This document shows, one piece after another, positions 1 through 64,000 of a stretch of DNA of 64,000 nucleotides (the stretch's first letter is position 1; the number at the start of each line of letters is the position of its first letter). Source of the stretch: an uncultured Thermoanaerobaculia bacterium (GTDB lineage: Bacteria > Acidobacteriota > Thermoanaerobaculia > Multivoradales > CAZRFU01); the NCBI GenBank assembly GCA_964599475.1, contig CAZRFU010000008.1, forward strand, positions 34,409 to 98,408, written 5' to 3'. Position numbers and translations under genes: made by a program. The notes beneath the pieces were generated by a model that was not told the DNA's origin, searched no databases, and saw nothing but the letters and a program-made list of their open reading frames with translations.

Positions 1-29
1 CCCGCGCGGCTTTCGGGTAGCCTTCGGCG

Positions 30-2096
30 ATGGAGACCACGAGCACCGAGCTCGGCAGAATGCTGCAGGAGCGCTTCGGGCTCGCCGACTTCCGGCCCGG
101 TCAGGAGGAGGTCTGCGCCGCTGCGGCCGAAGGTCGCGATGCGCTGGTGGTGATGCCCACAGGCGCCGGCAAGAGCCTGTGCTACCAGCTCCCGGCTTTG
201 CTGCGCAGTGGCGTGGCGGTGGTGGTGTCGCCCTTGATCGCCCTGATGGAGGACCAGGTCGCCGGCCTCACCGCCCGCGGCCTGCGGGCCGAGGCCCTCC
301 ACTCGGGGCGCCAGCGCTCCGAGCTGCGGGCCAGTTGCCGACGCTATCTCGACGGTGAGCTCGACTATCTCTTCGTGGCGCCCGAGCGCTTCCGCGTACC
401 GGGATTCCCGGAGTTCTTGGCCAAGCGCCGGCCGAGTCTGGTCGCCGTCGACGAAGCCCACTGTATCTCCCAGTGGGGACACGACTTCAGGCCCGACTAC
501 CGGCTCCTGGGCCAGCACCTCGAGAGCCTGCGGCCGGCGCCGGTGCTGGCGTTGACCGCCACCGCCACTCCGGCGGTCCAGACCGACATCGCCACGCAGC
601 TGCGGCTGCGCAACCCTCTGCTCCACATCGGCGGCTTCGCCCGTCGCGACCTCTACCTCGAGGCCCTGGCGGTGGCTCCGCGCGAACGCCACGACCTCGC
701 CGCAGAGCTGCTGAGCGACGAGGGCCGACGCCCGGCGATCGTCTACGCCCCCTCGCGCAAAGCGACGGAACAGCTGGCAGCAGAGCTCGATCAGCTGTTC
801 CCCACCGGGATCTATCACGCCGGCCTCGAGGCTCAGGAGCGCGAGCGGGTTCAGCGCCGCTTCCTCGCCGGTGAGCTCGAGGTGATGGTGGCGACCATCG
901 CCTTCGGCATGGGGATCGACAAGCCCGATGTCCGCACCGTCATCCACACCGGGCTGCCGGCTTCGGTCGAAGGCTACTACCAGGAGGTCGGCCGCGCCGG
1001 GCGAGACGGCCGCGGCGCCCACGCGGTGTTGCTCTACTCCGCCGCCGACCGCAGGCGCCACGACTTCTTCATCGAGCGCGCCTACCCGGAGGATCGCCTG
1101 TTGATGCAGATCCAGGCGCACCTGCTGCGGGCGCCGCAGTCCCGAATGGACCTCGCGCAGACCACCGGCGCCGGCGAAGAGGTCATCGACCAAGCCCTCG
1201 ATCACCTGCACCTGCTGGGCGCCGCCTACCAGGACGAAGCCGGCTGGTGGTCCGCACGATCCGGTGACGGTTGGCGTCAGCGCTACCACGAGCAGCGACA
1301 GCGCCGCGTCGACCAGGTCGCAGAGGTGTTCGCCTTTGCCGAACGTCCCCAATGTCGGATGCAGCAACTGGTGCACCACTTCGGTGATCGCAGCATCCGC
1401 GAGCGCGGGTGTGGCCATTGCGACGTCTGCAGCTCGGATGCCGCCCTCGCCAGCCGAGCGGTGCCGCCGACCCGCTCCGAGCTCGACCTGCTCGCCCGCG
1501 TGGTGCGGCGGATCGCGGAAGAGCCGCGTACCGCCGGCCAGCTGCACGCCGAGCTCGCGCCCAAGGGTCGCATCGAGCGCCGCGACTTCGAGAACCTCCT
1601 CGACGCCCTGGTGCGTCACGGCCTGCTCGAAGGCAGCGAGGAGAGCTTCGAGAAGAATGGCGAGCGCATCCGCTTCCGGCGCTTCTATCCAACCGTCGCG
1701 GGTCTCGAAGCCAACAGCGACCGGCGCCTGCTCGACGAGGTCCGACTGAGCGCGCCACGTCGGGCTCTGCGGTCGAGCTCGGCCAAGCGCCGGGACAAGG
1801 CCGCCGCTCCACCAACGGCAGAGGAACGCGGATCGCCGGAGCTGATCCAGCACTTGCGCACCCTGCGCTCGAGCCTCGCCGCCGAGCGGGGCTGGCCGGC
1901 GTTCCGGATCTTCTCGGACCGCACACTCCACGCCCTGTCGGCACGGCCGATGATCTCGACCACCACCGAGCTCCACAGCGTGCACGGGCTCGGGGAGGCC
2001 AAGGTCGACGCCTTCGGCCAGGCCATCCTGGCGGCCCTCGCTGCCTGGCGCGCGGGCGGCGCAGCCGCCACGCCCGACTCGAGCGCAACCGCGTGA
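30..2096 (+). CDS. recQ: ATP-dependent DNA helicase RecQ
   Basis: 688-aa ORF. Helicase motifs PTGAGKSLCYQ and VAVDEAHCISQWGHDFRPDY. RecQ Zn-binding cysteines (CRMQQL...CGHCDVC). C-terminal HRDC-like segment (LRSSLAAERGWPAFRIFSDRTL). Confidence 0.95.
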   Translation: METTSTELGRMLQERFGLADFRPGQEEVCAAAAEGRDALVVMPTGAGKSLCYQLPALLRSGVAVVVSPLIALMEDQVAGLTARGLRAEALHSGRQRSELRASCRRYLDGELDYLFVAPERFRVPGFPEFLAKRRPSLVAVDEAHCISQWGHDFRPDYRLLGQHLESLRPAPVLALTATATPAVQTDIATQLRLRNPLLHIGGFARRDLYLEALAVAPRERHDLAAELLSDEGRRPAIVYAPSRKATEQLAAELDQLFPTGIYHAGLEAQERERVQRRFLAGELEVMVATIAFGMGIDKPDVRTVIHTGLPASVEGYYQEVGRAGRDGRGAHAVLLYSAADRRRHDFFIERAYPEDRLLMQIQAHLLRAPQSRMDLAQTTGAGEEVIDQALDHLHLLGAAYQDEAGWWSARSGDGWRQRYHEQRQRRVDQVAEVFAFAERPQCRMQQLVHHFGDRSIRERGCGHCDVCSSDAALASRAVPPTRSELDLLARVVRRIAEEPRTAGQLHAELAPKGRIERRDFENLLDALVRHGLLEGSEESFEKNGERIRFRRFYPTVAGLEANSDRRLLDEVRLSAPRRALRSSSAKRRDKAAAPPTAEERGSPELIQHLRTLRSSLAAERGWPAFRIFSDRTLHALSARPMISTTTELHSVHGLGEAKVDAFGQAILAALAAWRAGGAAATPDSSATA

Positions 2097-2223
2097 CCGC
2101 CAGCGCGACGGTTTGCAAGCGCTCGACCGCCGCCATATGCTCACGGCCTCGCCCCGCAGGCCGGTCTTCGGCCTGTGATCCGGTCGTTCGACCACTTTTC
2201 TCTGCCAATCGTCGAGGAGTCCC

Positions 2224-2937
2224 ATGCGTTCGTCCAACTTCGCCGTTGCCGTGGCCGCCCTTGCCCTGTTCGCCCCCGCCTGTGGCGCTGAAACCCAGGC
2301 CGAGACCAAGCCCCAGGAGGGCCGGGACCGCTGGAGCTACGCCCTCGGAGCCCTGACCGGCAAGAACTTCACCCAACAGGGTGCCGACATCGATGCCGAG
2401 CAGTTCATCGCCGGGCTGCGCGCCGGGCTCGCCGGTTCGGTGACGTTGTCCGACGAAGAACTGAACGCCGCCATGGCTGAGTTCCGCACCGCCATGCAGG
2501 CCGCCCAGAAGCAGAAGATGGAGGCCGAAGCCGTTGCCAACGCCAGCGCCGGCGCCAAGTTCCTCGCTGAGGTCGCCGCCCGCGAGGGGGTGACCAAGAC
2601 CGCCAGCGGCCTGCTCTACGAAGTGGTCGAGGCGGGAACCGGCCCCACGCCGTCGGCGAGCGACAAGGTCACCGTCCACTACCGCGGCACCCTCATCGAC
2701 GGCACCGTGTTCGACAGCTCGTATGACCGCGGCCAGCCGGCCACCTTCGGCGTCGGCCAGGTGATCAAGGGCTGGACCGAAGCGCTCCAGCTGATGCCCA
2801 CGGGCTCGAAGTGGAAGCTCTACATCCCGGCTGAGCTCGCCTACGGTGAACGGGGAGCGCCACCGCGCATCGGCCCCGGCGCCGTCTTGATCTTCGACGT
2901 CGAGCTGATCAGCATCGAAGGCAAAGCCAGCAGCTGA
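2224..2937 (+). CDS. FKBP-type peptidyl-prolyl cis-trans isomerase (FkpA/Mip-like, secreted or lipoprotein)
   Basis: C-terminal FKBP domain ([40 protein letters not shown]...VLIFDVELI). N-terminal signal peptide ending LFAPAC. Confidence 0.9.
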
Positions 2938-2940
2938 GGC

Positions 2941-3732
2941 GTGGCGATGTTGACCACCTGGGCGATCGTCCTGGCCGCGTTGTTGGCCCTGTTTGCGGTC
3001 GTCTGGGTGTGGGCGACACTCCGGCGCGACGTCAGTGTCGTCGACGCCTGGTGGAGTCTTGGGTTCCTCGTCGCCGCGGCGGTTGCCGCTCGCGGCGGCG
3101 GGAGCCTCGATCCGCGCAAGACACTGGTCCTGATCCTGGTGGCGGCGTGGGCGCTGCGGCTGTCCGCCTACCTCGCGTGGCGCAACCACGGTGAGCCGGA
3201 GGATCGGCGCTACGCAGCGATGCGACAGGGGCGCGGGCCGGCCTTCTGGTGGCAAAGCCTGTTCGTCGTCTTTTGGCTCCAAGCGGCGTTGGTTGCGGTG
3301 ATCTGCCTGCCGCACCTGGTCGTGCTCGCCGCTCCGGTCGGGCCGCCCCTGGGCTTCTTCGATGCCCTGGGCCTCCTGCTCTGGGTAATCGGCTTCTGCT
3401 TCGAGACCATCGGCGACGCCCAACTCGCCGGCTTCAAGGCCAACCCCAACAATCGCGGCAAGGTGCTCGACCGCGGGGTGTGGGCCTGGACCCGCCACCC
3501 CAACTACTTCGGTGAAGCCTGTTTGTGGTGGGGCTTCGGCGCAATCGCCCTCGCCGTTCCCAACGGCTGGATGACACTCCCATCGGTGGCGCTGATGACG
3601 TTCCTGCTCCTGCGGGTCTCGGGCGTCACCCTGCTCGAGCGAGACATCGGCGAGCGCCGGCCGGCGTACCGCGACTACATCGCCCGCACCAGCGCCTTCT
3701 TCCCCCGACCACCTCGACCGAGGAAGACGTGA
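2941..3732 (+). CDS. DUF1295 / steroid 5-alpha-reductase-like integral membrane protein
   Basis: Polytopic hydrophobic ORF with the family signature RHPNYFGEACLWWGF. GTG start 4 nt after the FKBP stop. Lies next to a Cfa-like methyltransferase, as is typical for this family. Confidence 0.75.
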   Translation: MAMLTTWAIVLAALLALFAVVWVWATLRRDVSVVDAWWSLGFLVAAAVAARGGGSLDPRKTLVLILVAAWALRLSAYLAWRNHGEPEDRRYAAMRQGRGPAFWWQSLFVVFWLQAALVAVICLPHLVVLAAPVGPPLGFFDALGLLLWVIGFCFETIGDAQLAGFKANPNNRGKVLDRGVWAWTRHPNYFGEACLWWGFGAIALAVPNGWMTLPSVALMTFLLLRVSGVTLLERDIGERRPAYRDYIARTSAFFPRPPRPRKT

Positions 3733-3751
3733 GCCGCCGCGAGCGCGCCCG

Positions 3752-4801
3752 ATGATCGACCGGCTGATTGACCGCGGCCTGATTCCGGATCGCGTGCTCC
3801 GCGCCGGGATTCGCCGACTGCTCGATCAGCGCCTGCGCGACGAAGGCCGCTACGACGAGGCCCTGCGCTTTGCGCGGCGTGGCAAGGTCTTCGCGGCACT
3901 CGAGCAGGCGCCGATCGCGGTGGCCGCGGACCGTGCCAACGAGCAGCACTACGAGGTCGATCCGGAGCTCTTCGCCCTGGTGCTCGGGCACCGCCTCAAG
4001 TACAGCTGCGGCTACTTCCCCAGCGGGACCGAATCGCTCGACAGCGGTGAGGATGCGATGCTCGAGCTCACCGCCGAACGCGCCGGTCTCGCCGACGGTC
4101 AAACCATCCTCGATCTCGGCTGCGGCTGGGGCGCGTTGTCGCTGTGGGCAGCGGAGCGTTTCCCCAACGCCTCGATCCTGGCGGTCTCGAACGCCCGCAA
4201 CCAACGGGCCTTCATCGAGTCTCGCGCCGGCGAACGCGCCATCGGCAACCTGCGCGTCGTCACCGCCGACATCTCGAGCCTCGAGCTCCACCAACGATTC
4301 GATCGTATCGTCTCGGTGGAGATGTTCGAGCACGTCCGCAACCACTCCCAGCTGTTCCGCCGCATCCGGCCTTGGCTTCGCGACGACGGACGACTCTTCG
4401 TCCACACCTTCTGCCATCAAACCCTCGCCTACACCTTCGAGAGCGAGGGAGCGAGCGACTGGATGGCCCGCCACTTCTTCACCGGTGGACTGATGCCCTC
4501 GGCCGACCTGTTCGAGCGGTGGAACGAAGACCTGACGGTCGAGCAGCGGTGGCTGGTCGGCGGCAGGCACTACGCTCGCACCCTCGAGCTGTGGCTGCGC
4601 CGGATGGACCTGTGCCGCGATCAGGTGCTCGAAGCGCTCGAGCGCACCTACGGCCGTGCCCACCGCGATCGCTGGTACCGTCGCTGGCGAGTGTTCTTCA
4701 TGGCCTGCGCCGAGCTCTTCGCCTATGCCGGGGGCACCGAGTGGATGGTCGCACACCAGGTCCTGCGCCCAACCCGCTCGATCGTGGGTACCCGCACCTG
4801 A
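3752..4801 (+). CDS. Cyclopropane-fatty-acyl-phospholipid synthase family SAM-dependent methyltransferase
   Basis: CMAS-family layout. SAM-binding motif ILDLGCGWGALSLW. Conserved HYEVDPELF and YSCGYF segments. Confidence 0.85.
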   Translation: MIDRLIDRGLIPDRVLRAGIRRLLDQRLRDEGRYDEALRFARRGKVFAALEQAPIAVAADRANEQHYEVDPELFALVLGHRLKYSCGYFPSGTESLDSGEDAMLELTAERAGLADGQTILDLGCGWGALSLWAAERFPNASILAVSNARNQRAFIESRAGERAIGNLRVVTADISSLELHQRFDRIVSVEMFEHVRNHSQLFRRIRPWLRDDGRLFVHTFCHQTLAYTFESEGASDWMARHFFTGGLMPSADLFERWNEDLTVEQRWLVGGRHYARTLELWLRRMDLCRDQVLEALERTYGRAHRDRWYRRWRVFFMACAELFAYAGGTEWMVAHQVLRPTRSIVGTRT

Positions 4802-5517
4802 ACCTGCTGCTCCATTTCGAGCTCGCTGCCCGCGACCTCGGTATCGAAGGTGCGGCAGGGGCCCTCCTGCCGGACTTCTGGCGCATGGCCGATGCAAGGG
4901 CACGGGTATCGACACGCTCGTTGCCCTACGACGGGCCGCTCGACGATCGCGCTCGGCCTCTCGCCCGAGGTGTGTTGCACCATCTGGTGGTCGACCGGCT
5001 GTTCCACCAGGACGAGAGCCTGCTCGGGGCGGGCCAGCGCCGGGCGGCAGAAGTCCTTCGCCGCAGCAACTGGCCACGGCCGGGCCTGCTCGCCCACCCC
5101 GCGTGGGAGCTCGCTCTCGACGGCGCCCTCATCCGAAGCCACGGCGCCGACTACGTGATCGACCGGCTCCGTCAGGGGGTCGCCACTCTCGAGCGGCCAG
5201 TCCTCGACGCTCTCGCCTCGGGGTATCGCCTGCCCTGCCGCGCCGAACCGACGTTCCGCGAGCAGCTGATCCGCCTGCTCGAGCGCCTGCATCACGGTGA
5301 GTGGCCTCGCGGCTACGCTGATCCCGAGGGATTGGCCCGGCGCCTGGCGGGCCTGGCTCGCCGCGTCGGTCTCGCCATCGACCAGGCCTCGGCACGAGGG
5401 TTCGAGGAACTCTTGGAACGAGCCGGGGAGATGCTGCCAACGGCCCTCGCGTTGCACCCTGAGCCCGAGGCTTTTGCCTCCGGGCGCCTCACCACGAGCG
5501 CCGCAGCTCGAGCCTGA
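4798..5517 (+). CDS. Acyl carrier protein phosphodiesterase (AcpH/DUF479)-like protein, putative CTG start
   Basis: The frame continuing past the cfa-like stop reads (M)NLLLHFELA...GALLPDFWR...GVLHHLVVDRLFH. This is collinear with the AcpH N-terminus MNFLAHLHLA...GNLLADFVRG...GIHMHRRIDVMTD. CTG at 4798 overlaps the upstream TGA (CTGA). An alternative in-frame GTG lies at 4741. Confidence 0.45.
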   Translation: MNLLLHFELAARDLGIEGAAGALLPDFWRMADARARVSTRSLPYDGPLDDRARPLARGVLHHLVVDRLFHQDESLLGAGQRRAAEVLRRSNWPRPGLLAHPAWELALDGALIRSHGADYVIDRLRQGVATLERPVLDALASGYRLPCRAEPTFREQLIRLLERLHHGEWPRGYADPEGLARRLAGLARRVGLAIDQASARGFEELLERAGEMLPTALALHPEPEAFASGRLTTSAAARA

Positions 5518-6823
5518 AGGTCTCCCCGCCGCCGTCTTCGACGAAACCGCTGCCGCTCGGACGATCGACCTCGAGAGCCACGAGCTCGGCACCCACGCGC
5601 CAGGGCCCGGCCTGCCGCAGCACCGCCACCGTCACCGCCTGGCCGTCCTCGTCACTGATCTCGCCGATCGAGCCATCACGATCACGTGTTTCGAACTGGT
5701 CGACACGGACCGAAAGGCGCCACCGATCCCACCTTCGCGACACCAACAGGTACGCCGCCGCAAAGTCGGCGTCGACGAAGTGGGGCCTGATTCCCATGCC
5801 GGTGTCGCCGATGAGCACCTCGGCCAGGATCGACCATCCGCTCGGGCGATCGACTCCAACACCTGCCGCCACGGTGCGCGTCCGCCAGGCGTACTGATCG
5901 CCGTGCAGCTCGCGATCGCCGCGGTTGTCGGCAATCCGCAGGCGGAAGGTCAGGCCGCGGCGGTCGTCGCGCCAAGCCACCCGGCCGCTCCAGCCCACGC
6001 GCCCGTCGAGATCTTCGGTCAGGGGACGGGTCCCCTGGTCGCGCTGCACCCCGAAGATGCCGTCGTCCTCGAGGCTCGAAAGCGGCGGCAGCGCGATCGT
6101 CTCGCCGAGGGTGGTCAGGCGGTCGTGCAGCGAGAACCCGCGCCAGGCGAGAAGTGTCCCGGCGGTGTCGTTGCCGCCGCCGAGTGCGCCGGCAACGGTG
6201 AGACGCCCGTCGCCCAGCGCAGCGGTCCAACGCCCTTCGACTCCGAGCTCCCGGCTCTCTTCGCCGACCCAACTGTTGATCGCCGACAGGGTCAGGGTAT
6301 ACGGCGAGTGCCACCCACGCTCGACATTCTCGAACGACGTCGCGGGGAAGAATAGACCCGCACGAACACCGACTTGATGCCGGTCGCCCACTGTCCGCTG
6401 GAGATCCGCGAAGAGCTCGACCAGGCCGGCAGCTTCACCTTCGACTTCGTCGTCCTCGAGCCGAGCCAGCCCATGAGCTACCACTCGAACACCTGGGGCA
6501 GGAGTCCACACCAGACCAAGGTCGGTTCCCAGCGAGCCGGACCATTCATCGTCTCCCGATCGTCCATCGAGACCGAATCGGCCCCAGCCACCCGCGAGAA
6601 AGCTCGAGCCCGCACCTCGAACGGCCCCAGCGTCCATCGTTGCGGCACCGAACCACTCGAGCTCGGCTCCCAGCGCCCCAGCGGCGAGGCCCGGAGCCAG
6701 AGCGAGAACCAGGACGAGACCTTCGACTCGGTGCCGCAGCCGTCCGCGTCCACCACTGCACGACGGCTCACTCTGCAGCGACGAGGCTACTTCGATCGTG
6801 GGCAATGGAGAGCTTGCAGACAC
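5489..6823 (-). CDS. Outer-membrane beta-barrel (porin-like) protein, function unknown
   Basis: Signal-like LVLVLALAPGLAAGALG. Alternating amphipathic beta-strand pattern rich in G/R/D/W. C-terminal aromatic residue (..LELRRSW). The start is uncertain and may be internal to the 444-aa ORF. Confidence 0.55.
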   Translation of the reverse strand: MSASSPLPTIEVASSLQSEPSCSGGRGRLRHRVEGLVLVLALAPGLAAGALGAELEWFGAATMDAGAVRGAGSSFLAGGWGRFGLDGRSGDDEWSGSLGTDLGLVWTPAPGVRVVAHGLARLEDDEVEGEAAGLVELFADLQRTVGDRHQVGVRAGLFFPATSFENVERGWHSPYTLTLSAINSWVGEESRELGVEGRWTAALGDGRLTVAGALGGGNDTAGTLLAWRGFSLHDRLTTLGETIALPPLSSLEDDGIFGVQRDQGTRPLTEDLDGRVGWSGRVAWRDDRRGLTFRLRIADNRGDRELHGDQYAWRTRTVAAGVGVDRPSGWSILAEVLIGDTGMGIRPHFVDADFAAAYLLVSRRWDRWRLSVRVDQFETRDRDGSIGEISDEDGQAVTVAVLRQAGPWRVGAELVALEVDRPSGSGFVEDGGGETFRLELRRSW

Positions 6824-6855
6824 TTCGGATCGATGCGGCTAGAACGCCGAGTGTT

Positions 6856-7335
6856 TCAAGTCTCCAGCGCCCCGGAACGGAGTACGCACCAGCCCAGCAG
6901 CGCTGTTCGTACGCTCCACGCCGCAGTGCGGATCCAGTTGGTCGCGACCAGCCGCTGCCAGGTCGCGAGATCGAAGCCCTGGGCCAGCCGCTGGTGGCAC
7001 GGCACCTGCAGGGCGAACGTGGACAGCCACACCATCGCCAACAGCGCCGAGGTCGCCACCAGCCACCAGCCTGGGGCAATGCCCCGCCCGCGGGCCACCA
7101 GCGCGACCGCCAGCAGCACCTCGAGGAGCATGGCCGGGACGACGATCCACGAGATTCGCAGCGAGTGGAGGGTGTGGTAGATCCGGAACGCATCCGCGCC
7201 GACCCTGGAGAGGAGCGGATACTGCACCACCTGCACCAACCAGATCAGGCCGGTGAGAAAGGCGCTTACAACCAGGCTCACCACGGTCAGATTCCACAGC
7301 TGGCCGTGCTGGGAGGTCACCGCGCCGGTGTTCAC
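6856..7335 (-). CDS. Small 4-TM membrane protein (possibly DUF1772-like)
   Basis: 159-aa hydrophobic C-terminal part of the 534-aa track ORF. GTG start at 7335 overlaps the nadE stop (GTGA). The family guess is weak. Confidence 0.5.
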   Translation of the reverse strand: MNTGAVTSQHGQLWNLTVVSLVVSAFLTGLIWLVQVVQYPLLSRVGADAFRIYHTLHSLRISWIVVPAMLLEVLLAVALVARGRGIAPGWWLVATSALLAMVWLSTFALQVPCHQRLAQGFDLATWQRLVATNWIRTAAWSVRTALLGWCVLRSGALET

Positions 7336-9332
7336 TCCGCCTCGCTTCGGCGCAGTTCCGCCAGCTCGGTCTCGAAACCACCCGACAAAATGGGAAACCG
7401 GCACCAGCTGCGCGGGTCGAGATTTTCGTCGTCGAGATGGAACGACGGTGCGTAGCGCTCGCGCTTCCACTGGTTGCGACTCCAGAGCCGCAGGAACCGT
7501 TCGATCCAGGCGGCCAACTGCGGGCGCGGGTACCCGGGGAGCTGGGCTTCCAGCAACGGCAGAATGTCCTCGGGCATCCGTTTGTCGCGCACGGCAAGGC
7601 GTTCGATCACATCGAGGACCTCGTAGGGCATCAGGTCGGCCTCGTCGGTCTGTCCCGAAGCCGGAGGGCGCAGCTCGGCGGTGGGCTCGAGCTGCGTGAT
7701 CGCCGAGAGCGCCGGGATCGGGCCGACGCCCGCCGGCCCGTGCTCCTGCAGCCAGTCGAGCCAGCGCAGCAGGAACGCCTTGTCGATGCCCGCCAACGGC
7801 GCCAGGCCCCCCGAGGTGTCGCCGTCCATGGTGGCGTAGCCGACCGCCGCCTCGGAGCGATTGCTGGTGGAAAGCAGTAGTGCTCCTTTGACGTTGGCCA
7901 GAATCCACACCGAAGGTGAACGAACGCGGGCTTGGACGTTCTGCAGCGCCACATCGTCGTGTTCCCACGTGAGCCGCCGGCCCAGGGCAGATTCGGCGAG
8001 TGCCACATACCCCTGCACCAACTCGTCGACGTCGAGCTCGTGGTGATCGGCGCCGATCGCCTCCGCGACAGCCGCCGCGGCGGACCGCGTCGCCTCCGAA
8101 GAATTGCGAGTCGCCTGGTAGGCGGTCGTCAGCAGCGCACCAACGAGCTCGCGCGGCGTACCGCAGGTGGCGAGACGAGGCTCGAGCCGTGCCAGCGTTG
8201 CACGCACCGACTCGAACCCCAGCTCGACCACCGCCAGCTCGACCATCAGCGCCACCATGCAAGCGGTCGCCGCGGAGTCCGCTCCCCCCGAGAGCGACAC
8301 CACGAAGCCGCGCGCACGGCTCTTGCGCAAATACCCCCACAGCCCCAGGGCAACGGCCCGGGCCAGTTCCTCCTCCTTGCGGTAGAAGCCTCGGTCCCAG
8401 TCCGCCCGATCCGAGCGCAAGACCCCGTAGCCGGTCACCGCGCTCGGCGGCGGACTCCAATCCACGCGTACTCGACGCTCCAGCCCTTCACCGAGCTCGG
8501 GGCGGTGGCTGGCCAGGCGGACCCGCGTCAGGCGCCCGAGCTCGAGATCGACGACCGCAGAGGTCACCACCTGCGACCGGAACGACAGGCGGGGGCCCTC
8601 CGCCAGCGGAATCCCCCCAGCTGCGATCAGGGCGCCGCCGTCGTAGATCACCCGACCGGCCTCGTTGCCGAGCAGGTTCGACGAGACGTACGCCACGCCG
8701 AAGGCGCGGGAACCTTCGAGCACGTAACGCCGGCGGACTTCCTGCTTGCCAAAGGCGAAGTGGCTGGCGCTGGGGTTGAGGATCAGATCGACCCCGCGGC
8801 GACACAGGCGCGCGCCTGGGCGATCACCCACCCACGCGTCTTCGCAGATCTCGAAACCCACGACCACCCCGCCGAGATCGAAGAACAAGTCGCCGATCGG
8901 CACCTGGCCTGTGGGCGTTGCGATCGTCGTGCTGACGCCGGCCGGCCACGGCTTGAACCACCGGGGCTCGTAGTGGAGCCCATCGCCCGCGAGGTGCTGT
9001 TTGCCCACCAACCCGGCGATGTGGCCGTCGACGACCATCGCCACGCAGTTGTACATCCCGCCCTGGAGCGCCACCGGGAGGCCCAAAGCCACGGCCATGC
9101 CCTTGGTCTCCGGTGCGATAGCCTCGAGCTGCCGCCATGCCCGCGCTGCAACACCGGAGGCGTGGAAGGCGTCTTCGCAGCCGTACCCGGTCAGGCACAG
9201 CTCCGGCAGGCACAGGATCGACACCCCGCGGGCGCGAGCTTCCGCAATCGCGGCGCGAATCACCTCGAGGTTCCCCTCCCACGCGAGCGGCGTGGTTTCG
9301 ATCACCGCAGCTCCGACCGTCACCAACCGCAT
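7332..9332 (-). CDS. nadE: Glutamine-dependent NAD+ synthetase (CN-hydrolase plus NAD synthetase domains)
   Basis: N-terminal nitrilase-type domain (MRLVTVGAAV...ILCLPELCLTGYGCEDAF...EICEDAW). C-terminal PP-loop SLSGGADSA. ATG at 9332 is preceded by GAGGAGG. The longer track ORF start (9446) is rejected. Confidence 0.93.
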   Translation of the reverse strand: MRLVTVGAAVIETTPLAWEGNLEVIRAAIAEARARGVSILCLPELCLTGYGCEDAFHASGVAARAWRQLEAIAPETKGMAVALGLPVALQGGMYNCVAMVVDGHIAGLVGKQHLAGDGLHYEPRWFKPWPAGVSTTIATPTGQVPIGDLFFDLGGVVVGFEICEDAWVGDRPGARLCRRGVDLILNPSASHFAFGKQEVRRRYVLEGSRAFGVAYVSSNLLGNEAGRVIYDGGALIAAGGIPLAEGPRLSFRSQVVTSAVVDLELGRLTRVRLASHRPELGEGLERRVRVDWSPPPSAVTGYGVLRSDRADWDRGFYRKEEELARAVALGLWGYLRKSRARGFVVSLSGGADSAATACMVALMVELAVVELGFESVRATLARLEPRLATCGTPRELVGALLTTAYQATRNSSEATRSAAAAVAEAIGADHHELDVDELVQGYVALAESALGRRLTWEHDDVALQNVQARVRSPSVWILANVKGALLLSTSNRSEAAVGYATMDGDTSGGLAPLAGIDKAFLLRWLDWLQEHGPAGVGPIPALSAITQLEPTAELRPPASGQTDEADLMPYEVLDVIERLAVRDKRMPEDILPLLEAQLPGYPRPQLAAWIERFLRLWSRNQWKRERYAPSFHLDDENLDPRSWCRFPILSGGFETELAELRRSEAE

Positions 9333-9439
9333 CGACGCCTCCTCGATTCGAAGCCTATCGGATTGGTGAGGCCCGGCAGCCGTCGGACGAGCCCGATGCC
9401 GGAATGACGACTGGTATATACTTCGAACGAGGAGGCACG

Positions 9440-9670
9440 ATGGCACGGACCAAGGTCTTTCGATCGGGTAACAGCCAAGCCGTCCGACTGCCGGTCGGCT
9501 TCAGAGTCGAGACGAAGGAGCTCGAGATCTTCCGGCGTGGCGGCGAGATCGTGCTGCGCGAGCCGCTGGGCTCGATGGCGCGGGCGTTTCACCTCCTCGC
9601 CGAGCTCCCGGAGGACGCCCTCCCAGAGTCTCGTGAAGACGAGCCGCCGCAGGAGCGGAACGGCTGGTGA
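9440..9670 (+). CDS. vapB: AbrB/SpoVT-fold antitoxin (VapB family)
   Basis: 76 aa starting MARTKVFRSGNSQAVRLPVGF (SpoVT/AbrB swapped-hairpin signature). GGAGG RBS. Stop overlaps the vapC start (ATGA). Confidence 0.8.
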   Translation: MARTKVFRSGNSQAVRLPVGFRVETKELEIFRRGGEIVLREPLGSMARAFHLLAELPEDALPESREDEPPQERNGW

Positions 9671-10077
9671 TGGCGCCCCGGTACGTCCTCGACACCAACA
9701 TCTGCATCTACATCGCCAAGCGCCGGCCGATCGAGGTATTGCGCCGATTCGAGCAACTCGAGCCGGGCGCTGCGGCGATTTCGGTGGTGACGTGGGGTGA
9801 GCTGCTCTTCGGCGCAGAACGTAGCGTTCGCCGACCGGAGGCGCTGGCAGTCCTAGAGGAGTTTCGAACCGTCCTCCCGGTGCTCGCCATGGCCGACTCC
9901 GTGGGAGTTCACTACGCCGCCATTCGGGGCGACCTGGCGCGGCGCGGCGAGCCGATAGGCAACAACGACCTGTGGATCGCGAGCCACGTCCGAGATCTCG
10001 GCGCGGTGCTCGTGACCAACAACACCCGGGAGTTCCTCCGAGTGCCTGGCCTGATCGTCGAAAACTGGGCCGGGTAG
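9667..10077 (+). CDS. vapC: PIN-domain ribonuclease toxin VapC
   Basis: YVLDTNICIY N-terminal acidic motif, NNDLWIA and C-terminal VTNNTREF. Typical 136-aa PIN toxin. Confidence 0.9.
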   Translation: MMAPRYVLDTNICIYIAKRRPIEVLRRFEQLEPGAAAISVVTWGELLFGAERSVRRPEALAVLEEFRTVLPVLAMADSVGVHYAAIRGDLARRGEPIGNNDLWIASHVRDLGAVLVTNNTREFLRVPGLIVENWAG

Positions 10078-10189
10078 CAGCGGTCCTTGCGCCCCGGAGC
10101 GCGGAACTCGCCGGCAACGCTCCCCCCACCAACCCGCCGGGTTTCCACTGGGCCTCGGTCTTCGAGCTGCTCGACGTTTCCGCCCCACA

Positions 10190-11716
10190 CTACGACACCA
10201 CCCAACCCAACACTTCCGCCTGGAAACCGCCGCGCTCGGGCTCCGGGCGCTCCTCCACCACTCCCGCCAGCCGCAGCGCCAGAGCTTCCTTGTAGGCCAG
10301 CTCCATCTGCCGCGCGATCTGGACGCGCTGCGCCTGCGGCGAACCGGCGCCGTGCATCGACTCGGTGAGGTAGCCGACGGCGTTGCGGCCGAGCGTCATG
10401 TTCTCGATCAGCCGCAGGATTCTGAGCCGCGTGTCGACCGGCACGGCCGGCGCCGCCTGCAAGTATTTCTCGAGCACTCGAGCGAGCTCCGGGTGCTCGA
10501 GGTCGCGCTGGGACGGCAACGTCGCCACCAGGCCACCTGCGAGATCCTGGGCCAGTCGCCCGAGCTCGTAGGGGATCTTGGTGACGTGGTGTTTGCAGAC
10601 GTTTGCCAACATCTCGTCGTTCAAGTAACACCCCGACGCGGTTGGCCGAGCGCGGTGGGAGGAGGCAATGCCGATGCCGTAGATGGTCTCGTTCAGGTGA
10701 CTCATCTCGACCAACTTGTCGCGGACGTGGGAGGCCTTTTCTGTGCCGTTGGCCCGTGCGATCGCCGAGGCGGCGCCGATCAAGACGTCGCCAACACCAG
10801 CCTTGCAGACGTAGCTGCGTCGGTGGTAGCAGGTGAACCGCTCCACCAGGGTGGCGGCGAATTCGTGCTCGCCGTCCATGAACACCAGCTCGTCCGGAAT
10901 GAAGACGCGGTCGAAGATCACCAAGGCTTCCTGGCCGGCGTAGCGTGCGTTGCCCTGGTCGATCTCGCCGCCCTCGAGGTGGCGCGTGTCACACGACTGG
11001 CGCCCATAGACGTAGGTGATGCCGGGCGCGTCGACCGGCACCGCCCCCACGATGGCGTAATCGGCGTCGCCCTCACCGAGGCGCATGGTCGGCATCACCA
11101 CCATCCAATGCGAATTCAGACACCCGGTCTGGTGAGCCTTGGCGCCCGTAATCCACACTCCTTCGGCGCTGCGCTCGACCACGTGCACGAACAGGTCGGG
11201 GTCGCGTTGCTGATGCGGCGCTTTGGAGCGATCCCCCTTGACGTCGGTCATCGCCCCGCCGACGACCTCGTTGTGGCGTTGCACATCGGCGAGGAATGAT
11301 CGCAGCCGTTGGTGATACCCGGTGCCGCGAGCCTGGTCGATGTCGTAGGTCACCGAAAACAAGGCGTTGAAGGCATCCATGCCGACACAACGCTGAAAAC
11401 ACGTGCCGGTCAGCTGACCGAGCTTGCGCTGCATGGTGTTCTGGGCCACCAGGTCGTCGGCGCTGGTTGCGACGTGAAGGAAACGATTGACCCGCTCACC
11501 GGTCAGGGCCGAGATCGCGGTCGCAAGCTCCGGCTCCCGAAGCGCGAGCTCGTAGGTTTCGGCTACCGCGTTGACCGACGGGGCGATCACCGGATGGTCG
11601 ACCGGCTCGTCGATCAACTCGCCGAACAGGAACACCCGCAGGCCACGGCCGCGCAGGCTCTCACGGTACTGGTCTCCGGTTTCGATCCGAGCTCGCACGC
11701 GGACCGGGGCCTTCAC
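10190..11716 (-). CDS. abfD: 4-hydroxybutyryl-CoA dehydratase / vinylacetyl-CoA isomerase family (HpaB-fold) enzyme
   Basis: 508 aa. Fe-S ligand motif TGTCFQRCVGMDA and a family-wide collinear pattern (GAMTDVKGDRS, GAKAHQTG). GTG start at 11716 overlaps the upstream stop (GTGA). Confidence 0.8.
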   Translation of the reverse strand: MKAPVRVRARIETGDQYRESLRGRGLRVFLFGELIDEPVDHPVIAPSVNAVAETYELALREPELATAISALTGERVNRFLHVATSADDLVAQNTMQRKLGQLTGTCFQRCVGMDAFNALFSVTYDIDQARGTGYHQRLRSFLADVQRHNEVVGGAMTDVKGDRSKAPHQQRDPDLFVHVVERSAEGVWITGAKAHQTGCLNSHWMVVMPTMRLGEGDADYAIVGAVPVDAPGITYVYGRQSCDTRHLEGGEIDQGNARYAGQEALVIFDRVFIPDELVFMDGEHEFAATLVERFTCYHRRSYVCKAGVGDVLIGAASAIARANGTEKASHVRDKLVEMSHLNETIYGIGIASSHRARPTASGCYLNDEMLANVCKHHVTKIPYELGRLAQDLAGGLVATLPSQRDLEHPELARVLEKYLQAAPAVPVDTRLRILRLIENMTLGRNAVGYLTESMHGAGSPQAQRVQIARQMELAYKEALALRLAGVVEERPEPERGGFQAEVLGWVVS

Positions 11717-12063
11717 TTCTTCTCTTCTTTGAGCACCCAACCGATCACGGCCGACACGATGCTGACCAGCAGCGCCCCGAGGATCGACCAGCCGAAGCCA
11801 TCGGTGCTGAAGCCCGGCACCACCATCGCCGCCAAAGCAAAGGCGATGCCGTTGACCACCAGCAAGAACAGCCCAAAGGTCAGGATCGTCAAGGGGAGCG
11901 TCAGGATGGTGATGAGGGGCCGGATGATCGCGTTGACGAACCCGAGGATCAGCGCGGCCACCGCCAGCGCCACCCACGACGCCACGTGGACACCCGGCAG
12001 CAACCACGCGGTGACCCCCAAAGCGGCGGCGACGGTCAGAAGATGCATCAGCAGCTTGGACAT
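11713..12063 (-). CDS. Phage holin family IV-like (DUF360-type) small membrane protein
   Basis: 116 aa with 3-4 TM helices. Motif GFVNAIIRPLITILTLPLTILTFGLFLLVVNG is typical of this family. ATG is preceded by GAGGAGG. Confidence 0.6.
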   Translation of the reverse strand: MSKLLMHLLTVAAALGVTAWLLPGVHVASWVALAVAALILGFVNAIIRPLITILTLPLTILTFGLFLLVVNGIAFALAAMVVPGFSTDGFGWSILGALLVSIVSAVIGWVLKEEKK

Positions 12064-12079
12064 GGCTCCTCCTCGAGGA

Positions 12080-13030
12080 TCAGGTTGCGACGGCTCGTGC
12101 GTGCGCGCTCGACCCTCCAACGTGCTCATGAGCGTGGTACGACGACCGTACCAGCGGCCCGGACTCGCAGTGGGCGAAGCCGAGCTCATGGGCAAAGCGT
12201 TTGTAGTCGGCAAACTCGTCCGGATGGACGAAGCGATCGACCGGCAAGTGTTTGGGGGTCGGCTGGAGGTATTGGCCGATAGTGAAGATCTCGACGCCGG
12301 CCGCACGCACCTCGCGCATCAGCTCGAACACTTCGTCCGGCGCTTCGCCGAGCCCCACCATGATCCCGGTCTTGACTCGACCAGCGTACTCACCACGATC
12401 GCGCCGCGCCGCAGCGTCTGCCAACAGGCCGACGGTCCGGTCGAAGCGGCTGCCGGGCCGGGCCTTGCGGTACATCCGCGGCACCGTTTCGACGTTGTGG
12501 CTGAAGATCTCGGGTCGCGCCGCCAGCACGATGTCGAGGGCATCAGGCACGCCACGAAAGTCGGGGGTCAGAACCTCGACGGCGGTCGTCGGACTCTCAT
12601 CGTGTACCGCCCGGATCACTGCCGCCCAGTGACGGGCACCGCCATCGGGCAAATCGTCGCGGTCGACCGAGGTGATCACGGCGTGCTGCAAACCCATCAC
12701 CCGTACGGCTTCGGCAACGTGCGCCGGCTCCTTGGGATCCGGCCCCTTCGGGGGACGCCCGGAGGTCACCGCGCAGAAGCCGCAGCGACGCGTGCACACG
12801 TCGCCGAGGATCATGAAGGTCGCCGTGCCGTGTTGGCCCCAACACTCGTAGATGTTCGGGCACTTGGCCTCTTCGCAGACGGTGTGCAGCTCGAGCTTCT
12901 CGACCAACTTGCGCACTTCGTGGTAGCGCGGTGGGGTCGACAGCCGGATCCGCAACCACTCCGGCCGCCCCTCTCGCCCGGGCGTGTGGGAGCGGGTCTT
13001 GGAGCCGATTTGGATCAACGAATCGCTCAT
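12080..13030 (-). CDS. lipA: Lipoyl synthase
   Basis: CEEAKCPNIYEC auxiliary cluster motif and radical-SAM CTRRCGFC motif. Full-length 316 aa. Confidence 0.95.
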   Translation of the reverse strand: MSDSLIQIGSKTRSHTPGREGRPEWLRIRLSTPPRYHEVRKLVEKLELHTVCEEAKCPNIYECWGQHGTATFMILGDVCTRRCGFCAVTSGRPPKGPDPKEPAHVAEAVRVMGLQHAVITSVDRDDLPDGGARHWAAVIRAVHDESPTTAVEVLTPDFRGVPDALDIVLAARPEIFSHNVETVPRMYRKARPGSRFDRTVGLLADAAARRDRGEYAGRVKTGIMVGLGEAPDEVFELMREVRAAGVEIFTIGQYLQPTPKHLPVDRFVHPDEFADYKRFAHELGFAHCESGPLVRSSYHAHEHVGGSSAHARAVAT

Positions 13031-13052
13031 GGGTGGAACTGTAGCAGGGGAA

Positions 13053-13127
13053 GGTATTGGGGAATGGGTATTGGGTATTGGGTATTGGGAATGGGGAATG
13101 GGGAATGGGTATCGGGTACCCGGTACC
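13053..13127. repeat. Heptanucleotide tandem array (GGTATTG / GGGAATG / GGTACCC units, about 10.7 units)
   Basis: Direct reading: ggtattg gggaatg ggtattg ggtattg ggtattg ggaatgg ggaatgg ggaatgg gtatcgg gtacccg gtacc. It sits between the divergent lipA and arsC starts. Confidence 0.9.
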
Positions 13128-13146
13128 TCCGGGATAGGCTTGGCCC

Positions 13147-13560
13147 ATGCCGACCACCACTCCCCCCCTCCGCCTCCTCTTCGTCTGCGTCGAAAACTCC
13201 AACCGCAGCCAGATGGCCGAGGCCTTTGCCCGGATCTTGGGCGGCGACGCGGTTGTGGCGGCCAGTGCCGGATCGCGACCGTCCGGCAAGGTCAACCCCA
13301 AGGCCATCGCGGCGATGGCCGAGCTCGGCTACGACCTCTCGACCCACCACTCGACCGGCCTCGACGCCATCGCCGACGGCACCTGGGACGCCGTCGTCAC
13401 CATGGGTTGTGGCGATGAATGCCCTTTCGTCCCCGCTCGAGTCCGCGAGGACTGGCAGATCCCCGACCCGCGCGCGCTCGACGGCGACGCCTTCCGCGCC
13501 GTTCGGGATCGCGTGCGGACCGAGGTCGCCGGACTTCTGGGCCGCCTTGGGAGGAGGTAG
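13147..13560 (+). CDS. arsC: Arsenate reductase, LMW-PTPase (thioredoxin-coupled ArsC) family
   Basis: Active-site loop LFVCVENSNRSQMAE (CX5R-S), downstream CGDEC cysteines and DP motif. 137 aa. Confidence 0.85.
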   Translation: MPTTTPPLRLLFVCVENSNRSQMAEAFARILGGDAVVAASAGSRPSGKVNPKAIAAMAELGYDLSTHHSTGLDAIADGTWDAVVTMGCGDECPFVPARVREDWQIPDPRALDGDAFRAVRDRVRTEVAGLLGRLGRR

Positions 13561-13611
13561 GGCACTCCGGAGTCGAACATCACTAGGCGCATCATGATGT
13601 AGCATCATTGC

Positions 13612-13842
13612 ATGCGCACCACCGTGGACATCCCCGAGCACTTGCTGGTCGAAGCCAAGAAGCTTGCAGCCGAGCGGCGGGTGCCGGTCACTCGACTGTT
13701 CGAGGAGAGCCTGAGGGGCTACCTCGCCGAGCAACGTTCGGTGAAACGAACGACCCCTCCCCCGCTTCCGGTGCTCACGGCGCCGGTGCCCCTAGCAGGG
13801 ATCGACCTCAACGACACCAGCCGGCTTTGGGAGCTCGAGTGA
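13612..13842 (+). CDS. vapB: VapB-type antitoxin
   Basis: 76 aa starting MRTTVDIPEHLLVEAKKLAAERR, the typical N-terminus of the VapB antitoxin family paired with this VapC class. Stop overlaps the downstream GTG (GTGA). Confidence 0.7.
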   Translation: MRTTVDIPEHLLVEAKKLAAERRVPVTRLFEESLRGYLAEQRSVKRTTPPPLPVLTAPVPLAGIDLNDTSRLWELE

Positions 13843-14267
13843 TCCTCTGCGACGTTGGGGTCTATCTCAACGCGATGTTCGAGCGCAGCGAACATCACCG
13901 CGCCTGCCGACAGGCGCTCGAGCACCTCAGGACCACCCCTTCCGGGATGGCCGTCAGTGAGCTGATTCTCGCAGCAGTGGTCAGGATCGGTTCCAATCCA
14001 CGCCTGTTCCAGCCGGCGCCACTGCCGGAAGAGGTCTTCGAGTTCGTCGACGCGATCCGCACCTTGCCAGGCGTCCGAACAGTATGCCCCGGCCCGCGTC
14101 ACTGGCAGCTGTTGCGCGACCTCGTGCGCGGGGCGAACATCGTCGGCAGCGACACGACCGACGCCTACCTTGCCGCGCTCGCAGTCGAAGCCGGCTGCGA
14201 ATGGTGGACCACCGATCGAGGCTTCGCTCGGTTTCCCGGACTCCGGTGGCGCAATCTCATCGCCTGA
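13839..14267 (+). CDS. vapC: PIN-domain toxin VapC
   Basis: 142 aa. VILCDVGVYLNAMFERSEHH N-terminus and C-terminal SDTTDAYLAALAVEAGCEWWTTDRGFARF, typical of the VapC family whose N-terminal acidic residue follows V/I-L-L-D. Confidence 0.8.
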   Translation: MILCDVGVYLNAMFERSEHHRACRQALEHLRTTPSGMAVSELILAAVVRIGSNPRLFQPAPLPEEVFEFVDAIRTLPGVRTVCPGPRHWQLLRDLVRGANIVGSDTTDAYLAALAVEAGCEWWTTDRGFARFPGLRWRNLIA

Positions 14268-14348
14268 GGTGCCTCGCTCGACGGACGCCACCGACCCGCT
14301 CTGATCGCTGACCGATCGGGCAGCCGACGGACGCGGACGGCCTCCGTC

Positions 14349-14382
14349 GGGTCCCTGGTCCCGGATCCCGGGTCCCGGGTCC
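14349..14382. repeat. Heptanucleotide tandem array (GGGTCCC / GGATCCC units, about 5 units)
   Basis: gggtccc tggtccc ggatccc gggtccc gggtcc. It directly abuts the stop codon of the RND permease, between convergent genes. Confidence 0.85.
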
Positions 14383-17300
14383 TACGCCGCCTCCTCCTGC
14401 GCCTGGACGACCAATGCCTCGGCCTCCTCGGCGGTGAGAACCTTGCGCTGCTTGGCAGCGACGACACGGTAGATCGGCGGGATGACGTAGAGGGTCAACA
14501 CCGTGCCGATGGCCATGCCGCCGATGATCGCGATGCCCATCGGCACGCGGCTTTCAGACCCGGCGCCGAGAGCAAGCGCAATCGGCAGGGTGCCAAGGAT
14601 GGTCGAGAGGCTGGTCATCAACACCGGGCGGAAGCGCGCGGCTGCGGCCTCGCGGATCGCCTCGTCGATCGACAGGCCGGCGTCTCGCCGCTGGTTGGCG
14701 AACTCGACGATCAGGATGCCGTTTTTGGTGACCAGGCCGATCAACATGATCATGCCGATCTCGCTGAAGATGTTGAGGGTCTTGCCGAACATCCACAGAC
14801 CGCCGAGCGCCCCCGCGAGCGCGAGCGGCACCGCCAACATGATCACGAAGGGGTCGCGGAAGCTCTCGAACTGGGCGGCCAGCACGAGGTAGACGAGCAA
14901 CAGGGCGAGACCGAAGATGAAGCCGAGGCTGCTCGAGCTCTCGGCAAAGTCGCGCGACAGGCCCGACAACGCCGTCGAGAAGGTCTCGTCGAGGGTCTCC
15001 TCGGCGATGCGTTCCATCTCCGCGATGCCGTCGCCGAGCGCGTAACCGGGCGCAAGGTCGGCCGACACCGTGGCGGCCAGGTACCGGCTGTAGCGATAGA
15101 GCTGCGGCGGGCTGCTCTCCTCGCGCACCCGAACCACCTTGTCGAGCAGGACCGGGGTACCGCTCGACGAACGCACAGAGAGGTTGCGCAAATCCGTCGT
15201 CTCGTCGCGCCGATCGCGCTCGACCTGGCCGACGACCTCGAACTGCTTGCCGTCCATGACGAAGTAGCCGAGGCGCTGCTCCGACAGCGCCAGTTGCAGG
15301 GTCTGAGCGACGTCGAGCGCCGACACGCCGAGATCTCGGGCCCGAGCCCGGTCGATCTCGAGGCGCAACTCCGGTTTGTCGAAGCGCAGATCGACGTCGA
15401 CGAAGGAGAACACCGGGCTCTGGCCGGCCGCCTCCATGAACCGCGGCACCGCCTCCTTGAGCTTGGCCATGTTGGGCGCCTGGAGCACGAACGACACCGG
15501 CAGACCACCACGGCGACCGACCGAAATCGTCGGTTCCTGGATCACCACCGTGCGCGCGCCCGTCAGATTGCGGACCCGCCGCGTCAGGTCGTTGGCAACC
15601 TCCATCTGGCTGCGCTCGCGATGTTCTGGATCGACCAGAATCAGCCGCAGGAACGCCGAGTTGACCGAGCTCGAAGCACCGAAGCCGGGTGAGGTCACGG
15701 TGAGGATCACCTCGCGCTCCGCTTCCGGCACCGCCTCGGAGACCAGCTGGGTCAGCTGGTCGACGTACTGGTCCATGTAGGCGAACGTCACCCCTTCGGG
15801 CGCACGCACCTGGAAGCGCATCTGCGATCGATCCTCGAGCGGCGCCAGCTCCTGCGGGATCTGCGGGAACAGGAACATCACGATCCCCAAGCAGCCGGCG
15901 ATGATCGCCCACGCCACCCAGCCGCGCTCGATCACCGCTCCGAGGCTACGTCGATAGGTCGAGGTCAAGGCTTCGAAGAACGGTTCGGTGGCGCGGTAGA
16001 GCGCGGGCTGCCGCTCGCGCTTCTTGAGGATGCGGCTCGCGAGCATCGAGGTCAGACTCAAGGCAACGAACGAGGAGATCGCCACCGCCACCGACAACGT
16101 CACGCCGAACTCGCGGAACAGCCGCCCGGTCAAGCCGCCGAGGAAGAGAATCGGCAGCAGCACCGAAATCAGCGCGATGGTGGTCGAGATGACGGCAAAG
16201 AAGATCTCCCGCGTGCCCTGGAGGCCGGCGGCGATCGGCGGCATCCCGGCTTCGATCTTGGCGTAGATGTTCTCGAGAACCACGATCGCGTCGTCGACCA
16301 CGATGCCGATCGCGAGCACCAGACCCAACAAGGTCAGGACGTTGATCGAGAAGCCCAGGAGCCAGAGGGCAAAGAAGGTGCCGATCAGCGACACCGGGAT
16401 CACCAGCAGCGGCACCAGCGTGGTGCGCCAGTCGCGCAGAAAGGCGAAGATCACCAACACCACCAGGAACACCGCCAGGATGATGGTCTGCTGGACTTCC
16501 TTGATCGACTCCTCGATGTACTCCGAGGTGTCGAAGAAGGTCCCGACCTCGATGTCGGCGGGGACTTCCTTCTCGATCTGGGCGACGCGCTTTTTGACCT
16601 CCTGCGCGATCTCGACGAAGTTCGCGCCGGGCTGTGGCCGAGCGACCACCGCCACCATCGGCACCCCCTCGCGCTTCAAGATGGTGCGGTCATTGCGAGG
16701 TCCGAGCTCAGCCCTGCCGATGTCTCGAAAACGCACGATCCGCGAACCTTCCTGCTTCAAGATCAGCTCGTTGAAGGCTTCGGGAGTGTCGAGTCGACCC
16801 TCGGCGCGAATGGTGAGCTCGACGTCGTCGCCTTCGATCCGGCCGGCGGGCAATTCGACACTTTCGCGTTGGAAGGCCGAGCGCACGTCGAGCAGGGTGA
16901 GGCCGTAGGCCGCGAGGCGCTGCGGATCGATCCACAAGCGCATGGCAAAGGTGCGCGAGCCCCAGATGTCGACCTGGGCGACGTCGTTGATGGTCTGCAG
17001 GCGTTCGACGAACGTTTCGTCCGCCAGCCGCGTCAGCTCGAGGAGGTTGCGCTGGCTGCTCTGGACGGTGATGCCCACCACCGGCGGCGAGTCGGAGTCG
17101 GCCTTCTGCACCTGCGGCGGATTGACGTCGGGCGGGAGTTGGCCAACCGCCGCCGCGACGCGGTCGCGGACGTCGTTGGCGGCGCGCTCGAGATCGGCAC
17201 CGAGCTCGAATTCGACGGTGATGGTCGAGCGCCCCTCGCGCGACACCGAGGTCAACGTGCGAATGCCCGCGACGGCGTTGACCGCCCGTTCGAGCGGTTC

Positions 17301-17492
17301 GGTGATCTGCGATTCGATGACGTCGGCGCTGGCTCCCAAGTAGTTGGTCGAAACCGTCACCACCGGCGAGTCGATCGACGGGAACTCGCGCACGCCGAGC
17401 GAGTTGAACCCAAGCCAGCCGAACAACACGATCGCGATCGAGAACACGATCGCCAGCACCGGCCGGCGGATCGAAACCGACGCCAGGCTCAC
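14382..17492 (-). CDS. RND efflux transporter permease (AcrB/HAE family)
   Basis: 1036 aa, 12-TM RND architecture. N-terminus SIRRPVLAIVFSIAIVLFG. Conserved VVDDAIVVLENI and ILIVEFANQ segments. Confidence 0.95.
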   Translation of the reverse strand: MSLASVSIRRPVLAIVFSIAIVLFGWLGFNSLGVREFPSIDSPVVTVSTNYLGASADVIESQITEPLERAVNAVAGIRTLTSVSREGRSTITVEFELGADLERAANDVRDRVAAAVGQLPPDVNPPQVQKADSDSPPVVGITVQSSQRNLLELTRLADETFVERLQTINDVAQVDIWGSRTFAMRLWIDPQRLAAYGLTLLDVRSAFQRESVELPAGRIEGDDVELTIRAEGRLDTPEAFNELILKQEGSRIVRFRDIGRAELGPRNDRTILKREGVPMVAVVARPQPGANFVEIAQEVKKRVAQIEKEVPADIEVGTFFDTSEYIEESIKEVQQTIILAVFLVVLVIFAFLRDWRTTLVPLLVIPVSLIGTFFALWLLGFSINVLTLLGLVLAIGIVVDDAIVVLENIYAKIEAGMPPIAAGLQGTREIFFAVISTTIALISVLLPILFLGGLTGRLFREFGVTLSVAVAISSFVALSLTSMLASRILKKRERQPALYRATEPFFEALTSTYRRSLGAVIERGWVAWAIIAGCLGIVMFLFPQIPQELAPLEDRSQMRFQVRAPEGVTFAYMDQYVDQLTQLVSEAVPEAEREVILTVTSPGFGASSSVNSAFLRLILVDPEHRERSQMEVANDLTRRVRNLTGARTVVIQEPTISVGRRGGLPVSFVLQAPNMAKLKEAVPRFMEAAGQSPVFSFVDVDLRFDKPELRLEIDRARARDLGVSALDVAQTLQLALSEQRLGYFVMDGKQFEVVGQVERDRRDETTDLRNLSVRSSSGTPVLLDKVVRVREESSPPQLYRYSRYLAATVSADLAPGYALGDGIAEMERIAEETLDETFSTALSGLSRDFAESSSSLGFIFGLALLLVYLVLAAQFESFRDPFVIMLAVPLALAGALGGLWMFGKTLNIFSEIGMIMLIGLVTKNGILIVEFANQRRDAGLSIDEAIREAAAARFRPVLMTSLSTILGTLPIALALGAGSESRVPMGIAIIGGMAIGTVLTLYVIPPIYRVVAAKQRKVLTAEEAEALVVQAQEEAA

Positions 17493-18565
17493 GGCGCACC
17501 TCCTTCGCGCGGAGCGACCTCGAGACCCGGGCGCAGGCGTTCGATCGCCGAGACGATCACCACGTCACCAGCCGACAGCCCCGAGGTCACCTCGATCACG
17601 TCCGGCAACCTGATCCCGGTTTCGACCGGCACCGGCACGGCTTTGCCACCGCGGACGACGAACACCTTCTTGCCGCCGAGCTCGGGGATCACCGCCACGT
17701 TCGGTACCAGCAGCGCATCGGGCACATCGCGCACCGCCACCTCGACGTCGGCAAAACCGCCCGGCACCAACTTCCCTTGCGGGTTGGCGGCGCGGGCGCG
17801 ATACACCACCGAACGGGTCGCCTGATCGACCACCGGCTCGATCGCGTAGATCGTCGCGGTCAGCGTCTCCTCGATGCCGCGCACGCGGAAGTCGACCTCA
17901 TCGCCCACCTCCACCGCGTCGGCGTAGGCCTCGGGCAGAGCAAAGTCGAGCTTGATCGGATCGAGATCCTGGAGGGAAGCGATCACGTCCCCCATGCTGA
18001 GGAAAGCCCCAGGGGAGACCGCGCGCAAGCCGATCGTGCCCGCGAAGGGTGCTCGCACCTCGCTCTTCTCGAGCTGAGCTTCGGCCAACACCAACTCCGC
18101 CCGCAGGACGTTGGCCTCGGACAGGGCTGCGTCGTATTCGCTCTGGCTGGTCAGGCCGTCGCGGAGCAACTCTTGCTGCCGACGTTCGCGCAACTCAGCG
18201 AGCTGCAGGCGGTGGAAGGCCCGATCGCGTTCGGCTGCGACCCGCCGCCGGTCGATGCGCACCAGCGTGGCACCCCGTTCCACCCGACTGCCCTCACGAA
18301 ACAACACCTCCTCGAGCTCGCCGGCGATCTCCGCCACCAGCTCGACCTGCTCGTTGGCGCGCAGGGTTCCCGTGGTCGACAGCCTCTCGTCTGCTTGCCG
18401 GGGCTCGACTCGCACCACGTCGACCGCGAGCGGCGGCGCCGCCGCCGGAGGTCCGCCGCCGGGGGCCGAAGCCGGGTCGGGAGTGCCCTCCCCACAGCCG
18501 ACCACCACCACGACCAACGCGCCACTGACGATCCGCAGAATCCTGGACATGTCAACCATCCTCAC
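17489..18565 (-). CDS. RND efflux periplasmic adaptor (membrane fusion protein), lipoprotein
   Basis: Lipobox VVVVGC. Alpha-hairpin coiled coil (AELVLAEAQLEKSEVRAPFAG) and beta-barrel domain. Stop overlaps the permease start (ATGA). Confidence 0.9.
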   Translation of the reverse strand: MRMVDMSRILRIVSGALVVVVVGCGEGTPDPASAPGGGPPAAAPPLAVDVVRVEPRQADERLSTTGTLRANEQVELVAEIAGELEEVLFREGSRVERGATLVRIDRRRVAAERDRAFHRLQLAELRERRQQELLRDGLTSQSEYDAALSEANVLRAELVLAEAQLEKSEVRAPFAGTIGLRAVSPGAFLSMGDVIASLQDLDPIKLDFALPEAYADAVEVGDEVDFRVRGIEETLTATIYAIEPVVDQATRSVVYRARAANPQGKLVPGGFADVEVAVRDVPDALLVPNVAVIPELGGKKVFVVRGGKAVPVPVETGIRLPDVIEVTSGLSAGDVVIVSAIERLRPGLEVAPREGGAP

Positions 18566-18621
18566 GAAAAGAAACCCGGCGATCCGCAGGCGGCCCGCCG
18601 GGTCGTGCTCTCAATCGAAAT

Positions 18622-20745
18622 CTACTCGAAAACCGCCGGGTCGAACGCCGGATCGATCTCGAACTTGGTCAGCGACGAACGTCCGATCGGGTCGCCATCG
18701 ACCTTGATCAGCTGTTCGTGCGGCACCTGCCGTCCACCGACCTCCTGGTAGCCCAAGAGCTCGACCTCGACCGCGCCGGGCGCGCCCGTCAGCGGGTTGA
18801 CGCCGGCGTAACGCTGGAAGGCCACGGTGCCGTCCGCTGCGACCAGGATTTCGCTCTCGGCGCCGCGGTACTTGACCACCAGGGTCTCGTAGGTCGTCCC
18901 GTTGACTTCCTGTGGCTGACCGGCGAGCGCCTCGAGGGCCGGATCGTCGGCGTAACGGACGATGGTGCGCAGATCGCGACCCAAGTCCTGCAGCTGCTTG
19001 GCGACCATTTCGGCCGGCATGTCGCGGCGCTGGCCACCCATCTCCATCCAGCCGCGATCGCCAACGATCACCTGGGTCTGTTCACCCATGGGGCTGCGCA
19101 CGACCTCACGGATGCGATCCGGGAACACCGTCAGGCTGGTCCGCGCGAGGCCGATCTGTTGGCCCTGGAGCGACACCGTCAGGGTCGCCTCCGAGGCGAT
19201 CGCCTTGACCGCAGCAGCGTCAGGCCCGCCCATGGCAGCAACCACCCTCGCGAGCAGCGCCTTGCCTGCGGCGACACTGGCGTCACTGGTCTCGACGTGG
19301 GCGGTCTTGACCTCCGGCGGCGGAATGGTGATGTCGACGTTCTCGACGGTGCCGAAATCCGACAGCGGCCGGTCGTAGCCTTCGGGGTTGCCGGCGACCA
19401 GGATCACCATCTCCTCCGGCCGCAGGCGCGCCTGGGCCGCCGCGAGAACTTCCTCGGCGGTCACCGACTCGACCCGCTTCTGGTACTGCTCGAGAAAGTC
19501 CGCCGGCAGGCCCTGGTACAGGTAACTCATGCGTTGCGCCAGCACCTGCGACTTCGAGGCGTAGTTGAAGACGAAGCCGTTGAGGATCGACTCCTTGGCG
19601 CGCGCCATCTCATCCGCCTCGGGAGCCGCCGCGCGCATCTTGGCGACCTCCTCCTGGAGCGCCGCAATCGCCGCCCCGACGGTCGAGAATTTGGTCGACA
19701 TGGTCAACGTCATGGTGCCGGGATAGGCAAACCCGGCGCCGACGCCGCCGCCGACCGAGTAGGCCAGACCCTTCTCGGAACGCACGTTCTTGAACAGGCG
19801 ACCGGCGAACCCACCACCCAAGACCTCGTTCATCACCTGCACGGCGAAGTAGTCGGGGTCGGTGATCCGCATCCCCAGGTGCCCAACGCGGATTTGTGCC
19901 TGGTTGACATCGGTCTTGGTCACCGACAGCACTCGCGGCCCGGCCTGACTGGTGGGCTCCGCGGCAAGCGACGCCGGGTCCGGCCCCCGCTTCCAATCAC
20001 CGAAGGTCTTGGTGAGCTTCGCCAGCATCGCCTTCGGCTCGAAGTCGCCGACGACCCCGAGGATCGTTGCATTGGGGTGGAAGGCGCCTGCATGGAACGC
20101 GATCAAGTCGTCGCGGGTGATGGCGTTGAGCGTCGAGTATTCGGTCTGGCGTCCCATGGCGCTGTCTGCGCCGTAGATCGCCCGGCGGAACTCACGCGAG
20201 GCGATGCCGCCGACGTTGTCGTTGCGCCGCGCGATGCCGCTCTTGGCCTGGACTTTGGCCAGGTCGACCTTGTCCTCGGCAAACGCAGGGAAGCGCAACA
20301 CGTCGTTGAACAGCGGCAGGACGAAGTCGAAGTCCTGGCTGAGACACGACATCGTGACGTTGCCCGAGGTCTCGCCGATCGAGGCTTCGATCGATGCGGC
20401 TCGCGCCTCGAGCAGCAGGTCGAGCTCGTCCCCGCTGTGGTTCTTGGTTCCGCCGATGCGCTGCACCGCGCCGGTCAGGCCGGCGAGCCCGGTCTTGTCG
20501 GCCGGATCGAACAGACCGCCGGTGCGCACCATCGCTCGCGCCGTGATCAGCGGCAGCTCGCGATCGACCATCAGCATCACGGTCAAGCCGTTCGGCAGGG
20601 TATGGACTTCGGGCTTGGGAATGTCGAAGCTGCGGATGTCGGGGAAGGTCAACTGCTCGGGGCGTTCGACCTGGGCCGCCACCGGCAGCGCGGCGAGAGG
20701 AAGCAGCAGCGCAACAGCGCTCGTTCGGACGGAAAGCATGCTCAT
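18622..20745 (-). CDS. M16-family (pitrilysin/insulinase-like) peptidase, non-catalytic-type subunit, with extra C-terminal domain
   Basis: Signal peptide MSMLSVRTSAVALLLPLAALPVAAQ. M16 fold pattern without an obvious HxxEH motif. ATG at 20745 overlaps the upstream stop (ATGA). Confidence 0.85.
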   Translation of the reverse strand: MSMLSVRTSAVALLLPLAALPVAAQVERPEQLTFPDIRSFDIPKPEVHTLPNGLTVMLMVDRELPLITARAMVRTGGLFDPADKTGLAGLTGAVQRIGGTKNHSGDELDLLLEARAASIEASIGETSGNVTMSCLSQDFDFVLPLFNDVLRFPAFAEDKVDLAKVQAKSGIARRNDNVGGIASREFRRAIYGADSAMGRQTEYSTLNAITRDDLIAFHAGAFHPNATILGVVGDFEPKAMLAKLTKTFGDWKRGPDPASLAAEPTSQAGPRVLSVTKTDVNQAQIRVGHLGMRITDPDYFAVQVMNEVLGGGFAGRLFKNVRSEKGLAYSVGGGVGAGFAYPGTMTLTMSTKFSTVGAAIAALQEEVAKMRAAAPEADEMARAKESILNGFVFNYASKSQVLAQRMSYLYQGLPADFLEQYQKRVESVTAEEVLAAAQARLRPEEMVILVAGNPEGYDRPLSDFGTVENVDITIPPPEVKTAHVETSDASVAAGKALLARVVAAMGGPDAAAVKAIASEATLTVSLQGQQIGLARTSLTVFPDRIREVVRSPMGEQTQVIVGDRGWMEMGGQRRDMPAEMVAKQLQDLGRDLRTIVRYADDPALEALAGQPQEVNGTTYETLVVKYRGAESEILVAADGTVAFQRYAGVNPLTGAPGAVEVELLGYQEVGGRQVPHEQLIKVDGDPIGRSSLTKFEIDPAFDPAVFE

Positions 20746-22259
20746 TCTCCACCGGCGCCTGCGCCGGCCTCCTCGTTGACGATCATTGCCACGGTGCGGT
20801 TGTTCGCCACCAGCGTCTCCTTGGCGACCCGGAGGATGTCCTCCTTGGTCAGGGCGTCGATTGCCTCGACGCTGCGGAAGAGCTCGCGCCAATCCCCGTG
20901 GATCACGTGGTAGTACGCCAGCTGCTGGGCGATCCCCATGTTCGAGCCCAAGCCCCGGATCAGGCCGGCCTTGGCCCGGGTCTTGACCATCGCGAGCTCC
21001 TCGTCGGTGATCGGCTCGGTGGTGATCTTCTCGATCTCGGCGCGCAGCAGACCCTGAAGGGTCTCGAGCGTCGTGTCGGGGGTGGTGAAAGCGAAGAACA
21101 GCAGTTGGTTGGGGTACTTGTCGCCCGGGAACCCGTTGAACGCACTGGCAAAGCTCGCTGCCTTGGCGTCCCGCACGATCGAACGGTACAGCCGCGACGT
21201 GCGCCCGTTCGACAACACGTCGACCAGAGCCTCGTAAGCCGCGTGATCCGGGTGGTTGGCCGCCGGCCGATGGTAGCCCTCGACGTAGATCGGCTGGCTC
21301 GCCTCGTGGATCACCACCGACCTTTCACCGATCTGCTTGGGCTCGATGGTGCGCAACGGCGGCGTCTTGTCACCCTTGGGCAGACGGCCGAAGTAGGTCT
21401 CGAGCATCGGAATCAGACTCTTGGCCTGGACGTCGCCGACGATCGCGATGGTCATGTTGGCCGGGGTGTAGTACTTGGCGTAGAACGCGAGCGCGTCCTC
21501 GCGGGTGAAGCGTTCGAGATCGCTCTGATGTCCCACCCCGGGCTGGCCGTACGGGTGCGCCAGGTACGCGGCGCCGAGGTACTGCTCGATCAACCGGCCG
21601 AGGGGCTGGGAGTCGGTGCGCATGCGGCGCTCTTCCATCACCACGTCGCGTTCGACGTAGAACTCGCGCAACACCGGGTCGAGGTAACGCTCGGATTCGA
21701 GGTGTGCCCACAGCTCGATCTTGTTCGACGGAAGGGAGTAGAAGTAGTCGGTGTTGTCCGCCCCGGTCGAGGCGTTGATGCCGACTCCACCGGCGCGTTC
21801 GATGATCTCGGTGAACTCGTTGTTGACGACGAAGGACTTGGCCTTCTGTTGCGCCTCTTCGAGGACCTTCTTCAGCTCGGCGACCTTGGCGTCGTCGCGG
21901 CCGAAGGGCTTGTCGCGCTCGGCGGCCCAGGCGTGGTAGGCGGCGTCGACCTCGGCCATCGCAGCCTTCTCGGCGGCAAAATCCTTGGTGCCGATCTTGG
22001 TCGTTCCCTTGAACGCCATGTGCTCGAACATGTGCGCGAGACCGGTGATGCCGGGCACCTCCTGCGCCGCGCCGACGTCGACGTAGGTGTAAAACGACAC
22101 CACCGGCGCTTCCGGGCGTTCGTAGATCAGGAACGTCAAACCGTTGACGAGTCGATGTTCGGTCAGTCGCTGCTCGAAGCGTTGCAGGTCGAGGGCCGAA
22201 GCCGCCGTCGCAACGAGAGACAAGCCGAGCGCGAGCGCCACCAGCGGGCGTCGAACCAT
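20742..22259 (-). CDS. M16-family zinc peptidase (HxxEH active-site subunit)
   Basis: Signal peptide MVRRPLVALALGLSLVATAASA. Inverted zinc motif GLAHMFEHMAFKGT. ATG at 22259 is preceded by GGAGGAG. Confidence 0.9.
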   Translation of the reverse strand: MVRRPLVALALGLSLVATAASALDLQRFEQRLTEHRLVNGLTFLIYERPEAPVVSFYTYVDVGAAQEVPGITGLAHMFEHMAFKGTTKIGTKDFAAEKAAMAEVDAAYHAWAAERDKPFGRDDAKVAELKKVLEEAQQKAKSFVVNNEFTEIIERAGGVGINASTGADNTDYFYSLPSNKIELWAHLESERYLDPVLREFYVERDVVMEERRMRTDSQPLGRLIEQYLGAAYLAHPYGQPGVGHQSDLERFTREDALAFYAKYYTPANMTIAIVGDVQAKSLIPMLETYFGRLPKGDKTPPLRTIEPKQIGERSVVIHEASQPIYVEGYHRPAANHPDHAAYEALVDVLSNGRTSRLYRSIVRDAKAASFASAFNGFPGDKYPNQLLFFAFTTPDTTLETLQGLLRAEIEKITTEPITDEELAMVKTRAKAGLIRGLGSNMGIAQQLAYYHVIHGDWRELFRSVEAIDALTKEDILRVAKETLVANNRTVAMIVNEEAGAGAGGE

Positions 22260-22404
22260 GGGAGCTCCTCCGTCGATGAAAGTGGGCCGAACGTGGCCCG
22301 AGAAGGCGAAACACGGCGGCCGAGGCAGTGGCCCCGACACGCGTGAGGCGTCAACCTTACTACGGGGGTCGACGGACGAGGTTGCGGCGCGGCGGGCTGG
22401 CTCG

Positions 22405-22851
22405 TCAGTCGGGACTACGGAACGGATCGACCACTTCCAAGGTCCCGAGCCGAAAGCCATGCTGAAGGTCCTCGGAATACAGGACACGGCAACCGGCACG
22501 CTTGGCAGCCTGCAGCACCAGACAGTCCCACCAGGAGAAGCCATGGACGCGGTGGATCTCGAGCGCGGAGATGAGGTCTTCTGCTTCCGTCGGAACCAGG
22601 CGCAGGCGCGCATAGAGCTCGATTCGGCGTCGCACGGCATCCGCATCCAAGCCGAGCTTGCGCAGCGACACCGCCGCCAGCTCGTTCAGCACCTGCATCG
22701 AAACGACCCCGGTTGCGGCTAGAACCGTGTTCCGAATGAGCTCGCGAGCTCGGCGCCTCTTGGTCTCGTCGCGCGGGTCCTCGGCGTAGACTAGAACGTT
22801 GGTGTCGAAGAAGACGCCTGCGCGAGCCCTCTCTCGCTCCCGGGCGGTCAC
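22405..22851 (-). CDS. vapC: PIN-domain toxin (VapC family)
   Basis: 148 aa. VFFDTNVLVYA N-terminal motif, internal VSMQVLNEL, C-terminal DCLVLQAAKRAGCRVLYSEDL. GTG start overlaps the antitoxin stop (GTGA). Confidence 0.8.
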   Translation of the reverse strand: MTARERERARAGVFFDTNVLVYAEDPRDETKRRRARELIRNTVLAATGVVSMQVLNELAAVSLRKLGLDADAVRRRIELYARLRLVPTEAEDLISALEIHRVHGFSWWDCLVLQAAKRAGCRVLYSEDLQHGFRLGTLEVVDPFRSPD

Positions 22852-23081
22852 CGATCTCTCTCGTGGATTTCGTCCCGACTCCACCGCATCCCGGGCTCGG
22901 GCCGGGCCGGCGACGTGTCCCACGCGGCCTCGAGCTCGGCAACCGTCTGTGCAGCTTCGGGACCCTGGACCAGCGTGGCGAGGTAGTCGCGGACCATCTG
23001 ATTGAGGGACGTGCCCCGCCGCTGAGCCAGTCGCCGGACTCTCTCCACGGTTTCATCCTCGATCGAGAGGGTCACGTTCAT
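22848..23081 (-). CDS. Ribbon-helix-helix-type antitoxin partner of the PIN toxin
   Basis: 77 aa starting [34 protein letters not shown] (beta-strand then two helices, RHH pattern). Translationally coupled upstream of the PIN gene. Confidence 0.65.
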
Positions 23082-23223
23082 GAACACAGGATACGTGTGG
23101 CTCGTTCGGGCGTCAACATCCCCAGGCTGCAGTTCCCCTTCTCCCGTTTCCTGCCATGCGATACTTACGCGCTCCACCCGCCGCAGCGCGGCAGAGCACG
23201 CAACCAGCAGCACGAGCACGACC

Positions 23224-25764
23224 ATGACGCACTTCTACGACCCCTCGACGATCGAACCCAAGTGGCAGGGCATTTGGGAGGAACAGAAGGCCTTCCGTAC
23301 TCCGGACGATCCGGCGATCCTGGCGTCGCGCCCCAAGTTCTACGTGCTCGACATGTTCCCCTACCCCTCCGGCGCCGGCCTGCACGTGGGCCACCCCGAG
23401 GGGTACACCGCCACCGACGTGGTCGCCCGCATGAAGCGCATGCAGGGCTTCAACGTGCTGCACCCGATGGGCTGGGACGCCTTCGGCCTACCGGCAGAGC
23501 GCGCGGCGGTGCGAGAGGGGATCCACCCGGCGATCATCACCACCCGCAACGTCGACACCTTCCGCGGGCAAATCAAACGCCTCGGCTTCTCCTACGACTG
23601 GGATCGCGAGATTTCGACTGCGTCGGTCGACATGTACCGCTGGACCCAGTGGATCTTCCTCAAGCTCTACGAGAAGGGCCTTGCCTACCTCGCAGACGTC
23701 CCGGTCAACTGGTGCCCGGCACTCGGCACGGTGCTCGCCAACGAAGAGGTCAAGGACGGCAAATACGTCGAAACCGGCGACCCGGTCGAAAAGCGCCTGA
23801 TGAAGCAATGGATGTTGCGCATCACCGCCTACGCCGACCGGCTGCTCGAGGACATCGACGAGGTCGACTGGCCCGAGCACGTCAAGGAGATGCAGCGCAA
23901 CTGGATCGGCAAGTCCGAAGGCGCTGAGATCACCTTTGCGATCGAAGGGCGCAGCGACAGCATCACCGTCTTCACCACCCGCCCCGACACCCTCTTCGGC
24001 TGTACCTACTGTGTGCTCTCGCCCGAACACCCGCTGGTCGAAGCGATCACCACTCCCGAGCACCGTGCCGCCGTCGAGGCCTACATCGCCGAGGCCAAGG
24101 CGAAACCCGAAGGCGAACGCACCGCCGAGGCCAAGGTCAAAACCGGCGCCTTCACCGGCGCCCACGCGTTGCATCCCGTGACCGGTCAACCGCTGCAGAT
24201 CTGGGTCGCCGACTACGTGCTGATGGGCTACGGCACCGGCGCGATCATGGCGGTCCCGGGGCAGGATCAACGCGACTGGGACTTCGCCAAGGCCTTCGGC
24301 CTGCCGATCGTCCGCACCGTGCAACCCCCCGCGGACTTCCCCGACGAACCGTTCCTCGGCGAGGGACCGGCGATCAACTCGGACTTCCTCGATGGACTCG
24401 GTGTCGCCGAGGCCAAGGCGCGGATGATCGCCTGGCTCGAAGAGCATGGCCGTGGTGTCCGCCGGGTCCAGTACCGCCTGCGCGACTGGTTGTTCTCGCG
24501 CCAGCGCTACTGGGGGGAGCCCTTCCCGATCGTGCACACCGAAGACGGCGAGGTGGTCGCGCTCTCGACCGACGACCTGCCGGTCGAGCTGCCGCCGGTC
24601 GACGAATACCGCCCCACTGACGATGGCCAGCCGCCACTCGCGCGCGCGCCGCAATCGTGGCGCGAGGTCACGCTTCCGGACGGCCGCACCGCCCTGCGTG
24701 AAACCAACACCATGCCGCAGTGGGCGGGGTCGTGTTGGTACTACCTGCGTTACCTCGACCCACACAACGATCAGGCGCCGTTTTCGCAGGAAGCCGAGAA
24801 CTACTGGATGCCGGTCGACCTCTACGTTGGCGGCGTCGAGCACGCGGTGCTGCATCTGCTCTACGCCCGCTTCTGGCACAAGGTGCTCTACGACTGCGGC
24901 CTGGTGTCGACCAAGGAGCCGTTCCAGCGTCTGTTCAACCAGGGCATGATCCTGGCCTACTCCTACCGCGACCAACAGGGGCGTTACTACCACCCGAACG
25001 ACGTCGTCGACCCCGAGGGCGAGGCCAAGAGTGCCGCGGGCGAGCGCCTCGAGGTCCAGGTCGAGAAGATGTCGAAGAGCAAGCTCAACGTCGTCAACCC
25101 CGACGACGTGATCGGGCGCTACGGCGCCGATGCGATGCGGCTCTACGAGCTCTTCATGGGCCCGCTCGAGCAGCAGAAGCCGTGGCAGATGAGCGGCGTC
25201 GAGGGCGTCGCGCGCTTCCTCGCGCGGGTGTGGCGCCTGGTGGTCGACGAAGAAACCGGCGCGCTCTCGTCACGCCTGGTCGACGAGCCGATGGCCAATC
25301 ACCCCGAGCTCGCCAAGGTCGTCCACCGCACCATCAAGAAGATCACCGAGGACGTGCCGGCCCTGCGCATGAACACCGGCATCTCGCAGATGATGATCTG
25401 CGTCAACGCCCTCACCAGCGCGGCCGCCCTCCCCCGCGAGGCCGTCACCACCTTCCTGCGCGTGCTCGCCCCCTGGGCGCCCCACCTCGCCGAGGAGCTG
25501 TGGCAACGCCTGGGCCAGGAAGGCCTCGTCTCCCTCGCGCCGTGGCCGCAGCACGACGAAGCCTTCTGCGTCGACGACGAGATCACCATCGTGGTGCAGG
25601 TCAACGGCAAGAAGCGCGACGAGCTGGTCGTGCCCAAAGACGCCGACCGCGCCGAGATCGAACGCCTGGCCCTCGCCAGCGAGCGGGTTCAGAGGCATCT
25701 CGGAGGCGTTGCGCCGAAGAAGGTCATCGCCGTGCCGGGTCGGTTGGTGAATCTGGTCGTCTAG
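23224..25764 (+). CDS. leuS: Leucine--tRNA ligase
   Basis: 846 aa. [17 protein letters not shown] (HIGH) and [10 protein letters not shown] (KMSKS) motifs, plus a CP1 editing region. ATG at 23224 matches the canonical N-terminus [15 protein letters not shown]. Confidence 0.97.
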
Positions 25765-25826
25765 TTGGCGCATGTGGTATGCCTCGGTCTGAGGAGAGTG
25801 GGAACCGGTAGAGGACGGGCAGGAAA

Positions 25827-25852
25827 GGTACCGGGTACTGGGTACTGGGTAC
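25827..25852. repeat. Heptanucleotide tandem array (GGTACCG / GGTACTG units, about 3.7 units)
   Basis: ggtaccg ggtactg ggtactg ggtac, 63 nt downstream of the leuS stop. Intergenic. Confidence 0.8.
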
Positions 25853-26037
25853 TTTCGGAGGCTGGTATTGCCCGCGCCGTTGGCGCTTCGGATTGTGGCG
25901 CCTGAGTTCGGGCCAAAGGCCCGACCCATACCAGCCCAGGGTGAAGCCCTGGGTGGCAGCGCCCTCCCTCGACGCGGAATCGGTGCGGCGCGGCCATCCT
26001 GAGCCGTGATTGTGGGCCGGTGTAGGCTCGCTCGGCC

Positions 26038-26649
26038 ATGGACCTCTCCCCACAACTCCAACGAATCGTCGATCGCCCCTTCCCGGGCGAAACCAAGGAG
26101 TCGTGGGCAGCGATCCCTCTGCCGGAACGCCTTCGACTCCTCGCACACGGTCACTACCTGATCGAGCTTCCGCCTGAAGATCGCGAGATCCTCCGCTCGG
26201 TCCCGTCCTGGATGGCCGTCGGTCCCGAACTCGGCTACCCGGAGGAGTGGTTCAATCCCCAAGGGTGGCTGCTCCCGAAGTACCGACCGGGAGGCGGGAG
26301 CCACCGCGAGTACCTGTGGGCAAGACACTCGCGCCGCTTCTGGCAGGTCGCTTTCGACTCGCACCAGGCCTGGCTCCATCAGCTCGGAAGGCGATGGGGA
26401 TGTTTGGGTCTTGGCGTCCTTGGAGCCACCGTCTATTTCGCACAAGTCTTCGCGGTAGCACTTCTGCCCAGGAAGCTCCCCGACCCGTGGGACATCTGGG
26501 CATCGGTCGCACTCTTCCTGATCGGCGTGCCGGTGCTGGTGCTGACTGGCAAACTCCTCGTCGCACTCGCCGCGCGCCTCAGCTGGGCCTGCGCCCAGCG
26601 CCGGCTCCGCCAGCGCGTCGACCGCTGGGCTGCAACCTTGCCCGACTGA
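26038..26649 (+). CDS. Hypothetical membrane protein (2 C-terminal TM helices)
   Basis: 203-aa ORF with non-GC-artefact composition (W/Y/E/K present). Two hydrophobic helices (CLGLGVLGATVYFAQVFAVALL; ASVALFLIGVPVLVLTGKLLVALAA). I recognise no family. Confidence 0.4.
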   Translation: MDLSPQLQRIVDRPFPGETKESWAAIPLPERLRLLAHGHYLIELPPEDREILRSVPSWMAVGPELGYPEEWFNPQGWLLPKYRPGGGSHREYLWARHSRRFWQVAFDSHQAWLHQLGRRWGCLGLGVLGATVYFAQVFAVALLPRKLPDPWDIWASVALFLIGVPVLVLTGKLLVALAARLSWACAQRRLRQRVDRWAATLPD

Positions 26650-26693
26650 GAATCGCAGCACTGACCTGCGGCGGCACCCTGTAGACTGCGGCC

Positions 26694-27224
26694 GTGGACT
26701 TCGCTCGTGTCCTCCGCCACCTGTCGACGTGGTTCGAAGCTCAGAACCAGCCCTACGCACTGATCGGTGGAGGCGCGCTGGCTGCCTACGGTCATCTGCG
26801 GACGACCCTTGACCTCGACTTCGTCGTCCCGGCCGAGATCCAGGACGAGCTGGTGGACTTCATGGTGGAGTCGGGCTACGAAACCCTCCACCGCTCGTCC
26901 GGCTACTCCAATCATCTCAACGCCAACCCTGAGCTCGGGCGGGTCGATTTCGTTTATGTTTCCGGCCCGACCAGGACTGCGCTCTTCGCCGAAACGCGCA
27001 AACTTCCCGGGCCCGATGCCCTAGAGGCTCCGGTGCCCAAGCCGGAACACCTCATCGCGATGAAGGTCCAGGCCATGAAGAACGACCCTTCGCGGCGATT
27101 TCAAGACCTCGAGGACATCCGCTTCCTCGTCTCTCTGCCCGATGTCGACCGCGACGCGGTGCGAGACCGCTTCGCCCGAGCTGGACTTGAGGAGCGCTTC
27201 CGTGAGCTCACCGAAGACCTCTGA
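26694..27224 (+). CDS. Minimal nucleotidyltransferase-fold protein (AbiEii/DUF6036-like)
   Basis: 176 aa. NTase signature ALIGGGALAAYGHLRTTLDLDFVV (G-G..., DxD), later PEHLIAMKVQA and DLEDIRFL, typical of small NTase toxin-like proteins. Confidence 0.6.
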   Translation: MDFARVLRHLSTWFEAQNQPYALIGGGALAAYGHLRTTLDLDFVVPAEIQDELVDFMVESGYETLHRSSGYSNHLNANPELGRVDFVYVSGPTRTALFAETRKLPGPDALEAPVPKPEHLIAMKVQAMKNDPSRRFQDLEDIRFLVSLPDVDRDAVRDRFARAGLEERFRELTEDL

Positions 27225-27417
27225 GAGGCCCCTACCCGTCGACTTCGAGCGCGACGTCCCGACCACGTCCGAAGACAACGCCGCACTGCGCAGCCTTCGG
27301 ATCCAGGAATGTCCCGACCTCACGACCCAACTGGAGCGCCTCACCCGCGCCGTGCGGTCACTCGGTCTCCGACCGGGGCGAGAGACTGCGGCCGGCCGTC
27401 CTCCGTTCGAGCTGTAG
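27202..27417 (+). CDS. Small hypothetical protein overlapping the 3' end of the NTase gene
   Basis: GTG at 27202 lies 7 nt after GAGGAG. 71 aa (..PVDFERDVPTTSEDNAALRSLRIQECPDL..). No recognised family. Speculative. Confidence 0.3.
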   Translation: MSSPKTSERPLPVDFERDVPTTSEDNAALRSLRIQECPDLTTQLERLTRAVRSLGLRPGRETAAGRPPFEL

Positions 27418-27432
27418 GTCTGACCGGCGCCG

Positions 27433-29340
27433 CTACCGACGGGCGCTTTCCTCCCGCTCCTCGCGAATCACTTGGACCGGACTTCGCCCTCCGAACCCGG
27501 CGTGTGGGGCCTGTTGCCACTCTCGCTGAGCCGCCATCAAGCGCGTGGCAAGGTCGCTCGAGTCGGTGACCCCACTGCGCAGCAGCTCGTCGCGCCACAG
27601 CAACCAGCGTCGACTGAGCTCTTGGAGCAACTCGGCCTCGTGCATCCCCATCAGGTCGCCCCACTCGGTCCCGTCATCGTCCAGCGGCCCACACGGCAGC
27701 AGCAGCCGGGCAAACCAGTCCTGGCACTGGCCCCTCTGCCACTCGGCGACCTGGGCATCCCAGAAGTAGCCGGGCGGCACGCCGTCCAGGGCACCCCGGA
27801 AGGCTTCCTCATCGCTCAGAACCTCCGCAGCCCATGGACACCAGATGTCCTGGTCGATCGCGAGGTACTCGAAGAAGCGGCTGAGGGAGCCGAGCAGCGC
27901 GCGGCGGCGCCCTTCGCCTTCTTTCACCTTGCGTGGATACCAGTCGTACAGATACTCGCGCAGATCGAGCTCGTGCAGGGCTCGCAGCGGCACACCCTTG
28001 TGGGTGAGAAAAACGCAGAACGTGTCGGCGTGGCGCCGGTGTTTGGCGACCGTCGACTCAGCCAGCCCCTTCGTCTCGATCAGATGCCGCGCGTAGCGCT
28101 CGAGCATCACCTCGTGCTCCGCAGCGAGCCCGGCCACATCGACAAGGTCGTCCGTCGCTGTCGCAACGTGCACAGCCGCGGCGGGTTGAGCGCCGGGCCC
28201 TTGGGCGTCGCCCGGCAGCAGGTCCTCGACCAACCAAGGCACCCGATCGGTGGCCCGCTCGCCTCTCTCGACCACAACCACCGCTTTGGTCTGCGGGTCC
28301 GACCAGGGGCTGGGGTCGGTGCCGGCCCGTGCCCCGCGATCGGCGAAGAAGCGTGGAACCGCCGTCAGCACCGCGATCAGATCCTCGACATCCCGCTGCA
28401 TCAGACCGCCGGCGGGCGTGTTGACGGTGGCGATGCGTGGGTAGGCAGAGGCGCTCGCCACTTCCCACCCCGCCGCTGCCACTTCGGTCCGCATCGAGCG
28501 CGGGATCTTCGAGCCGGAATCGAAAGTCAGCGAGATGATCCGACCGGCCAGGTTGGCGAACAGCTCGCCCTGGCCGAGCTCCCTCATCAGCCTTGAATAG
28601 TCTTCCGGGTCCGAATACAGGGCGATGCCATACTCGTGCCCGCCGGAGCCCAACACGGTGGCAGTCCACGACCGACCCGCCGGGGTCGTCACTCGCAGCT
28701 CGTGGACCGCTTCGCCATGCTTCCACGGAGCCGCACGATAGTAGTTGGCCACCACGTGGAAGAGCTCGCCGATGGTCTGCTTGGGCAGCCCCCAGGCTGC
28801 CCACGTCTCCGGGCAGCAGGGGCGATGGCGAGTTCGCCGTCCGAATTCCTTCGAAAGGAGGGCGAAGGCCGCCTCGTCGAGGTCCGTGAGCAGGCTGGCG
28901 GCAACCGTCGGAACGGGAGTTCGACTCGAAGGCTGTGGGCTCCGGAGCAGGAGCTCTCGACGCAGAGCCGTCGCCACCTCCGCGTCGCGGACGACCACCC
29001 GCTGAGGCAGCATCTCGAATTCCCCCGCGCCGGCCAACACCGCCTCGGCCAAAACCGCGGCCATCCCCTCAGGCTCCGGGGATGCACGGTTGACCACCCT
29101 GCACTGCACGACGAAACCACCCGCCACCACTAAGGCCGCACCCAACCTCGTGGCCGGATCGTCCCTCAAGCCCCCAGGGAGCGGGATCACATCCGCTTCC
29201 CACCGGTCGGCCCCACACACGAGCTCCCGAATCTGCGCAGCGTGCGCCGCCCGGCTGGCAAACCGATCCGATTCGAGACAGCACTTCTTGTACTTCTTCC
29301 CCGAGCCACACGGGCACGGATCGTTGCGGCCGATCGACAT
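27433..29340 (-). CDS. SEC-C motif protein with C-terminal integrase-type SAM-like (core-binding) domain, function unknown
   Basis: N-terminus MSIGRNDPCPCGSGKKYKKCC (SEC-C zinc motif). Later ERYARHLIETKGLAESTVAKHRRHADTFCVFL resembles a phage-integrase N-terminal SAM-like domain. No tyrosine-recombinase catalytic domain. The start was moved to ATG 29340 because the longer ORF runs into a repeat element. Confidence 0.7.
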   Translation of the reverse strand: MSIGRNDPCPCGSGKKYKKCCLESDRFASRAAHAAQIRELVCGADRWEADVIPLPGGLRDDPATRLGAALVVAGGFVVQCRVVNRASPEPEGMAAVLAEAVLAGAGEFEMLPQRVVVRDAEVATALRRELLLRSPQPSSRTPVPTVAASLLTDLDEAAFALLSKEFGRRTRHRPCCPETWAAWGLPKQTIGELFHVVANYYRAAPWKHGEAVHELRVTTPAGRSWTATVLGSGGHEYGIALYSDPEDYSRLMRELGQGELFANLAGRIISLTFDSGSKIPRSMRTEVAAAGWEVASASAYPRIATVNTPAGGLMQRDVEDLIAVLTAVPRFFADRGARAGTDPSPWSDPQTKAVVVVERGERATDRVPWLVEDLLPGDAQGPGAQPAAAVHVATATDDLVDVAGLAAEHEVMLERYARHLIETKGLAESTVAKHRRHADTFCVFLTHKGVPLRALHELDLREYLYDWYPRKVKEGEGRRRALLGSLSRFFEYLAIDQDIWCPWAAEVLSDEEAFRGALDGVPPGYFWDAQVAEWQRGQCQDWFARLLLPCGPLDDDGTEWGDLMGMHEAELLQELSRRWLLWRDELLRSGVTDSSDLATRLMAAQREWQQAPHAGFGGRSPVQVIREEREESARR

Positions 29341-29507
29341 CGCGAAGACCTCCGCCCACCATTCTAGGAGTGCGCGAGGTTGGCAGCCTAACGCGGCGAC
29401 CGCAAGCAAAGTCGGGAGAAGATCCGGACTCGGAAGAAGATCTTTTGGCTCGGGCGACGTTGGTTCAGGTCGTTGACCACGCTTCGCGGTGGTTGTGGCG
29501 CTTCCCC

Positions 29508-29641
29508 GTCGCGCAGTCGCGAGCGGCACGGTGACCGCTGCTGTTTCGGCGCGCGCGCGTGCAGCGAGGCCACTCCGACGGAAACCACCGAGCCGAGCGT
29601 AGCGGAGCGCACGACCTCACGCCCTAGCGGAGGCGAGCCGC
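29508..29641 (+). repeat. Mosaic intergenic repeat, 134-nt core, copy A (flanking modules from about 29418)
   Basis: gtcgcgcagtcgc.agcggcac...gcgcgcgcgcgtgcagcgaggcc...gacggaaaccaccgagccgagcgtagcggagcgcacgacctcacgccc. Near-identical to 34737-34870 and 54897-55030. An upstream module ccggactcggaagaagatcttttgg is shared with copies C and D. Confidence 0.85.
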
Positions 29642-29659
29642 CGACGCCGCCGTCCTCCC

Positions 29660-30361
29660 CTAACCCCTCCCCCGGGCCGACCTCCGACCGTGGTACCAAC
29701 ACAACGGCCCAAGCGCCGCGTACAGCCAGCCCGGGAATCCGACGCGCAAGCCGACCCCGCTGAGTGCCGCCACCACCGACGCTGCTCCGACCGCGACGAA
29801 CAGCAGGTAGTGCCGATGGAGGAACAGGGCCTCGCGAGCCTGATCGGCGCTCAGCCCCAACACCACCCGGCGGCGCCAGGCGTAGCGATACATCAGCGAG
29901 ACGCAGGCAAAAATCGCCGCAAACCCAACGCTGTAGAGCGCAAACAGCTGCCCGAGCTCGGCCCAAGTCGCCACCGCCCCCGGGCCGCCCTGTCCGAAAC
30001 CCGGGATCATCGAGACCATACCGCGAGCCATGAACTTGAGCGGGTAGACGTAGAACAGCAACAGGAACAGCAGGGTGCTGTTGAGGAACACGGTTACGCC
30101 ATCGCCCAGTCGGTAGCGGCGAAAGAAGGCCCGGTGTACGGTCCAGATCGCGAGCAACGCTCCGAAACTGATCGCAAACGAGCCGAATCCCGGCAGCTCC
30201 GCGACCAGCGCCGCGTAGGTGCTCGGGACCTCGAGCGACACGACCAACAGCGTCGCAGCAAACGCGAAGACCGCGTCGCTCAACGCTTCGAGACGCGTGG
30301 AGTCGGGCTGAGACATGAGTCGGGATTGTAGCGAGGACTTCATCACGCTTCGACGGTCCAC
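29660..30361 (-). CDS. TMEM175-family (DUF1211) potassium channel-like membrane protein
   Basis: Signature RLEALSDAVFAFAATLLV in TM1 and a 6-TM layout. The start is ambiguous (ATG at 30361, 30343 or 30316). Confidence 0.8.
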   Translation of the reverse strand: MDRRSVMKSSLQSRLMSQPDSTRLEALSDAVFAFAATLLVVSLEVPSTYAALVAELPGFGSFAISFGALLAIWTVHRAFFRRYRLGDGVTVFLNSTLLFLLLFYVYPLKFMARGMVSMIPGFGQGGPGAVATWAELGQLFALYSVGFAAIFACVSLMYRYAWRRRVVLGLSADQAREALFLHRHYLLFVAVGAASVVAALSGVGLRVGFPGWLYAALGPLCWYHGRRSARGRG

Positions 30362-30458
30362 TCGCTCTCATCGCCGGTACGGCGCCCGAGCGCGTCATCA
30401 CCGTGAAGGCTGTCATCGTCCCGCTGGTACACTCGCAATCTCCACGAGGAGGACGATC

Positions 30459-31055
30459 ATGGCCTGGATCGAAGTGATCTCACTCGAGCGTGCAACCGGC
30501 GCCCTGCGGCGCCAGTACGAGGCCGCCCTGCGCCGAGCCGGACGGATCTGGCGGATCGTGTCGATCATGAGCCAAAACCCCAAGACCCTCGACGCCTCGA
30601 TGGGTCTGTACGCGGCGGTCATGCACGGACCTTCTCCGCTGTCGCGGGGCCAACGGGAGATGTTGGCGGTGGTGGTTTCGGCCACCAACCACTGCGTCTA
30701 CTGACTGCGCGCGCACGCCCACGACCTCCGGGCCGAGGTCGCCGTCAGTTTCGGAATCGAAGACTCGCAGGAAGCCGACGACTTCGTCCACCTGATCGCG
30801 AGCGACTGGCGACGCGCACCCTTGGCCGCCGTCGACCAAGCTCTCTGCGGATTCGCGGAAAAGCTCGCCCGCACTCCCGATGCGATGGAGCCCGCCGATC
30901 TCGAGGCCCTGCGACACCTCGGCCTCGACGATCGCGCAATCCACGATGCGACCCAGGTCGTCGCCTACTTCTCCTACATCAATCGCATCGCCGACGCGCT
31001 CGGCGTCGAGCCGGAGGACTTCATCCGCCCGTGGGAGGAGCGCCGGGAGCCATAG
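30459..31055 (+). CDS. AhpD/carboxymuconolactone-decarboxylase-family peroxidase-related enzyme with in-frame UGA (candidate selenocysteine) at 30702-30704
   Basis: The track splits it into 30315..30704 and 30822..31055, but both are in the same frame with no other stop. The joined 198-aa product MAWIEVISLERATG...SATNHCVY[UGA]LRAH...VVAYFSYINRIADALGV is collinear with the family. The UGA sits where the second Cys of the NxCxYCxxxH redox motif is expected. GAGGAGGA RBS before ATG 30459. Confidence 0.7.
30723..30740 (+). promoter_or_regulatory. GC-rich hairpin 18 nt downstream of the in-frame UGA (candidate bacterial SECIS element)
   Basis: GACCTC cgggcc GAGGTC is a perfect 6-bp stem with a G-rich 6-nt loop. 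One extra C-G pair is possible below the stem. Confidence 0.35.
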
Positions 31056-31122
31056 CGGCGCAATGGACCCTCGGTGGTGCGCAGCGGGTTGAATGCAATC
31101 GGGCCGTCGGGGGACCACTTGC

Positions 31123-31150
31123 CGGGTACCGGGTACCGGGTACCGGGTAC
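31123..31150. repeat. Perfect 4x heptanucleotide array (CGGGTAC)x4
   Basis: cgggtac cgggtac cgggtac cgggtac. Bracketed by a 9-nt direct repeat acttgccgg (31117-31125 and 31149-31157). Intergenic. Confidence 0.9.
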
Positions 31151-31348
31151 TTGCCGGAGCGCGGCGATGGCATTCGCACGCCCAAGCCGACTCGTCACCC
31201 TCAGAGGACAACTTCGCGTCGGCAATGACTGCGCGCGATGAGAATCCGGCGGGGATCGGCTGCGTCTCAGAAATCTGCGGCAGGCACGACGCTTGCTGTA
31301 CCTCCCCCCGACGGCCTCGCTGGTCGCCGTTGCAGAGGAGGACAGCTC

Positions 31349-31975
31349 ATGAAGACCACCACGACCTCTCGCTTTCGCGCCCGAACCCACGGATGGATCG
31401 TCGTCGCCGCCGCACTGGTGAGCCCGGGCCTGGCGCTCGCAGACTTGCCCTCCCCCCACGAGCTGCATCGCGAGGTCCGGGAGCATGTCCACGACGTGTT
31501 GCGGCATCTCGAGCGAGTTCCGGATCACATCGAACGCGCCCATGAACGCCACCTGCAGGTGTTCTTTGGCGGGCGTGAGTACTACCGCCCGCATCGCCAC
31601 GAGCACGTGACCTACCACTTCCCGGTGCGGATCGACGGTCACATCTCGTACCGCCCCTACTCCTACTGCGACGGTCGGCTGATCGGGTCGGCTCGGCCGC
31701 AGTTGTGGATCGATTGGGGTCGCACCGACGCCGGCAGCTGGTGCGACCGCTGCCGCGGCCACTTCCCGCGCAACCACGGCCACTTCGACCACGACCGCTC
31801 CCGCCGCGACCACTACGATCGCCGCGAATATCGCCACGACCGCCGCGAATACCGCGACGACCGGCGTCACGACCGCCGCCGCGAGTGGCGCGACGACCGC
31901 TGCGATCGCTGTGAGCGAGGACGGTGCGACAACGATCATCGCCGCCACAACCACCGCAAGCCCCGTCGCTGGTGA
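31349..31975 (+). CDS. Secreted His/Arg/Asp-rich protein with low-complexity C-terminal tail
   Basis: ATG after GGAGGA. Signal peptide MKTTTTSRFRARTHGWIVVAAALVSPGLALA. Very His-rich body and a DRREYRHDRREYRDDRRHDRRREWRDDR tail encoded partly by a 21-nt tandem duplication (31817-31858). Confidence 0.55.
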   Translation: MKTTTTSRFRARTHGWIVVAAALVSPGLALADLPSPHELHREVREHVHDVLRHLERVPDHIERAHERHLQVFFGGREYYRPHRHEHVTYHFPVRIDGHISYRPYSYCDGRLIGSARPQLWIDWGRTDAGSWCDRCRGHFPRNHGHFDHDRSRRDHYDRREYRHDRREYRDDRRHDRRREWRDDRCDRCERGRCDNDHRRHNHRKPRRW

Positions 31976-32029
31976 CGGCGTGGCACCGCAACTCAGCCCG
32001 AGGAGTCGCCCCGGCCGCCCCTCCCGGCC

Positions 32030-32112
32030 ACGAGCGTAGCGGAGCGCACGACCTCACGGCCAAACGGAGTCGAACCGCCGACGGTGCGGTCCTCGAGGTT
32101 GCGGAACCCGCA
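32030..32112 (+). repeat. Mosaic intergenic repeat, partial copy B (3' half of the core)
   Basis: cgagcgtagcggagcgcacgacctcacggcc...gacggtgcggtcctcgaggttgcggaacccgc matches the right halves of copies C and D. Confidence 0.75.
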
Positions 32113-32138
32113 GCTCCCAAACGTGGCACGATACCGCC

Positions 32139-33071
32139 ATGCGTGTTGCTGCCGCCCAGATTGCTCCCGTCTTCCTCGACCGTGACGCAACCCTCGACCG
32201 CGTCGTAGCCCAGATCGACGCTGCCGCCGACGCCGGTGCCCAGCTCGTCGCCTTCGGCGAGGCGCTGGTGCCGGGGTATCCCTTCTGGCTCTCGCGCCTC
32301 GACGCCGCCCGCTTCGAAGCGCCCGAGATCAAACACCTGCACGCCCTGTCGGTCGAGGCTGCGGTGACGATCGCCGACGGGCATCTCGACGGCGTCTGCT
32401 CTGCGGCCAGGCGGCGGGAGATCGCAGTGGTCCTCGGCATCGTCGAACGGCCGCGGGATCGTGGTGCTTCGCTGTACTGCTCGGCGGTCTCCATCCTGCC
32501 TTCGGGCGCGATCGCCTCGGTGCATCGCAAGTTGATGCCGACCTGGGAGGAACGCCTCGCCTGGGGTGTCGGCGACGGCGCCGGACTGGTCACCCATCAG
32601 CTCGGCCCGTTCACCGTCGGCGCGCTCAACTGCTGGGAGAACTGGATGCCGCTGGCTCGGGCCGCGCTCCAGGCCCAGGGCGAAGATCTACACGTCGCGA
32701 TCTGGCCCGGCAGTACCGGATTGACCCGCGACATCACCCGCTTTGCTGCACGCGAGGGCCGCTCCTTCGTGCTTGCCGCGGGAGCCCTGCTGCGCCAGGC
32801 CGACATCCCCGCCGATCTCCCCTGCCGCGATCGCATCCTCGCCGGGGCCCCGGAGCTGCTCTACGACGGCGGCTCCGCCATCGCCGGACCCGACGGCGAG
32901 TGGATCGTCGAGCCGATCTCCGGTCGCGAGGGGCTGGTTGTCGCCGACCTCGACCCGCGTCGCGTGCTCGAGGAGCGCCACAACTTCGACCCGAGCGGCC
33001 ACTACGCACGGCCCGAGGTGCTCGGCCTCACCATCGATCGCCGCCGCCACAGCGTCTTGCGGGACGAATAG
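32139..33071 (+). CDS. Nitrilase / carbon-nitrogen hydrolase family enzyme
   Basis: MRVAAAQIAPVFLD...LVAFGEALVPGYPFW (catalytic Glu region), HRKLMPT (Lys), LNCWENWMP (Cys). 310 aa. Confidence 0.9.
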   Translation: MRVAAAQIAPVFLDRDATLDRVVAQIDAAADAGAQLVAFGEALVPGYPFWLSRLDAARFEAPEIKHLHALSVEAAVTIADGHLDGVCSAARRREIAVVLGIVERPRDRGASLYCSAVSILPSGAIASVHRKLMPTWEERLAWGVGDGAGLVTHQLGPFTVGALNCWENWMPLARAALQAQGEDLHVAIWPGSTGLTRDITRFAAREGRSFVLAAGALLRQADIPADLPCRDRILAGAPELLYDGGSAIAGPDGEWIVEPISGREGLVVADLDPRRVLEERHNFDPSGHYARPEVLGLTIDRRRHSVLRDE

Positions 33072-33090
33072 GACGGCGGGGGAAGAGGGA

Positions 33091-34170
33091 ATGGTGACGA
33101 GGGAAGGTGTCGGAGACCCAGTGGGCGATCATGCTCGCAGCCAGGTCCGAGAGTACCCGGTACCCGATACCCGGTACCTCGAGCCCACACGCGAGGACCT
33201 GGCCCAGGGAGGACAACGCCCCGACCTTCTGACGGCGGGTGCGGCTCTGGCCCTCTTCCTCGTCTGGAGCAACACCTTCGTGGCGATCTCCTTCCTGCTC
33301 GGTCGCGAAGGCCAACCGGCCCGGCTCGACTGGCTCGAGCTGACCGTCGCGCGTTTCCTGCCGGTGGTGGTGGTGTGTGCCGCGATCGTCGCCTGGCGCT
33401 CGCGCGAGGCGGTGGCGATCCTGCGGCGCCACCCCGGCCGCCTGGTGGCCTGTGGCCTCGCCGCTGTGCCCTGCTACAACCTCGCGCTCTACTGGGGTCA
33501 GGCGCACGGCGTGCCGGCGCCGATCGCGTCGCTCACGACCACACTCGCCCCACTGCTGATGGTGGCGCTCGCCCACTTCACGCTCGGCGAGTCGATCAGC
33601 CGACGCAAGGTGGTCGGGCTGCTCGTGTGCCTCGCCGGCATCGCCGTCGTCAGCCTCGCCCGCTCGGGCGAAGGTGGCAAGGCCTACCCGCTGGTGGTGG
33701 CGGTGACCGCGCTTGCCCCCCTGTGCTGGTCGCTCTTTTCGACCTGGACCAAACCGGTCGCCGGAACCGTCCCGAGTGATCTGTGGACATGGCTGGTGAT
33801 CCTCGTCGGTTCGGTGCCGCTGGTGGCGATCGCACCCTGGCACGGCGGGCCGGCACTGCTGCGCCTCGATGCGGTCGGTTGGGCCGCGATCTTGTTCCTC
33901 GCCCTGCTCGCAACCGTCGGCGGTTTCGCCACCTGGACCTGGTTGCTGCGGCGCCTCCCGGCCTCGACCGTTGGGCTCACCGTGTTCCTCAATCCCCCGC
34001 TCACCACCCTTTCGAAGGTCGTGCTGGCGGCGACCTTCCCGGCAGCCTTCGTCTTTTCGATCACCACCCTCGAATGGATCGGCGGGGCGATCGTGCTCGG
34101 CGGCCTCGCCATCGCTCTCCTCCCGGGCCGGCCGCGGCGCGGCTCCGGCGTTACCGTTTCCACCGCCTAG
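33091..34170 (+). CDS. EamA/DMT-superfamily transporter
   Basis: Ten predicted TM helices with a duplicated EamA pattern. The start is uncertain: ATG 33091 lies upstream of a heptamer array (33153-33178), so the true start may be a non-ATG codon near 33200-33230. Confidence 0.75.
   Translation: MVTREGVGDPVGDHARSQVREYPVPDTRYLEPTREDLAQGGQRPDLLTAGAALALFLVWSNTFVAISFLLGREGQPARLDWLELTVARFLPVVVVCAAIVAWRSREAVAILRRHPGRLVACGLAAVPCYNLALYWGQAHGVPAPIASLTTTLAPLLMVALAHFTLGESISRRKVVGLLVCLAGIAVVSLARSGEGGKAYPLVVAVTALAPLCWSLFSTWTKPVAGTVPSDLWTWLVILVGSVPLVAIAPWHGGPALLRLDAVGWAAILFLALLATVGGFATWTWLLRRLPASTVGLTVFLNPPLTTLSKVVLAATFPAAFVFSITTLEWIGGAIVLGGLAIALLPGRPRRGSGVTVSTA
33153..33178. repeat. Heptanucleotide tandem array (GTACCCG / ATACCCG units)
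   Basis: gtacccg gtacccg atacccg gtacc, between the nitrilase stop and the hydrophobic body of the EamA gene. Confidence 0.8.
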
Positions 34171-34182
34171 GGATTCCGACGA

Positions 34183-34201
34183 GTCCCCGGTACCCGGTAC
34201 C
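34183..34201. repeat. Short heptanucleotide array (about 2.5 units)
   Basis: gtccccg gtacccg gtacc, 13 nt after the EamA stop, directly preceding mosaic repeat copy C. Confidence 0.6.
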
Positions 34202-34248
34202 TTGGTGGCAGTCCTCGATCGGCTCCCACTGCATTAACTCGGCGGCCG

Positions 34249-35020
34249 CAACCGAAGCCGGAACCCAGACCCGGACTCGGAAAAAGATCTTTTGGTTCGG
34301 AGAAGAGCGACCGGGGCTGCCCCGGAGCGTTCACGAGCCGTCGCCGTGGTTGCCGCGTTCCCCCTCCCTCCCTTGCTGGTGAAGGGCGACGAGCTGGCTC
34401 GGGGCCAGCGAAGGTCCGTGCCGCGGGTGCCGCCAGCGCCGCTTGCTCGGGTCGCCTTGCTGGGCGGATATTGAAGTTTCGGTGCGGCGATGGAACAGCT
34501 CATTCCACCGATCCGCGAGCTCCCCTCCGCACCCCCGCCCACTCGCTGACCGGCAGGGGGTCGACGAGGCGGGGATCTGGGATCCGCCTGAAGAGTTGGC
34601 GTTGAGATGGTCCGGTGCACCGACAGCGGAAGCTCCCCCGGAGTCAAGGCAGGGTGGGTGGCGGCGCACGCCTCTTCGCAGCAGTCGTCGAGCCGGAGCG
34701 TCAAGGCGTGAGGTCGTGTGCGAAGCGGCGTCGCGCGTCGCGCAGTCGCAAGCGGCACGATGACCGCTGCTGTTTCGGCGCGCGCGCGTGCAGCGAGGCC
34801 AATCAGACGGAAACCACTGAGCCGAGCGTAGCGGAGCGCACGACCTCACGCCCTAGCGGAGGCGAGCCGCAGACGGTGCAGTCCTCGAACTTCGGGAACA
34901 CGCCGTCGCGCGAGATCAGGGCGAAAAAGTCACACCCTGATCAAAGCCGCGCAAGATCCTTATTGTTAGAGGTTTGCGCAGGCACCGCCGAGAAGATGTC
35001 GCAAGACGCGTGACCTCTCG
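34249..35020 (+). repeat. Mosaic intergenic repeat, longest copy C (about 770 nt, non-coding)
   Basis: Shares several collinear modules with 54569-55110: gcaaccgaagccggaacccagacccggactcggaa.aagatct.ttggttcggaga; ctcgctgaccggc; the 134-nt core 34737-34870; a tail ending acgcgtgac.tct.gcgggg. It fills the whole 880-nt gap between convergent or neighbouring genes. No credible ORF. Confidence 0.85.
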
Positions 35021-35053
35021 CGGGGCAAGCCACTGACAGCACTCTGGGAGAGC

Positions 35054-44362: not shown

Positions 44363-44716
44363 AAGCCGCTGGTCCACTTCGACCATTCGCCAGGTACGGA
44401 AGCTCCGCTGTGGTCACCCGAGCCTTCGCCGCGCTCACACAGCTGCCTGCTCTGGTCGGTGTCACCCCTCTCGAGAAGCGTTCCCGGACCCGCGAGCGCG
44501 CTTCCGCGATCCTCGAGGCAATCGAGTGCGTCGCCCAGGCGGTGCTTCCGCAATGAGCTGGGAGGCGAAGGATGCGAGAGCCAGAGGGTCCACCGCCCTT
44601 GCCTGGCTTAGGTGTCCGACAGCGTGTGCCATGGTAGCCTTCCCAGTAAAGACTCATGACGCATCGGCAGCCCTCGGCACAATTGCCACGGTGACAGGGA
44701 GCCAGAGGAGATCGAC

Positions 44717-46096
44717 ATGTGGCGCCACCACCTCCGCAGCGCAACTGCTGCCGTTTCTCTGCTCCTGCTCGCCCAGTCGGTAGCGGCCGGCGCAGAGAGC
44801 CTCGCCACCGAAACCGAACAGAGGGCTGCTGCCGGTGCAGCGAGGGTTGGAGCCGGGATTGAACAGGACCTCGTGCCACCGCCACTCCTGGCGCGGCCGG
44901 CACCTGAAACCAGCAATCGCTTCTGGTTCACCGGCCATGAGCACGACCCGGCCACCGGCCTGATCTACGCAGGAGCGCGCTACTACGACCCCTCCATCGG
45001 TAGATTCATCTCGGCCGATCCCTTCCCTGGCTTCGCCGATGTCCCTGCGAGTCTCAACAAGTACCTCTACGCCCACGGCAATCCGACGGTCTACGTCGAT
45101 CCAGACGGTCGGCTGGCGATCGTGCCGATTCTTCTCGCCGGAGCTCTCGGAGCCGAGATCGGTTTCTTCGCGGATCTGATCGTGCAGGAGATCGAGCACG
45201 GTGCCACCGACATCGGCTCGTTTCTGCGCAACGACTACGATCCTGTGAGAGGCGTTCTCAGCACCGCCGCCGGCGCGGTTTCGGGAGGCGTCGGCGGCGG
45301 TCTTGCACAGGCGGGTGTTCGCACGTCCGTCGCAGTGGCGACCTCCCTGACCGTCGACAGCGCCCTTGACACCGGAATCGAGATTGCGACGCTCGAGCCC
45401 GGCCAAAGGCCCGATCTCGCCCGCAGGTTTGGTACCAATCTCGCGGTGAACACCGCCATGTTGGGCGTGGCGACCGGTGCCGCGAGGCTCCTGCCGTCGC
45501 GGGCGGGTGCCACCACCTTGATCGAAGAGTCTACCAGCGGCCCCGGCACAGGAAACTTCTCGCAATCGTCGTTCACGGCACCGGCCGGCGTCGACGAGGT
45601 CTCGCAAGTCCTTGGCAGCCGCCCGACTCTGTCGATCGCGCAAGCGCGTGCTCTTCCGCAACCCCATCGTGGCGTGATCCTGGTACGCGAGCCGCCCCTG
45701 CCCGCTACCGCCTCGGCGGCCCGACGGGTCGCCGCGGACTTCGAGTCGGGGACGCATGGGACCCTGTCCGATCCAGCCACTCGTGAGCGCATTGTGCCAG
45801 CGATTCGGTTCGACAACCCGAACCCAGCAGGCTCGAACTTCGTCAAGCTGGACGGCCTGGAGAGCGCAACGCGCCTCATCGACGCAAAGACTCGGCTGTT
45901 GACGTTCACCTCGCGGGGTACCCAGCTCTTCCCTCAGCGCGGTGACCTGCGCCGGCTCAGCGAGGCAGTTCGACAGAATCCCGGTCTGGAGGTGATCCTC
46001 GAGTTCCCTGACGCGCGTTCGCTCCGGGAAGCGCGGCAGCTTCTCCTGGAAAGCGGCATCACCAACCTACGAACCCGGCTGCGGGGAACACCATGA
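44717..46096 (+). CDS. RHS repeat-associated core domain protein with Sec signal peptide and C-terminal PD-(D/E)xK-like toxin domain (mini-Rhs polymorphic toxin)
   Basis: Signal peptide MWRHHLRSATAAVSLLLLAQSVAAGA. RHS core FTGHEHDPATGLIYAGARYYDPSIGRFISADP...NKYLYAHGNPTVYVDPDGR (aa 68-132). Gly-rich hydrophobic segments. C-terminus VPAIRFDNPNPAGSNFVKLDGLESATRLIDAKT. GAGGAG RBS. Confidence 0.85.
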   Translation: MWRHHLRSATAAVSLLLLAQSVAAGAESLATETEQRAAAGAARVGAGIEQDLVPPPLLARPAPETSNRFWFTGHEHDPATGLIYAGARYYDPSIGRFISADPFPGFADVPASLNKYLYAHGNPTVYVDPDGRLAIVPILLAGALGAEIGFFADLIVQEIEHGATDIGSFLRNDYDPVRGVLSTAAGAVSGGVGGGLAQAGVRTSVAVATSLTVDSALDTGIEIATLEPGQRPDLARRFGTNLAVNTAMLGVATGAARLLPSRAGATTLIEESTSGPGTGNFSQSSFTAPAGVDEVSQVLGSRPTLSIAQARALPQPHRGVILVREPPLPATASAARRVAADFESGTHGTLSDPATRERIVPAIRFDNPNPAGSNFVKLDGLESATRLIDAKTRLLTFTSRGTQLFPQRGDLRRLSEAVRQNPGLEVILEFPDARSLREARQLLLESGITNLRTRLRGTP

Positions 46097-46139
46097 GCCG
46101 GCTACCACTGCTCGCCGGTCTGACGCACGGCCACAAACG

Positions 46140-46838
46140 ATGCTGAACGGCGCTGGGACAAACGCCAGCTGGCTGCTGGCGCGCTCGCGACCAGTCGTCG
46201 GGGAGCCGTTGCCGGAGCACCACCACCGAGTCGCTCGCGCAGTAGCCGGGCTGCCCCCCGCCTGGCGCCCCATGCCAGGCTTTGCCGACGCGCTGCCAGA
46301 AATCGGCGATGAACTGAGTACGACCGCGGAACTAGGCATCCTGCCAAGCGCCCTGGCTCGCCTCACCTACGTCTATCGATCAGGCCAGTACCTTCGAGAC
46401 GCTGCCGAGTTCGACGACGTACTCTCCATGCGTTCGGAGCTCGATCTGGACGCCTATCTCCAATGGGCCCACGTCGTGGCGCCGACCTGGATCTCAGCGC
46501 TGCCGGCCTACCGCGCTGCAATCTTCACGGACATCGACCTGGCCCTCGACGATTGGGACCGGGCCGGTTCCCGAGGAGCAGAAACTGGCCGGGACGAAGA
46601 CGGGCGAGACTCGGTCTTCCGAATCTGGCCCGTCAGCTTCTGGGACCGCGAGCTGTGCCGACGTGCCTGGGGGCTTTCACCCGAGCGAATCGCGACCGCG
46701 CTCGCACCGCTGGTTCAGGAGACGCAGCTGATTGCCGATGGCATCCTGGTCATTACGAGCGATCGGATACCCACGCGCGACGAGGTCATTGCGACCAGTG
46801 ACCTTCTGCTGGCGGTCTTGGCCGAGGCCAAAGGCTGA
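46140..46838 (+). CDS. Hypothetical protein, candidate immunity protein 1 (paralogue of 46861-47613)
   Basis: Sits immediately downstream of the Rhs toxin. Shares YLRDAA.(F/Y)DD and an about 65-aa near-identical C-terminal block (DSVFRIWPVSFWD.ELCRRAWGLSPE...LIADG.LVIT.DRIP.RDEVIATSD) with the next gene. Confidence 0.6.
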   Translation: MLNGAGTNASWLLARSRPVVGEPLPEHHHRVARAVAGLPPAWRPMPGFADALPEIGDELSTTAELGILPSALARLTYVYRSGQYLRDAAEFDDVLSMRSELDLDAYLQWAHVVAPTWISALPAYRAAIFTDIDLALDDWDRAGSRGAETGRDEDGRDSVFRIWPVSFWDRELCRRAWGLSPERIATALAPLVQETQLIADGILVITSDRIPTRDEVIATSDLLLAVLAEAKG

Positions 46839-46860
46839 TGGCCTGGCGCGGCGGCGGACT

Positions 46861-47613
46861 GTGACCAGGCAGTACTTCAGCGACCGAGCTGCGCTCCCTG
46901 TCTCGCCCGAGTTCCGGGCGAGGCCCAGACTCGACCTCTCAGCTGAGGATCTGCACCGACAGATCGTTGGAGCCCTGGAGGGCGCTCCGCCGCCCTGGGG
47001 ACTGACCAGCGCGGCCTCGAGTCCGGCGACAGAGGATCTCGTCACCATCTTTCCGCTGACTTTCCAGACTCAGCCAGCCCCGGTCGAGATCCTCGAAAGC
47101 CATCTCTCCTACGCGCTGCGCAGCGCCGCCTACTTGAGAGACGCAGCGCAATACGATGACCAGCTGGTCTTGCGCTTCGTTCCGGCTCCGAACGCAAGCT
47201 TGGGGACCTTGGGTGAGTGGGTGGCCAATTCCGCGCAGATCATGGGCGCCTATCGAGGGGCCCTGGTGGTTGACGAAGAGCTCGCCGCTGACGACTGGGA
47301 AGCGTGCATGCGCCTTGGCCGAGACGGCGTTCGTGACGTCGATGGGCGCGACTCGGTCTTCCGAATTTGGCCCGTCAGCTTCTGGGACACCGAGCTCTGC
47401 CGACGTGCCTGGGGGCTCTCACCCGAGCACGTCGCAACGGTGCTCGCCCCGCTGGTGCAGGAGTCTCGGCTGATCGCCGATGGTGTTCTGGTCATCACGA
47501 CCGATCGGATCCCCAGTCGCGACGAGGTCATCGCGACGAGCGACCGGCTTCAGGTGGCGCTGACCGCTGCTGCGGCCGAGGGGCGACTCCGAAAGGAGGA
47601 AGCGAGCTCGTGA
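46861..47613 (+). CDS. Hypothetical protein, candidate immunity protein 2 (tandem paralogue)
   Basis: GTG 46861 is chosen as the first in-frame start after the upstream stop (the track ORF begins at 46732 inside the previous gene). The C-terminal 196-nt block 47350-47545 aligns without gaps to 46608-46803. Confidence 0.6.
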   Translation: MTRQYFSDRAALPVSPEFRARPRLDLSAEDLHRQIVGALEGAPPPWGLTSAASSPATEDLVTIFPLTFQTQPAPVEILESHLSYALRSAAYLRDAAQYDDQLVLRFVPAPNASLGTLGEWVANSAQIMGAYRGALVVDEELAADDWEACMRLGRDGVRDVDGRDSVFRIWPVSFWDTELCRRAWGLSPEHVATVLAPLVQESRLIADGVLVITTDRIPSRDEVIATSDRLQVALTAAAAEGRLRKEEASS

Positions 47614-48623
47614 GCGAAGTCCGGACCTCCGCCGCTCGCGCGCGGATCGTGGCACTGCGCTCGGCTGTAGCCGGGTTGCTGCTCCTGGGACTCGGGTGTG
47701 CGGCCACGGTCCCACCCGAGAGCGCCGCCGAGCCTCACGCGGTCGAGCTGATCAGGCGTGCGATTCCGGCGCAGAGCGCGCGCGTGGTGGCGGCTTCTGC
47801 GGCGCGCAAGCCGGGCATGGCGACCGTCGTGCTGATCCGGACCGCACATCTCAACGAGGCACCGACTCCGGAGCTCGGCCTGCCGCGCTACGACGCCGTG
47901 GAACGCGGCAAGCTGGTGCCGGTCTTGGTGCAGGCGTTCGAGACCGTCGTTGCCCTCGTCGAGGCGGGCCACCGCGTGGTGGTGGCCGAAGGGACGCCCT
48001 GGCGGGTGGGCGACGAACAGCTGGCGACCATGGCCGGCCTCGGAATCTTCCCCGACCTTGCCGACATCCTCGGCGCCGCAGCGCCGCAGCGCCGTGGCCT
48101 CATCGTCGAGGCCTTGCAGCGCGGCAGCAATCTCGACCTCTCGCTTGCGGTGGCCGCGGCGTTCGGGCCGACGGCCGTCGTCGAGGGGGTAGAAAGCGAC
48201 GAGACCATCCTGCGGATGCTGAAGGTCGGCTCCGTGCTCACCGCTGTCGAGCTCGGGCTCGCCCGGCCCGAGTGGCGGCAGCTGGCCGCGGCAGTCCGCA
48301 GCGGGCGCGCCGACGACGCCGAACGCGAGCGCTACACCATCCTGCGGCGGCAGGCGCTCGACGTCATCGACCGTTTCGTGCAGGAGGTCATCGGCGCACG
48401 CGACCGCGAGCTGGTCGATGGAGCGCTCGCGCTGGCGTTACGCGAGGGCGCGGACACCGTGCTCCTGCCGGCCGGTGGATTCCATACTCCGGGCATGCTC
48501 GCCGAGCTCGAGGTCCGCGGAGCCGGGTACGTGGTGATCGAGCCGATCGCCTACGCCGACGCGGCACCTACCCTCGATGCCTGGCGGGACAACCTCGTTC
48601 GCCGCCTTCCTGCGCTGCCGTAA
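47610..48623 (+). CDS. Lipoprotein of unknown function, translationally coupled to the immunity-like gene
   Basis: GTG 47610 overlaps the upstream stop (GTGA) and follows AAGGAGGA. Lipobox-like LLLLGLGC. 337 aa. No recognised family. Confidence 0.6.
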   Translation: MSEVRTSAARARIVALRSAVAGLLLLGLGCAATVPPESAAEPHAVELIRRAIPAQSARVVAASAARKPGMATVVLIRTAHLNEAPTPELGLPRYDAVERGKLVPVLVQAFETVVALVEAGHRVVVAEGTPWRVGDEQLATMAGLGIFPDLADILGAAAPQRRGLIVEALQRGSNLDLSLAVAAAFGPTAVVEGVESDETILRMLKVGSVLTAVELGLARPEWRQLAAAVRSGRADDAERERYTILRRQALDVIDRFVQEVIGARDRELVDGALALALREGADTVLLPAGGFHTPGMLAELEVRGAGYVVIEPIAYADAAPTLDAWRDNLVRRLPALP

Positions 48624-48687
48624 ATCGGCCGATTCGGGGATTGCACCGGACCCGAGGTCGCGGTCGGTCGCAACCCCGGGCCGATGA

Positions 48688-50070
48688 CTACTTCAGATCG
48701 ACGACCAATGCCGCGCCGACGACTCGCGGATCGGCGACGTCGACGTCCGGTCGAGCGAGGTCGAGCACGATGTGCAGGCGGTTGCCAGGGTGGAGGCCGG
48801 TGCGCACGCGTGTCAGCTCGCTGGTGCCGGCTTCGTAGGTGCCGCGATCGGGTGGAGCCTGGACCCCCTGGAGTTGGAGGATGGCGCGGGGATTGTCGCC
48901 GCCCATCCGGGAGTTGGTGAAGGAGACCCGATCCATCGCCCCGTCGCCGAGGATGACGACACGGGTCGAGCGCACGCCGGGCTCGACCTCGACCCGCACC
49001 ACCCGCGTAAACGGGGTCGCCGGCACCGGCCGCGCCACCTCCGGGGCCGGCTCGCTCACCGGCTCGGGTGTGGCGACTGGCCGCGCCACCGGGGCTTCAA
49101 CGGCCACTTCGGCAATGGCGTCCGCAGCGGGTTCCTCGACGTCGGCGACACCAGCCGTCTCGTCGATCGGCTCGGCGACGACCGAAACGCTCTCGCCGGC
49201 GGTTTCGGCCGTTTCCTCGGGCGGCAGGCTCGATGCCACCTCGGAGCTCGTCTCCGGCGCAGCCTCGGACTCAGCGAAGTACTTTCCCGCAACCCGTTCC
49301 CACCCGCCCAGCGCGAGCCATCCGGCCGCCGCTGCGACGCCGAGCAGCGCCACCACCGCCAAAGCTCGACGGCCGCTCTGGTTGCGCCGCGAGCGCGCCG
49401 ACGTCAGCTCGGGCCACGCGCGTTTGCGATCGGGAATGGGGCCGACCTTCGAGTCTTCCTCCCAGTTCGGCATCTCGACGGGGCGAGGGACAAGAGGCGC
49501 GGGCGCAGCCTTGGCCTGCAACGAGCTCGACGCGACCGCAGCGGGATCGAGGGCGTCGTACGTGCGCGACTTCGCCGCCGGCACGGAGGTCGCCAGAGGC
49601 TCCGGCATCTCGATCGGCGGCAGCAGGGGCTGGAGCGCCTCGGCCGGTCTCGAGACCGGCTCTTCGACGACCGGCGCGGCTGGGCTCGGCTGCGGCAACG
49701 GCTCGACCTCGGCCACCGGACCGAGAGCCTCGGCCAGGCGCGCTGCGCCGTCGCCCTCGAGGCTCACGAAGCGAATCCCGATTCCCGGGGGGCGCCCAGG
49801 GCCCTCGTAGCTCCAGCGCCGCCACGCGACCACCCCACGCCCTTCGATCGACGCCGGCGTCGCCGTCAGACTCAGCTCGAAGGTGAGCTCCGAGCCTTCC
49901 GGCGGCGGATCGGTCAAGGTCACGAACATGCCGCCATCCGACAGGTTCGAGAGGTAGCCGGTCACGTATGATTCGTGGCCCTCGAGCCACAACCAGGCGA
50001 TGCCGTCGGAGTCGAGGCGCTCCGAGGTCCGCGACGCGGTCCCGAGCGGTGCAGGACGATCGCTGCTCAC
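48688..50070 (-). CDS. Transmembrane PilZ-domain (c-di-GMP receptor) protein with periplasmic C-terminal AMIN domain
   Basis: PilZ motifs RTSER (RxxxR) and NLSDGG ((D/N)xSxxG) at aa 14-47. Pro/Ala/Glu-rich linkers. One TM (ALAVVALLGVAAAAGWLAL). C-terminal AMIN-like beta domain (VVRVEVEPGVRSTRVVILGDG...LHIVLDLA). GTG 50070 overlaps the upstream stop. Confidence 0.8.
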   Translation of the reverse strand: MSSDRPAPLGTASRTSERLDSDGIAWLWLEGHESYVTGYLSNLSDGGMFVTLTDPPPEGSELTFELSLTATPASIEGRGVVAWRRWSYEGPGRPPGIGIRFVSLEGDGAARLAEALGPVAEVEPLPQPSPAAPVVEEPVSRPAEALQPLLPPIEMPEPLATSVPAAKSRTYDALDPAAVASSSLQAKAAPAPLVPRPVEMPNWEEDSKVGPIPDRKRAWPELTSARSRRNQSGRRALAVVALLGVAAAAGWLALGGWERVAGKYFAESEAAPETSSEVASSLPPEETAETAGESVSVVAEPIDETAGVADVEEPAADAIAEVAVEAPVARPVATPEPVSEPAPEVARPVPATPFTRVVRVEVEPGVRSTRVVILGDGAMDRVSFTNSRMGGDNPRAILQLQGVQAPPDRGTYEAGTSELTRVRTGLHPGNRLHIVLDLARPDVDVADPRVVGAALVVDLK

Positions 50071-51104
50071 CCTGCCAACTTCTCCCAATCCGAATCGGCA
50101 GCATCCTGGGCGATCGCCAGGCCTCCTTCGGCGCCGATGAACACGGGATCCTTGACCCGGCTGACCTCGGCGCCACCGAGCTCTTCCATCTCGGTCTCGA
50201 GGGCTTCCTTCAAGCCACGGATCATCGAGCCACAACCCGACAGCAGGATGTTGCGGCGCACACGATCCTGGAACTCGGGCTCGACTCGCGCGAGCAGGTC
50301 GGCCATGGTTTCGGCCACCGGGGCCACCAGGGCTTCACACGCCGACCGGACCTCGGCGGTGATGTCGAGCTGGGTGGGTTTGCCGGCCACCGGCGCGGTC
50401 ACCACGACTCGATCCCGCGGCTTGCCGACGAAGCTGTACTGCTCCTTCCACTCGCGCACCATGTGGACCGACACCGAGGCGTCGGGGTAGCGCTCGCGGA
50501 TCGCTTTGGAGAGCAGCTCGTCGATCGCGTCACCGGCCATCGTCAGGGTGCGCTGGTCATCCTCGGTGGGATATCGGCCCATCATCACGCAGAAATCGGT
50601 GGTACCGGCGCCGATGTCGACCACCATCGAGTGCAGCAGCGCATCGGCGCCGTAGGCCACCGCGAACGGCTCGGTGACGATCATCAGCGAATCGACCATC
50701 CCCTTGAGGGCATTGCGCAACTGTTGGCGGTTGACCTTGAGCGCCTCGGCGGGAACCCCAACCACCGCGCGTACCGTCGGACCCGACGAGCCGCTCTTTT
50801 CGATGCCGCAGGCAGCCAGCAGGTGGCGCAACAGCTCGCGCACGGCGGCGAGGTCCTTCTCGGAGCCTTCCTTGATCATGCCCTGCTCGAGCGGACGGTG
50901 CAGGTCGAGCATGGTGCGCTGATCGAGCGCTTCCTGCCCCACCAAGACGTGCTTCTTCACCAACTTGCGCGCCACCATGTCGGCCGGCCACCCGACGTAG
51001 GACTTGGCCGTGTGACGCTCTCCGTTGGAGCAGGCGATGGCGCTCTGCGAGGTGCCGAGGTCGATACCGACCAACACCGTTTTCGCAGCGTTCTTCTCGC
51101 TCAT
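50067..51104 (-). CDS. Actin-like ATPase, MamK/MreB family
   Basis: Phosphate-1 VLVGIDLGTSQSAI, phosphate-2 MVVDIGAGTTDF, adenosine motif LLSGCGSMIRGL. N-terminal region collinear with MamK (SYVGWP...VLVGQEALDQRTMLDLHRPLEQGMIK). ATG 51104 after GGGAGGAAGAAG, overlapping the amidase stop (ATGA). Confidence 0.85.
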   Translation of the reverse strand: MSEKNAAKTVLVGIDLGTSQSAIACSNGERHTAKSYVGWPADMVARKLVKKHVLVGQEALDQRTMLDLHRPLEQGMIKEGSEKDLAAVRELLRHLLAACGIEKSGSSGPTVRAVVGVPAEALKVNRQQLRNALKGMVDSLMIVTEPFAVAYGADALLHSMVVDIGAGTTDFCVMMGRYPTEDDQRTLTMAGDAIDELLSKAIRERYPDASVSVHMVREWKEQYSFVGKPRDRVVVTAPVAGKPTQLDITAEVRSACEALVAPVAETMADLLARVEPEFQDRVRRNILLSGCGSMIRGLKEALETEMEELGGAEVSRVKDPVFIGAEGGLAIAQDAADSDWEKLAG

Positions 51105-52141
51105 GGTCTTCTTCCTCCCGCTGGTGGATGCTGAGCATACCGCTGAACGCCCTCGGCGAGGGCATCCGCTACCCGATCGCGATAGGTCGAATCGCGGAAA
51201 CGTTCGGCATCGCGTTGATGGGACAAACACCCAACCTCGGCCAGAATCGCCGGGATCCCGGTTTCGACCAGCACCAGAAACGGTGCAGTTTTGACCCCGC
51301 GGTCGCGCAACATCGGATCACCCCGCCGCAGCGCCAACACCAGCTGTTGATGCACCGCTTGGGCCAATCGCTGCGAGGAGTCCTGGCGCAGGTCGAGGTA
51401 GATCTGATCGAGCAGACGCCGCACGTCCGCAAAGGAGTAGCCGGATTCGGCGTTTTCGGCCGCGGCCAGCGCCTCGAGACGGGGGTCGTCGGTGGCACCG
51501 AGCAGGTAGGTCTCGATGCCGCGCTGCGCCACACTCGGGTCGAGCCAGTTGAGGTGGATCGACAAGAACAGGTCCGCTTCCGCCCGATTGGCGATCGCCG
51601 CGCGTTCCCGCAGCGGCACCGCAACGTCGGCATCGCGCGTCATCACCACCTCGATGCCGGACTGCACCAGGCGCTCGCGCACCCGCAGCGCCAGATCGAG
51701 CGCGACGTCCTTTTCAGCCAGGATGTCGCCCGCCTGTGCGCCGTAGTCTGCGCCGCCGTGTCCCGGATCGAGGACCACGCGACGGACGCCGAGTGGCAGC
51801 GAGGCGGAACGGATTCGTGGCGTGTCGGCGCCGATCGTCGGGTAGGTCGGTTCGGCCAGGGGAAGGGCAAGCTCCTCGGCCTGCGGCACGACCAGTGGCG
51901 TCACCACGGGGGCGGCGACGACTGCGGCAACCGGTCGTCCACCCCAACTCGCCCGCCACCATCCGAGCCCTACGAGCGAGCCTGCGACCACAACCGTCGC
52001 CACCACCGTCGGCCAGCGGCGTCGCGTCCGCGGCGGCCGGCGCTTGCCTGGGGAAAGGTCGCTGACGTTCGCCGCGACCGCCTGCGACAGCAGCCGTTTC
52101 TTGAGCTGTTTGCTCTGCCGCTCGCGGCCCCACCAACGCAT
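51101..52141 (-). CDS. N-acetylmuramoyl-L-alanine amidase (Amidase_3, AmiC-type catalytic domain) with N-terminal membrane anchor
   Basis: VVLDPGHGGADYGA...EKDVALDLALRV...LFLSIHLN...IETY...AILAEVGCLSH motifs. TM anchor WPTVVATVVVAGSLVGLGWW. ATG 52141 is chosen because upstream sequence is heptamer repeat. Confidence 0.9.
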   Translation of the reverse strand: MRWWGRERQSKQLKKRLLSQAVAANVSDLSPGKRRPPRTRRRWPTVVATVVVAGSLVGLGWWRASWGGRPVAAVVAAPVVTPLVVPQAEELALPLAEPTYPTIGADTPRIRSASLPLGVRRVVLDPGHGGADYGAQAGDILAEKDVALDLALRVRERLVQSGIEVVMTRDADVAVPLRERAAIANRAEADLFLSIHLNWLDPSVAQRGIETYLLGATDDPRLEALAAAENAESGYSFADVRRLLDQIYLDLRQDSSQRLAQAVHQQLVLALRRGDPMLRDRGVKTAPFLVLVETGIPAILAEVGCLSHQRDAERFRDSTYRDRVADALAEGVQRYAQHPPAGGRRP

Positions 52142-52160
52142 CGCGTGAGTGTAGCGGGAA

Positions 52161-52218
52161 CGGGGACCAGGGACCGGGAAACAGGGACCCGGGACCGGGG
52201 ACCGGGGACCAGGGAACG
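52161..52218. repeat. Heptanucleotide tandem array (GGGACCN units, about 8 units)
   Basis: cggggac cagggac cgggaaa cagggac ccgggac cggggac cggggac cagggaa cgg, in the divergent amidase/dinB intergenic region. Confidence 0.85.
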
Positions 52219-52235
52219 GAGCCGTGGAGCCCACC

Positions 52236-52268
52236 CCGATACCTGATACCTGATACCCGATACCCCGG
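52236..52268. repeat. Heptanucleotide tandem array (GATACCY units, about 4.5 units)
   Basis: ccgatac ctgatac ctgatac ccgatac cccgg, 15 nt upstream of the dinB GTG start. Confidence 0.85.
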
Positions 52269-52282
52269 TGTAGCCTTCCCAG

Positions 52283-53398
52283 GTGACCCCCGAGCGCCGC
52301 ATTCTCCACTGCGACATGGACTGCTTCTACGCCGCGGTCCATGTTCGCGACGACCCGTCGCTGCGCGGCAAGCCGGTGGTGGTGGGGGGCAGTCCCTCAG
52401 GGCGCGGGGTGATCGCAGCGGCAAGCTACGAGGCGCGAGCGTTTGGGGTCCATTCGGCGATGCCGGCAGCCCGAGCGGTTCGCCTTTGCCCCCAGGCGGT
52501 GTTCATCCGCCCCGACTTCGGCCGCTACACAGCCGAGTCCAAAGCGATCTTCGCAATCTATGCGCGCTTCACCGATCGCATCCAACCGGCGTCGCTGGAC
52601 GAGGCCTACCTCGATGTCACCGAGCGGCTCGACCCCTGGGGCAGTGCCACGGCGATCGCGCGGGAGATCCGCCGCCTGGTGCTCGAGGAGCGTCGGCTGA
52701 CCGTCAGTGTCGGGGTCGGCCCCAACAAGCTGGTCGCCAAGATCGCCTCGGACTTTCGCAAGCCCGACGGCCTCACCGTCGTCCGGCCAGAACGCGTCGA
52801 GGAGTTCCTCGCGCCGCTGCCCGTGCGACGCCTGCACGGCGTCGGTCCAGCGACCGAGCGGGTGCTGCTCGAGCTCGGAATCGAGAAGGTCGGCGATCTT
52901 CGGCGCATCGACCCCGAGCTGCTGCGCCAACGCTTCGGGCGCCACGGACCGCTGCTGCAGCGTTACGCCTGGGGCCAGGACGACCGTGGGGTCGAAACCG
53001 ACCGGGTGCGCAAGAGTCTCGGCAGCGAAACGACCTTTGCCCTCGACCTCGAAGGGCTCGAAGCGATCGAGGGAGCGCTCGCACCCTTGGCCGACGACAT
53101 CGCCCAGGGCCTCGCCAAACGCGAGCTCGCCACCCGCGGGGTTTCGCTCAAGGTGCGCTACCGCGGCTTCGAGACCGTCACCCGTGCCCTGTCGTTGCGC
53201 TCCCCGGTCGCCGACGCCGAGACCCTGCTCGCGCTGGCGCGTCGCCTGCTGCAACGGACCGATGCCGCACAGCGGCCCGTGCGCCTGCTCGGAATCACCG
53301 CCACCCAATTGGTCAGCCGCGACGGTCCGCGGCAGCTCGATCTCTTCTCCACGCTCACCGCCGATGACCTCTCCGGGGCGACGATGGAGGAGCCATGA
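52283..53398 (+). CDS. dinB: DNA polymerase IV (Y-family)
   Basis: ILHCDMDCFYAAVHVRDDPSLRGKPVVVGG, SLDEAYLDVT, VSVGVGPNKLVAKIASD motifs. GTG start. Confidence 0.93.
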   Translation: MTPERRILHCDMDCFYAAVHVRDDPSLRGKPVVVGGSPSGRGVIAAASYEARAFGVHSAMPAARAVRLCPQAVFIRPDFGRYTAESKAIFAIYARFTDRIQPASLDEAYLDVTERLDPWGSATAIAREIRRLVLEERRLTVSVGVGPNKLVAKIASDFRKPDGLTVVRPERVEEFLAPLPVRRLHGVGPATERVLLELGIEKVGDLRRIDPELLRQRFGRHGPLLQRYAWGQDDRGVETDRVRKSLGSETTFALDLEGLEAIEGALAPLADDIAQGLAKRELATRGVSLKVRYRGFETVTRALSLRSPVADAETLLALARRLLQRTDAAQRPVRLLGITATQLVSRDGPRQLDLFSTLTADDLSGATMEEP

Positions 53399-54552
53399 GA
53401 CCGGCGCTCCTCCGGGTGGTCGTTGCGGTGGTCGTGACGGCGCTGATGTGGGCCGCGACGACACCCACGACCCACGAAGGGGGCTGGGACGCCGACGGCC
53501 GCCACTACGCGGCGATGGCCGGCGTTGAGGGCTTCTCGATCCACATCGGCCAAGTCGGCCCGTGGTGCTACCGCATCCTGACCCCCGCGATCGTCGCCCT
53601 GCTGCCGCTCGAGCCCATGGGAGGATTCACCCTCGTCACGTTCGTCGCCAACGTCGCCAACCTAGTGCTGCTCGATCTGCTGCTGCTCGGCGCCGGGATC
53701 TCCGGGCGCCGAGCACGCCTGGTTGCGCTCGCTCTGTGGACCACGAGCTTCTGGACCCTGCGGTTTTCGTTCTACTCCCCTGCCTACATCGACGCGCCGA
53801 CCATCACCGTCCTGCTCGCCGGTTTGGTTCTGGCTCTGCGGCGCCGATGGTTCGGGTGCCTGCTGGTGTTCACCGTCGGTGTGCTGCAGAAGGAGTCGCT
53901 CGCGGCCTTCGCGCTCGCCCCCGCGGTGATGGTCTGGCAGGACCAGCACCTCGGGTGGTTTCACCGACGCCTCTTGGCCCTCGGCTTCGGCGTGGCACCC
54001 TTCGCGGTCGCGTGGGCGATTCGGTGGGCGATCGACGCTCCCGGCTTCTCGACCTGGACCGTACTCGAGGGTGAGCTTCGCGCCTTGGCGTCGGCGGCCG
54101 GAATGCTCGATCTGACTGCGGCAATGTTCGCCGGCCTCGGCCTCTTGCCGGCTGTGGTCCTGGTCGGTTGGAGGTCGGTGCTCGGGCTCGGGCGCCGCCA
54201 TGCGGGCCTGGCAGTCGCCGCCGTCGTGGCAGCCTCGACCGTGGTCGGCGGCGTCGACAAGTCGCGGCCCTTCCTCTACCTGCTCCCTCTCGTCCTCCTC
54301 GTCGCCGCCGACCTGGTCGAGCGCTGGAAGCCTCCACACCGCGGGCTCTGGCTGTGGTGCACCGTCTGCGTGGTCGGCCAGGCAGCGCTCGCAGGCCTCT
54401 TCGACCCCACACCGAGCTTCGAGCTCTTCCTCACCCGCTTCGTGCCCGAGCACGCGGACTTCGCGGCCCATCGGCCATCCCTGGTCGCCGCGGTGGCGCT
54501 CAATGTCGTCGTGCTGGTCGCGGGTGTGTGGATTCGCAGGGAAAGGGACTGA
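53395..54552 (+). CDS. Polytopic integral membrane protein (GT-C-like or unknown function)
   Basis: 385 aa with about 10 hydrophobic helices. ATG overlaps the dinB stop (ATGA). No family recognised with confidence. Confidence 0.6.
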   Translation: MRPALLRVVVAVVVTALMWAATTPTTHEGGWDADGRHYAAMAGVEGFSIHIGQVGPWCYRILTPAIVALLPLEPMGGFTLVTFVANVANLVLLDLLLLGAGISGRRARLVALALWTTSFWTLRFSFYSPAYIDAPTITVLLAGLVLALRRRWFGCLLVFTVGVLQKESLAAFALAPAVMVWQDQHLGWFHRRLLALGFGVAPFAVAWAIRWAIDAPGFSTWTVLEGELRALASAAGMLDLTAAMFAGLGLLPAVVLVGWRSVLGLGRRHAGLAVAAVVAASTVVGGVDKSRPFLYLLPLVLLVAADLVERWKPPHRGLWLWCTVCVVGQAALAGLFDPTPSFELFLTRFVPEHADFAAHRPSLVAAVALNVVVLVAGVWIRRERD

Positions 54553-54568
54553 GGGACCAACGCGGCAA

Positions 54569-55110
54569 CCGCAACCGAAGCCGGAACCCAGACCCGGACT
54601 CGGAACAAGATCTTTGGTTCGGAGAATAGCCGCACCCTCGCCCTGCTCGCTGACCGGCGGTCGGTCGAGGAGAAGGGAGACCAGGATCCTGGGAGTTCCG
54701 GGATCCGGGAGGAGATCGTGCAGCGTTCCGGTGTACGGGCAGCGGAAGCGCCCCAGGTGCGCGTGGCAGCGCGCACCTCTTGGTGGTGTGCCCGTCGTCA
54801 ACGTCGCAGCCCGGATGGCGGGAGTCGACGAGGGTTCGCAGCGGTGTTCGAGCCGAAGCGCCAAGGCGTGAGGTCGTGTGCGAAGCGGCGTCGCGCGTCG
54901 CGCAGTCGCAAGCGGCACGGTGGCCGCGGCCGATTCGGCGCGCGCGCGTGCAGCGAGGCCAGTCAGACGGAAACCACCGAGCCGAGCGTAGCGGAGCACA
55001 CGACCTCACGGCCAAGCGCAGGCGAGCCTCTGACGGTGCGGTCTTCGAGCTTCGGAACCCGCTGCCGTGCGAGAACAGCTCGAAAAGCCGCAGAACGCGT
55101 GACATCTGGC
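54569..55110 (+). repeat. Mosaic intergenic repeat, copy D (about 540 nt)
   Basis: Collinear with copy C (see 34249-35020). Core at 54897-55030. Contains hairpin repeat copy 2 at 54756-54777. Followed directly by heptamer array 55125-55158. Confidence 0.85.
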
Positions 55111-55124
55111 GGGGTGAGCTCCTC

Positions 55125-55158
55125 ATACCCAATACCCAATACCCAATCCCCAATACCC
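55125..55158. repeat. Heptanucleotide tandem array (CCAATAC units, about 5 units)
   Basis: catacc caatacc caatacc caatccc caataccc, ending 22 nt upstream of the AAA+ ATPase start. Confidence 0.85.
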
Positions 55159-55179
55159 TCCCCATGGTAGCCTCCCCCC

Positions 55180-56253
55180 ATGACCGTGCCGACCCCGCGC
55201 GAGCTCGCTGCCACCCTCTCTCGACGGGTGTTGGGTCAGGACGAAGCCGTGCGCGAGATGGCGGTGGCGCTCGCGAAGAAGATTGCCGGGCTCAAGGTCG
55301 GCAACGTCTTGATGATCGGCAGCTCGGGCACCGGCAAGACCACCCTGATGCGGGCGGTCGAAGAGCTGTTCGCCGCCAAACCCGAGCTCGCCAAGGCTTC
55401 GACGCTCGTGCGTTTCCACGCCAACGTGCTGGGTGACGAGGCCGAACGGGGGCGCCCGGGTGAGGTGGTGCTGCGCCGCTTGATGGAGCGGGCGATCGAA
55501 GTCCTGGGACCCGCGGCCACACGCGCTGCGGTGGCGGAGCGGGTCGCCCACGGCATCTGTTTCGTCGACGAGGTCGACAAGATCCGCTCGACCGTTGGCG
55601 ACCGACCGAATGTCTCGGGAATCAGGGCCCAGGAGGCCCTCCTGACACTGATCGAAAACGAGGCGGTGCCGCTCGCCATGCCCGAGTCTCTTGGTGGCGG
55701 CATCGAGGTGATCGATTCGCGCCAGATCCTCTTCGTCTGCGGCGGCGCCTTCGAAGGCCTGCACGACAGCGTCTTCGATCGAGTGACGATCGGCCGCGAC
55801 AAGGGCCTGCTCAAACCCACCACGGTGGTCGAAGGCGGCCGCGTCGAGGAACGCCTCATCTTCCACTTGCGGCAGTGGCTGCGCGACGAGGACCTGTTCG
55901 AATACGGCATGACGCCGCAGTTCCTCGCGCGCTTCGATGCGGTGGTGTTGCTGCGCGACTTGGGTGTCGACGAGCTGATCGCGATCTTCCTCGACAGCCC
56001 CGACTCCGCCTATCTGCAGTCACGCGAGTACTTCGCCAGCCGCGGCATCCACCTGGCCTTGTCGCCGGACGCGGTGCGCCTGATCGCCGAAGGAGCCGCC
56101 CGCCGGCCTCGCCTCGGCGCCCGGGCGCTCAAAGAGATCTTCCGCCGCGTGATCCGCGACGACGAGTTCGATCCCGACGCCCGGGCGCAGAACGGATCGC
56201 TCTTCGTCGACGCACCCGAAGTCGCACGGGTGGTCAGTCTCGATCGCGCGTAG
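55180..56253 (+). CDS. ClpX-family AAA+ ATPase paralogue lacking the zinc-binding domain, GYVG pore loop and IGF loop
   Basis: Walker A GSSGTGKTT, Walker B ICFVDEVDKI, ClpX-like ILFVCGGAF and EDLFEYGMTPQFLARFDAVVLL, sensor-2 region GARALKEIF. 357 aa with no N-terminal Cys cluster. Confidence 0.8.
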   Translation: MTVPTPRELAATLSRRVLGQDEAVREMAVALAKKIAGLKVGNVLMIGSSGTGKTTLMRAVEELFAAKPELAKASTLVRFHANVLGDEAERGRPGEVVLRRLMERAIEVLGPAATRAAVAERVAHGICFVDEVDKIRSTVGDRPNVSGIRAQEALLTLIENEAVPLAMPESLGGGIEVIDSRQILFVCGGAFEGLHDSVFDRVTIGRDKGLLKPTTVVEGGRVEERLIFHLRQWLRDEDLFEYGMTPQFLARFDAVVLLRDLGVDELIAIFLDSPDSAYLQSREYFASRGIHLALSPDAVRLIAEGAARRPRLGARALKEIFRRVIRDDEFDPDARAQNGSLFVDAPEVARVVSLDRA

Positions 56254-56360
56254 ACGTCGGTCGCCACCGATCCACGAGCTCCACCGAGGAGCCGGGCACC
56301 GCGAGCCGCCGGAGGATACCGAGGTGGTGGTCTGATGCACGGGCCGCGGGAGCGCCCCAG

Positions 56361-56381
56361 GGTGCGCGTTGCACGCGCACC
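56361..56381. repeat. Repeated GC hairpin element, copy 3 (within the about 75-nt repeat 56326-56400); possible bidirectional terminator
   Basis: ggtgcgcg ttgca cgcgcacc is a perfect 8-bp stem, between the convergent AAA+ ATPase and giant-protein genes. Same flanks (gggagcgccccagg ... ctcttcgtgtgccc) as copy 2. Confidence 0.6.
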
Positions 56382-56461
56382 TCTTCGTGTGCCCATCACC
56401 GCGGGCGCCTGATCGCCGAGCCCGAGGCGACAAGGCACGGAGTCGTGCGTGCAGGCTTCGC

Positions 56462-59400
56462 CTAGGGCGCCGCCCCTTCTGCTTGCTCCCCCAACACGAT
56501 ATCGCCGACGTCGACATCCTCGGCCGCGAGCACGACCTCCGACCACGCCACGGTGCAGCAGTCCTCGGCCGCCACGCGCAGGCGTGGGAGCCGCACCATC
56601 ACGTCCGTGATGATGAAGGTGCCGTCGCCGGCGGTGACACTCGCTCCACCCGGCACGCGCACCGCAATGCCCTCGAGCGGCGTGCCATCGCCGTCCACCA
56701 CCCGTCCGCTGACGTCGATCTCGAGCACTGAGCCTCCCGCCGGCCGCAGCGCCAGGTTCGACAACCAGACCCCGTCGAGGTCGAGTCGCAGGGTGCCGGC
56801 ACCGGTCTGAGGATCGATCTCCCAGACTCGGTCGGCGGCCGCTGCCAACAGAGTACGGTGCCCGGGCCGCCAGGCCAGTCCGCCGATGGAGCCACTCAGC
56901 GCGACCGGCACGGTGCCGAGGACCGTGCCGTTGGCCGGGTCGAGCAGCTGCAGTGTCCAGTCGTCGCCCGACTCCCGCAGCAGCCAGAGCTGGCGAGTGT
57001 CGAGGTCGAACGCGAGCCCGGCCGAGGACAACGTCCCGAGGTTGGCAACCTCGGTCGACTCACCCGAAATTGGGTCGAGCACGACCAGGGAACTGTTGGT
57101 CCAGGCGAAGTCGAAGGTGACGCCCAACATCCTGCCGTCAGCCGGGTCGAACGTGAGGTCGAGCACACGACTCGAGAACACCGCCGGCTCGGACAGAGGC
57201 AGACCCGAGGACAGGTCGACCCGCTGGAGACCTTCACGGATCGTTTCCGGCTCCGGCTCCTGGCCCTCCCCCTTCAGATCGGGGCCCTGCAGGACGGCGG
57301 GCTGGAGGTGGGCGTACACCCAATAGCCACCTTCGAGGTCGAAGCTCGCCGCGATCGGATGGGTATCGAAGTCCATCGTGGCGGCAGGCGCCTGGGCTGC
57401 CGTGAGCGGATCGAGAATGGTGACAAGGTCCTCAGTGCCGGAGGCCATCAGCGGCGCCCCGACGACCACGTCGCCGATGTCGGTCACACCCCCCGGCGTA
57501 GCCGGGCCGAAAGCCGACCGGCCCACCAGCTCGACCCCGGAAGCCGCGTCGATCACCGACGCCGAACAGCCGAAGCCGGCACCGCCGGTGGGCAGGCCAA
57601 CGAAGCTGAAGGTCCCATCGACCGCACTCGTGGTGGTCGCCGAGCCACAGCGCACCGTGGCTCCGGCGCGCGGCACGCCGAAATCGTCGACCACCCGGCT
57701 GACCACGTCCGTGGGGGTCGCGGCCACCACGGTCGCCGTCACCAGCGAGCTGGTCGAGCGGCCGAGGTCGTCGAAGGCGATTGCCTCGATCTCGAGTGGC
57801 CCTGCCACTCCCGGGACCGGCAGCAGCAGCTGGTACGGCGGCGCGCTCAGAGTCGCAAACAGCACGCCCCCGCGCCACACCTCGACGGCGGTGACCTCGC
57901 GGTTGTCGGCCGCAGCAACGATCACCGGCACCAGACCTCCGGCGGCAACCTCGAGGGCATCGGACGGCTCGAGGATCACCACCGCAGGCGCCGGGTCGGG
58001 AATCACCTCGACCTCGACCGCCGGGCTGACCGTCGACTGCCCGAGGTCGTCGGTGGCGGTCGCTTCGAGGGTTACGGTTGGCGCCCCGAGGCCGGTGTAG
58101 ACCGACGTCCGCAGCGGCGAATAGCCTTCGTTTGCCCACGGGCCGCCCTCAACCAGCAGGCCCAAATCGACCAACGCCACGTCGTCGGTGCCGACGACCA
58201 GCACGCGGAAGTCGGAGTCTTCGATAAACGCCGCTCCTGGAGGCGGCGCTAGGATCTGCGCTGCAGGCAGGCCGTCCCCGATCGGCTGCAGAATCACCGG
58301 CTCGGACTGGGTCGTGTTGCCGGCGTTGTCGGTCGCCACGGCCACCAACTCGATCGGATCGAAGGTCAGGGGCGCCTTCACCAGGAAGTGAGCACTCGAT
58401 CGACTGGAGATTCCCACCCTCTGGCCATCGAGCAGCAACTCCACGCGCGCCACACCAACATCGTCACCGGCAACGACCCCAACATCGAAGTACCGGCGCA
58501 CCACAACCTGGTGGCCGGCTGCCGGGTAAGCGATACGCGCTCGAGGCGGCTCGACTCCGATCAGGGCCTCGTATTGGCCAATCCCGAGTGTCCCCGATCC
58601 GTTGCCATCGGTGCGGCCGATCCTGCCACCGGTGATGTACACGAAGCCTCCCGCGAGTGCGATGTCCGTTCCTTCGAAATCGCCTCCCAACCGCAGGACG
58701 TGCCGTAGGACCGGGTTCGGGGGATCGAGATCGAAGATCGGAACCGCCGACGTGTAGTAGTAGTCCGAGGTGAATCCCAGCCCACGATCGATGGCCACGG
58801 CGGTGATACCAAAGGCGTCGGTTGTCGAACCAATCGGTGTGGGATCCTCGGCCAACGTCACATCGAGGGTGCGCACGCCGCCGAGACCATAACCGGAGCC
58901 CTCCGAGGTCCACAAACGGTCGCCTTCAGCAACCACGCCGACCGTCCGCGAATGCCCATCGGCCCGGCTCGGGGAGCTGCCGACGAGATCGGGCGCAGAG
59001 GGATCGTTGATGTCTACGATCGCCACGCCCGCGCGATGGTCCGCGACGTACAGTCGGTTCTGGTCGACGGCCAAGCGCCGCGCCTCGCCTGGGGTGTCGA
59101 CGGTGGCCACCAACACCGGCGCACTTGGGGCCGAAATGTCGAAGACGCTGACTCCGAGGGTGTCGGCGACGTAGAGCCAGGGAGCCGCGGCCACGATGCC
59201 CCAGGCCGGCGCTCTCGTGACGGCTCCGCCAACCCAGGATGGAGCAAGTGGATTGCTCACGTCGACGACACCCACACCCCCGTCGCCGAGGGCAAGGTAG
59301 ACGAGGTTTCCAACAAGCGCGAGATCACGACCGTTGCCACGCGCGGGGAAAACCGGATTCGCGACGACGGTTGGGCTGTCCGGATCGAAGACATCGACGA

Positions 59401-61189
59401 CCATCAGTTGTGCGGTGTGGGTCGCGAGGTAGGCCCAGGGCCACACCACCCGAACTGCGTTCGCAGCGGAGCCTGGCCAGCTGACCCGTCCGCGCGGCCG
59501 CGGCACGAAGACATCGACGGCAACCGGCACTGCGACCTCGATTGGCCCGTTGGCGACCCGCACCACCGTCGCCCCCTCGCTGCCGCCAAAGACGCGGCCG
59601 GGATCGCTGCCGAAGCTCGCGATCGCAAGGTCGTCGGAGTCGTAGGTGGTGCCGTAGGGTGGCGCGGTGGCGTCGAGCATGGTGCCGTCGATCAAGGTCG
59701 CCTCGACCTCGAGGCCGCGCGACGCTTCACCCCACAACACGTTGACCGTGATGTCGAGGCTCGGCGGGCTCACCGCCAGCTCGTCGAGGATCGGTGCCAG
59801 GTTCACACTCTGTGGATCCAGTGGATCGCTTGCGGCAAACACCTCCAGCCCGTCCGAGACCAGGTCGCCGTCAGTATCTCGCAGCAGCGGATTGGTTCCG
59901 GCCGCCACCTCGGCGCCGTCGTTCAGGCGGTCGTCGTCCGAGTCGGGATCGAACGGCCCCGTGCCGAGCTGGAACTCCTCGAGCGTCGAAAGGCGATCGC
60001 GATCCGGGTCGAGCAAAGCGTCGAGCGGGTCGGCCGGGTCGAGCCCGTTGGCGAGCTCCCAGTCGTCGGGCAAGCCGTCGCCGTCGGAGTCTCCGCCAAG
60101 GGTCACCAACAGCGCCAGGAAACCCGTCGCGCCGTCGTGTGACGCCGACACGATTGCTCGACCACTGCCGTTCGCGGTCGCGAGGCCGGTCGGCGAGATC
60201 GACACGATCGAAGCATTGCTGGTGGTCCAACTGGTGCCTTCGTGGGCGGCCACCTCCGATGTCGAGGTGTCGGGGAAGGTGATCGTCGCGGCGAGCTGCG
60301 AGGTTTCCCCAGCGGTGCCGAAGATCGTAACCGGCGCCGTGAGGGTGAGTGTTGCGGGCGACACCGCCGGCGTGTCGAAGTCGATCTCCGGCACCGACAC
60401 CACTCCCCGCGGCGGCACTTCGACGAAGTCCGACTGCCCATGGCGCACCGTGCCGTCCGGGTCGACACAGGTTGCCCGCACCCGGATCCGCCCCATCGTC
60501 GACGGCACGTTCGGCACCACCCACACACCTTCGGCGTCGACCGGGGCCGAGCGGTTCAGCGCCGAAACCGTGCACGTCGGAGTCAAGTCCGGCGTTGCGG
60601 TCAGCGGAGGATCAGGGAGGAGCGGATCGGTCCCGTGGGTGTCCACCTCGGCCCCATCGAGTCGGCCATCGCCATCGGTGTCGGCAACCAGCGGGTGGGT
60701 TCCGCGCTCGCGCTCCTGCCGCGTCGGAAGGCCATCGAGGTCCGCGTCGTCCAGTGCGAGAGCGGGAGTGAGAGGGTCGAGGCCGTGGGCTGTCTCCCAG
60801 TCGTCTGGAAGGCCATCCATATCGAGGTCCCCCGCCTCGCGAGACTCGAGACGGACTGGTCGCGACTCTTGCTGGGCGCCGAAGTGCGAGGTCCAGTAGA
60901 GCACCGCCAGCTCCAGGTCAGCCGCTCGAAGGCCGGTGACGGTCGTTCCCTCGATTGAGACCAGTCCCGGCGGTCGTGCCACCAGCTGCCAGCCGCTCTC
61001 GGCAGTCTCGACAGTCCCGTCGGACAACAAGGCCACGACCTCGACCTCGAGGCTCTCGCCGACCAGCACTCGGCACTCACCGCAGGTCAGCGTGACCTCG
61101 GCCAACCTGGGAGGGCTCGGATCCGAGTCTTGAGCTCCGACGCCAACGCTCAGCACCAGGGCCGCGATGAAAGCGATGCGCCGGCTCAT
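56462..61189 (-). CDS. Giant secreted/surface protein (1575 aa) with TSP3-type calcium-binding repeats, Ig-like domains, LVIVD beta-propeller repeats and carboxypeptidase-regulatory-like domains
   Basis: Signal peptide MSRRIAFIAALVLSVGVGAQ. D-rich TSP3 motifs (DLDMDGLPDDWE, DTDGDGRLDGAEV, DSDGDGLPDDWE, DSDDDRLNDG). LVIVD-type blades (LYVADHRAGVAIVDINDPSAP, LALGDGGVGVVDVSNPLAP). Confidence 0.85.
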   Translation of the reverse strand: MSRRIAFIAALVLSVGVGAQDSDPSPPRLAEVTLTCGECRVLVGESLEVEVVALLSDGTVETAESGWQLVARPPGLVSIEGTTVTGLRAADLELAVLYWTSHFGAQQESRPVRLESREAGDLDMDGLPDDWETAHGLDPLTPALALDDADLDGLPTRQERERGTHPLVADTDGDGRLDGAEVDTHGTDPLLPDPPLTATPDLTPTCTVSALNRSAPVDAEGVWVVPNVPSTMGRIRVRATCVDPDGTVRHGQSDFVEVPPRGVVSVPEIDFDTPAVSPATLTLTAPVTIFGTAGETSQLAATITFPDTSTSEVAAHEGTSWTTSNASIVSISPTGLATANGSGRAIVSASHDGATGFLALLVTLGGDSDGDGLPDDWELANGLDPADPLDALLDPDRDRLSTLEEFQLGTGPFDPDSDDDRLNDGAEVAAGTNPLLRDTDGDLVSDGLEVFAASDPLDPQSVNLAPILDELAVSPPSLDITVNVLWGEASRGLEVEATLIDGTMLDATAPPYGTTYDSDDLAIASFGSDPGRVFGGSEGATVVRVANGPIEVAVPVAVDVFVPRPRGRVSWPGSAANAVRVVWPWAYLATHTAQLMVVDVFDPDSPTVVANPVFPARGNGRDLALVGNLVYLALGDGGVGVVDVSNPLAPSWVGGAVTRAPAWGIVAAAPWLYVADTLGVSVFDISAPSAPVLVATVDTPGEARRLAVDQNRLYVADHRAGVAIVDINDPSAPDLVGSSPSRADGHSRTVGVVAEGDRLWTSEGSGYGLGGVRTLDVTLAEDPTPIGSTTDAFGITAVAIDRGLGFTSDYYYTSAVPIFDLDPPNPVLRHVLRLGGDFEGTDIALAGGFVYITGGRIGRTDGNGSGTLGIGQYEALIGVEPPRARIAYPAAGHQVVVRRYFDVGVVAGDDVGVARVELLLDGQRVGISSRSSAHFLVKAPLTFDPIELVAVATDNAGNTTQSEPVILQPIGDGLPAAQILAPPPGAAFIEDSDFRVLVVGTDDVALVDLGLLVEGGPWANEGYSPLRTSVYTGLGAPTVTLEATATDDLGQSTVSPAVEVEVIPDPAPAVVILEPSDALEVAAGGLVPVIVAAADNREVTAVEVWRGGVLFATLSAPPYQLLLPVPGVAGPLEIEAIAFDDLGRSTSSLVTATVVAATPTDVVSRVVDDFGVPRAGATVRCGSATTTSAVDGTFSFVGLPTGGAGFGCSASVIDAASGVELVGRSAFGPATPGGVTDIGDVVVGAPLMASGTEDLVTILDPLTAAQAPAATMDFDTHPIAASFDLEGGYWVYAHLQPAVLQGPDLKGEGQEPEPETIREGLQRVDLSSGLPLSEPAVFSSRVLDLTFDPADGRMLGVTFDFAWTNSSLVVLDPISGESTEVANLGTLSSAGLAFDLDTRQLWLLRESGDDWTLQLLDPANGTVLGTVPVALSGSIGGLAWRPGHRTLLAAAADRVWEIDPQTGAGTLRLDLDGVWLSNLALRPAGGSVLEIDVSGRVVDGDGTPLEGIAVRVPGGASVTAGDGTFIITDVMVRLPRLRVAAEDCCTVAWSEVVLAAEDVDVGDIVLGEQAEGAAP

Positions 61190-61965
61190 GGGGTGTCTCC
61201 GGCACAGCGTTCCTCGAAGACCCTACTGTCGACCTCAGGCTGGTCCTCGGCCGAGAGGTTCTGCGCCTCGGCCAGTACCTTGCGCAGCGCGGTGCAACAC
61301 GGGGCCTTGAGCTCCGGAACCTTCGCGCCCCGCAGCAGCATACCGGTGACCAGACGGCCGTAGAGCTTGGGCTTTTCCCCCCAAAGCGCCAGGAACTCGC
61401 CAGCGTAGTCGTAGCCAAGGGCCGCGCTGAGGGTCGCGAGACCTTGCGAGCCCGCCAGGGCCGATGCCATACACCCTGGATGTGGGTTCGTGCGAACGGC
61501 CAGGAACCACAGGGTGACGCCCTCGTGTGCGCCCGTGCGCATGAGCCGAGTAGCCTCTCCCGTCAAGACCGAGCAGACTCGAAAACCTCGAGCCACGGCC
61601 CGGCGATACCTGTCGACGGCGCCGTCATCACCCACGGCAACAAGCACCAGGGCGACGTCGCTGCGATCACCGCTAGACTCCTCCGCGAGCGCCCGAATCA
61701 GGTCCCGATCTTCGGCGGCCCCCTCGCAGTAGAGACGCACGAGGGCGGCTTCGAACCGACGAAGGCGAGCCGACTGCTCTGCGACCGAGCGGCCTTGATC
61801 CAAGGTCCAAGTCGGGTAGCCTTCTACCACCAGCGCTCGCGTTGCTTCCAGACTTTGCGCGTAGACCTCGGTTCGACCGCGTTCGTCGAGCATGAGAACC
61901 GCACGATCGCATCGATCAGCAGATCCTGACAACGCAGCCAGAGCGAGTATCCAGAAACCAGTCAT
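61186..61965 (-). CDS. Hypothetical secreted protein
   Basis: 259 aa. Signal-like MTGFWILALAALSGSA. ATGA overlaps with both the upstream and the downstream gene. No recognised family. Confidence 0.55.
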   Translation of the reverse strand: MTGFWILALAALSGSADRCDRAVLMLDERGRTEVYAQSLEATRALVVEGYPTWTLDQGRSVAEQSARLRRFEAALVRLYCEGAAEDRDLIRALAEESSGDRSDVALVLVAVGDDGAVDRYRRAVARGFRVCSVLTGEATRLMRTGAHEGVTLWFLAVRTNPHPGCMASALAGSQGLATLSAALGYDYAGEFLALWGEKPKLYGRLVTGMLLRGAKVPELKAPCCTALRKVLAEAQNLSAEDQPEVDSRVFEERCAGDTP

Positions 61966-64000
61966 GGCAGGGGCTCCTCGCAGGTTGGCGGCTCAGTGGT
62001 TGGCGTCCATCCGCCGCAGGGCCCCGAATTCACGAGGAGCGCCAGGTCCCTACATACCGCCTTCCAGTCGGGCTGTGCGAGAGACTGGAGCTCCTGGAGC
62101 ACGGCGACGTTGTGTGCACGCTCGGCGAGTTCGCTACGGCACTCTGTCGTCGCCTCCAGCAGGGCAATTTGCTCACGATAGATCCTACTGAAGAGGTCGA
62201 ACCCCTCCAAGCCCACGTCGCAGTCGCAACCCACCGGAAGCTCAGCCTCTAGGTCGGCAACCAATCGGGTGAGCATCTCCTCGTAGTCGTCTTCGTGCTG
62301 ATCTTCGTGGGCTTCCAACGCGTCCGGGACGGCCCATCGAGCGTTCAGGGCGTTGCAAACGTAGGAGTCCTTGTCAGGCCAAATCGGCGCAAGATCGAGC
62401 ACCACCTCGTCGCAGTTCGAACCGTTGATGATGGCTGGAATCATGGAAGCCAAGTCGTCGATCGGCTCCCTAGCCTGCAGTGAGACCTCCTTCGATGTGC
62501 TGAGTTCCAGCGCGGTGATGAGGCTGCAGATCTGCGTTTCTCCGGTCTCCGCCAGCGCTGCGCAAGTCCGCATTCCCCAGGGGCCCAGAGGATCGTCTGA
62601 AGCAGGCTCGGCTACTCTGAGGTTCGTCCTGAAATGACCGAAGTTGTCGCTATGTCCCTCAGTCGGTAGAGCACAACGGGGATCTGTCTGCGCGGAGCAC
62701 CGCCTGACTTCCACGGCTGGGTTATCGGGGCAAGGCTGGGCGACGATGAAGGAATCGGTCTCCTCCCCCGCCAGCGGGTCCTGCCCCTGGACGCACCGCG
62801 CTTCGACACTGGCGTCGTAGTGGTCTCGCTCTTGGCAATCAGGAGACACGTCGCACTCTGGGAAGACCGTCTCGAAGGTGGAGGCGTCCTCTCCGGGCTG
62901 CCCGAGAACCCACGACAGCGGACCGAATTCGCGGTTCACCCGCCAACGGATCTGGAACGGAGCGTTCGTCGCAGCCTCGAATGCGTAAACCCGCGAGCCC
63001 CACTGTGCACCACAGATCGGCGGTTCGATCGCTCCAATCTCGATCGGGACACCATCCGGATCGTCACACGAACACTCGGTTCGGCATTCCTTGCGGCATG
63101 GCTGCTCGCAGGCTGAGCCCGTACAGCCCGGAACACAGGTACTGCCATTACACTGGTGGCACGGCGGACAGTCGTTCGGTGCCCCTCCAGGTGCGGGACG
63201 GCCACCGCAGTGCCACCCAGCCTTGACGATACCCACGCCCTCGTCGGCGACAATCACCAGACCGTCACGACTGACCGACGCCGGACCGATCGAGACGAAG
63301 TGGCCGAGGTCGTGGTCGAAGCTGTACATCTCGGTGACCTCGCCGGGTTGCAGGTTTTCGACGTTGGGCAGGGTCAAGCGCGCCGGGGGATCGAAGCGCG
63401 CGCCGGCCGGCTGGATGGTGAGGATCAGCCGCGGCTGTTGGCCGAAGTTGGGCGTCATGGGGATACGGTCGTGGTGGACCGCGGTGGCCGACACCAGGCC
63501 GCTCCGGCCGCCGCCGGGGAAGGTCACCGAACCGGGGGCGATGTCGAGCCGGAAGCCGGGGATTTCGGAGAGCTCGATCGAGCCCCCGGTGCTCTCGTCG
63601 ACAAACACGCCGCTGCCGAGCTCGAGCGGCAAGAGGTGGATCGGCGTGCCGACGTCGACCTCGCGACCGGGCACGGTGGTGACGACGTATTCGAGGTCGG
63701 GCCACGCGCCGGGGCGGCTCGCGGTTGAACCGTCGATGTCGAGGTAGACCGTGCCGACGGGTGCCGGGTCGAGACGGAAAAGTCCGGCTTCATCGGTGAT
63801 GGCACTGACTGCGGTGCCGCGGATTCTTGCCGTGACCCCTTCCACTGCCAAACCGGTCCCGTCGAGCACCACGCCGACGATGGCGGTGTTGGTCGGGTCG
63901 CCGGCAGCGAGTCCGCTGCCGACGAAGGTTGCGAAGGGCGAAGGCTCGAGCTCGGGAATGGTCGCCCGCACCACCGTCGACGCCGGGCCTTCTTCGGGAT
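61962..64000 (-). CDS. Large Cys-rich secreted protein (5' end probably beyond the window)
   Basis: The frame stays open to the window edge (a GTG at 63974 is the only in-window start). N-terminal carboxypeptidase-regulatory-like beta-sandwich (VEGVTARIRGTAVSAITDEAGLFRL). Cys-rich middle (CPPCHQCNGSTCVPGCTGSACEQPCRKECRTECSC). Stop overlaps the next gene's start. Confidence 0.6.
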   Translation of the reverse strand, partial: PEEGPASTVVRATIPELEPSPFATFVGSGLAAGDPTNTAIVGVVLDGTGLAVEGVTARIRGTAVSAITDEAGLFRLDPAPVGTVYLDIDGSTASRPGAWPDLEYVVTTVPGREVDVGTPIHLLPLELGSGVFVDESTGGSIELSEIPGFRLDIAPGSVTFPGGGRSGLVSATAVHHDRIPMTPNFGQQPRLILTIQPAGARFDPPARLTLPNVENLQPGEVTEMYSFDHDLGHFVSIGPASVSRDGLVIVADEGVGIVKAGWHCGGRPAPGGAPNDCPPCHQCNGSTCVPGCTGSACEQPCRKECRTECSCDDPDGVPIEIGAIEPPICGAQWGSRVYAFEAATNAPFQIRWRVNREFGPLSWVLGQPGEDASTFETVFPECDVSPDCQERDHYDASVEARCVQGQDPLAGEETDSFIVAQPCPDNPAVEVRRCSAQTDPRCALPTEGHSDNFGHFRTNLRVAEPASDDPLGPWGMRTCAALAETGETQICSLITALELSTSKEVSLQAREPIDDLASMIPAIINGSNCDEVVLDLAPIWPDKDSYVCNALNARWAVPDALEAHEDQHEDDYEEMLTRLVADLEAELPVGCDCDVGLEGFDLFSRIYREQIALLEATTECRSELAERAHNVAVLQELQSLAQPDWKAVCRDLALLVNSGPCGGWTPTTEPPTCEEPLP

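Follow-up and report, generated by a model that had tools for sequence, protein, structure and literature searches.

The 64,000-nucleotide stretch of Thermoanaerobaculia DNA analysed here (the window) is dotted with tandem arrays of G-rich heptamers, which raises the question of what these arrays are and what they may do beside the genes that they adjoin.

A family of non-coding heptamer arrays

Using Tandem Repeats Finder and our own period detector, we recovered all 12 arrays listed by the first-pass annotation (Table 1), each at the coordinates it gave, and Tandem Repeats Finder assigned period 7 to each of them. That annotation had counted at least 13, but no further family member was found in the window. 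In a census of periods 4 to 12 across the whole window, with a score of at least 10 as the cutoff, period 7 yielded 12 arrays, 11 of the family and one other (GCCACCA x2.4, within a coding sequence at 7055). Any other period yielded 0 to 2, and 100 dinucleotide-preserving shuffles averaged 0.19 period-7 arrays, never exceeding one. As non-coding heptamer microsatellites, the arrays form a real family. A matrix of 65 units had G at positions 1 and 2 in 62 to 63 units, and the rest of the G-run came from either position 3 or the final base of the unit before. The family can be written GG(G)-W-A/C-Y-N and includes GGGTATC, GGGTACC, GGGTATT, GGGACCC, and GGGATCC, so that at least five unit types coexist within a single genome; the cores GGTACC, GGATCC, and CCCGGG are indeed palindromic.

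Our own gene calls put the coding share of the window at 89%; wherever they overlap with JGI/Logan calls made independently on sister contigs, the two sets agree. The arrays total 448 nt, corresponding to 6.4% of the 6,949 non-coding nucleotides (10.9% of the window). The first-pass annotation had placed none of them in a confidently called coding sequence, and they do lie outside the called genes, except that 14349-14382 shares 1 nt with a stop codon and that 33153-33178 may lie inside an open reading frame if translation of the EamA gene begins at GTG 33121, its sole canonical start in frame. Housekeeping genes (lipA, leuS, dinB, amiC-like, and ABC and RND transporters) border the arrays, and we found no function common to them within the window. 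k-mer depth at the arrays was ~7 to 150 times that of single-copy flanks, varying by array and run, and many contigs at flank depth end in the same arrays and then run on into other sequence. The arrays are therefore abundant across the genome.

Table 1. Heptamer arrays of the window, with gene context, G-quadruplex (G4) motif and fold, and length in related strains (L) and metagenome contigs (X)
Array	Strand	Units	Gene context	G4 motif and fold	Length elsewhere
13053..13127	+	~10.7, GGGTATT/GGGGAAT, ending GGGTATC GGGTACC CGGTACC; G-rich strand plus; last units palindromic, polarity flipping there	Fills gap between divergent lipA-like (minus strand) and LMW phosphatase (plus strand) genes; starts 9 nt from lipA -10 box TACAGT (13038-13043, minus strand), ends 7 nt before phosphatase -10 box TAGGCT (13135-13140)	Canonical motif (PQS); hairpin z = -3.4	
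14349..14382	-	~5, GGGACCC/GGGATCC (minus-strand reading)	Between convergent genes; 1-nt overlap with acrB-like stop codon; 81 nt past PIN gene stop	PQS on minus strand	Of equal length in sister strain L080; X1 contig 7 nt shorter somewhere in 13203-14600, site not localised to array
25827..25852	+	~3.9, GGGTACT/GGGTACC	62 nt past leuS stop; coding strand G-rich	Only 3 G3 tracts; hairpin z = -3.4	Unchanged in L080, one substitution
31123..31150	+	4 perfect GGGTACC	67 nt past small ORF's stop, in 128-nt window-specific segment (31059-31186)	PQS	In sister strain L080, segment replaced by 2.87 kb with an 891-aa gene, without array; X2, X4, X7 spanning contigs 7 nt shorter, indel not localised to array
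33153..33178	-	~3.7, GGTACCC/GATACCC (plus-strand reading)	81 nt past CN-hydrolase stop; upstream of EamA transporter gene or inside its codons 11-20	<4 G3 tracts; hairpin z = -3.8	Constant in four metagenomes
34183..34201	-	~2.7, short, GGTACCC (plus-strand reading)	12 nt past EamA stop	<4 G3 tracts	
36545..36577	+	~4, GGGTACT/GGGTATC	Left arm of inverted pair; 48 nt upstream of Shine-Dalgarno-led beta-helix protein gene start (minus strand), whose coding strand is the C-rich strand	11-nt loop needed	
36688..36732	-	~6, GGGTATC (minus-strand reading)	Right arm of inverted pair; starts 3 nt past ABC-2 permease gene stop (minus strand)	11-nt loop needed	X4: +14 nt (CCTGATACCCGATA)
38944..38980	+	~5.3, GGGACCC/GGGATCC, symmetric	43 nt ahead of the minus-strand ABC ATPase gene's start codon	PQS; hairpin -34.4 kcal/mol	
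52161..52218	+	~8, GGGGACC/GGGACCC/GGGACCA	Adjacent to 52236, opposite polarity	PQS	One unit (7 nt) shorter in sister strain L084; X4 contig covering 52161 and 52236 7 nt longer
52236..52268	-	~4.4, GATACCT/GATACCC (plus-strand reading)	Ends 2 nt before -10 box TAGCCT (52271-52276) of predicted leaderless dinB (GTG 52283)	<4 G3 tracts; RNA unstructured	One unit (7 nt) longer in L087 and in L084
55125..55158	-	~4.9, AATACCC (plus-strand reading)	Ends 9 nt before extended -10 box (TGGTAGCCT, hexamer 55168-55173) of predicted leaderless AAA ATPase gene (ATG 55180)	PQS on minus strand; RNA folding energy 0	Two units (14 nt) longer in L084

Placement and polarity relative to transcription units

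The arrays sit only at the outer margins of transcription units. Those of a promoter class end 2 to 9 nt upstream of a -10 box, mostly at predicted leaderless promoters, and there the coding strand is C-rich. Those of a stop class start 0 to 70 nt past a stop codon, and there the coding strand is G-rich. Two of the regions that hold arrays lie between divergent genes. Read 5' to 3', the G-rich strand points away from the nearest gene, with the array at 34183 as the one exception. Of the 9 arrays in the window that can be classified, 8 follow this strand rule, as do 10 of 10 arrays in related loci (L001, L002, L018, L025/L026, and L083), the latter count relying on gene calls from our own simple caller; overall, 18 of 19 classifiable arrays conform (binomial P ~4e-5). 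Among stop-proximal arrays of the window and related loci, 8 of 13 are only 0 to 16 nt from the stop. A G-run is not needed for this placement, which is the same for L083 (TTATGAG/TCATCAT) and L018 (CTTCTTG), and heptamer arrays rich in AT or in purines are placed alike in related genomes. A polarity flip between 5' and 3' gene flanks would not be expected from a simple mutation bias of replication or transcription.

Arrays 36545 and 36688 form an inverted pair with 31 nt that are 94% complementary (to 36693-36723), giving a stem of ~32 bp that encloses 110 nt in the minus-strand transcript; the predicted fold of 36530-36745 on that strand reached -110.8 kcal/mol (z = -4.7). Contig joints revealed other array loci, in which a 26-nt spacer separates a G-array from a C-array.

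A TANNNT motif was present at -12/-13 from the start codon, without a Shine-Dalgarno sequence, in 8 of 48 genes (a ninth has it at -15), against a chance expectation of ~0.4, which suggests that the window contains leaderless promoters. Five genes carry an array 2 to 9 nt upstream of such a box, namely four of the eight and the amidase gene, which was counted with its start re-set to 52141. With leaderless transcription as predicted, these arrays would lie outside the mRNA.

Relation to known repeat systems

The first-pass annotation had likened the arrays to the STRR repeats of cyanobacteria more than to REP or CRISPR elements. STRRs are tandem heptamers dispersed in non-coding DNA, abundant and strain-variable, with CCCCAGT as STRR1, and the window arrays share these general properties. 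STRRs are not known outside heterocystous cyanobacteria, nor are they known to have a defined positional grammar or promoter adjacency. The window arrays are not cyanobacterial STRRs: the units are GGGTAYC, GGGACCC, and GGGTATT, and the relatives of the LeuRS encoded here are Acidobacteriota, Holophagae, and Thermoanaerobaculales metagenome-assembled genomes (MAGs). The comparison nevertheless pointed in the right direction, in that the arrays are far nearer to an STRR-type repeat than to REP or CRISPR, but it left unnamed the closest class, the G-rich heptameric simple sequence repeats (SSRs) of Xanthomonas and Nostoc.

Rehm et al. (2015) described GGGNATC and GGGGAYT SSRs in Xanthomonas campestris, X. 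citri, and Nostoc PCC 7120, in a paper that also mentions Calothrix heptamers (PMC4692102). Transcripts start or stop at these heptamers more often than at controls, and 83% of array positions are kept in Xcc versus Xac (PMC4692102). The unit of these SSRs is 7 nt long and contains a G3 tract. The arrays are strongly enriched in non-coding DNA, comprise 2 to >10 units with a mode near 4 to 5, and lie up to ~50 nt upstream of an open reading frame with the G strand non-coding, or directly past or overlapping a stop with the G strand coding. Convergent inverted pairs are frequent, relatives keep the array positions but differ in array length and sequence, and the neighbouring genes fall into no functional class. 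In the window we likewise found a 7-nt unit with a G3 tract, a similar range and mode of unit numbers, a period-7 excess with non-coding bias, the placement rule, convergent inverted pairs, and variable unit number at a conserved position. In contrast to that class, the window units (GGGTAYC, GGGTATT, and GGGACCC) frequently consist of a 6-bp palindrome with one further base, a makeup that favours hairpins; the host, which looks like a wastewater organism, belongs to the Acidobacteriota and is neither a gammaproteobacterium nor a cyanobacterium; two arrays' regions lie between divergent genes, a setting in which the class is under-represented in Xanthomonas; and only half of the arrays match the G4 motif, G4 formation being predicted here from sequence. 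The window arrays thus look like the Acidobacteriota counterpart of a known class of G-rich heptameric SSRs.

Other systems resemble the arrays less. REP/BIME elements of Enterobacteria and Pseudomonas are also abundant and strictly extragenic, often lie right past stops, and form mRNA hairpins linked to mRNA stabilisation and termination, so that their distribution and inferred mode of action are similar, but they are single imperfect palindromes of 20 to 40 nt with a conserved head, spread by RAYT transposases, and not slipping 7-nt arrays. In the window, 7-mers follow one another head to tail, array length changes in whole units, the flanks have no conserved heads, and no RAYT gene was seen. 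CRISPR arrays consist of 23- to 50-nt repeats with unique spacers, whereas the 7-nt units here are contiguous and without spacers.

Length change and turnover between strains

The slipped-strand length change proposed in the first-pass annotation was borne out. Between strains that are 94 to 99% identical, array differences were exactly 7 or 14 nt, and across strains and metagenomes four arrays (36688, 52161, 52236, and 55125) vary, so that length is not invariant. L084 differs from the window by -7, +7, and +14 nt in the three arrays covered. L087 is 99.1% identical to the window over 4.8 kb, with +7 nt in array 52236 as the sole indel. The arrays arise and change via replication slippage in whole 7-nt units.

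Whole arrays also come and go. They are absent from the relatives L081, L082, L088, and L089 (75 to 77% protein identity), and array 31123 is present or absent depending on the strain; because of this, any function must be dispensable locus by locus. This fast turnover would suit neutral or selfish by-products, in which heptamer slippage, as a general bias of bacterial replication, expands chance proto-repeats wherever selection allows it, in non-coding DNA, without any function; the placement grammar would then reflect local seeds, with C-rich stretches ahead of -10 boxes and G-rich tails past stops. The same reading is favoured by a paralogous copy (34236-35040) of the dispersed repeat at the 55125 locus, which has no array at the equivalent place, by an orthologous promoter that carries a 6-unit array in L002 and only a degenerate C-rich tract in L001, by the lack of a common function among flanking genes, and by the over-representation of heptamer SSRs without a known role in many prokaryotes (PMC6344855; PMC4692102). 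We consider it a possible account but not a probable one. The polarity flip between 5' and 3' flanks, which holds in 18 of 19 cases for unrelated units in several genomes, argues against it, as do the tight proximity to stops and -10 boxes and a rule common to three phyla (PMC4692102). Positions are, moreover, kept between species as units change, both between Xcc and Xac and between the window and L002, where the position upstream of the beta-helix gene is retained with a different unit.

G-quadruplex and hairpin potential

The G4 potential claimed for the family applies to half of it, as 6 of 12 arrays match G3+N1-7 x4 (PQS in Table 1) and the other six do not. Two of the latter would need an 11-nt loop, and four have fewer than four G3 tracts; among these, 52236 consists mainly of AGGTATC, and the unit that it gains in L087 brings no further G3 tract. 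The idea that a DNA or RNA G4 (with an i-motif opposite) is the selected property, modulating promoters or stabilising mRNA 3' ends, gains from the concentration of 8 of the window's 11 canonical G4 motifs in six arrays, from a G3N4 period conserved in L001, L002, and L026 despite different loops, and from the K+-dependent G4s that (GGGAATC)3GGG and Nostoc units form in vitro (PMC4692102). We nonetheless regard it as unlikely, since half of the arrays are without four G3 tracts, palindromic units should favour duplex hairpins, and the L083 and L018 arrays are placed alike without any G-run. G4 formation is thus not the common denominator of the family, AT- or purine-rich arrays elsewhere sharing the placement.

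Palindromic units are predicted to compete as hairpins. Hairpins of 13053, 25827, and 33153 folded better than shuffles (z = -3.4 to -3.8), and the advantage was weaker and not clear for 14349, 31123, and 38944. C-rich arrays were unstructured (0 to -5 kcal/mol; 38 to 48% C and 0 to 28% G).

Binding lattices and phase variation as unlikely readings

Iterated sites for a lineage-specific DNA- or RNA-binding protein, for instance a nucleoid protein or an S1/Csp/CsrA-like factor, would explain why units are common to distant arrays within a genome and differ between genomes. Promoter-proximal arrays also accompany genes without a Shine-Dalgarno sequence, as in Beggiatoaceae, where such a factor has been proposed for TAACTGA repeats (PMC4679880). 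Those repeats are intergenic heptamer direct repeats (2 to 6 copies) just upstream of starts without canonical ribosome-binding sites, but they have a single AT-rich unit, proposed as a 5' UTR site for a translational regulator, and neither a stop-proximal class nor a G-rich strand rule was described for them (PMC4679880). At least five unit types in one genome, the absence of a candidate binding protein in the window, and the fixed TANNNT at -12, through which leaderless transcription explains the missing Shine-Dalgarno sequences, make such a lattice very unlikely.

Contingency SSRs of Haemophilus and Neisseria likewise change by slipped-strand loss or gain of units, some of them in promoter regions, but their units are 1 to 5 nt and they act as on/off switches within open reading frames or between the -35 and -10 elements of surface or restriction-modification genes, whereas the window arrays have 7-nt units outside the spacer, beside housekeeping genes, and lie either upstream of the -10 box, where they cover the -35 region, or past stops. 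Only 33153 might depart from this, should GTG 33121 be the EamA start, and its length did not vary in four metagenomes. Promoter-based phase variation, in which unit-number changes switch or tune adjacent genes, is the least likely of the readings considered, even though unit number varies between close strains at the promoter-proximal arrays 52161, 52236, and 55125 and a 7-nt step would turn divergent promoters by ~240 degrees of helical phase (13053; 52161/52236): an added unit leaves promoter-proximal sequence and spacing intact, four to five arrays lie past stop codons, the neighbours are not surface or restriction-modification genes, and Rehm et al. concluded likewise against it. The variation of promoter spacing suggested by the first-pass annotation is accordingly improbable, as the arrays do not lie between fixed promoter elements.

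Arrays as candidate transcription boundary elements

On the basis of placement, we infer that a role at transcription-unit boundaries is the best candidate explanation. The strand rule, the predicted folds, and the transcript starts and stops reported at Xanthomonas and Nostoc repeats (PMC4692102) speak for it; the exception at 34183 and the loss of arrays in relatives speak against it. The arrays would be hypermutable heptamer microsatellites of the G-rich class that serve as strand-asymmetric transcription boundary elements, a proposal to which we give an even chance of being correct. Metatranscriptome contigs were sparse and carried no strand information. A polymerase leaving a gene would produce G-rich or self-complementary RNA, which could fold into a hairpin (palindromic units and inverted pairs) or an RNA G4 and so provide a 3'-end or termination structure. 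A polymerase entering a gene from outside would meet a G-rich template and produce unstructured, C-rich, G-poor RNA of the sort that Rho loads onto. This Rho step cannot hold for symmetric units (GGGACCC and GGGTACC) because their G and C content is similar in both directions. Under this boundary model, a change in unit number would tune the boundary of a transcription unit rather than switch a gene on or off.

Heptamer arrays are a solid feature of noncoding DNA

Tandem Repeats Finder (TRF) detected a period-7 array at each of 12 places in the window, here named by start coordinate (13053, 14349, 25827, 31123, 33153, 34183, 36545, 36688, 38944, 52161, 52236, and 55125), with sequences as described in the first-pass annotation. 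That annotation had claimed at least 13 arrays; the 12 that it listed are present, but a search with its own regular expression and for G3N4 yielded no thirteenth member. Using a period detector (match, +1; mismatch, −3; score, ≥10), we found 12 arrays with period 7 and 0 to 2 with each other period from 4 to 12, whereas in 100 dinucleotide-preserving shuffles of the window, period-7 arrays averaged 0.19 and never exceeded 1. The detector's 12 include a coding repeat (GCCACCA, 2.4 units at 7055) that is unrelated to the family, and array 34183, which lies below the score threshold, is called by TRF. Together, the arrays occupy 448 nt, or 6.4% of the noncoding DNA, in a window that is 89% coding (genes called by codon-usage score, with starts then refined) and has a G+C content of 65 to 70%. 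Where sister contigs overlap, JGI/Logan gene calls match ours for the phosphatase, amidase, dinB (one of two contigs), and AAA genes. Heptamer arrays are a real and statistically solid feature of this DNA.

Arrays adjoin predicted promoters and stop codons with opposite polarity

Gene starts in the window fall into two classes, one with a strong Shine-Dalgarno sequence (GGAGG) and one with none and a TANNNT-type box. In the latter class, TAGCCT, TAGGCT, TAGACT, TACAGT, or TAGCAT lies at −12/−13 from the start codon, with one box at −15 (26038 gene). Eight to nine of 48 genes are of this kind, compared to about 0.4 expected from base composition, implying that leaderless mRNAs with a TGTAGSCT-like −10 box are probably widespread in this organism.

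At five predicted promoters (lipA, phosphatase, amidase, dinB, and AAA ATPase), which were read from the TANNNT box at −12, the array ends 2 to 9 nt 5′ of the −10 box. Two Shine-Dalgarno-led genes have upstream arrays at 43 to 48 nt from the start codon, a spacing that would fit a −10 box just 3′ of the array and then a short 5′ untranslated region. The remaining arrays lie 3, 12, 62, and 67 nt past stop codons, and one overlaps a stop codon. On the promoter side, the C-rich strand was the coding strand in all five unambiguous cases, while on the stop side the G-rich strand was coding in three of four. When arrays at related loci were classified using our own gene calls, 10 of 10 followed the same strand rule (see the table), giving 18 of 19 overall (binomial P ~4e-5). 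Stated otherwise, the G-rich or purine-rich strand, read 5′ to 3′, points outward from the nearest gene.

Canonical Escherichia coli signals did not explain the arrays: a consensus sigma-70 scan of 25-40 kb returned no promoter, and none of the arrays has a terminator-like site next to it. Nor do the arrays appear to supply a −35 box, as the hexamer within them that lies 17 nt 5′ of the −10 boxes, judged by eye, is unlike TTGACA. The flanking genes are ordinary, encoding lipoyl synthase, a low-molecular-weight phosphatase, a PIN toxin, an RND pump, LeuRS, a CN-hydrolase, EamA, an ABC transporter pair, the amidase, DinB, and the AAA ATPase. In metatranscriptome runs X25 to X27, (AATACCC)n words reached a depth of 448 to 500, compared to about 2 for flanking genes, in sparse, unstranded contigs of about 2× depth.

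Features of the window and arrays at related loci (locus names L; minus strand where indicated)
Feature	Position	Remarks
−10-like boxes (examples)	18-23; 13038-13043 (−); 13135-13140; 13600-13605; 26023-26028; 26682-26687; 52148-52153 (−); 52271-52276; 55168-55173	
L001, three classifiable arrays		4 and 5 nt past stop codons; 38 nt before a start codon, TACAAT box between
L002, two classifiable arrays		fit strand rule
L025/L026, two arrays		unit GGGGGAT; fit strand rule
L083, inverted pair (TTATGAG)4 / (TCATCAT)4	4092-4198 (of locus)	0 and 16 nt past two convergent stop codons
L018, one array		unit CTTCTTG; fits strand rule
RecQ-family helicase gene	30-2096	leaderless-type predicted promoter
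Toxin-antitoxin-like pair	13612-14267	76-aa ORF and PIN-domain (VapC-like) gene; adjoins array 14349
Toxin-antitoxin-like gene	26694-27224	AbiEii-family nucleotidyltransferase, 3′ of leuS
Dispersed noncoding, nonheptameric repeat	34236-35040; 54559-55124; 29420-29674; 32031-32111	two copies adjoin arrays 34183 and 55125
Possible polymorphic toxin locus	39740-46096	1,540-aa ORF, then gene with RHS repeat-associated core domain (44873-46096)
Direct repeat D2	46590-46824 / 47332-47566	82% identical; just 3′ of the RHS gene
dinB (Pol IV, IMS family)	52283-53398	promoter embedded in two strain-variable arrays; divergent partner is an N-acetylmuramoyl-L-alanine amidase gene, then an mreB-like gene

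Units differ in their potential to form structure

Oriented on the G-rich strand, 62 to 63 of 65 units carry G-G at positions 1 and 2, and the commonest are GGTATCG, GGGTATT, GGTACCG, GGTATCA, and GGGACCC. Many units consist of a 6-bp palindrome (GGTACC, GGATCC, or CCCGGG) plus one base. Restriction-site avoidance or a decoy role was rejected, since outside the arrays these sites are about as frequent as a Markov model predicts (GGTACC, 14 versus 14.2; GGATCC, 22 versus 27.7; CCCGGG, 29 versus 33.6).

For several arrays of such palindromic units (13053, 25827, and 33153), RNA folding predicted hairpins better than those of shuffled sequences (z = −3.4 to −3.8), while the C-rich nonpalindromic arrays (GATACCC and AATACCC) were essentially unstructured as RNA (0 to −5 kcal/mol). 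Array 36545 recurs in inverted orientation as array 36688 (31 nt, 94% complementary), and in the minus-strand transcript the two are predicted to pair in a stem of about 32 bp that encloses 110 nt (−110.8 kcal/mol; z = −4.7). The family had also been credited with G-quadruplex (G4) potential. By motif, this holds for only six of the 12 arrays, which satisfy G3+N1-7 x4 and contain eight of the window's 11 such motifs. The genome, rich in G3N4 arrays, encodes a RecQ-family helicase (see the table); G4 DNA is unwound by RecQ helicases.

Searching the whole window against Rfam at gathering thresholds gave no match and no tRNAs, and positions 34150-35060 gave no match at an E value of ≤1; neither the arrays nor the neighboring dispersed repeat, then, belongs to a known RNA family. 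The dispersed repeat has a core of about 200 nt that is 85 to 90% conserved and is predicted to fold into an extended stem, closed by 15 bp (GTGAGGTCGTGTGCG...CGCACGACCTCAC). Its depth in metagenome contigs is 30 to 40× that of single-copy flanks, and in a sister strain JGI calls a 184-aa ORF over it, which has no Pfam match. This repeat could be either a MITE-like element or a structured RNA of no known type.

Array length varies between strains

In L087, a Logan contig of a close strain (99.1% identical over 4.8 kb), the sole indel relative to the window is an extra GATACCT unit in array 52236. The sister strain L084 (94 to 96% identical) has 7 nt fewer in array 52161, 7 nt more in 52236, and 14 nt more in 55125, while in the sister strain L080 (97.4% identical), arrays 14349 and 25827 are unchanged in length. 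Metagenome contigs showed +14 nt at 36688 (X4). Others differed in length at positions not localized within the stretch that they span: contigs across 31123 were 7 nt shorter (X2, X4, and X7), as was one across 14349 (X1), and one across 52161/52236 was 7 nt longer (X4). Whole arrays are also gained or lost: array 31123, (GGGTACC)4, lies in a 128-nt segment (31059-31186) that is replaced in L080 by 2.87 kb without the array (17838-20707), encoding an 891-aa CarboxypepD_reg-repeat protein. Array 55125 adjoins the right end of the dispersed repeat, and the paralogous copy at 34236 lacks an array there. An origin by slippage is near certain.

Logan contigs terminate at arrays, where the depth is about 7 to 150× that of the flanks, and many contigs of single-copy depth lead from the same arrays into other sequence, indicating that the genome contains many more such loci. 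The arrays are the main indel hotspots between strains and points at which short-read assemblies break, and they could be used as VNTR-type markers to tell strains of this wastewater organism apart.

Period and placement outlast unit sequence among relatives

LeuRS of the window shares 98% identity with a protein encoded on a 175-kb JGI contig and 71 to 76% with proteins labeled Acidobacteriota, Holophagae, or Thermoanaerobaculales, and named relatives of the beta-helix protein are mostly Acidobacteriota. On the strength of these homologues, we rejected the xanthomonad affinity suggested by “Lysobacteraceae/Xanthomonadaceae” labels on two related MAG contigs (L001 and P0125), which are probably wrong. 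The source is probably an uncultured, Acidobacteriota-like bacterium. DNA of the window is present in wastewater, activated-sludge, and bioreactor metagenomes, and runs X1 to X20 derive from wastewater reactors of this kind.

The related loci L001 and L002 (beta-helix protein, 73 to 75%) carry GGG-N4 arrays with different loops (GGGCACA, GGGACTC, GGGAGCA, and GGGGAAC), and in L083, a Thermoanaerobaculales MAG, an AT-rich pair without G-runs is placed as in the window. No heptamer arrays were found in about 80 kb searched of L081, L082, L088, and L089 (75 to 77% relatives). Only four were present in 67 metagenome loci (about 540 kb, similar G+C content, identity of ≤64%), which are distant, mostly array-free ABC-2 permease homologues used as a negative control and not orthologous loci. 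With arrays in some relatives and none in others, the trait is patchy and turns over rapidly, and period and placement outlast the unit sequence.

Rehm et al. (2015; PMC4692102) reported heptamer repeats with the unit GGGNATC in Xanthomonas and GGGGAYT in Nostoc, with about 180 arrays per genome, 89 to 93% of them intergenic, 2 to 26 units (mode, four), and frequent convergent inverted pairs. Those arrays lie ≤50 bp before an ORF with the G strand noncoding or ≤50 bp past a stop codon, or overlapping it, with the G strand coding. Their position is kept at 83% between species while length varies, and neighboring genes form no functional class. G4 and i-motif formation was observed in vitro, and transcript starts and stops were commoner at repeats than at controls; function was left open. 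According to SPADE (PMC6344855), heptamers are the commonest tandem repeats between prokaryotic genes, with no clue to their function. All features of the class of Rehm et al. that can be tested from sequence are found in the window arrays, which differ from the Xanthomonas and Nostoc repeats in unit sequence, host lineage, and the greater weight of palindromic units. We are nearly certain that they belong to this described class, the lineage and units being new.

Possible roles at transcription unit borders

Because the arrays abut −10 boxes and stop codons, the options are narrowed to explanations connected with transcription unit borders. The main rival to a function is that the arrays are a neutral by-product, and their slippage origin and ordinary neighbors would suit it. 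However, polarity at the 5′ flank of a gene is the reverse of that at the 3′ flank, which a one-directional mutational bias of replication or transcription does not explain; a cause that depends on which way transcription runs with respect to the gene is more likely.

A boundary element would accommodate every unit type, and we give this reading a minority chance. Outgoing transcripts would acquire 3′ structure, either G-rich or self-pairing, while incoming polymerases, through read-through or antisense transcription, would transcribe a G-rich template into unstructured RNA that is rich in C and poor in G. Read in the incoming orientation, the arrays contain 38 to 48% C and 0 to 28% G. C-rich, G-poor RNA is preferred by Rho, as known from rut sites.

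A role through G4 structures only is less likely than such a boundary function: it would suit only the six arrays with the canonical motif, and the AT-rich pair of L083 keeps the placement without G-runs. Phase variation is likewise less likely: array lengths do vary between strains, but the arrays lie 5′ of the −10 box or past stop codons and flank ordinary genes, and Rehm et al. judged it improbable for their repeats (PMC4692102). A protein-binding lattice is also less likely, as at least five unit types occur together in one genome.

A broader version of the boundary reading, which we consider unlikely, is that heptamer microsatellites form a general, cross-phylum class of orientation-specific insulators that bracket transcription units by loading Rho, by acting as roadblocks of G4 or hairpin type, or by forming structures at 3′ ends. 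Polymerases entering a unit would be given pyrimidine-rich, G-poor RNA and a G-rich template, and those leaving it purine/G-rich or self-pairing RNA. If this were true, heptamers would replace canonical U-tract terminators in GC-rich genomes rich in leaderless mRNAs, and slippage would tune read-through at the strain level.

The grammar known from Xanthomonas and Nostoc recurs here in a third, unrelated lineage with other units and, in relatives, also for heptamers that are not G-rich; this clean grammar, the adjacency to promoters, and the cross-phylum recurrence make heptamer function testable.

Follow-up and report, generated by a model that had tools for sequence, protein, structure and literature searches.

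At 30459-31055 on the plus strand of the window (the whole 64-kb stretch of DNA analysed here, from an uncultured bacterium) lies a single reading frame of 199 codons, which ends in a TAG and contains one internal stop, TGA 30702-30704, at codon 82 (context ...SATNHCVY*LRAH...). The ORFs 30315..30704 and 30822..31055 are both in this frame, and translation of 30459-31055 agrees with the original prediction, in which the two ORFs shared one frame interrupted by this TGA only. The Shine-Dalgarno sequence GAGGAGGA upstream of ATG 30459 suggests that this codon, and not ATG 30315, is the true start. The features of the locus are as follows.

30446..30453, plus strand: Shine-Dalgarno sequence GAGGAGGA, 5-6 nt before the ATG, as read from the sequence
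30459..31055, plus strand: complete CDS, ATG to TAG with one in-frame UGA, for a predicted 198-residue AhpD-like (TIGR01926) selenoprotein with selenocysteine (Sec) at position 82
30657..30659, plus strand: codon for Glu67, the first residue of the proton-relay motif E-x11-C-x-Y-U-x3-H, invariant in alignment A1
30693..30704, plus strand: redox motif C79-V80-Y81-U82 (TGC GTC TAC TGA), aligned with CxYC of Cys homologues and with CVYC of PDB 6K40
30702..30704, plus strand: UGA codon 82, read here as selenocysteine; TGA in 90/90 orthologous genes, Cys in distant homologues
30714..30716, plus strand: codon for His86, the last relay residue, invariant in alignment A1
30722..30741, plus strand: SECIS-type hairpin with a 7-bp stem (30722-30728/30735-30741) and the loop CGGGCC (30729-30734), MFE -10.5 kcal/mol

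The GC content at third codon positions of the gene is 0.85 upstream of the UGA and 0.80 downstream. We scanned the window for in-frame TGA codons that interrupt a gene and have a coding signature before and after them, and the site at 30702 was unique. The other match of the scan, at 2935, was rejected, as it is the stop of one gene with the next gene following directly in the same frame.

The two ORFs are one gene of 198 codons for an AhpD-like antioxidant protein. It is exceedingly improbable that they represent two genes or a split protein, in which an 81-residue N-terminal product is accompanied by an independently started C-terminal product. The halves are indeed listed as separate ORFs, and the C-terminal half stands as a protein of its own in many databases; however, the first possible start past the TGA, TTG 30822, is 39 codons on, and a product initiated there would be without the invariant His86 and the conserved HAHDLRAEV. 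Furthermore, the 18-nt spacer after the TGA and the hairpin that follows it, which sits within codons for (H)DLRAEV, are coding sequence in the same frame whose encoded residues are conserved, and the solved homologues are single chains spanning both halves. The annotation can be corrected by merging ORFs 30315..30704 and 30822..31055 into a CDS at 30459..31055, with codon 82 given as selenocysteine.

Family and redox motif

With Sec written as Cys, the protein matches the NCBIfam family TIGR01926 ('peroxidase-related') at 137.7 bits, against a cutoff of 81.8 (E = 3.4e-40), with residues 2-187 aligned to profile positions 1-177 of 178. It also matches the Pfam CMD domain PF02627 at 43.6 bits, against a cutoff of 23. 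These matches bear out the proposal that the joined ORFs give a full-length 198-residue peroxidase-related protein of the AhpD fold. Five AhpD-like relatives of solved structure, 6K40 (E = 4e-24), 2OYO, 2PFX, 3C1L and 2PRR (E = 4e-24 to 2e-16), match over residues 19-186, or about 165 residues, and belong to the same length class of about 190-200 amino acids. From the CMD match and these five structures, the all-helical AhpD/CMD fold is predicted for the window protein.

The AhpD proton-relay pattern, E-x11-C-x-[H/Y]-[C/U]-x3-H, is present as E67-x11-C79-V-Y-U82-x3-H86, and E67, C79, Y81 and H86 are invariant in alignment A1. In this alignment the UGA shares its column with the second cysteine of CxxC, and that column holds Cys in P0058, P0072, P0094, P0114 and P0119. 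Homologues at 37-45% identity likewise have Cys at the UGA82 site, and UGA82 aligns with the second Cys of CVYC/CLYC in the alignments to 6K40 and 2OYO. The UGA thus replaces the second redox Cys, as originally claimed. The Cys homologues of A1 differ from the Sec clade in a further respect, being without HAHDLRAEV and the stretch of about nine residues after it. When 6K40 and 2OYO are aligned by hmmer, these chains have gaps past the DLRAEV segment.

6K40 is DR1765 of Deinococcus radiodurans, and its motif NxCVYC...H matches that of the window protein. In DR1765 and the other four solved proteins, the position of Sec82 is taken by Cys. The passage of PMC8945050 that cites Zhao et al. 2020 reports that a DR1765 mutant is sensitive to H2O2 and that its complementation needs the CxxC cysteines.

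The similarity to AhpD itself is more distant. The relay of M. tuberculosis AhpD consists of Glu118, Cys130, His132, Cys133 and His137 (PMC3141380), and the window protein, with Glu67, Cys79, Tyr81, Sec82 and His86, shares with it the fold superfamily and the relay spacing. The motif spacing of PA0269 (PMC3141380) also matches, with Glu36 equivalent to Glu67 of the window protein; like PA0269, the window protein has Tyr rather than His in the middle of the relay. The score with TIGR00777, the model of canonical AhpD, was 24.3 bits against a cutoff of 191.95, which places the window protein outside that subfamily, as superfamily-level kin only. In contrast to canonical AhpD, the window gene has no adjacent ahpC or lipoamide-system gene; indeed, no gene for AhpC/peroxiredoxin or lipoamide dehydrogenase was found next to it or among the window ORFs scanned.

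A second selenoprotein model, NF041238 (AhpD_rel_CFYUT, 'alkylhydroperoxidase-related (seleno)protein'), corresponds to 'hypothetical protein 1' of the Sargasso Sea study and has a related AhpD-type domain with CxxU. The window protein scored 67.3 bits with it, below the cutoff of 175, and carries CVYUL rather than CFYUT. Its 198 residues cover only positions 151-337 of the 357-position profile, so it is without the N-terminal part.

If Sec is present, it would stand in for the second cysteine of CxxC in AhpD, amid the relay set Glu67, Cys79, Tyr81, Sec82 and His86. Because Sec82 lies within this proton-relay set, a cycle is expected in which the protein alternates between selenol/thiol and a Cys79-Sec82 selenenylsulfide. 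Like AhpD-like proteins, it may reduce hydroperoxides directly or re-reduce a partner peroxidase, these being presumed substrates; by analogy with M. tuberculosis AhpD it should act as a peroxiredoxin reductant or a weak alkylhydroperoxidase.

The UGA codon among orthologues

The orthologue set (n = 90) consists of the window gene and 89 genes in 88 loci. The assemblies are labelled Chloroflexota, Latescibacterota, Gemmatimonadota, Planctomycetota, Calditrichia, Actinomycetota and Bryobacterales (seven phyla or comparable groups), and the orthologues are 52-72% identical to the window protein over its full length. The site of codon 82 is TGA in 90/90 genes and never TAA, TAG or a Cys codon. 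None of the 90 has a further in-frame stop, and divergence by codon position is 0.33/0.25/0.57 upstream of the UGA and 0.30/0.29/0.60 downstream; the sequence past the TGA evolves in a coding fashion. At this codon, Cys is found in the more distant homologues and in the solved structures, and TGA in all of the orthologues examined.

The nearest orthologues of the window gene are from Chloroflexota. The leucyl-tRNA synthetase (LeuRS) of the window organism is nearest to Acidobacteriota MAGs, many of them labelled Thermoanaerobaculia. The best identities in genome collections are 72% for the AhpD-like protein and 73% for LeuRS.

At closer range, three Logan contigs of 2.4 kb (L011-L013), each from a separate SRA run, match the window at 98.7% identity. 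They keep both the TGA and the hairpin, and one of them was found in 6 samples. They were the only matches to the protein of the C-terminal ORF in an exact look-up, which for two neighbouring window genes gave no match. The nearest strain variant has six substitutions in the gene, five of which are synonymous (four of these downstream of the TGA) and one non-synonymous. These data effectively refute the idea that TGC or TGT was turned into TGA by an error of sequencing or assembly, and we give it virtually no chance. A single-base change would give back the canonical CxxC, but the same TGA is present in the three contigs from different SRA runs and in all 89 orthologues from independent assemblies. 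The original prediction had named such an error as one ground for its rejection; another was that orthologues would all carry TGC or TGT, with disabling mutations in this copy, and every orthologue was found to carry TGA.

The gene could also be a pseudogene or relic, either an AhpD-like gene disabled by a nonsense mutation or an intact Sec gene in a genome without Sec machinery, with only the 81-residue fragment being made. Gene callers divide the gene into ORFs of 81 and 77 residues, and Sec-decoding genes are not visible in the window (see below), as would fit a relic. However, the stop has stayed TGA throughout the orthologues and has nowhere become TAA or TAG, the downstream frame has no more stops and shows coding-type evolution, and the nearest strain variant differs mainly by synonymous changes. 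The motif residues and the hairpin are intact as well. We therefore consider a relic very improbable.

Some 'full-length' homologues in public protein databases have W at the site, as would fit a UGA that is decoded as an amino acid other than Sec (Trp, Cys or Gly), whether through near-cognate decoding, a suppressor tRNA or a changed genetic code (4 or 25). Both W entries that we checked are, however, TGA read by a gene caller with another code: the DNA of L174 has TGA, and P0004 does not translate with table 11. Within the window, TGA is the ordinary stop of 14 of the 26 other Pfam-supported genes. The site aligns with a catalytic Cys, so that Trp or Gly would abolish the redox centre, and a hairpin that conforms to a SECIS element, with signs of selection at the RNA level, lies at the expected distance. 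Decoding other than as Sec is thus highly improbable. Rare metagenome variants have CGA (L175) or GGA (L176) at the site, both real codons in the DNA, which indicates that the Sec codon can be lost. An explanation of 'G' at this site in database proteins as code-25 translation was ruled out by the real GGA in L176.

The hairpin downstream of the UGA

The core hairpin, GACCTC cgggcc GAGGTC (30723-30740), lies 18 nt past the TGA, and the pair C30722-G30741 adds a seventh base pair. The published bSECIS model (PMC13188914) has a loop of 3-9 nt, a stem of 4-16 bp, a G in the first two loop positions, a spacing of 16-37 nt between UGA and loop, and an MFE of at most -7.5 kcal/mol. The window hairpin fits on all counts, with a loop of 6 nt that starts C-G-G, a stem of 6-7 bp, a spacing of 24 nt and an MFE of -10.5 kcal/mol. 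It also resembles the bacterial SECIS consensus (bSECISearch; archetype E. coli fdhF) in being a coding stem-loop directly 3' of the UGA, with a small loop and G[G/U] near the 5' side of the loop. By contrast, Rfam gave no match at gathering thresholds in the whole window, and none to its SECIS families at E <= 10 in 30600-30850. A permissive Rfam match near the hairpin (SAM/SAH, 10 bits) was dismissed as spurious. The loop motif CG[G/U]G and the stem GACCUC/GAGGUC are specific to this AhpD-like family.

Taken by itself, the hairpin stands out only mildly. In the window, which has 67% GC, 4.8% of all TGA trinucleotides are followed by a perfect SECIS-like hairpin with 6 bp or more, and 1.9% by one with 7 bp; the z-scores of single-sequence folding, -1.8 to +0.6, are not significant in this GC-rich context and were given no weight. 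It is far beyond chance only when related sequences are compared, because TGA is found in 90/90 orthologues and the hairpin covaries.

Over the 90 orthologues, 99.6% of the hairpin cells are paired. Compensatory double changes occur in 11 cells, and the observed values were reached by 0 of 500 shuffles. In nine cases GAC..GGTC has become GAT..GATC, and in two GACC..GGTC has become GACT..AGTC; no C-A mismatches were seen. RNAalifold on the orthologues gave the identical 7-bp helix; a longer lower stem (ACUGAC with GUCAGU in the window fold) was rejected, as it is not conserved in the alignment. The apical loop is always CG[G/U]GNN, and the stem GACCUC/GAGGUC is near-invariant across phyla.

Synonymous choice within the hairpin is also skewed. 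The Arg codon in the loop is CGG or CGT in 90/90 genes, against 39% elsewhere in the same genes, and CGC, which makes up 45% elsewhere in these genes, is never used (0/90). The Leu codon is CTC in 86/88 (29% elsewhere), and the Val codon is GTC or GTT in 80/80 (55% elsewhere). The encoded peptide DLRAEV could explain part of the hairpin's conservation, but peptide selection as its whole cause is disfavoured by the synonymous-site and compensatory data. As judged from these sequence comparisons, the hairpin is under selection at the RNA level. The original proposal of this hairpin as a SECIS candidate is thus upheld by the published bSECIS model and by the compensatory changes, although no Rfam SECIS covariance model matched.

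We noted that the SECIS of the Sec clade hardly varies among assemblies whose labels span at least seven phyla or comparable groups, with the stem GACCUC/GAGGUC, the loop CG[G/U]G and a distance from the UGA that is always 18 nt. It fixes the peptide HDLRAEV and is accompanied by an insertion of about nine residues that is absent from Cys forms.

Probable selenocysteine decoding and the AhpD-like CxxU family

From these sequence features, the internal UGA almost certainly encodes selenocysteine. Taken as a whole, 30459-31055 (plus strand) is very probably one gene whose 198-residue product is an AhpD-like thiol/selenol oxidoreductase of TIGR01926, with UGA82 decoded as Sec by means of a SECIS hairpin. 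A ribosome reaching UGA codon 82 would meet, 18-37 nt further on, the hairpin with its 7-bp stem and CGGGCC loop, acting as a bacterial SECIS. The hairpin would recruit SelB-GTP-Sec-tRNA(Sec), selenocysteine would be inserted, and translation would continue to TAG 31053-31055. We infer that Sec is actually inserted in the window organism and that selA, selB, selC and selD are present in its genome.

The 64-kb window holds no selA, selB, selD or tRNA-Sec that could be detected by ARAGORN, Rfam, Pfam on about 40 ORFs, or tblastn with E. coli SelA, SelB and SelD, and no tRNA-Sec was found near the orthologues in 60 loci. At one orthologue locus (L068), the gene is followed after 182 nt by the start of a bona fide selB, which scores 327.6 bits with TIGR00475 (cutoff 242). 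Among the matches listed, full-length SelB homologues occur in at least two MAGs labelled Thermoanaerobaculia, as well as in other Acidobacteriota; selA and selD lie next to selB in one of the SelB loci listed, and a tRNA-Sec is present in another. None of the assemblies among the matches listed, a sparse sample, is common to the SelB matches and the list of AhpD loci, and the co-occurrence scan shows only that SelB exists in related taxa.

AhpD-like families had been put forward as reported selenoproteins, and this was confirmed from the literature. The AhpD-like CxxU family (COG2128/TIGR01926) was first described from the Sargasso Sea metagenome (PMC1088965), was represented by 299 Sec sequences in the GOS survey as 'AhpD-like 1' (PMC2398784), and is also tabulated in PMC13188914. 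Catalogued since 2005, it ranks with the most abundant families of selenoproteins known from marine metagenomes (PMC1088965, PMC2398784). The window protein passes TIGR01926 and has CxxU with Sec at the second redox position, and in its gene, too, the in-frame UGA precedes a SECIS hairpin that lies in the coding region and has G in its apical loop. By family model and motif there is no essential difference; the window copy comes from an uncultured bacterium and is split by gene callers.

The window gene is a further, mis-annotated member of a long-known and abundant selenoprotein family, and leaves existing knowledge of AhpD-like CxxU selenoproteins unchanged. It implies that this uncultured bacterium, apparently one of the Acidobacteriota, has the Sec-decoding trait in use and puts selenium into its peroxide or redox defence. 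Public protein collections systematically mishandle the family, listing C-terminal fragments or reading the TGA as Trp, and its unusually uniform SECIS could serve as a clean search model.

It is conceivable, though we think it unlikely, that the Sec clade of TIGR01926 is a distinct, horizontally mobile and 'self-contained' selenoprotein module. If so, it would be a natural test case for one SECIS read by very divergent SelB proteins, and the insertion might mark a substrate other than that of Cys-type AhpD-like proteins.

Comparison of the gene neighbourhoods revealed no family-wide partner gene across 89 loci. The only synteny around the orthologues is lineage-restricted, extends to at most 12 of the 89 loci, and involves an Ada-like regulator and ABC permeases.

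Reading frame and active site of the AhpD-like gene

The gene at 30459-31055 (+ strand) spans 199 codons of a single frame, in which the only internal stop is the TGA at 30702-30704 and which ends with the TAG at 31053-31055. Translation confirmed the original prediction that the ORFs 30315..30704 and 30822..31055 share this frame with no other interruption; the product has 198 residues, and UGA is the codon for residue 82. The choice of ATG 30459 as the start proved correct, as it is preceded by a ribosome-binding sequence:

30446-30453, + strand, Shine-Dalgarno sequence GAGGAGGA, immediately 5' of ATG 30459

On either side of the TGA, third codon positions are enriched in GC, as is typical of genes here (the window is 67% GC). 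In a six-frame scan of the window, in-frame TGAs with coding signal on both sides were seen only at this site and at a trivial gene junction at 2935.

With Sec82 entered as Cys for profile scoring, the protein passed the NCBIfam model TIGR01926 'peroxidase-related enzyme' (137.7 bits versus a cutoff of 81.8) and the threshold of Pfam CMD (PF02627), in agreement with its prediction as a full-length, peroxidase-related AhpD-fold protein. Membership in canonical AhpD (TIGR00777; 24.3 versus 191.95 bits) and in the longer CFYUT (seleno)protein model NF041238 (67.3 versus 175 bits) was rejected. The nearest solved structures, 6K40 (DR1765 of Deinococcus radiodurans; E = 4e-24), 2OYO, 2PFX, 3C1L and 2PRR, are AhpD-like proteins of roughly the same length. 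Sec82 aligns opposite the second Cys of CVYC/CLYC in 6K40 and 2OYO and, as the Cys homologues also indicate, UGA indeed takes the place of the second redox Cys. The spacing of Glu67, Cys79, Tyr81, Sec82 and His86 is that of the AhpD proton relay, which is Glu118/Cys130/His132/Cys133/His137 in M. tuberculosis AhpD and Glu36/Cys48/Tyr50/Cys51/His55 in PA0269 (PMC3141380).

UGA as a probable sense codon, from orthologues

Two scans of one-genome-per-species contigs gave 88 usable loci. The 89 orthologues at these loci share 52-72% identity with the window protein and come from assemblies labelled Chloroflexota, Latescibacterota, Gemmatimonadota, Planctomycetota, Calditrichia, Actinomycetota and Bryobacterales. 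The original prediction regarded TGC/TGT in all orthologues, together with further disabling mutations in this copy, as one outcome that would speak against it; instead, TGA was found at exactly the codon 82 position in 90 of 90 genes (89 orthologues and the window), with no TAA, TAG or Cys codon at the site and no second in-frame stop in any of them. Cys occupies the site in more distant homologues (37-45% identity; for example, Bacteroidota- and Flavobacteriales-labelled entries). Divergence at the three codon positions was similar downstream (0.30/0.29/0.60) and upstream (0.33/0.25/0.57) of the TGA, indicating that the frame after it is under protein-coding selection.

Three Logan contigs (2.4-kb contigs of a close strain), which come from separate sequencing runs and are 98.7% identical to the window, keep the TGA. 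This excludes an assembly error, against which the prediction had been hedged, and argues against a sequencing error. Of the substitutions that separate the contigs from the window within the gene, five are synonymous and one is non-synonymous; this pattern, together with the retained TGA, counts against decay in the window lineage and hence against a pseudogene or relic. A reassigned genetic code is excluded, because 14 of the 26 Pfam-supported window genes end at TGA as their normal stop.

On the Latescibacterota chromosome OZ250150.1 (locus L091), two paralogues lie ~4.3 kb apart (Sec codons at 5983 and 10244), and both have the TGA and the downstream hairpin. Rare metagenome variants (loci L175, gene 501-1064, and L176, gene 367-963; also protein P0019) keep the hairpin and carry CGA (Arg) or GGA (Gly) for TGA. 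These represent true alleles that have lost Sec, or else read errors in the codon's first base.

The hairpin and the selenocysteine machinery

The predicted hairpin GACCTC-CGGGCC-GAGGTC was confirmed at 30723-30740, with C30722-G30741 extending the stem to 7 bp. By itself the hairpin gives weak support: 4.8% of all the window's TGA trinucleotides are followed by a perfect hairpin of similar kind, and its folding z-scores were unremarkable. Comparison of sequences supports it strongly. When the 90 genes were aligned without gaps, the six stem pairs were formed in 99.6% of cells, and 11 sequences had compensatory C-G to U-A double changes (nine at columns 33/46, two at columns 34/45). In 500 column shuffles, neither pairing nor covariation ever came up to the level observed, and pairing was 24-50% when the register was slid. 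RNAalifold independently recovered this helix, with a seventh pair that covaries as well; the apical loop is invariably CG[G/U]GNN. Synonymous codon choice in the hairpin is likewise constrained when set against usage in the same 90 genes. The loop Arg was CGG or CGT in 90 of 90 (background 39%) and never CGC (45%), Leu was CTC in 86 of 88 (29%), Val was GTC or GTT in 80 of 80 (55%), and Ala was never GCG (34%).

The published bacterial SECIS model has a loop of 3-9 nt, a stem of 4-16 bp, G in the first two loop positions, a UGA-loop distance of 16-37 nt and an MFE of at most -7.5 kcal/mol (PMC13188914); the corresponding values here are 6 nt, 6-7 bp, C-G-G, 24 nt and -10.5 kcal/mol. These values fit the model, and the hairpin lies where the original prediction expected a SECIS. 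The element had no match in Rfam, which is unsurprising for a family-specific SECIS. The peptide it encodes, HAHDLRAEV, is conserved in the Sec clade and not in the Cys clade, and is followed in the former by ~9 extra residues without counterpart in the latter.

No tRNA-Sec, selA, selB or selD was found within the 64-kb window. In a Planctomycetaceae MAG (locus L068), a bona fide selB (10758-12734; TIGR00475, 327.6 bits versus a cutoff of 242) starts 182 nt downstream of the Sec gene (10001-10576), a direct genomic link of the AhpD-like Sec family with the Sec machinery. Among the matches listed, full-length SelB homologues occur in at least two Thermoanaerobaculia-labelled MAGs and in other Acidobacteriota; selA and selD lie beside selB at one of these loci, and tRNA-Sec at another.

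Shown here are the signal for recoding, membership in the family and the match of the active sites. We infer that the organism very probably inserts selenocysteine at UGA-82, with SelB binding the hairpin at 30722-30741. A pseudogene or relic, non-Sec read-through, a sequencing error and two genes, even taken together, are improbable. The gene would then encode a CxxU AhpD-like oxidoreductase that cycles through a Cys79-Sec82 selenenylsulfide. By analogy with DR1765, the closest characterised relative, it would serve in peroxide or redox defence; the DR1765 mutant is sensitive to H2O2, and its complementation requires the CxxC cysteines (PMC8945050).

Genomic surroundings and annotation of the family

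The window is ordinary chromosome, with genes including RecQ, NadE, LipA, an AcrB/HlyD efflux pair, LeuRS, DinB and an MreB-like protein. Other features are:

9637-10077, PIN-domain toxin gene
26685-27224, AbiEii-type nucleotidyltransferase toxin gene
29660-30367, - strand, TMEM175-like channel gene, divergently transcribed, on one flank of the gene
31122-31150, intergenic, ~70 nt past the gene's stop codon, 4.1 perfect tandem copies of the heptamer CCGGGTA
~31349-31975, + strand, unannotated 208-aa ORF on the other flank (gene call on Logan contigs; no Pfam match)

The heptamer repeat holds repeated GGTACC palindromes. The N-terminus of the 208-aa ORF resembles a signal peptide, and the tail is full of His, Arg, Asp and Cys residues (RDHYDRREYRHDRREYRDDRRHDRRREWRDDR...). 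We found no family-wide conserved neighbour, shared neighbours reflecting lineage-restricted synteny only, so the gene looks free-standing. Whereas the window LeuRS (23080-25764) shares 66-73% identity with its nearest counterparts, in Acidobacteriota MAGs (several of which bear the label Thermoanaerobaculia and one Holophagae), the nearest AhpD-like orthologues are from Chloroflexota (72%), and only one of the best 80 AhpD-like loci is acidobacterial (Bryobacterales). This contrast is compatible with patchy distribution or horizontal transfer.

AhpD-like selenoproteins had been anticipated, and the literature bears this out. An AhpD-like CxxU protein (COG2128) was described as a new selenoprotein family from 27 Sargasso Sea sequences (PMC1088965). 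In the GOS data it ranked fourth among selenoprotein families by abundance (299 sequences; PMC2398784). Members also occur in sequenced genomes (PMC1794560), and in a 2026 review the family appears as TIGR01926, with CxxU given as its motif (PMC13188914). The window gene is therefore a correctly recognised, mis-annotated new member of an already catalogued family, helpful for annotation and no surprise to specialists.

Public protein collections mis-handle the family. Close homologues (matches P0001-P0120 from a 5.8-billion-protein collection) form two groups: among those listed, the majority are C-terminal fragments whose first codon directly follows the TGA, and Trp stands at the site in 14 'full-length' entries, the two of these that were checked being TGA read with another genetic code. 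In seven metagenome ORFs (P0036, P0038, P0042, P0047, P0049, P0100 and P0105), the AhpD-like C-terminal half is joined to a YqeY/GatB-type domain (PF09424), which suggests a fusion, or read-through into a conserved neighbour gene in one lineage.

Follow-up and report, generated by a model that had tools for sequence, protein, structure and literature searches.

A MamK-Family Actin and a Peptidoglycan Amidase as an Obligate Gene Pair with Interchangeable Bitopic Partners in Uncultured Bacteria

When a cell-wall amidase, an actin-like ATPase, and a candidate c-di-GMP receptor are encoded in a single operon, do they make up one trans-envelope module, or are they simply expressed together? The question is raised by three genes in a 64,000-nucleotide stretch of DNA from an uncultured Thermoanaerobaculia bacterium (the window; all features given below lie on its minus strand). 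The amidase gene (gene 1, 51101-52141) encodes a bitopic protein of AmiA/B/C type (346 aa), the actin gene (gene 2, 50067-51104) a MamK-family actin-like ATPase (345 aa), and the PilZ-AMIN gene (gene 3, 48688-50070) a bitopic protein of 460 aa arranged as PilZ, linker, transmembrane (TM) helix, linker, and AMIN. An earlier note, made from the sequence alone, described a three-gene operon with two 4-nt overlaps, and direct reading finds both where it placed them: ATGA (51101-51104) joins the amidase stop to the actin start, and GTGA (50067-50070) joins the actin stop to the start of gene 3. GGAGG-like ribosome-binding sites lie 8-10 nt 5' of both overlapping starts, and an independent public gene call and a codon-usage caller return the identical three genes (346, 345, and 460 aa). 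Overlaps of 4 nt are by themselves commonplace within operons; it is comparative conservation, not the overlaps, that places the linkage above chance. The flanking genes, in the window and in its relatives, are unrelated housekeeping genes that vary between lineages, and no division-cluster genes were found near the module.

Domain architecture of the three products

The sole Pfam match of the amidase is Amidase_3 (1.7e-46, aa 122-333), and neither the Pfam scan nor the AF2 model contains an AMIN or other targeting domain, which bears out its description as a membrane-anchored Amidase_3 enzyme without AMIN. In the AF2 model (mean pLDDT 80.6), an N-terminal helix (aa 2-29) and a TM helix (aa 44-65) are followed by a low-confidence linker without predicted secondary structure and then by the catalytic domain. 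The best Foldseek match of this model is E. coli AmiA (8c2o; E 7e-18, TM-score 0.81 normalised to AmiA), with which the window amidase aligns end to end, and AmiB-EnvC (8c0j) is also among the matches. The catalytic domain, regulatory insert included, spans aa 119-337 (51131-51787); H128, E143, H196, and E302, which we interpret as zinc ligands and catalytic residues in this amidase family, are invariant in 75 homologues. The insert itself (aa 215-263, 51353-51499) was placed by alignment with AmiA and corresponds to the segment that we take to be AmiA's regulatory helix. In AmiA, AmiB, and AmiC this insert occludes the active site and is where the activator binds. It is strongly conserved among homologues of the window amidase (ENR.SGYSLAD.R.LL.GIY), and the AF2 model has helices in the region at residues 220-231, 237-247, and 250-274.

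The TM anchor (aa 43-62, 51956-52015) is a hydrophobic run that comes after the basic stretch RRPPRTRRRW, so that by the positive-inside rule the N terminus would be cytoplasmic and the catalytic domain periplasmic. Ahead of the anchor is a conserved helix, predicted to be cytoplasmic (aa 10-31, 52049-52114; SKQLKKRLLSQAVAANVSDLSP), with the consensus R.KR.LL..AV.ENVD.I.GR.P in 60 amidase homologues and with V22 and N25 conserved at 90% or more in 75 database homologues. Amidases of a separate Nitrospirota clade carry the same helix core (ILRGVYEDNLRIIGK), and generic amidases align to the window amidase only from about residue 100 onward. A role as docking site for the actin filament is plausible for this helix. 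The conservation of the cytoplasmic tail had been missed in the earlier note.

Against the NCBIfam MamK model (NF040964) the actin scores 385.3 bits, just below the cut-off of 400; the BeeR and MreB models give 225 and 83 bits (cut-offs 530 and 293). A phmmer comparison with MamK (5LJW) yields a full-length alignment of 272 bits, and DLGTS, TEPF, DIGAGTTD, and GCGS of the window protein align with DLGTS, SEPF, DIGAGTTD, and GGGS of MamK, segments that we take to be nucleotide-binding motifs. These results agree with the reading of gene 2 as a MamK-like actin with nucleotide-binding motifs, and by NCBIfam and phmmer the protein belongs with MamK and not with ParM/AlfA. It is 40% identical to AMB-1 MamK, 29% to BeeR, and 63-67% to those homologues in the tree that are amidase-linked and come from other phyla. 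The amidase-linked proteins separate from AMB-1 MamK in a neighbour-joining (NJ) tree, and their Nitrospirota members exceed the NCBI MamK cut-off (416 vs 400).

The PilZ domain of the third protein (about aa 14-118, 49717-50031; model pLDDT about 85), predicted to be cytoplasmic, scores 31 bits in Pfam (cut-off 22.5; E 3.2e-7). Its motifs RTSER (50017-50031) and NLSDGG (49930-49947) agree exactly with the motif span noted earlier (49930-50031), and the pair RxxxR...[DN]xSxxG is kept in 51 of 53 distinct members of the PilZ-AMIN family; judged from the sequence, the motifs for c-di-GMP binding are intact. Foldseek matches the domain to PilZ-c-di-GMP structures of Alg44, YcgR, and MotI (E 2e-4 to 2e-3), with Alg44 the best. 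The TM helix (aa 236-257, 49300-49365; AF2 helix 221-264) is preceded by the basic stretch RKRAWPELTSARSRRNQSGRR. At the C terminus is an AMIN-like beta domain, predicted to be periplasmic (about aa 350-460, 48691-49023; pLDDT about 90). Its assignment to AMIN, borderline by Pfam score (16.2 bits in the full-length scan, below the cut-off of 20.5; 21.4 bits for the domain scanned alone), is the weakest point of the observation. The best PDB match of the PilZ-AMIN family profile is M. xanthus PilQ, in a region that we take to be PilQ's AMIN repeats. The top Foldseek match of the AF2 C-terminal domain is E. coli AmiC (4BIN; E 9e-5, roughly 120 columns), and PilQ N-terminal domains (4av2, 3jc8, 4aqz) match as well; from this length and the PilQ matches we take the AmiC hit to be to AmiC's AMIN domain. 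The domain-alone score, the profile match, and the Foldseek matches together uphold the C-terminal AMIN that had been proposed.

An obligate pair and an interchangeable third gene

The amidase gene lies directly upstream of the actin gene in all 67 assessable relatives of the window actin, whose labelled taxa include Acidobacteriota, Binatia, Methylomirabilota/Rokubacteria, and Entotheonellaceae. A second, more distant clade (Nitrospirota, Thermodesulfobacteriota, Aminicenantes) has the pair in 65/65 assessable loci. Viewed from the amidase, an actin adjoins all 13 of the proteins closest to that of the window, and none was found beside about 65 generic Amidase_3 genes, apart from two Nitrospirota exceptions that belong to the second clade. 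Nor was an amidase found beside MamK-like proteins of 40-47% identity (eight from Planctomycetota, one from Geobacteraceae). Amidase and actin are the invariant core; their genes form an obligate pair across two deep clades and several phyla. All carriers found are uncultured MAGs.

The third gene is less constant. PilZ-AMIN genes adjoin amidase and actin in 46 of 52 assessable loci, so the triad is conserved beyond this genome, the neighbourhood survey having been proposed in the earlier note; six loci have no pair nearby. The window order, with the PilZ gene last, is the minority (it recurs at loci L002, L011, L062, and L165), and PilZ-AMIN followed by amidase and actin is commoner. Since the gene is found on either side of the pair, the linkage has outlasted rearrangement. 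Two alternatives take its place elsewhere: a helical N-terminal domain-TM-SPOR protein, whose gene usually overlaps the actin gene by 4 nt, and a Response_reg (pseudo-receiver)-TM-SPOR protein (about 45 loci). The third gene is thus interchangeable among three forms, all of which share one plan: cytoplasmic input domain, linker, TM, linker, and a domain (AMIN or SPOR) that binds septal peptidoglycan. SPOR binds amidase-denuded glycans, and AMIN directs AmiC and PilQ to septal peptidoglycan. The three types of cytoplasmic domain are unrelated, and a common mode of filament binding is not obvious. Many loci hold the pair only (for example, those in which LigA follows, and those of Methylomirabilota and Binatia), so the adaptor is either dispensable or encoded elsewhere; in one MAG the PilZ-AMIN gene does lie elsewhere (L144 and L012).

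These comparisons bear on two claims of the earlier note. Its c-di-GMP-gated, filament-positioned hydrolysis module survives in part: a filament-associated, signal-gated system fits all the data, including the amidase tail, but c-di-GMP does not stand as its core, because the interchangeable third gene makes c-di-GMP gating a lineage-specific feature and not the defining principle. The suggestion that the receptor acquired its AMIN domain from the amidase is an evolutionary scenario that finds no direct evidence; in all lineages examined, amidases of this family are devoid of a targeting domain.

Known systems and competing explanations

A literature search found no published description of an amidase-actin-adaptor module, consistent with the earlier view that no characterised system has this composition. 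MamK (5LJW, 5JYG) is the closest characterised homologue of the window actin and has the same C-terminal W-x-x-L end; however, the window has no magnetosome gene cluster, and the actin's invariant partner is a peptidoglycan amidase, not a MamJ/MamY-type protein. The E. coli FtsA-FtsN-AmiA/B/C loop also combines a cytoplasmic actin-fold protein, a bitopic protein, and an autoinhibited Amidase_3 enzyme, and the bitopic proteins of both systems follow one plan (cytoplasmic tail, TM, disordered linker, C-terminal binder of septal or denuded peptidoglycan); the SPOR forms of the third gene look FtsN-like. Here, in contrast, the actin is MamK-type, a PilZ or pseudo-receiver domain is part of the adaptor, and the genes form one operon outside any division cluster; AmiA/B/C are exported soluble proteins, whereas the module amidase is membrane-anchored with a cytoplasmic tail. 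FtsEX-EnvC-AmiA/AmiB likewise couples a cytoplasmic nucleotide-hydrolysing protein, by way of membrane proteins, to an amidase under regulation, and the insert of the window amidase aligns with the AmiA/AmiB segment that binds EnvC's LytM domain, but the module has no ABC transporter or LytM factor and its ATPase is a filament-forming actin. In B. subtilis, the actin homologue MreBH sets the site at which the wall hydrolase LytE acts; that system differs in its secreted NlpC/P60 endopeptidase, its actin family, its role in side-wall growth, and its unpaired genes. Alg44, of alginate secretion, resembles the gene 3 product in having a cytoplasmic PilZ domain, one TM, and a periplasmic functional domain, but in the window the periplasmic part is AMIN and the partners are actin and amidase, not a polysaccharide synthase. 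BeeR, a tubular actin of Verrucomicrobiota (PMC11929497), is also a MamK relative in non-magnetotactic bacteria, but its hallmark disordered N-terminal domain is missing from the window actin; that paper gives no cellular function for BeeR, and the words amidase, operon, and genomic are absent from its main text. Sinorhizobium RgsS, a bitopic SPOR FtsN-like protein, and AmiC are reported to cooperate in division and pole identity (PMC7822825). That system has no dedicated actin, its genes do not share an operon, and its amidase is not bitopic.

The pairing could reflect co-regulation without physical coupling, in which the filament's task is to organise a different cargo or organelle in the cytoplasm, the amidase being no more than co-transcribed with it, for instance for cell-cycle timing. 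Many loci with two genes only would suit this, as would the organelle positioning for which MamK is known (PMC11929497). We consider it unlikely, given that the pair persists at all assessable loci in both clades although the flanks change, that translational coupling is frequent, that the neighbourhood has no conserved genes for a candidate cargo, and that the cytoplasmic helix, which lies outside the part matched by generic amidases, is conserved in both amidase-linked clades. A quite unlikely alternative is that the module makes local peptidoglycan openings for, or targets, a trans-envelope machine at the pole, for example a type IV pilus or a secretin. AMIN is typical of PilQ secretins, the best match of the family profile; c-di-GMP often controls pili and secretion; and one Binatia MAG has, immediately upstream of the pair, a GspD secretin whose C terminus is a SPOR domain. 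Yet in the remaining loci, roughly 200, no conserved pilus or secretion genes adjoin the module, SPOR and AMIN are primarily binders of septal peptidoglycan, and the enzyme is a cell-separation amidase that has the regulatory insert.

The public database name of the window actin ('rod shape-determining protein MreB'), its Pfam MreB_Mbl match, and the MreBH precedent would favour an elongation or shape actin that steers amidase activity along the side wall. This is very improbable: the NCBIfam MreB score (83 bits) is far below its cut-off of 293, the MamK model gives 385 bits, no mreCD or rodA genes lie nearby, and the peptidoglycan binders among the partners' domains are of septal type. With MamK as the closest characterised relative, one might also imagine a relic or component of a magnetosome system, or DNA segregation of the ParM type, but this reading is effectively refuted by gene context. 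Among the neighbours scanned, to a distance of about 10 kb in the window and in a sample of related loci, no magnetosome-gene domains appeared, the setting looks chromosomal with housekeeping genes alongside, no parR-like gene adjoins, and the Alp7A match is only weak. We know of no described magnetotactic members of Thermoanaerobaculia and like carrier lineages.

A possible route to positioned wall cleavage

We lean, if only somewhat, toward a trans-envelope amidase module that is positioned by a filament and gated by a signal, and that probably serves to split the septal wall. The actin would polymerise beneath the membrane, and the amidase N-terminal helix and the cytoplasmic part of the adaptor would dock onto the filament, gathering the periplasmic amidase domains and positioning them along it. 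Through its AMIN or SPOR domain the adaptor would hold this assembly at peptidoglycan that is septal or has been processed by amidases, a tethering that could set up a self-reinforcing local patch of wall cleavage. Because the amidase keeps its autoinhibitory, activator-binding insert, it must still be activated in some way; an unlinked LytM factor and the adaptor itself are candidates. In this organism, c-di-GMP on the PilZ domain would toggle adaptor engagement on or off. The process most likely served is septal peptidoglycan splitting, for daughter-cell separation or pole maturation. The amidase-actin pair and its exchangeable adaptors would then probably represent an unrecognised system of cytoskeleton-guided cell-wall remodelling.

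The operon and its actin

Direct reading of the sequence gives three consecutive genes on the minus strand at 48688-52141: an amidase of 346 aa (51101-52141), assigned by Pfam Amidase_3; an actin of 345 aa (50067-51104), assigned by NCBIfam MamK; and a PilZ-TM-AMIN protein of 460 aa (48688-50070), assigned by Pfam PilZ and an AF2 model. The amidase and actin genes share an ATGA (51104-51101) at their stop-start junction, the actin and PilZ-AMIN genes a GTGA (50070-50067), and both downstream starts are preceded, 8-10 nt upstream, by GGAGG-like sites. A public assembly with identical proteins has the same gene boundaries (346/345/460 aa), and a codon-usage caller trained on related loci agrees with the three calls, so that the overlapping minus-strand genes reported in the earlier note are confirmed both by direct reading and by independent gene calls. 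The caller reproduces public gene calls and fails at loci of ~52-60% G+C (L001, L005, L018, L033 and L047, of which L001 alone was then read manually); G+C is ~67% across the entire window. Promoter and terminator consensus scans of the operon region gave no matches.

The second gene product had been described as a MamK-like actin with intact nucleotide-binding motifs, and this holds up. It matches the MamK structure 5LJW with 272 bits over aa 5-343 (phmmer), is 40% identical to AMB-1 MamK, and carries DLGTS, DIGAGTTD and GCGS, the phosphate-1, phosphate-2 and adenosine motifs expected of an actin-fold ATPase. Against the NCBIfam MamK model NF040964 it scores 385.3 bits, under the curated cut-off of 400; its homologues in the same clade (clade 1) score 368-377 bits, and the actin of an amidase-linked Nitrospirota locus, L213, passes with 416 bits. 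Homologues are named "rod shape-determining protein MreB" in public databases, and the group is large, with 4451 clusters (90% identity) at E<=1e-20.

Other affiliations fare worse. Membership of MreB is rejected at 83 bits (cut-off 293), and so is membership of BeeR, the Verrucomicrobiota MamK-related actin, at 225 bits (cut-off 530). The earlier note had named a plasmid-segregation actin (ParM/AlfA) as the reading that would overturn its own, and this affiliation is rejected too; the only sign of such an actin, or of Alp7A, is a weak Alp7A_like_C match of 15.7 bits (cut-off 22), the gene context looks chromosomal, and there is no parR-like adaptor gene adjacent. A magnetosome system, likewise rejected, would accord with MamK being the closest relative of the window actin, but the module lacks magnetosome genes and the actin lies under the NCBI family cut-off. 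The neighbours are DinB, an AAA protein, unknown proteins, LigA, transporters and similar, and no magnetosome-gene domains were found among the scanned neighbours of the window operon and of sampled related loci. Our neighbor-joining tree of the actins includes a single magnetosome MamK and came without support values at its key nodes; it does not resolve the ancestral function. BeeR itself is a MamK relative of non-magnetotactic bacteria for which no cellular function is given (PMC11929497), and in the literature searched non-magnetosome MamK relatives of this kind have no assigned cellular role.

Gene linkage across genomes

We ran three reciprocal scans, with one genome per species, using actin, PilZ-AMIN and amidase queries, and a fourth with the distant L213 actin; all carriers found are metagenome-assembled genomes (MAGs). 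The actin query retrieved 80 loci, 67 of them with enough upstream DNA, and the amidase gene lies directly upstream in 67/67, a count that includes one locus first scored negative solely owing to gene overlap. These carriers are labelled Thermoanaerobaculia, Holophagales, other Acidobacteriota, Binatia, Methylomirabilota, Rokuibacteriota, Entotheonellaceae and Eisenbacteria. The L213 actin query recovered a second clade, labelled Nitrospirota/Thermodesulfovibrionales, Thermodesulfobacteriota/Syntrophaceae and Aminicenantes, with the amidase gene upstream in 65/65 assessable loci. Seen from the amidase side, an actin gene adjoins 13/13 of the closest amidases among the matches listed. At least about 65 generic Amidase_3 genes from Terriglobia, Vicinamibacteria, Desulfobacterota and others, a sample among the matches listed that serves as a built-in negative control, have no adjoining actin, save for L213 and L225 (Nitrospirota), which have their own more distant MamK-like gene beside the amidase. 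The linkage has an edge. Nine MamK-like genes with 40-47% identity to the Nitrospirota query (L307, L309 and L312-L318) lack a neighbouring amidase and mark the limit of the actin-amidase association; eight carry the label Planctomycetota and one Geobacteraceae, and together they form a separate uncharacterised MamK-like group.

The third gene also travels with the pair. The PilZ-AMIN scan yielded 59 loci with PilZ and AMIN in a single ORF, and in 46 of the 52 assessable ones the amidase and actin genes come after it, so the triad described in the earlier note is conserved well beyond this genome. Most often the PilZ-AMIN gene comes first, then amidase and actin; it is last in the window and in L002, L011, L062 and L165, so the linkage has outlived rearrangement. 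In one MAG the pair is followed by LigA (L012) and the PilZ-AMIN gene sits on a different contig (L144). Five loci (L143 of Bdellovibrionota, L128, L147, L152 and L154) encode a PilZ-TM-AMIN protein without amidase or actin in the fetched flanks, and the family may also work outside the module, or have unlinked partners there.

The module is flanked by unrelated housekeeping genes that differ between lineages, and is therefore self-contained. As system members we rejected ABC transporter, PheH, cyclase, PSD, HDAC, M24, glucokinase, SDR, PFOR, VIT1, GGDEF and UDG genes, all of which show lineage-specific synteny only. An apparent natural fusion, P0010 (455 aa), is an assembly artefact with internal duplication.

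Within the window, the region abutting the operon is a strain-variable island. Four contigs with an identical operon (L081-L084) diverge from the window exactly past the PilZ-AMIN stop codon, comparing window 39740-48687 with L081 12418-19600 and with L082-L084: the window has unknown ORFs there, and L081-L084 encode a SNF2/DEAD helicase, with an AAA protein, Y4kK and an S8 peptidase coming after it in L081. The variable region encodes a 1540-aa protein (39740-44362) whose sole Pfam matches are C-terminal HEAT repeats. At 44717-47613, a 459-aa ORF bearing the motif YYDPSIGRFISADP, which resembles an RHS/YD-repeat core end, is followed by tandem paralogues (46140-46838 and 46861-47613; 48% identical); the ORF and both paralogues have no Pfam match, and their layout resembles that of a toxin with an immunity-gene array. 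Heptamer tandem repeats lie between the amidase operon and the divergent dinB (GGGACCA x7.6 at 52156-52219; CCCGATA x4.4 at 52235-52265) and in the intergenic space upstream of the AAA-ATPase gene (ATACCCA x4.9 at 55125-55164); a regulatory role or membership of a genome-wide repeat family is possible. Unrelated to the operon is a giant protein of 1575 aa (56462-61189) with bacterial TSP3, LVIVD, Big_7 and CarboxypepD_reg domains, probably a surface protein.

The amidase and the exchangeable third gene

Amidase_3 is the sole Pfam match of the first gene product (1.7e-46), and the Pfam scan finds no AMIN and no other targeting domain. In the AF2 model, built from 75 homologues (mean pLDDT 80.6), helices are predicted at aa 2-29 (N-terminal) and aa 44-65 (TM), and a linker of low confidence with no predicted secondary structure separates them from a confident catalytic domain. 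This is the membrane-anchored, AMIN-less amidase that had been proposed from the sequence. Its catalytic domain is of the Amidase_3 kind that defines the AmiA/AmiB/AmiC type, and its scores against the NCBIfam AmiA/B/C models are far under their cut-offs. H128, E143, H196 and E302, which we take to be the zinc-ligand and catalytic residues, are invariant among 75 homologues. Foldseek ranks AmiA first (230 columns), then AmiC2, AmiC and AmiB-EnvC. E. coli AmiA (8c2o) aligns end to end, including a ~45-residue insert (aa 215-263); the alignment to the insert-less 5emi splits in two stretches that skip these residues. We presume the insert to be the autoinhibitory, activator-binding helix familiar from structural work on AmiA/AmiB/AmiC, so that the window amidase would have the regulatory insert of that type, with the role predicted. 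Since this insert is strongly conserved among homologues, an activator is probably still needed. EnvC, NlpD and ActS are LytM-domain activators of AmiA/AmiB/AmiC-type amidases; there is no LytM gene within the module.

What sets the window amidase apart is its N terminus. AmiA, AmiB and AmiC are exported, soluble periplasmic enzymes (with an N-terminal AMIN domain in AmiC and AmiB), whereas the window enzyme has a putative cytoplasmic helix and a TM anchor instead. Basic residues ahead of each TM helix suggest, by the positive-inside rule, that both the amidase and the PilZ-AMIN protein have cytoplasmic N termini and periplasmic C-terminal domains. Overlooked in the earlier note, this N terminus is conserved, with the consensus R.KR.LL..AV.ENVD.I.GR.P across 60 homologues and V22 and N25 at >=90% conservation in 75 database homologues, and second-clade amidases carry the same core, ILRGVYEDNLRIIGK. 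The strongest sequence-level hint of a direct link is this conserved, apparently cytoplasmic helix, carried by a periplasmic hydrolase whose gene always adjoins that of a cytoplasmic filament protein.

The PilZ-AMIN protein consists of an N-terminal PilZ domain (Pfam, 31 bits; cut-off 22.5), Pro/Ala-rich linkers, a single TM helix (aa 236-257) and a C-terminal beta domain. The AF2 model predicts a PilZ beta-barrel fold (pLDDT ~85), with Foldseek matches to the PilZ domains of Alg44, YcgR and MotI. RTSER and NLSDGG fit RxxxR and (D/N)xSxxG, exactly where the earlier note had placed these motifs, and the c-di-GMP motif pair is kept in 51/53 family members. The proposed periplasmic AMIN domain is supported by its predicted fold and has a borderline profile score. 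Pfam AMIN (PF11741) reaches 16.2 bits on the full-length protein, under the gathering score of 20.5, and 21.4 bits on the isolated domain, and 3/18 family members match at E<=0.1. In the model, the C-terminal domain (pLDDT ~90) matches E. coli AmiC best (4BIN; E 9e-5), as well as PilQ (4av2, 3jc8, 4aqz), matches that we read as falling on the AMIN parts of those proteins; a PDB search with a family profile gives M. xanthus PilQ as its best match. We therefore regard the domain as AMIN-like, an assignment that comes mainly from the model, whose structure prediction used a shallower alignment of database matches. The homologue search gave 8 matches only, probably because the low-complexity linkers share few words with relatives; the locus scan used a narrower alignment as its query, with homologues taken from the loci, and the full alignment has no conserved 7-10-column stretch.

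The protein fits an FtsN-like plan of cytoplasmic N terminus, one TM helix, disordered linker and C-terminal peptidoglycan-binding domain. FtsN-like proteins end in SPOR, whereas the window protein has AMIN there; in sister lineages it is SPOR that is found in the equivalent gene. About 20 Holophagales-like and other Acidobacteriota loci have, after the actin and usually with a 4-nt overlap, a gene for a conserved ~75-aa helical N-terminal domain, Pro-rich linker, TM, linker and C-terminal SPOR. In the second clade the actin is followed by a gene for Response_reg, acidic linker, TM helix, linker and SPOR (L213 5848-7266, L225 1915-3264 and ~45 further loci, L242-L311). Most of these receiver domains have Asn or Lys at the position where we would expect the phospho-acceptor Asp, so they look like pseudo-receivers, probably acting by protein binding rather than phosphorylation. 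Another third gene encodes a periplasmic SPOR-TPR protein, and several lineages have the pair only. In three Aminicenantes-like loci (L292, L293, L297) a Hanks-type Ser/Thr kinase with a TM segment, and in L297 TPR, follows the pair after ~190-280 nt; this may be a fourth signalling partner or mere local synteny. SPOR and AMIN domains are known for their peptidoglycan-binding properties, and the third genes share a plan in which a cytoplasmic input or interaction domain is linked through the membrane to one predicted to bind septal or amidase-processed peptidoglycan.

Two further neighbours were seen. In Candidatus Sulfobium and Thermodesulfovibrionales MAGs (L266-L268), a gene for a Ysc84/SYLF protein lies downstream of the actin (Pfam match shown for L267; the N termini of L266 and L268 are alike). 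In Pfam the domain is called "Las17-binding protein actin regulator"; the N-terminal hydrophobic, signal-like segment would put the protein in another compartment than the actin, and the adjacency is thus probably a coincidence. In a Binatia MAG (L018, 1936-4701) the gene directly upstream of the pair encodes a GspD-type secretin that ends in a SPOR domain, an unusual architecture seen in a single instance and possibly linked to envelope-machine insertion.

A candidate cytoskeleton for wall hydrolysis

How cells keep dangerous amidase activity where it belongs is a central problem of bacterial division, and the known control routes are FtsEX-EnvC, NlpD and FtsN/SPOR feedback. The module would fall under cytoskeleton- or ATPase-coupled control of wall hydrolases, a known principle. 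FtsA-FtsN-AmiA/B/C and FtsEX-EnvC-AmiA/B are closest to it in logic, Alg44 is closest to the window PilZ-AMIN protein in adaptor design, and MreBH-LytE is an earlier case in which an actin homologue guides a wall hydrolase. The amidase-actin-PilZ-AMIN linkage itself is apparently undescribed: the literature searched in full text gave no description of it, in keeping with the earlier note, which knew of no characterised system of this composition.

That note had read the operon as a c-di-GMP-gated, filament-positioned wall-hydrolysis triad. The linkage is real, but amidase and actin form its core, and gating by c-di-GMP would be a lineage-specific input, one of several. The actin would polymerise beneath the membrane, the amidase tail and the cytoplasmic part of the adaptor would dock on the filament, and the AMIN or SPOR domain of the adaptor would tie the assembly to septal or denuded peptidoglycan, with c-di-GMP gating the adaptor in this organism. 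The process served is most likely septal splitting or pole maturation. More broadly, amidase-linked MamK-like genes occur in Acidobacteriota (including Aminicenantes), Nitrospirota, Thermodesulfobacteriota, Methylomirabilota, Binatia and Entotheonellaceae. We put it at slightly below an even chance that they encode a widespread, unrecognised actin cytoskeleton that positions a membrane-anchored amidase via its cytoplasmic tail, with exchangeable adaptors that feed in c-di-GMP or other signals and anchor it to septal peptidoglycan.

The obligate amidase gene partner gives a large group of non-magnetosome MamK relatives a concrete, testable function, in soil and sediment phyla that are abundant but poorly studied, with a cell biology that is hardly known. 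That a membrane-anchored amidase carries a conserved cytoplasmic handle and is encoded beside an actin suggests direct cytoskeletal positioning from inside the cell, and the interchangeable PilZ and pseudo-receiver adaptors suggest that wall splitting can be gated by second messengers or other signals. If true, such a cytoskeleton would be a new route of trans-membrane control over wall hydrolysis. It would also bear on the origin of the magnetosome actin, as MamK would have been recruited from, or would share an ancestor with, a cell-wall-remodelling cytoskeleton.
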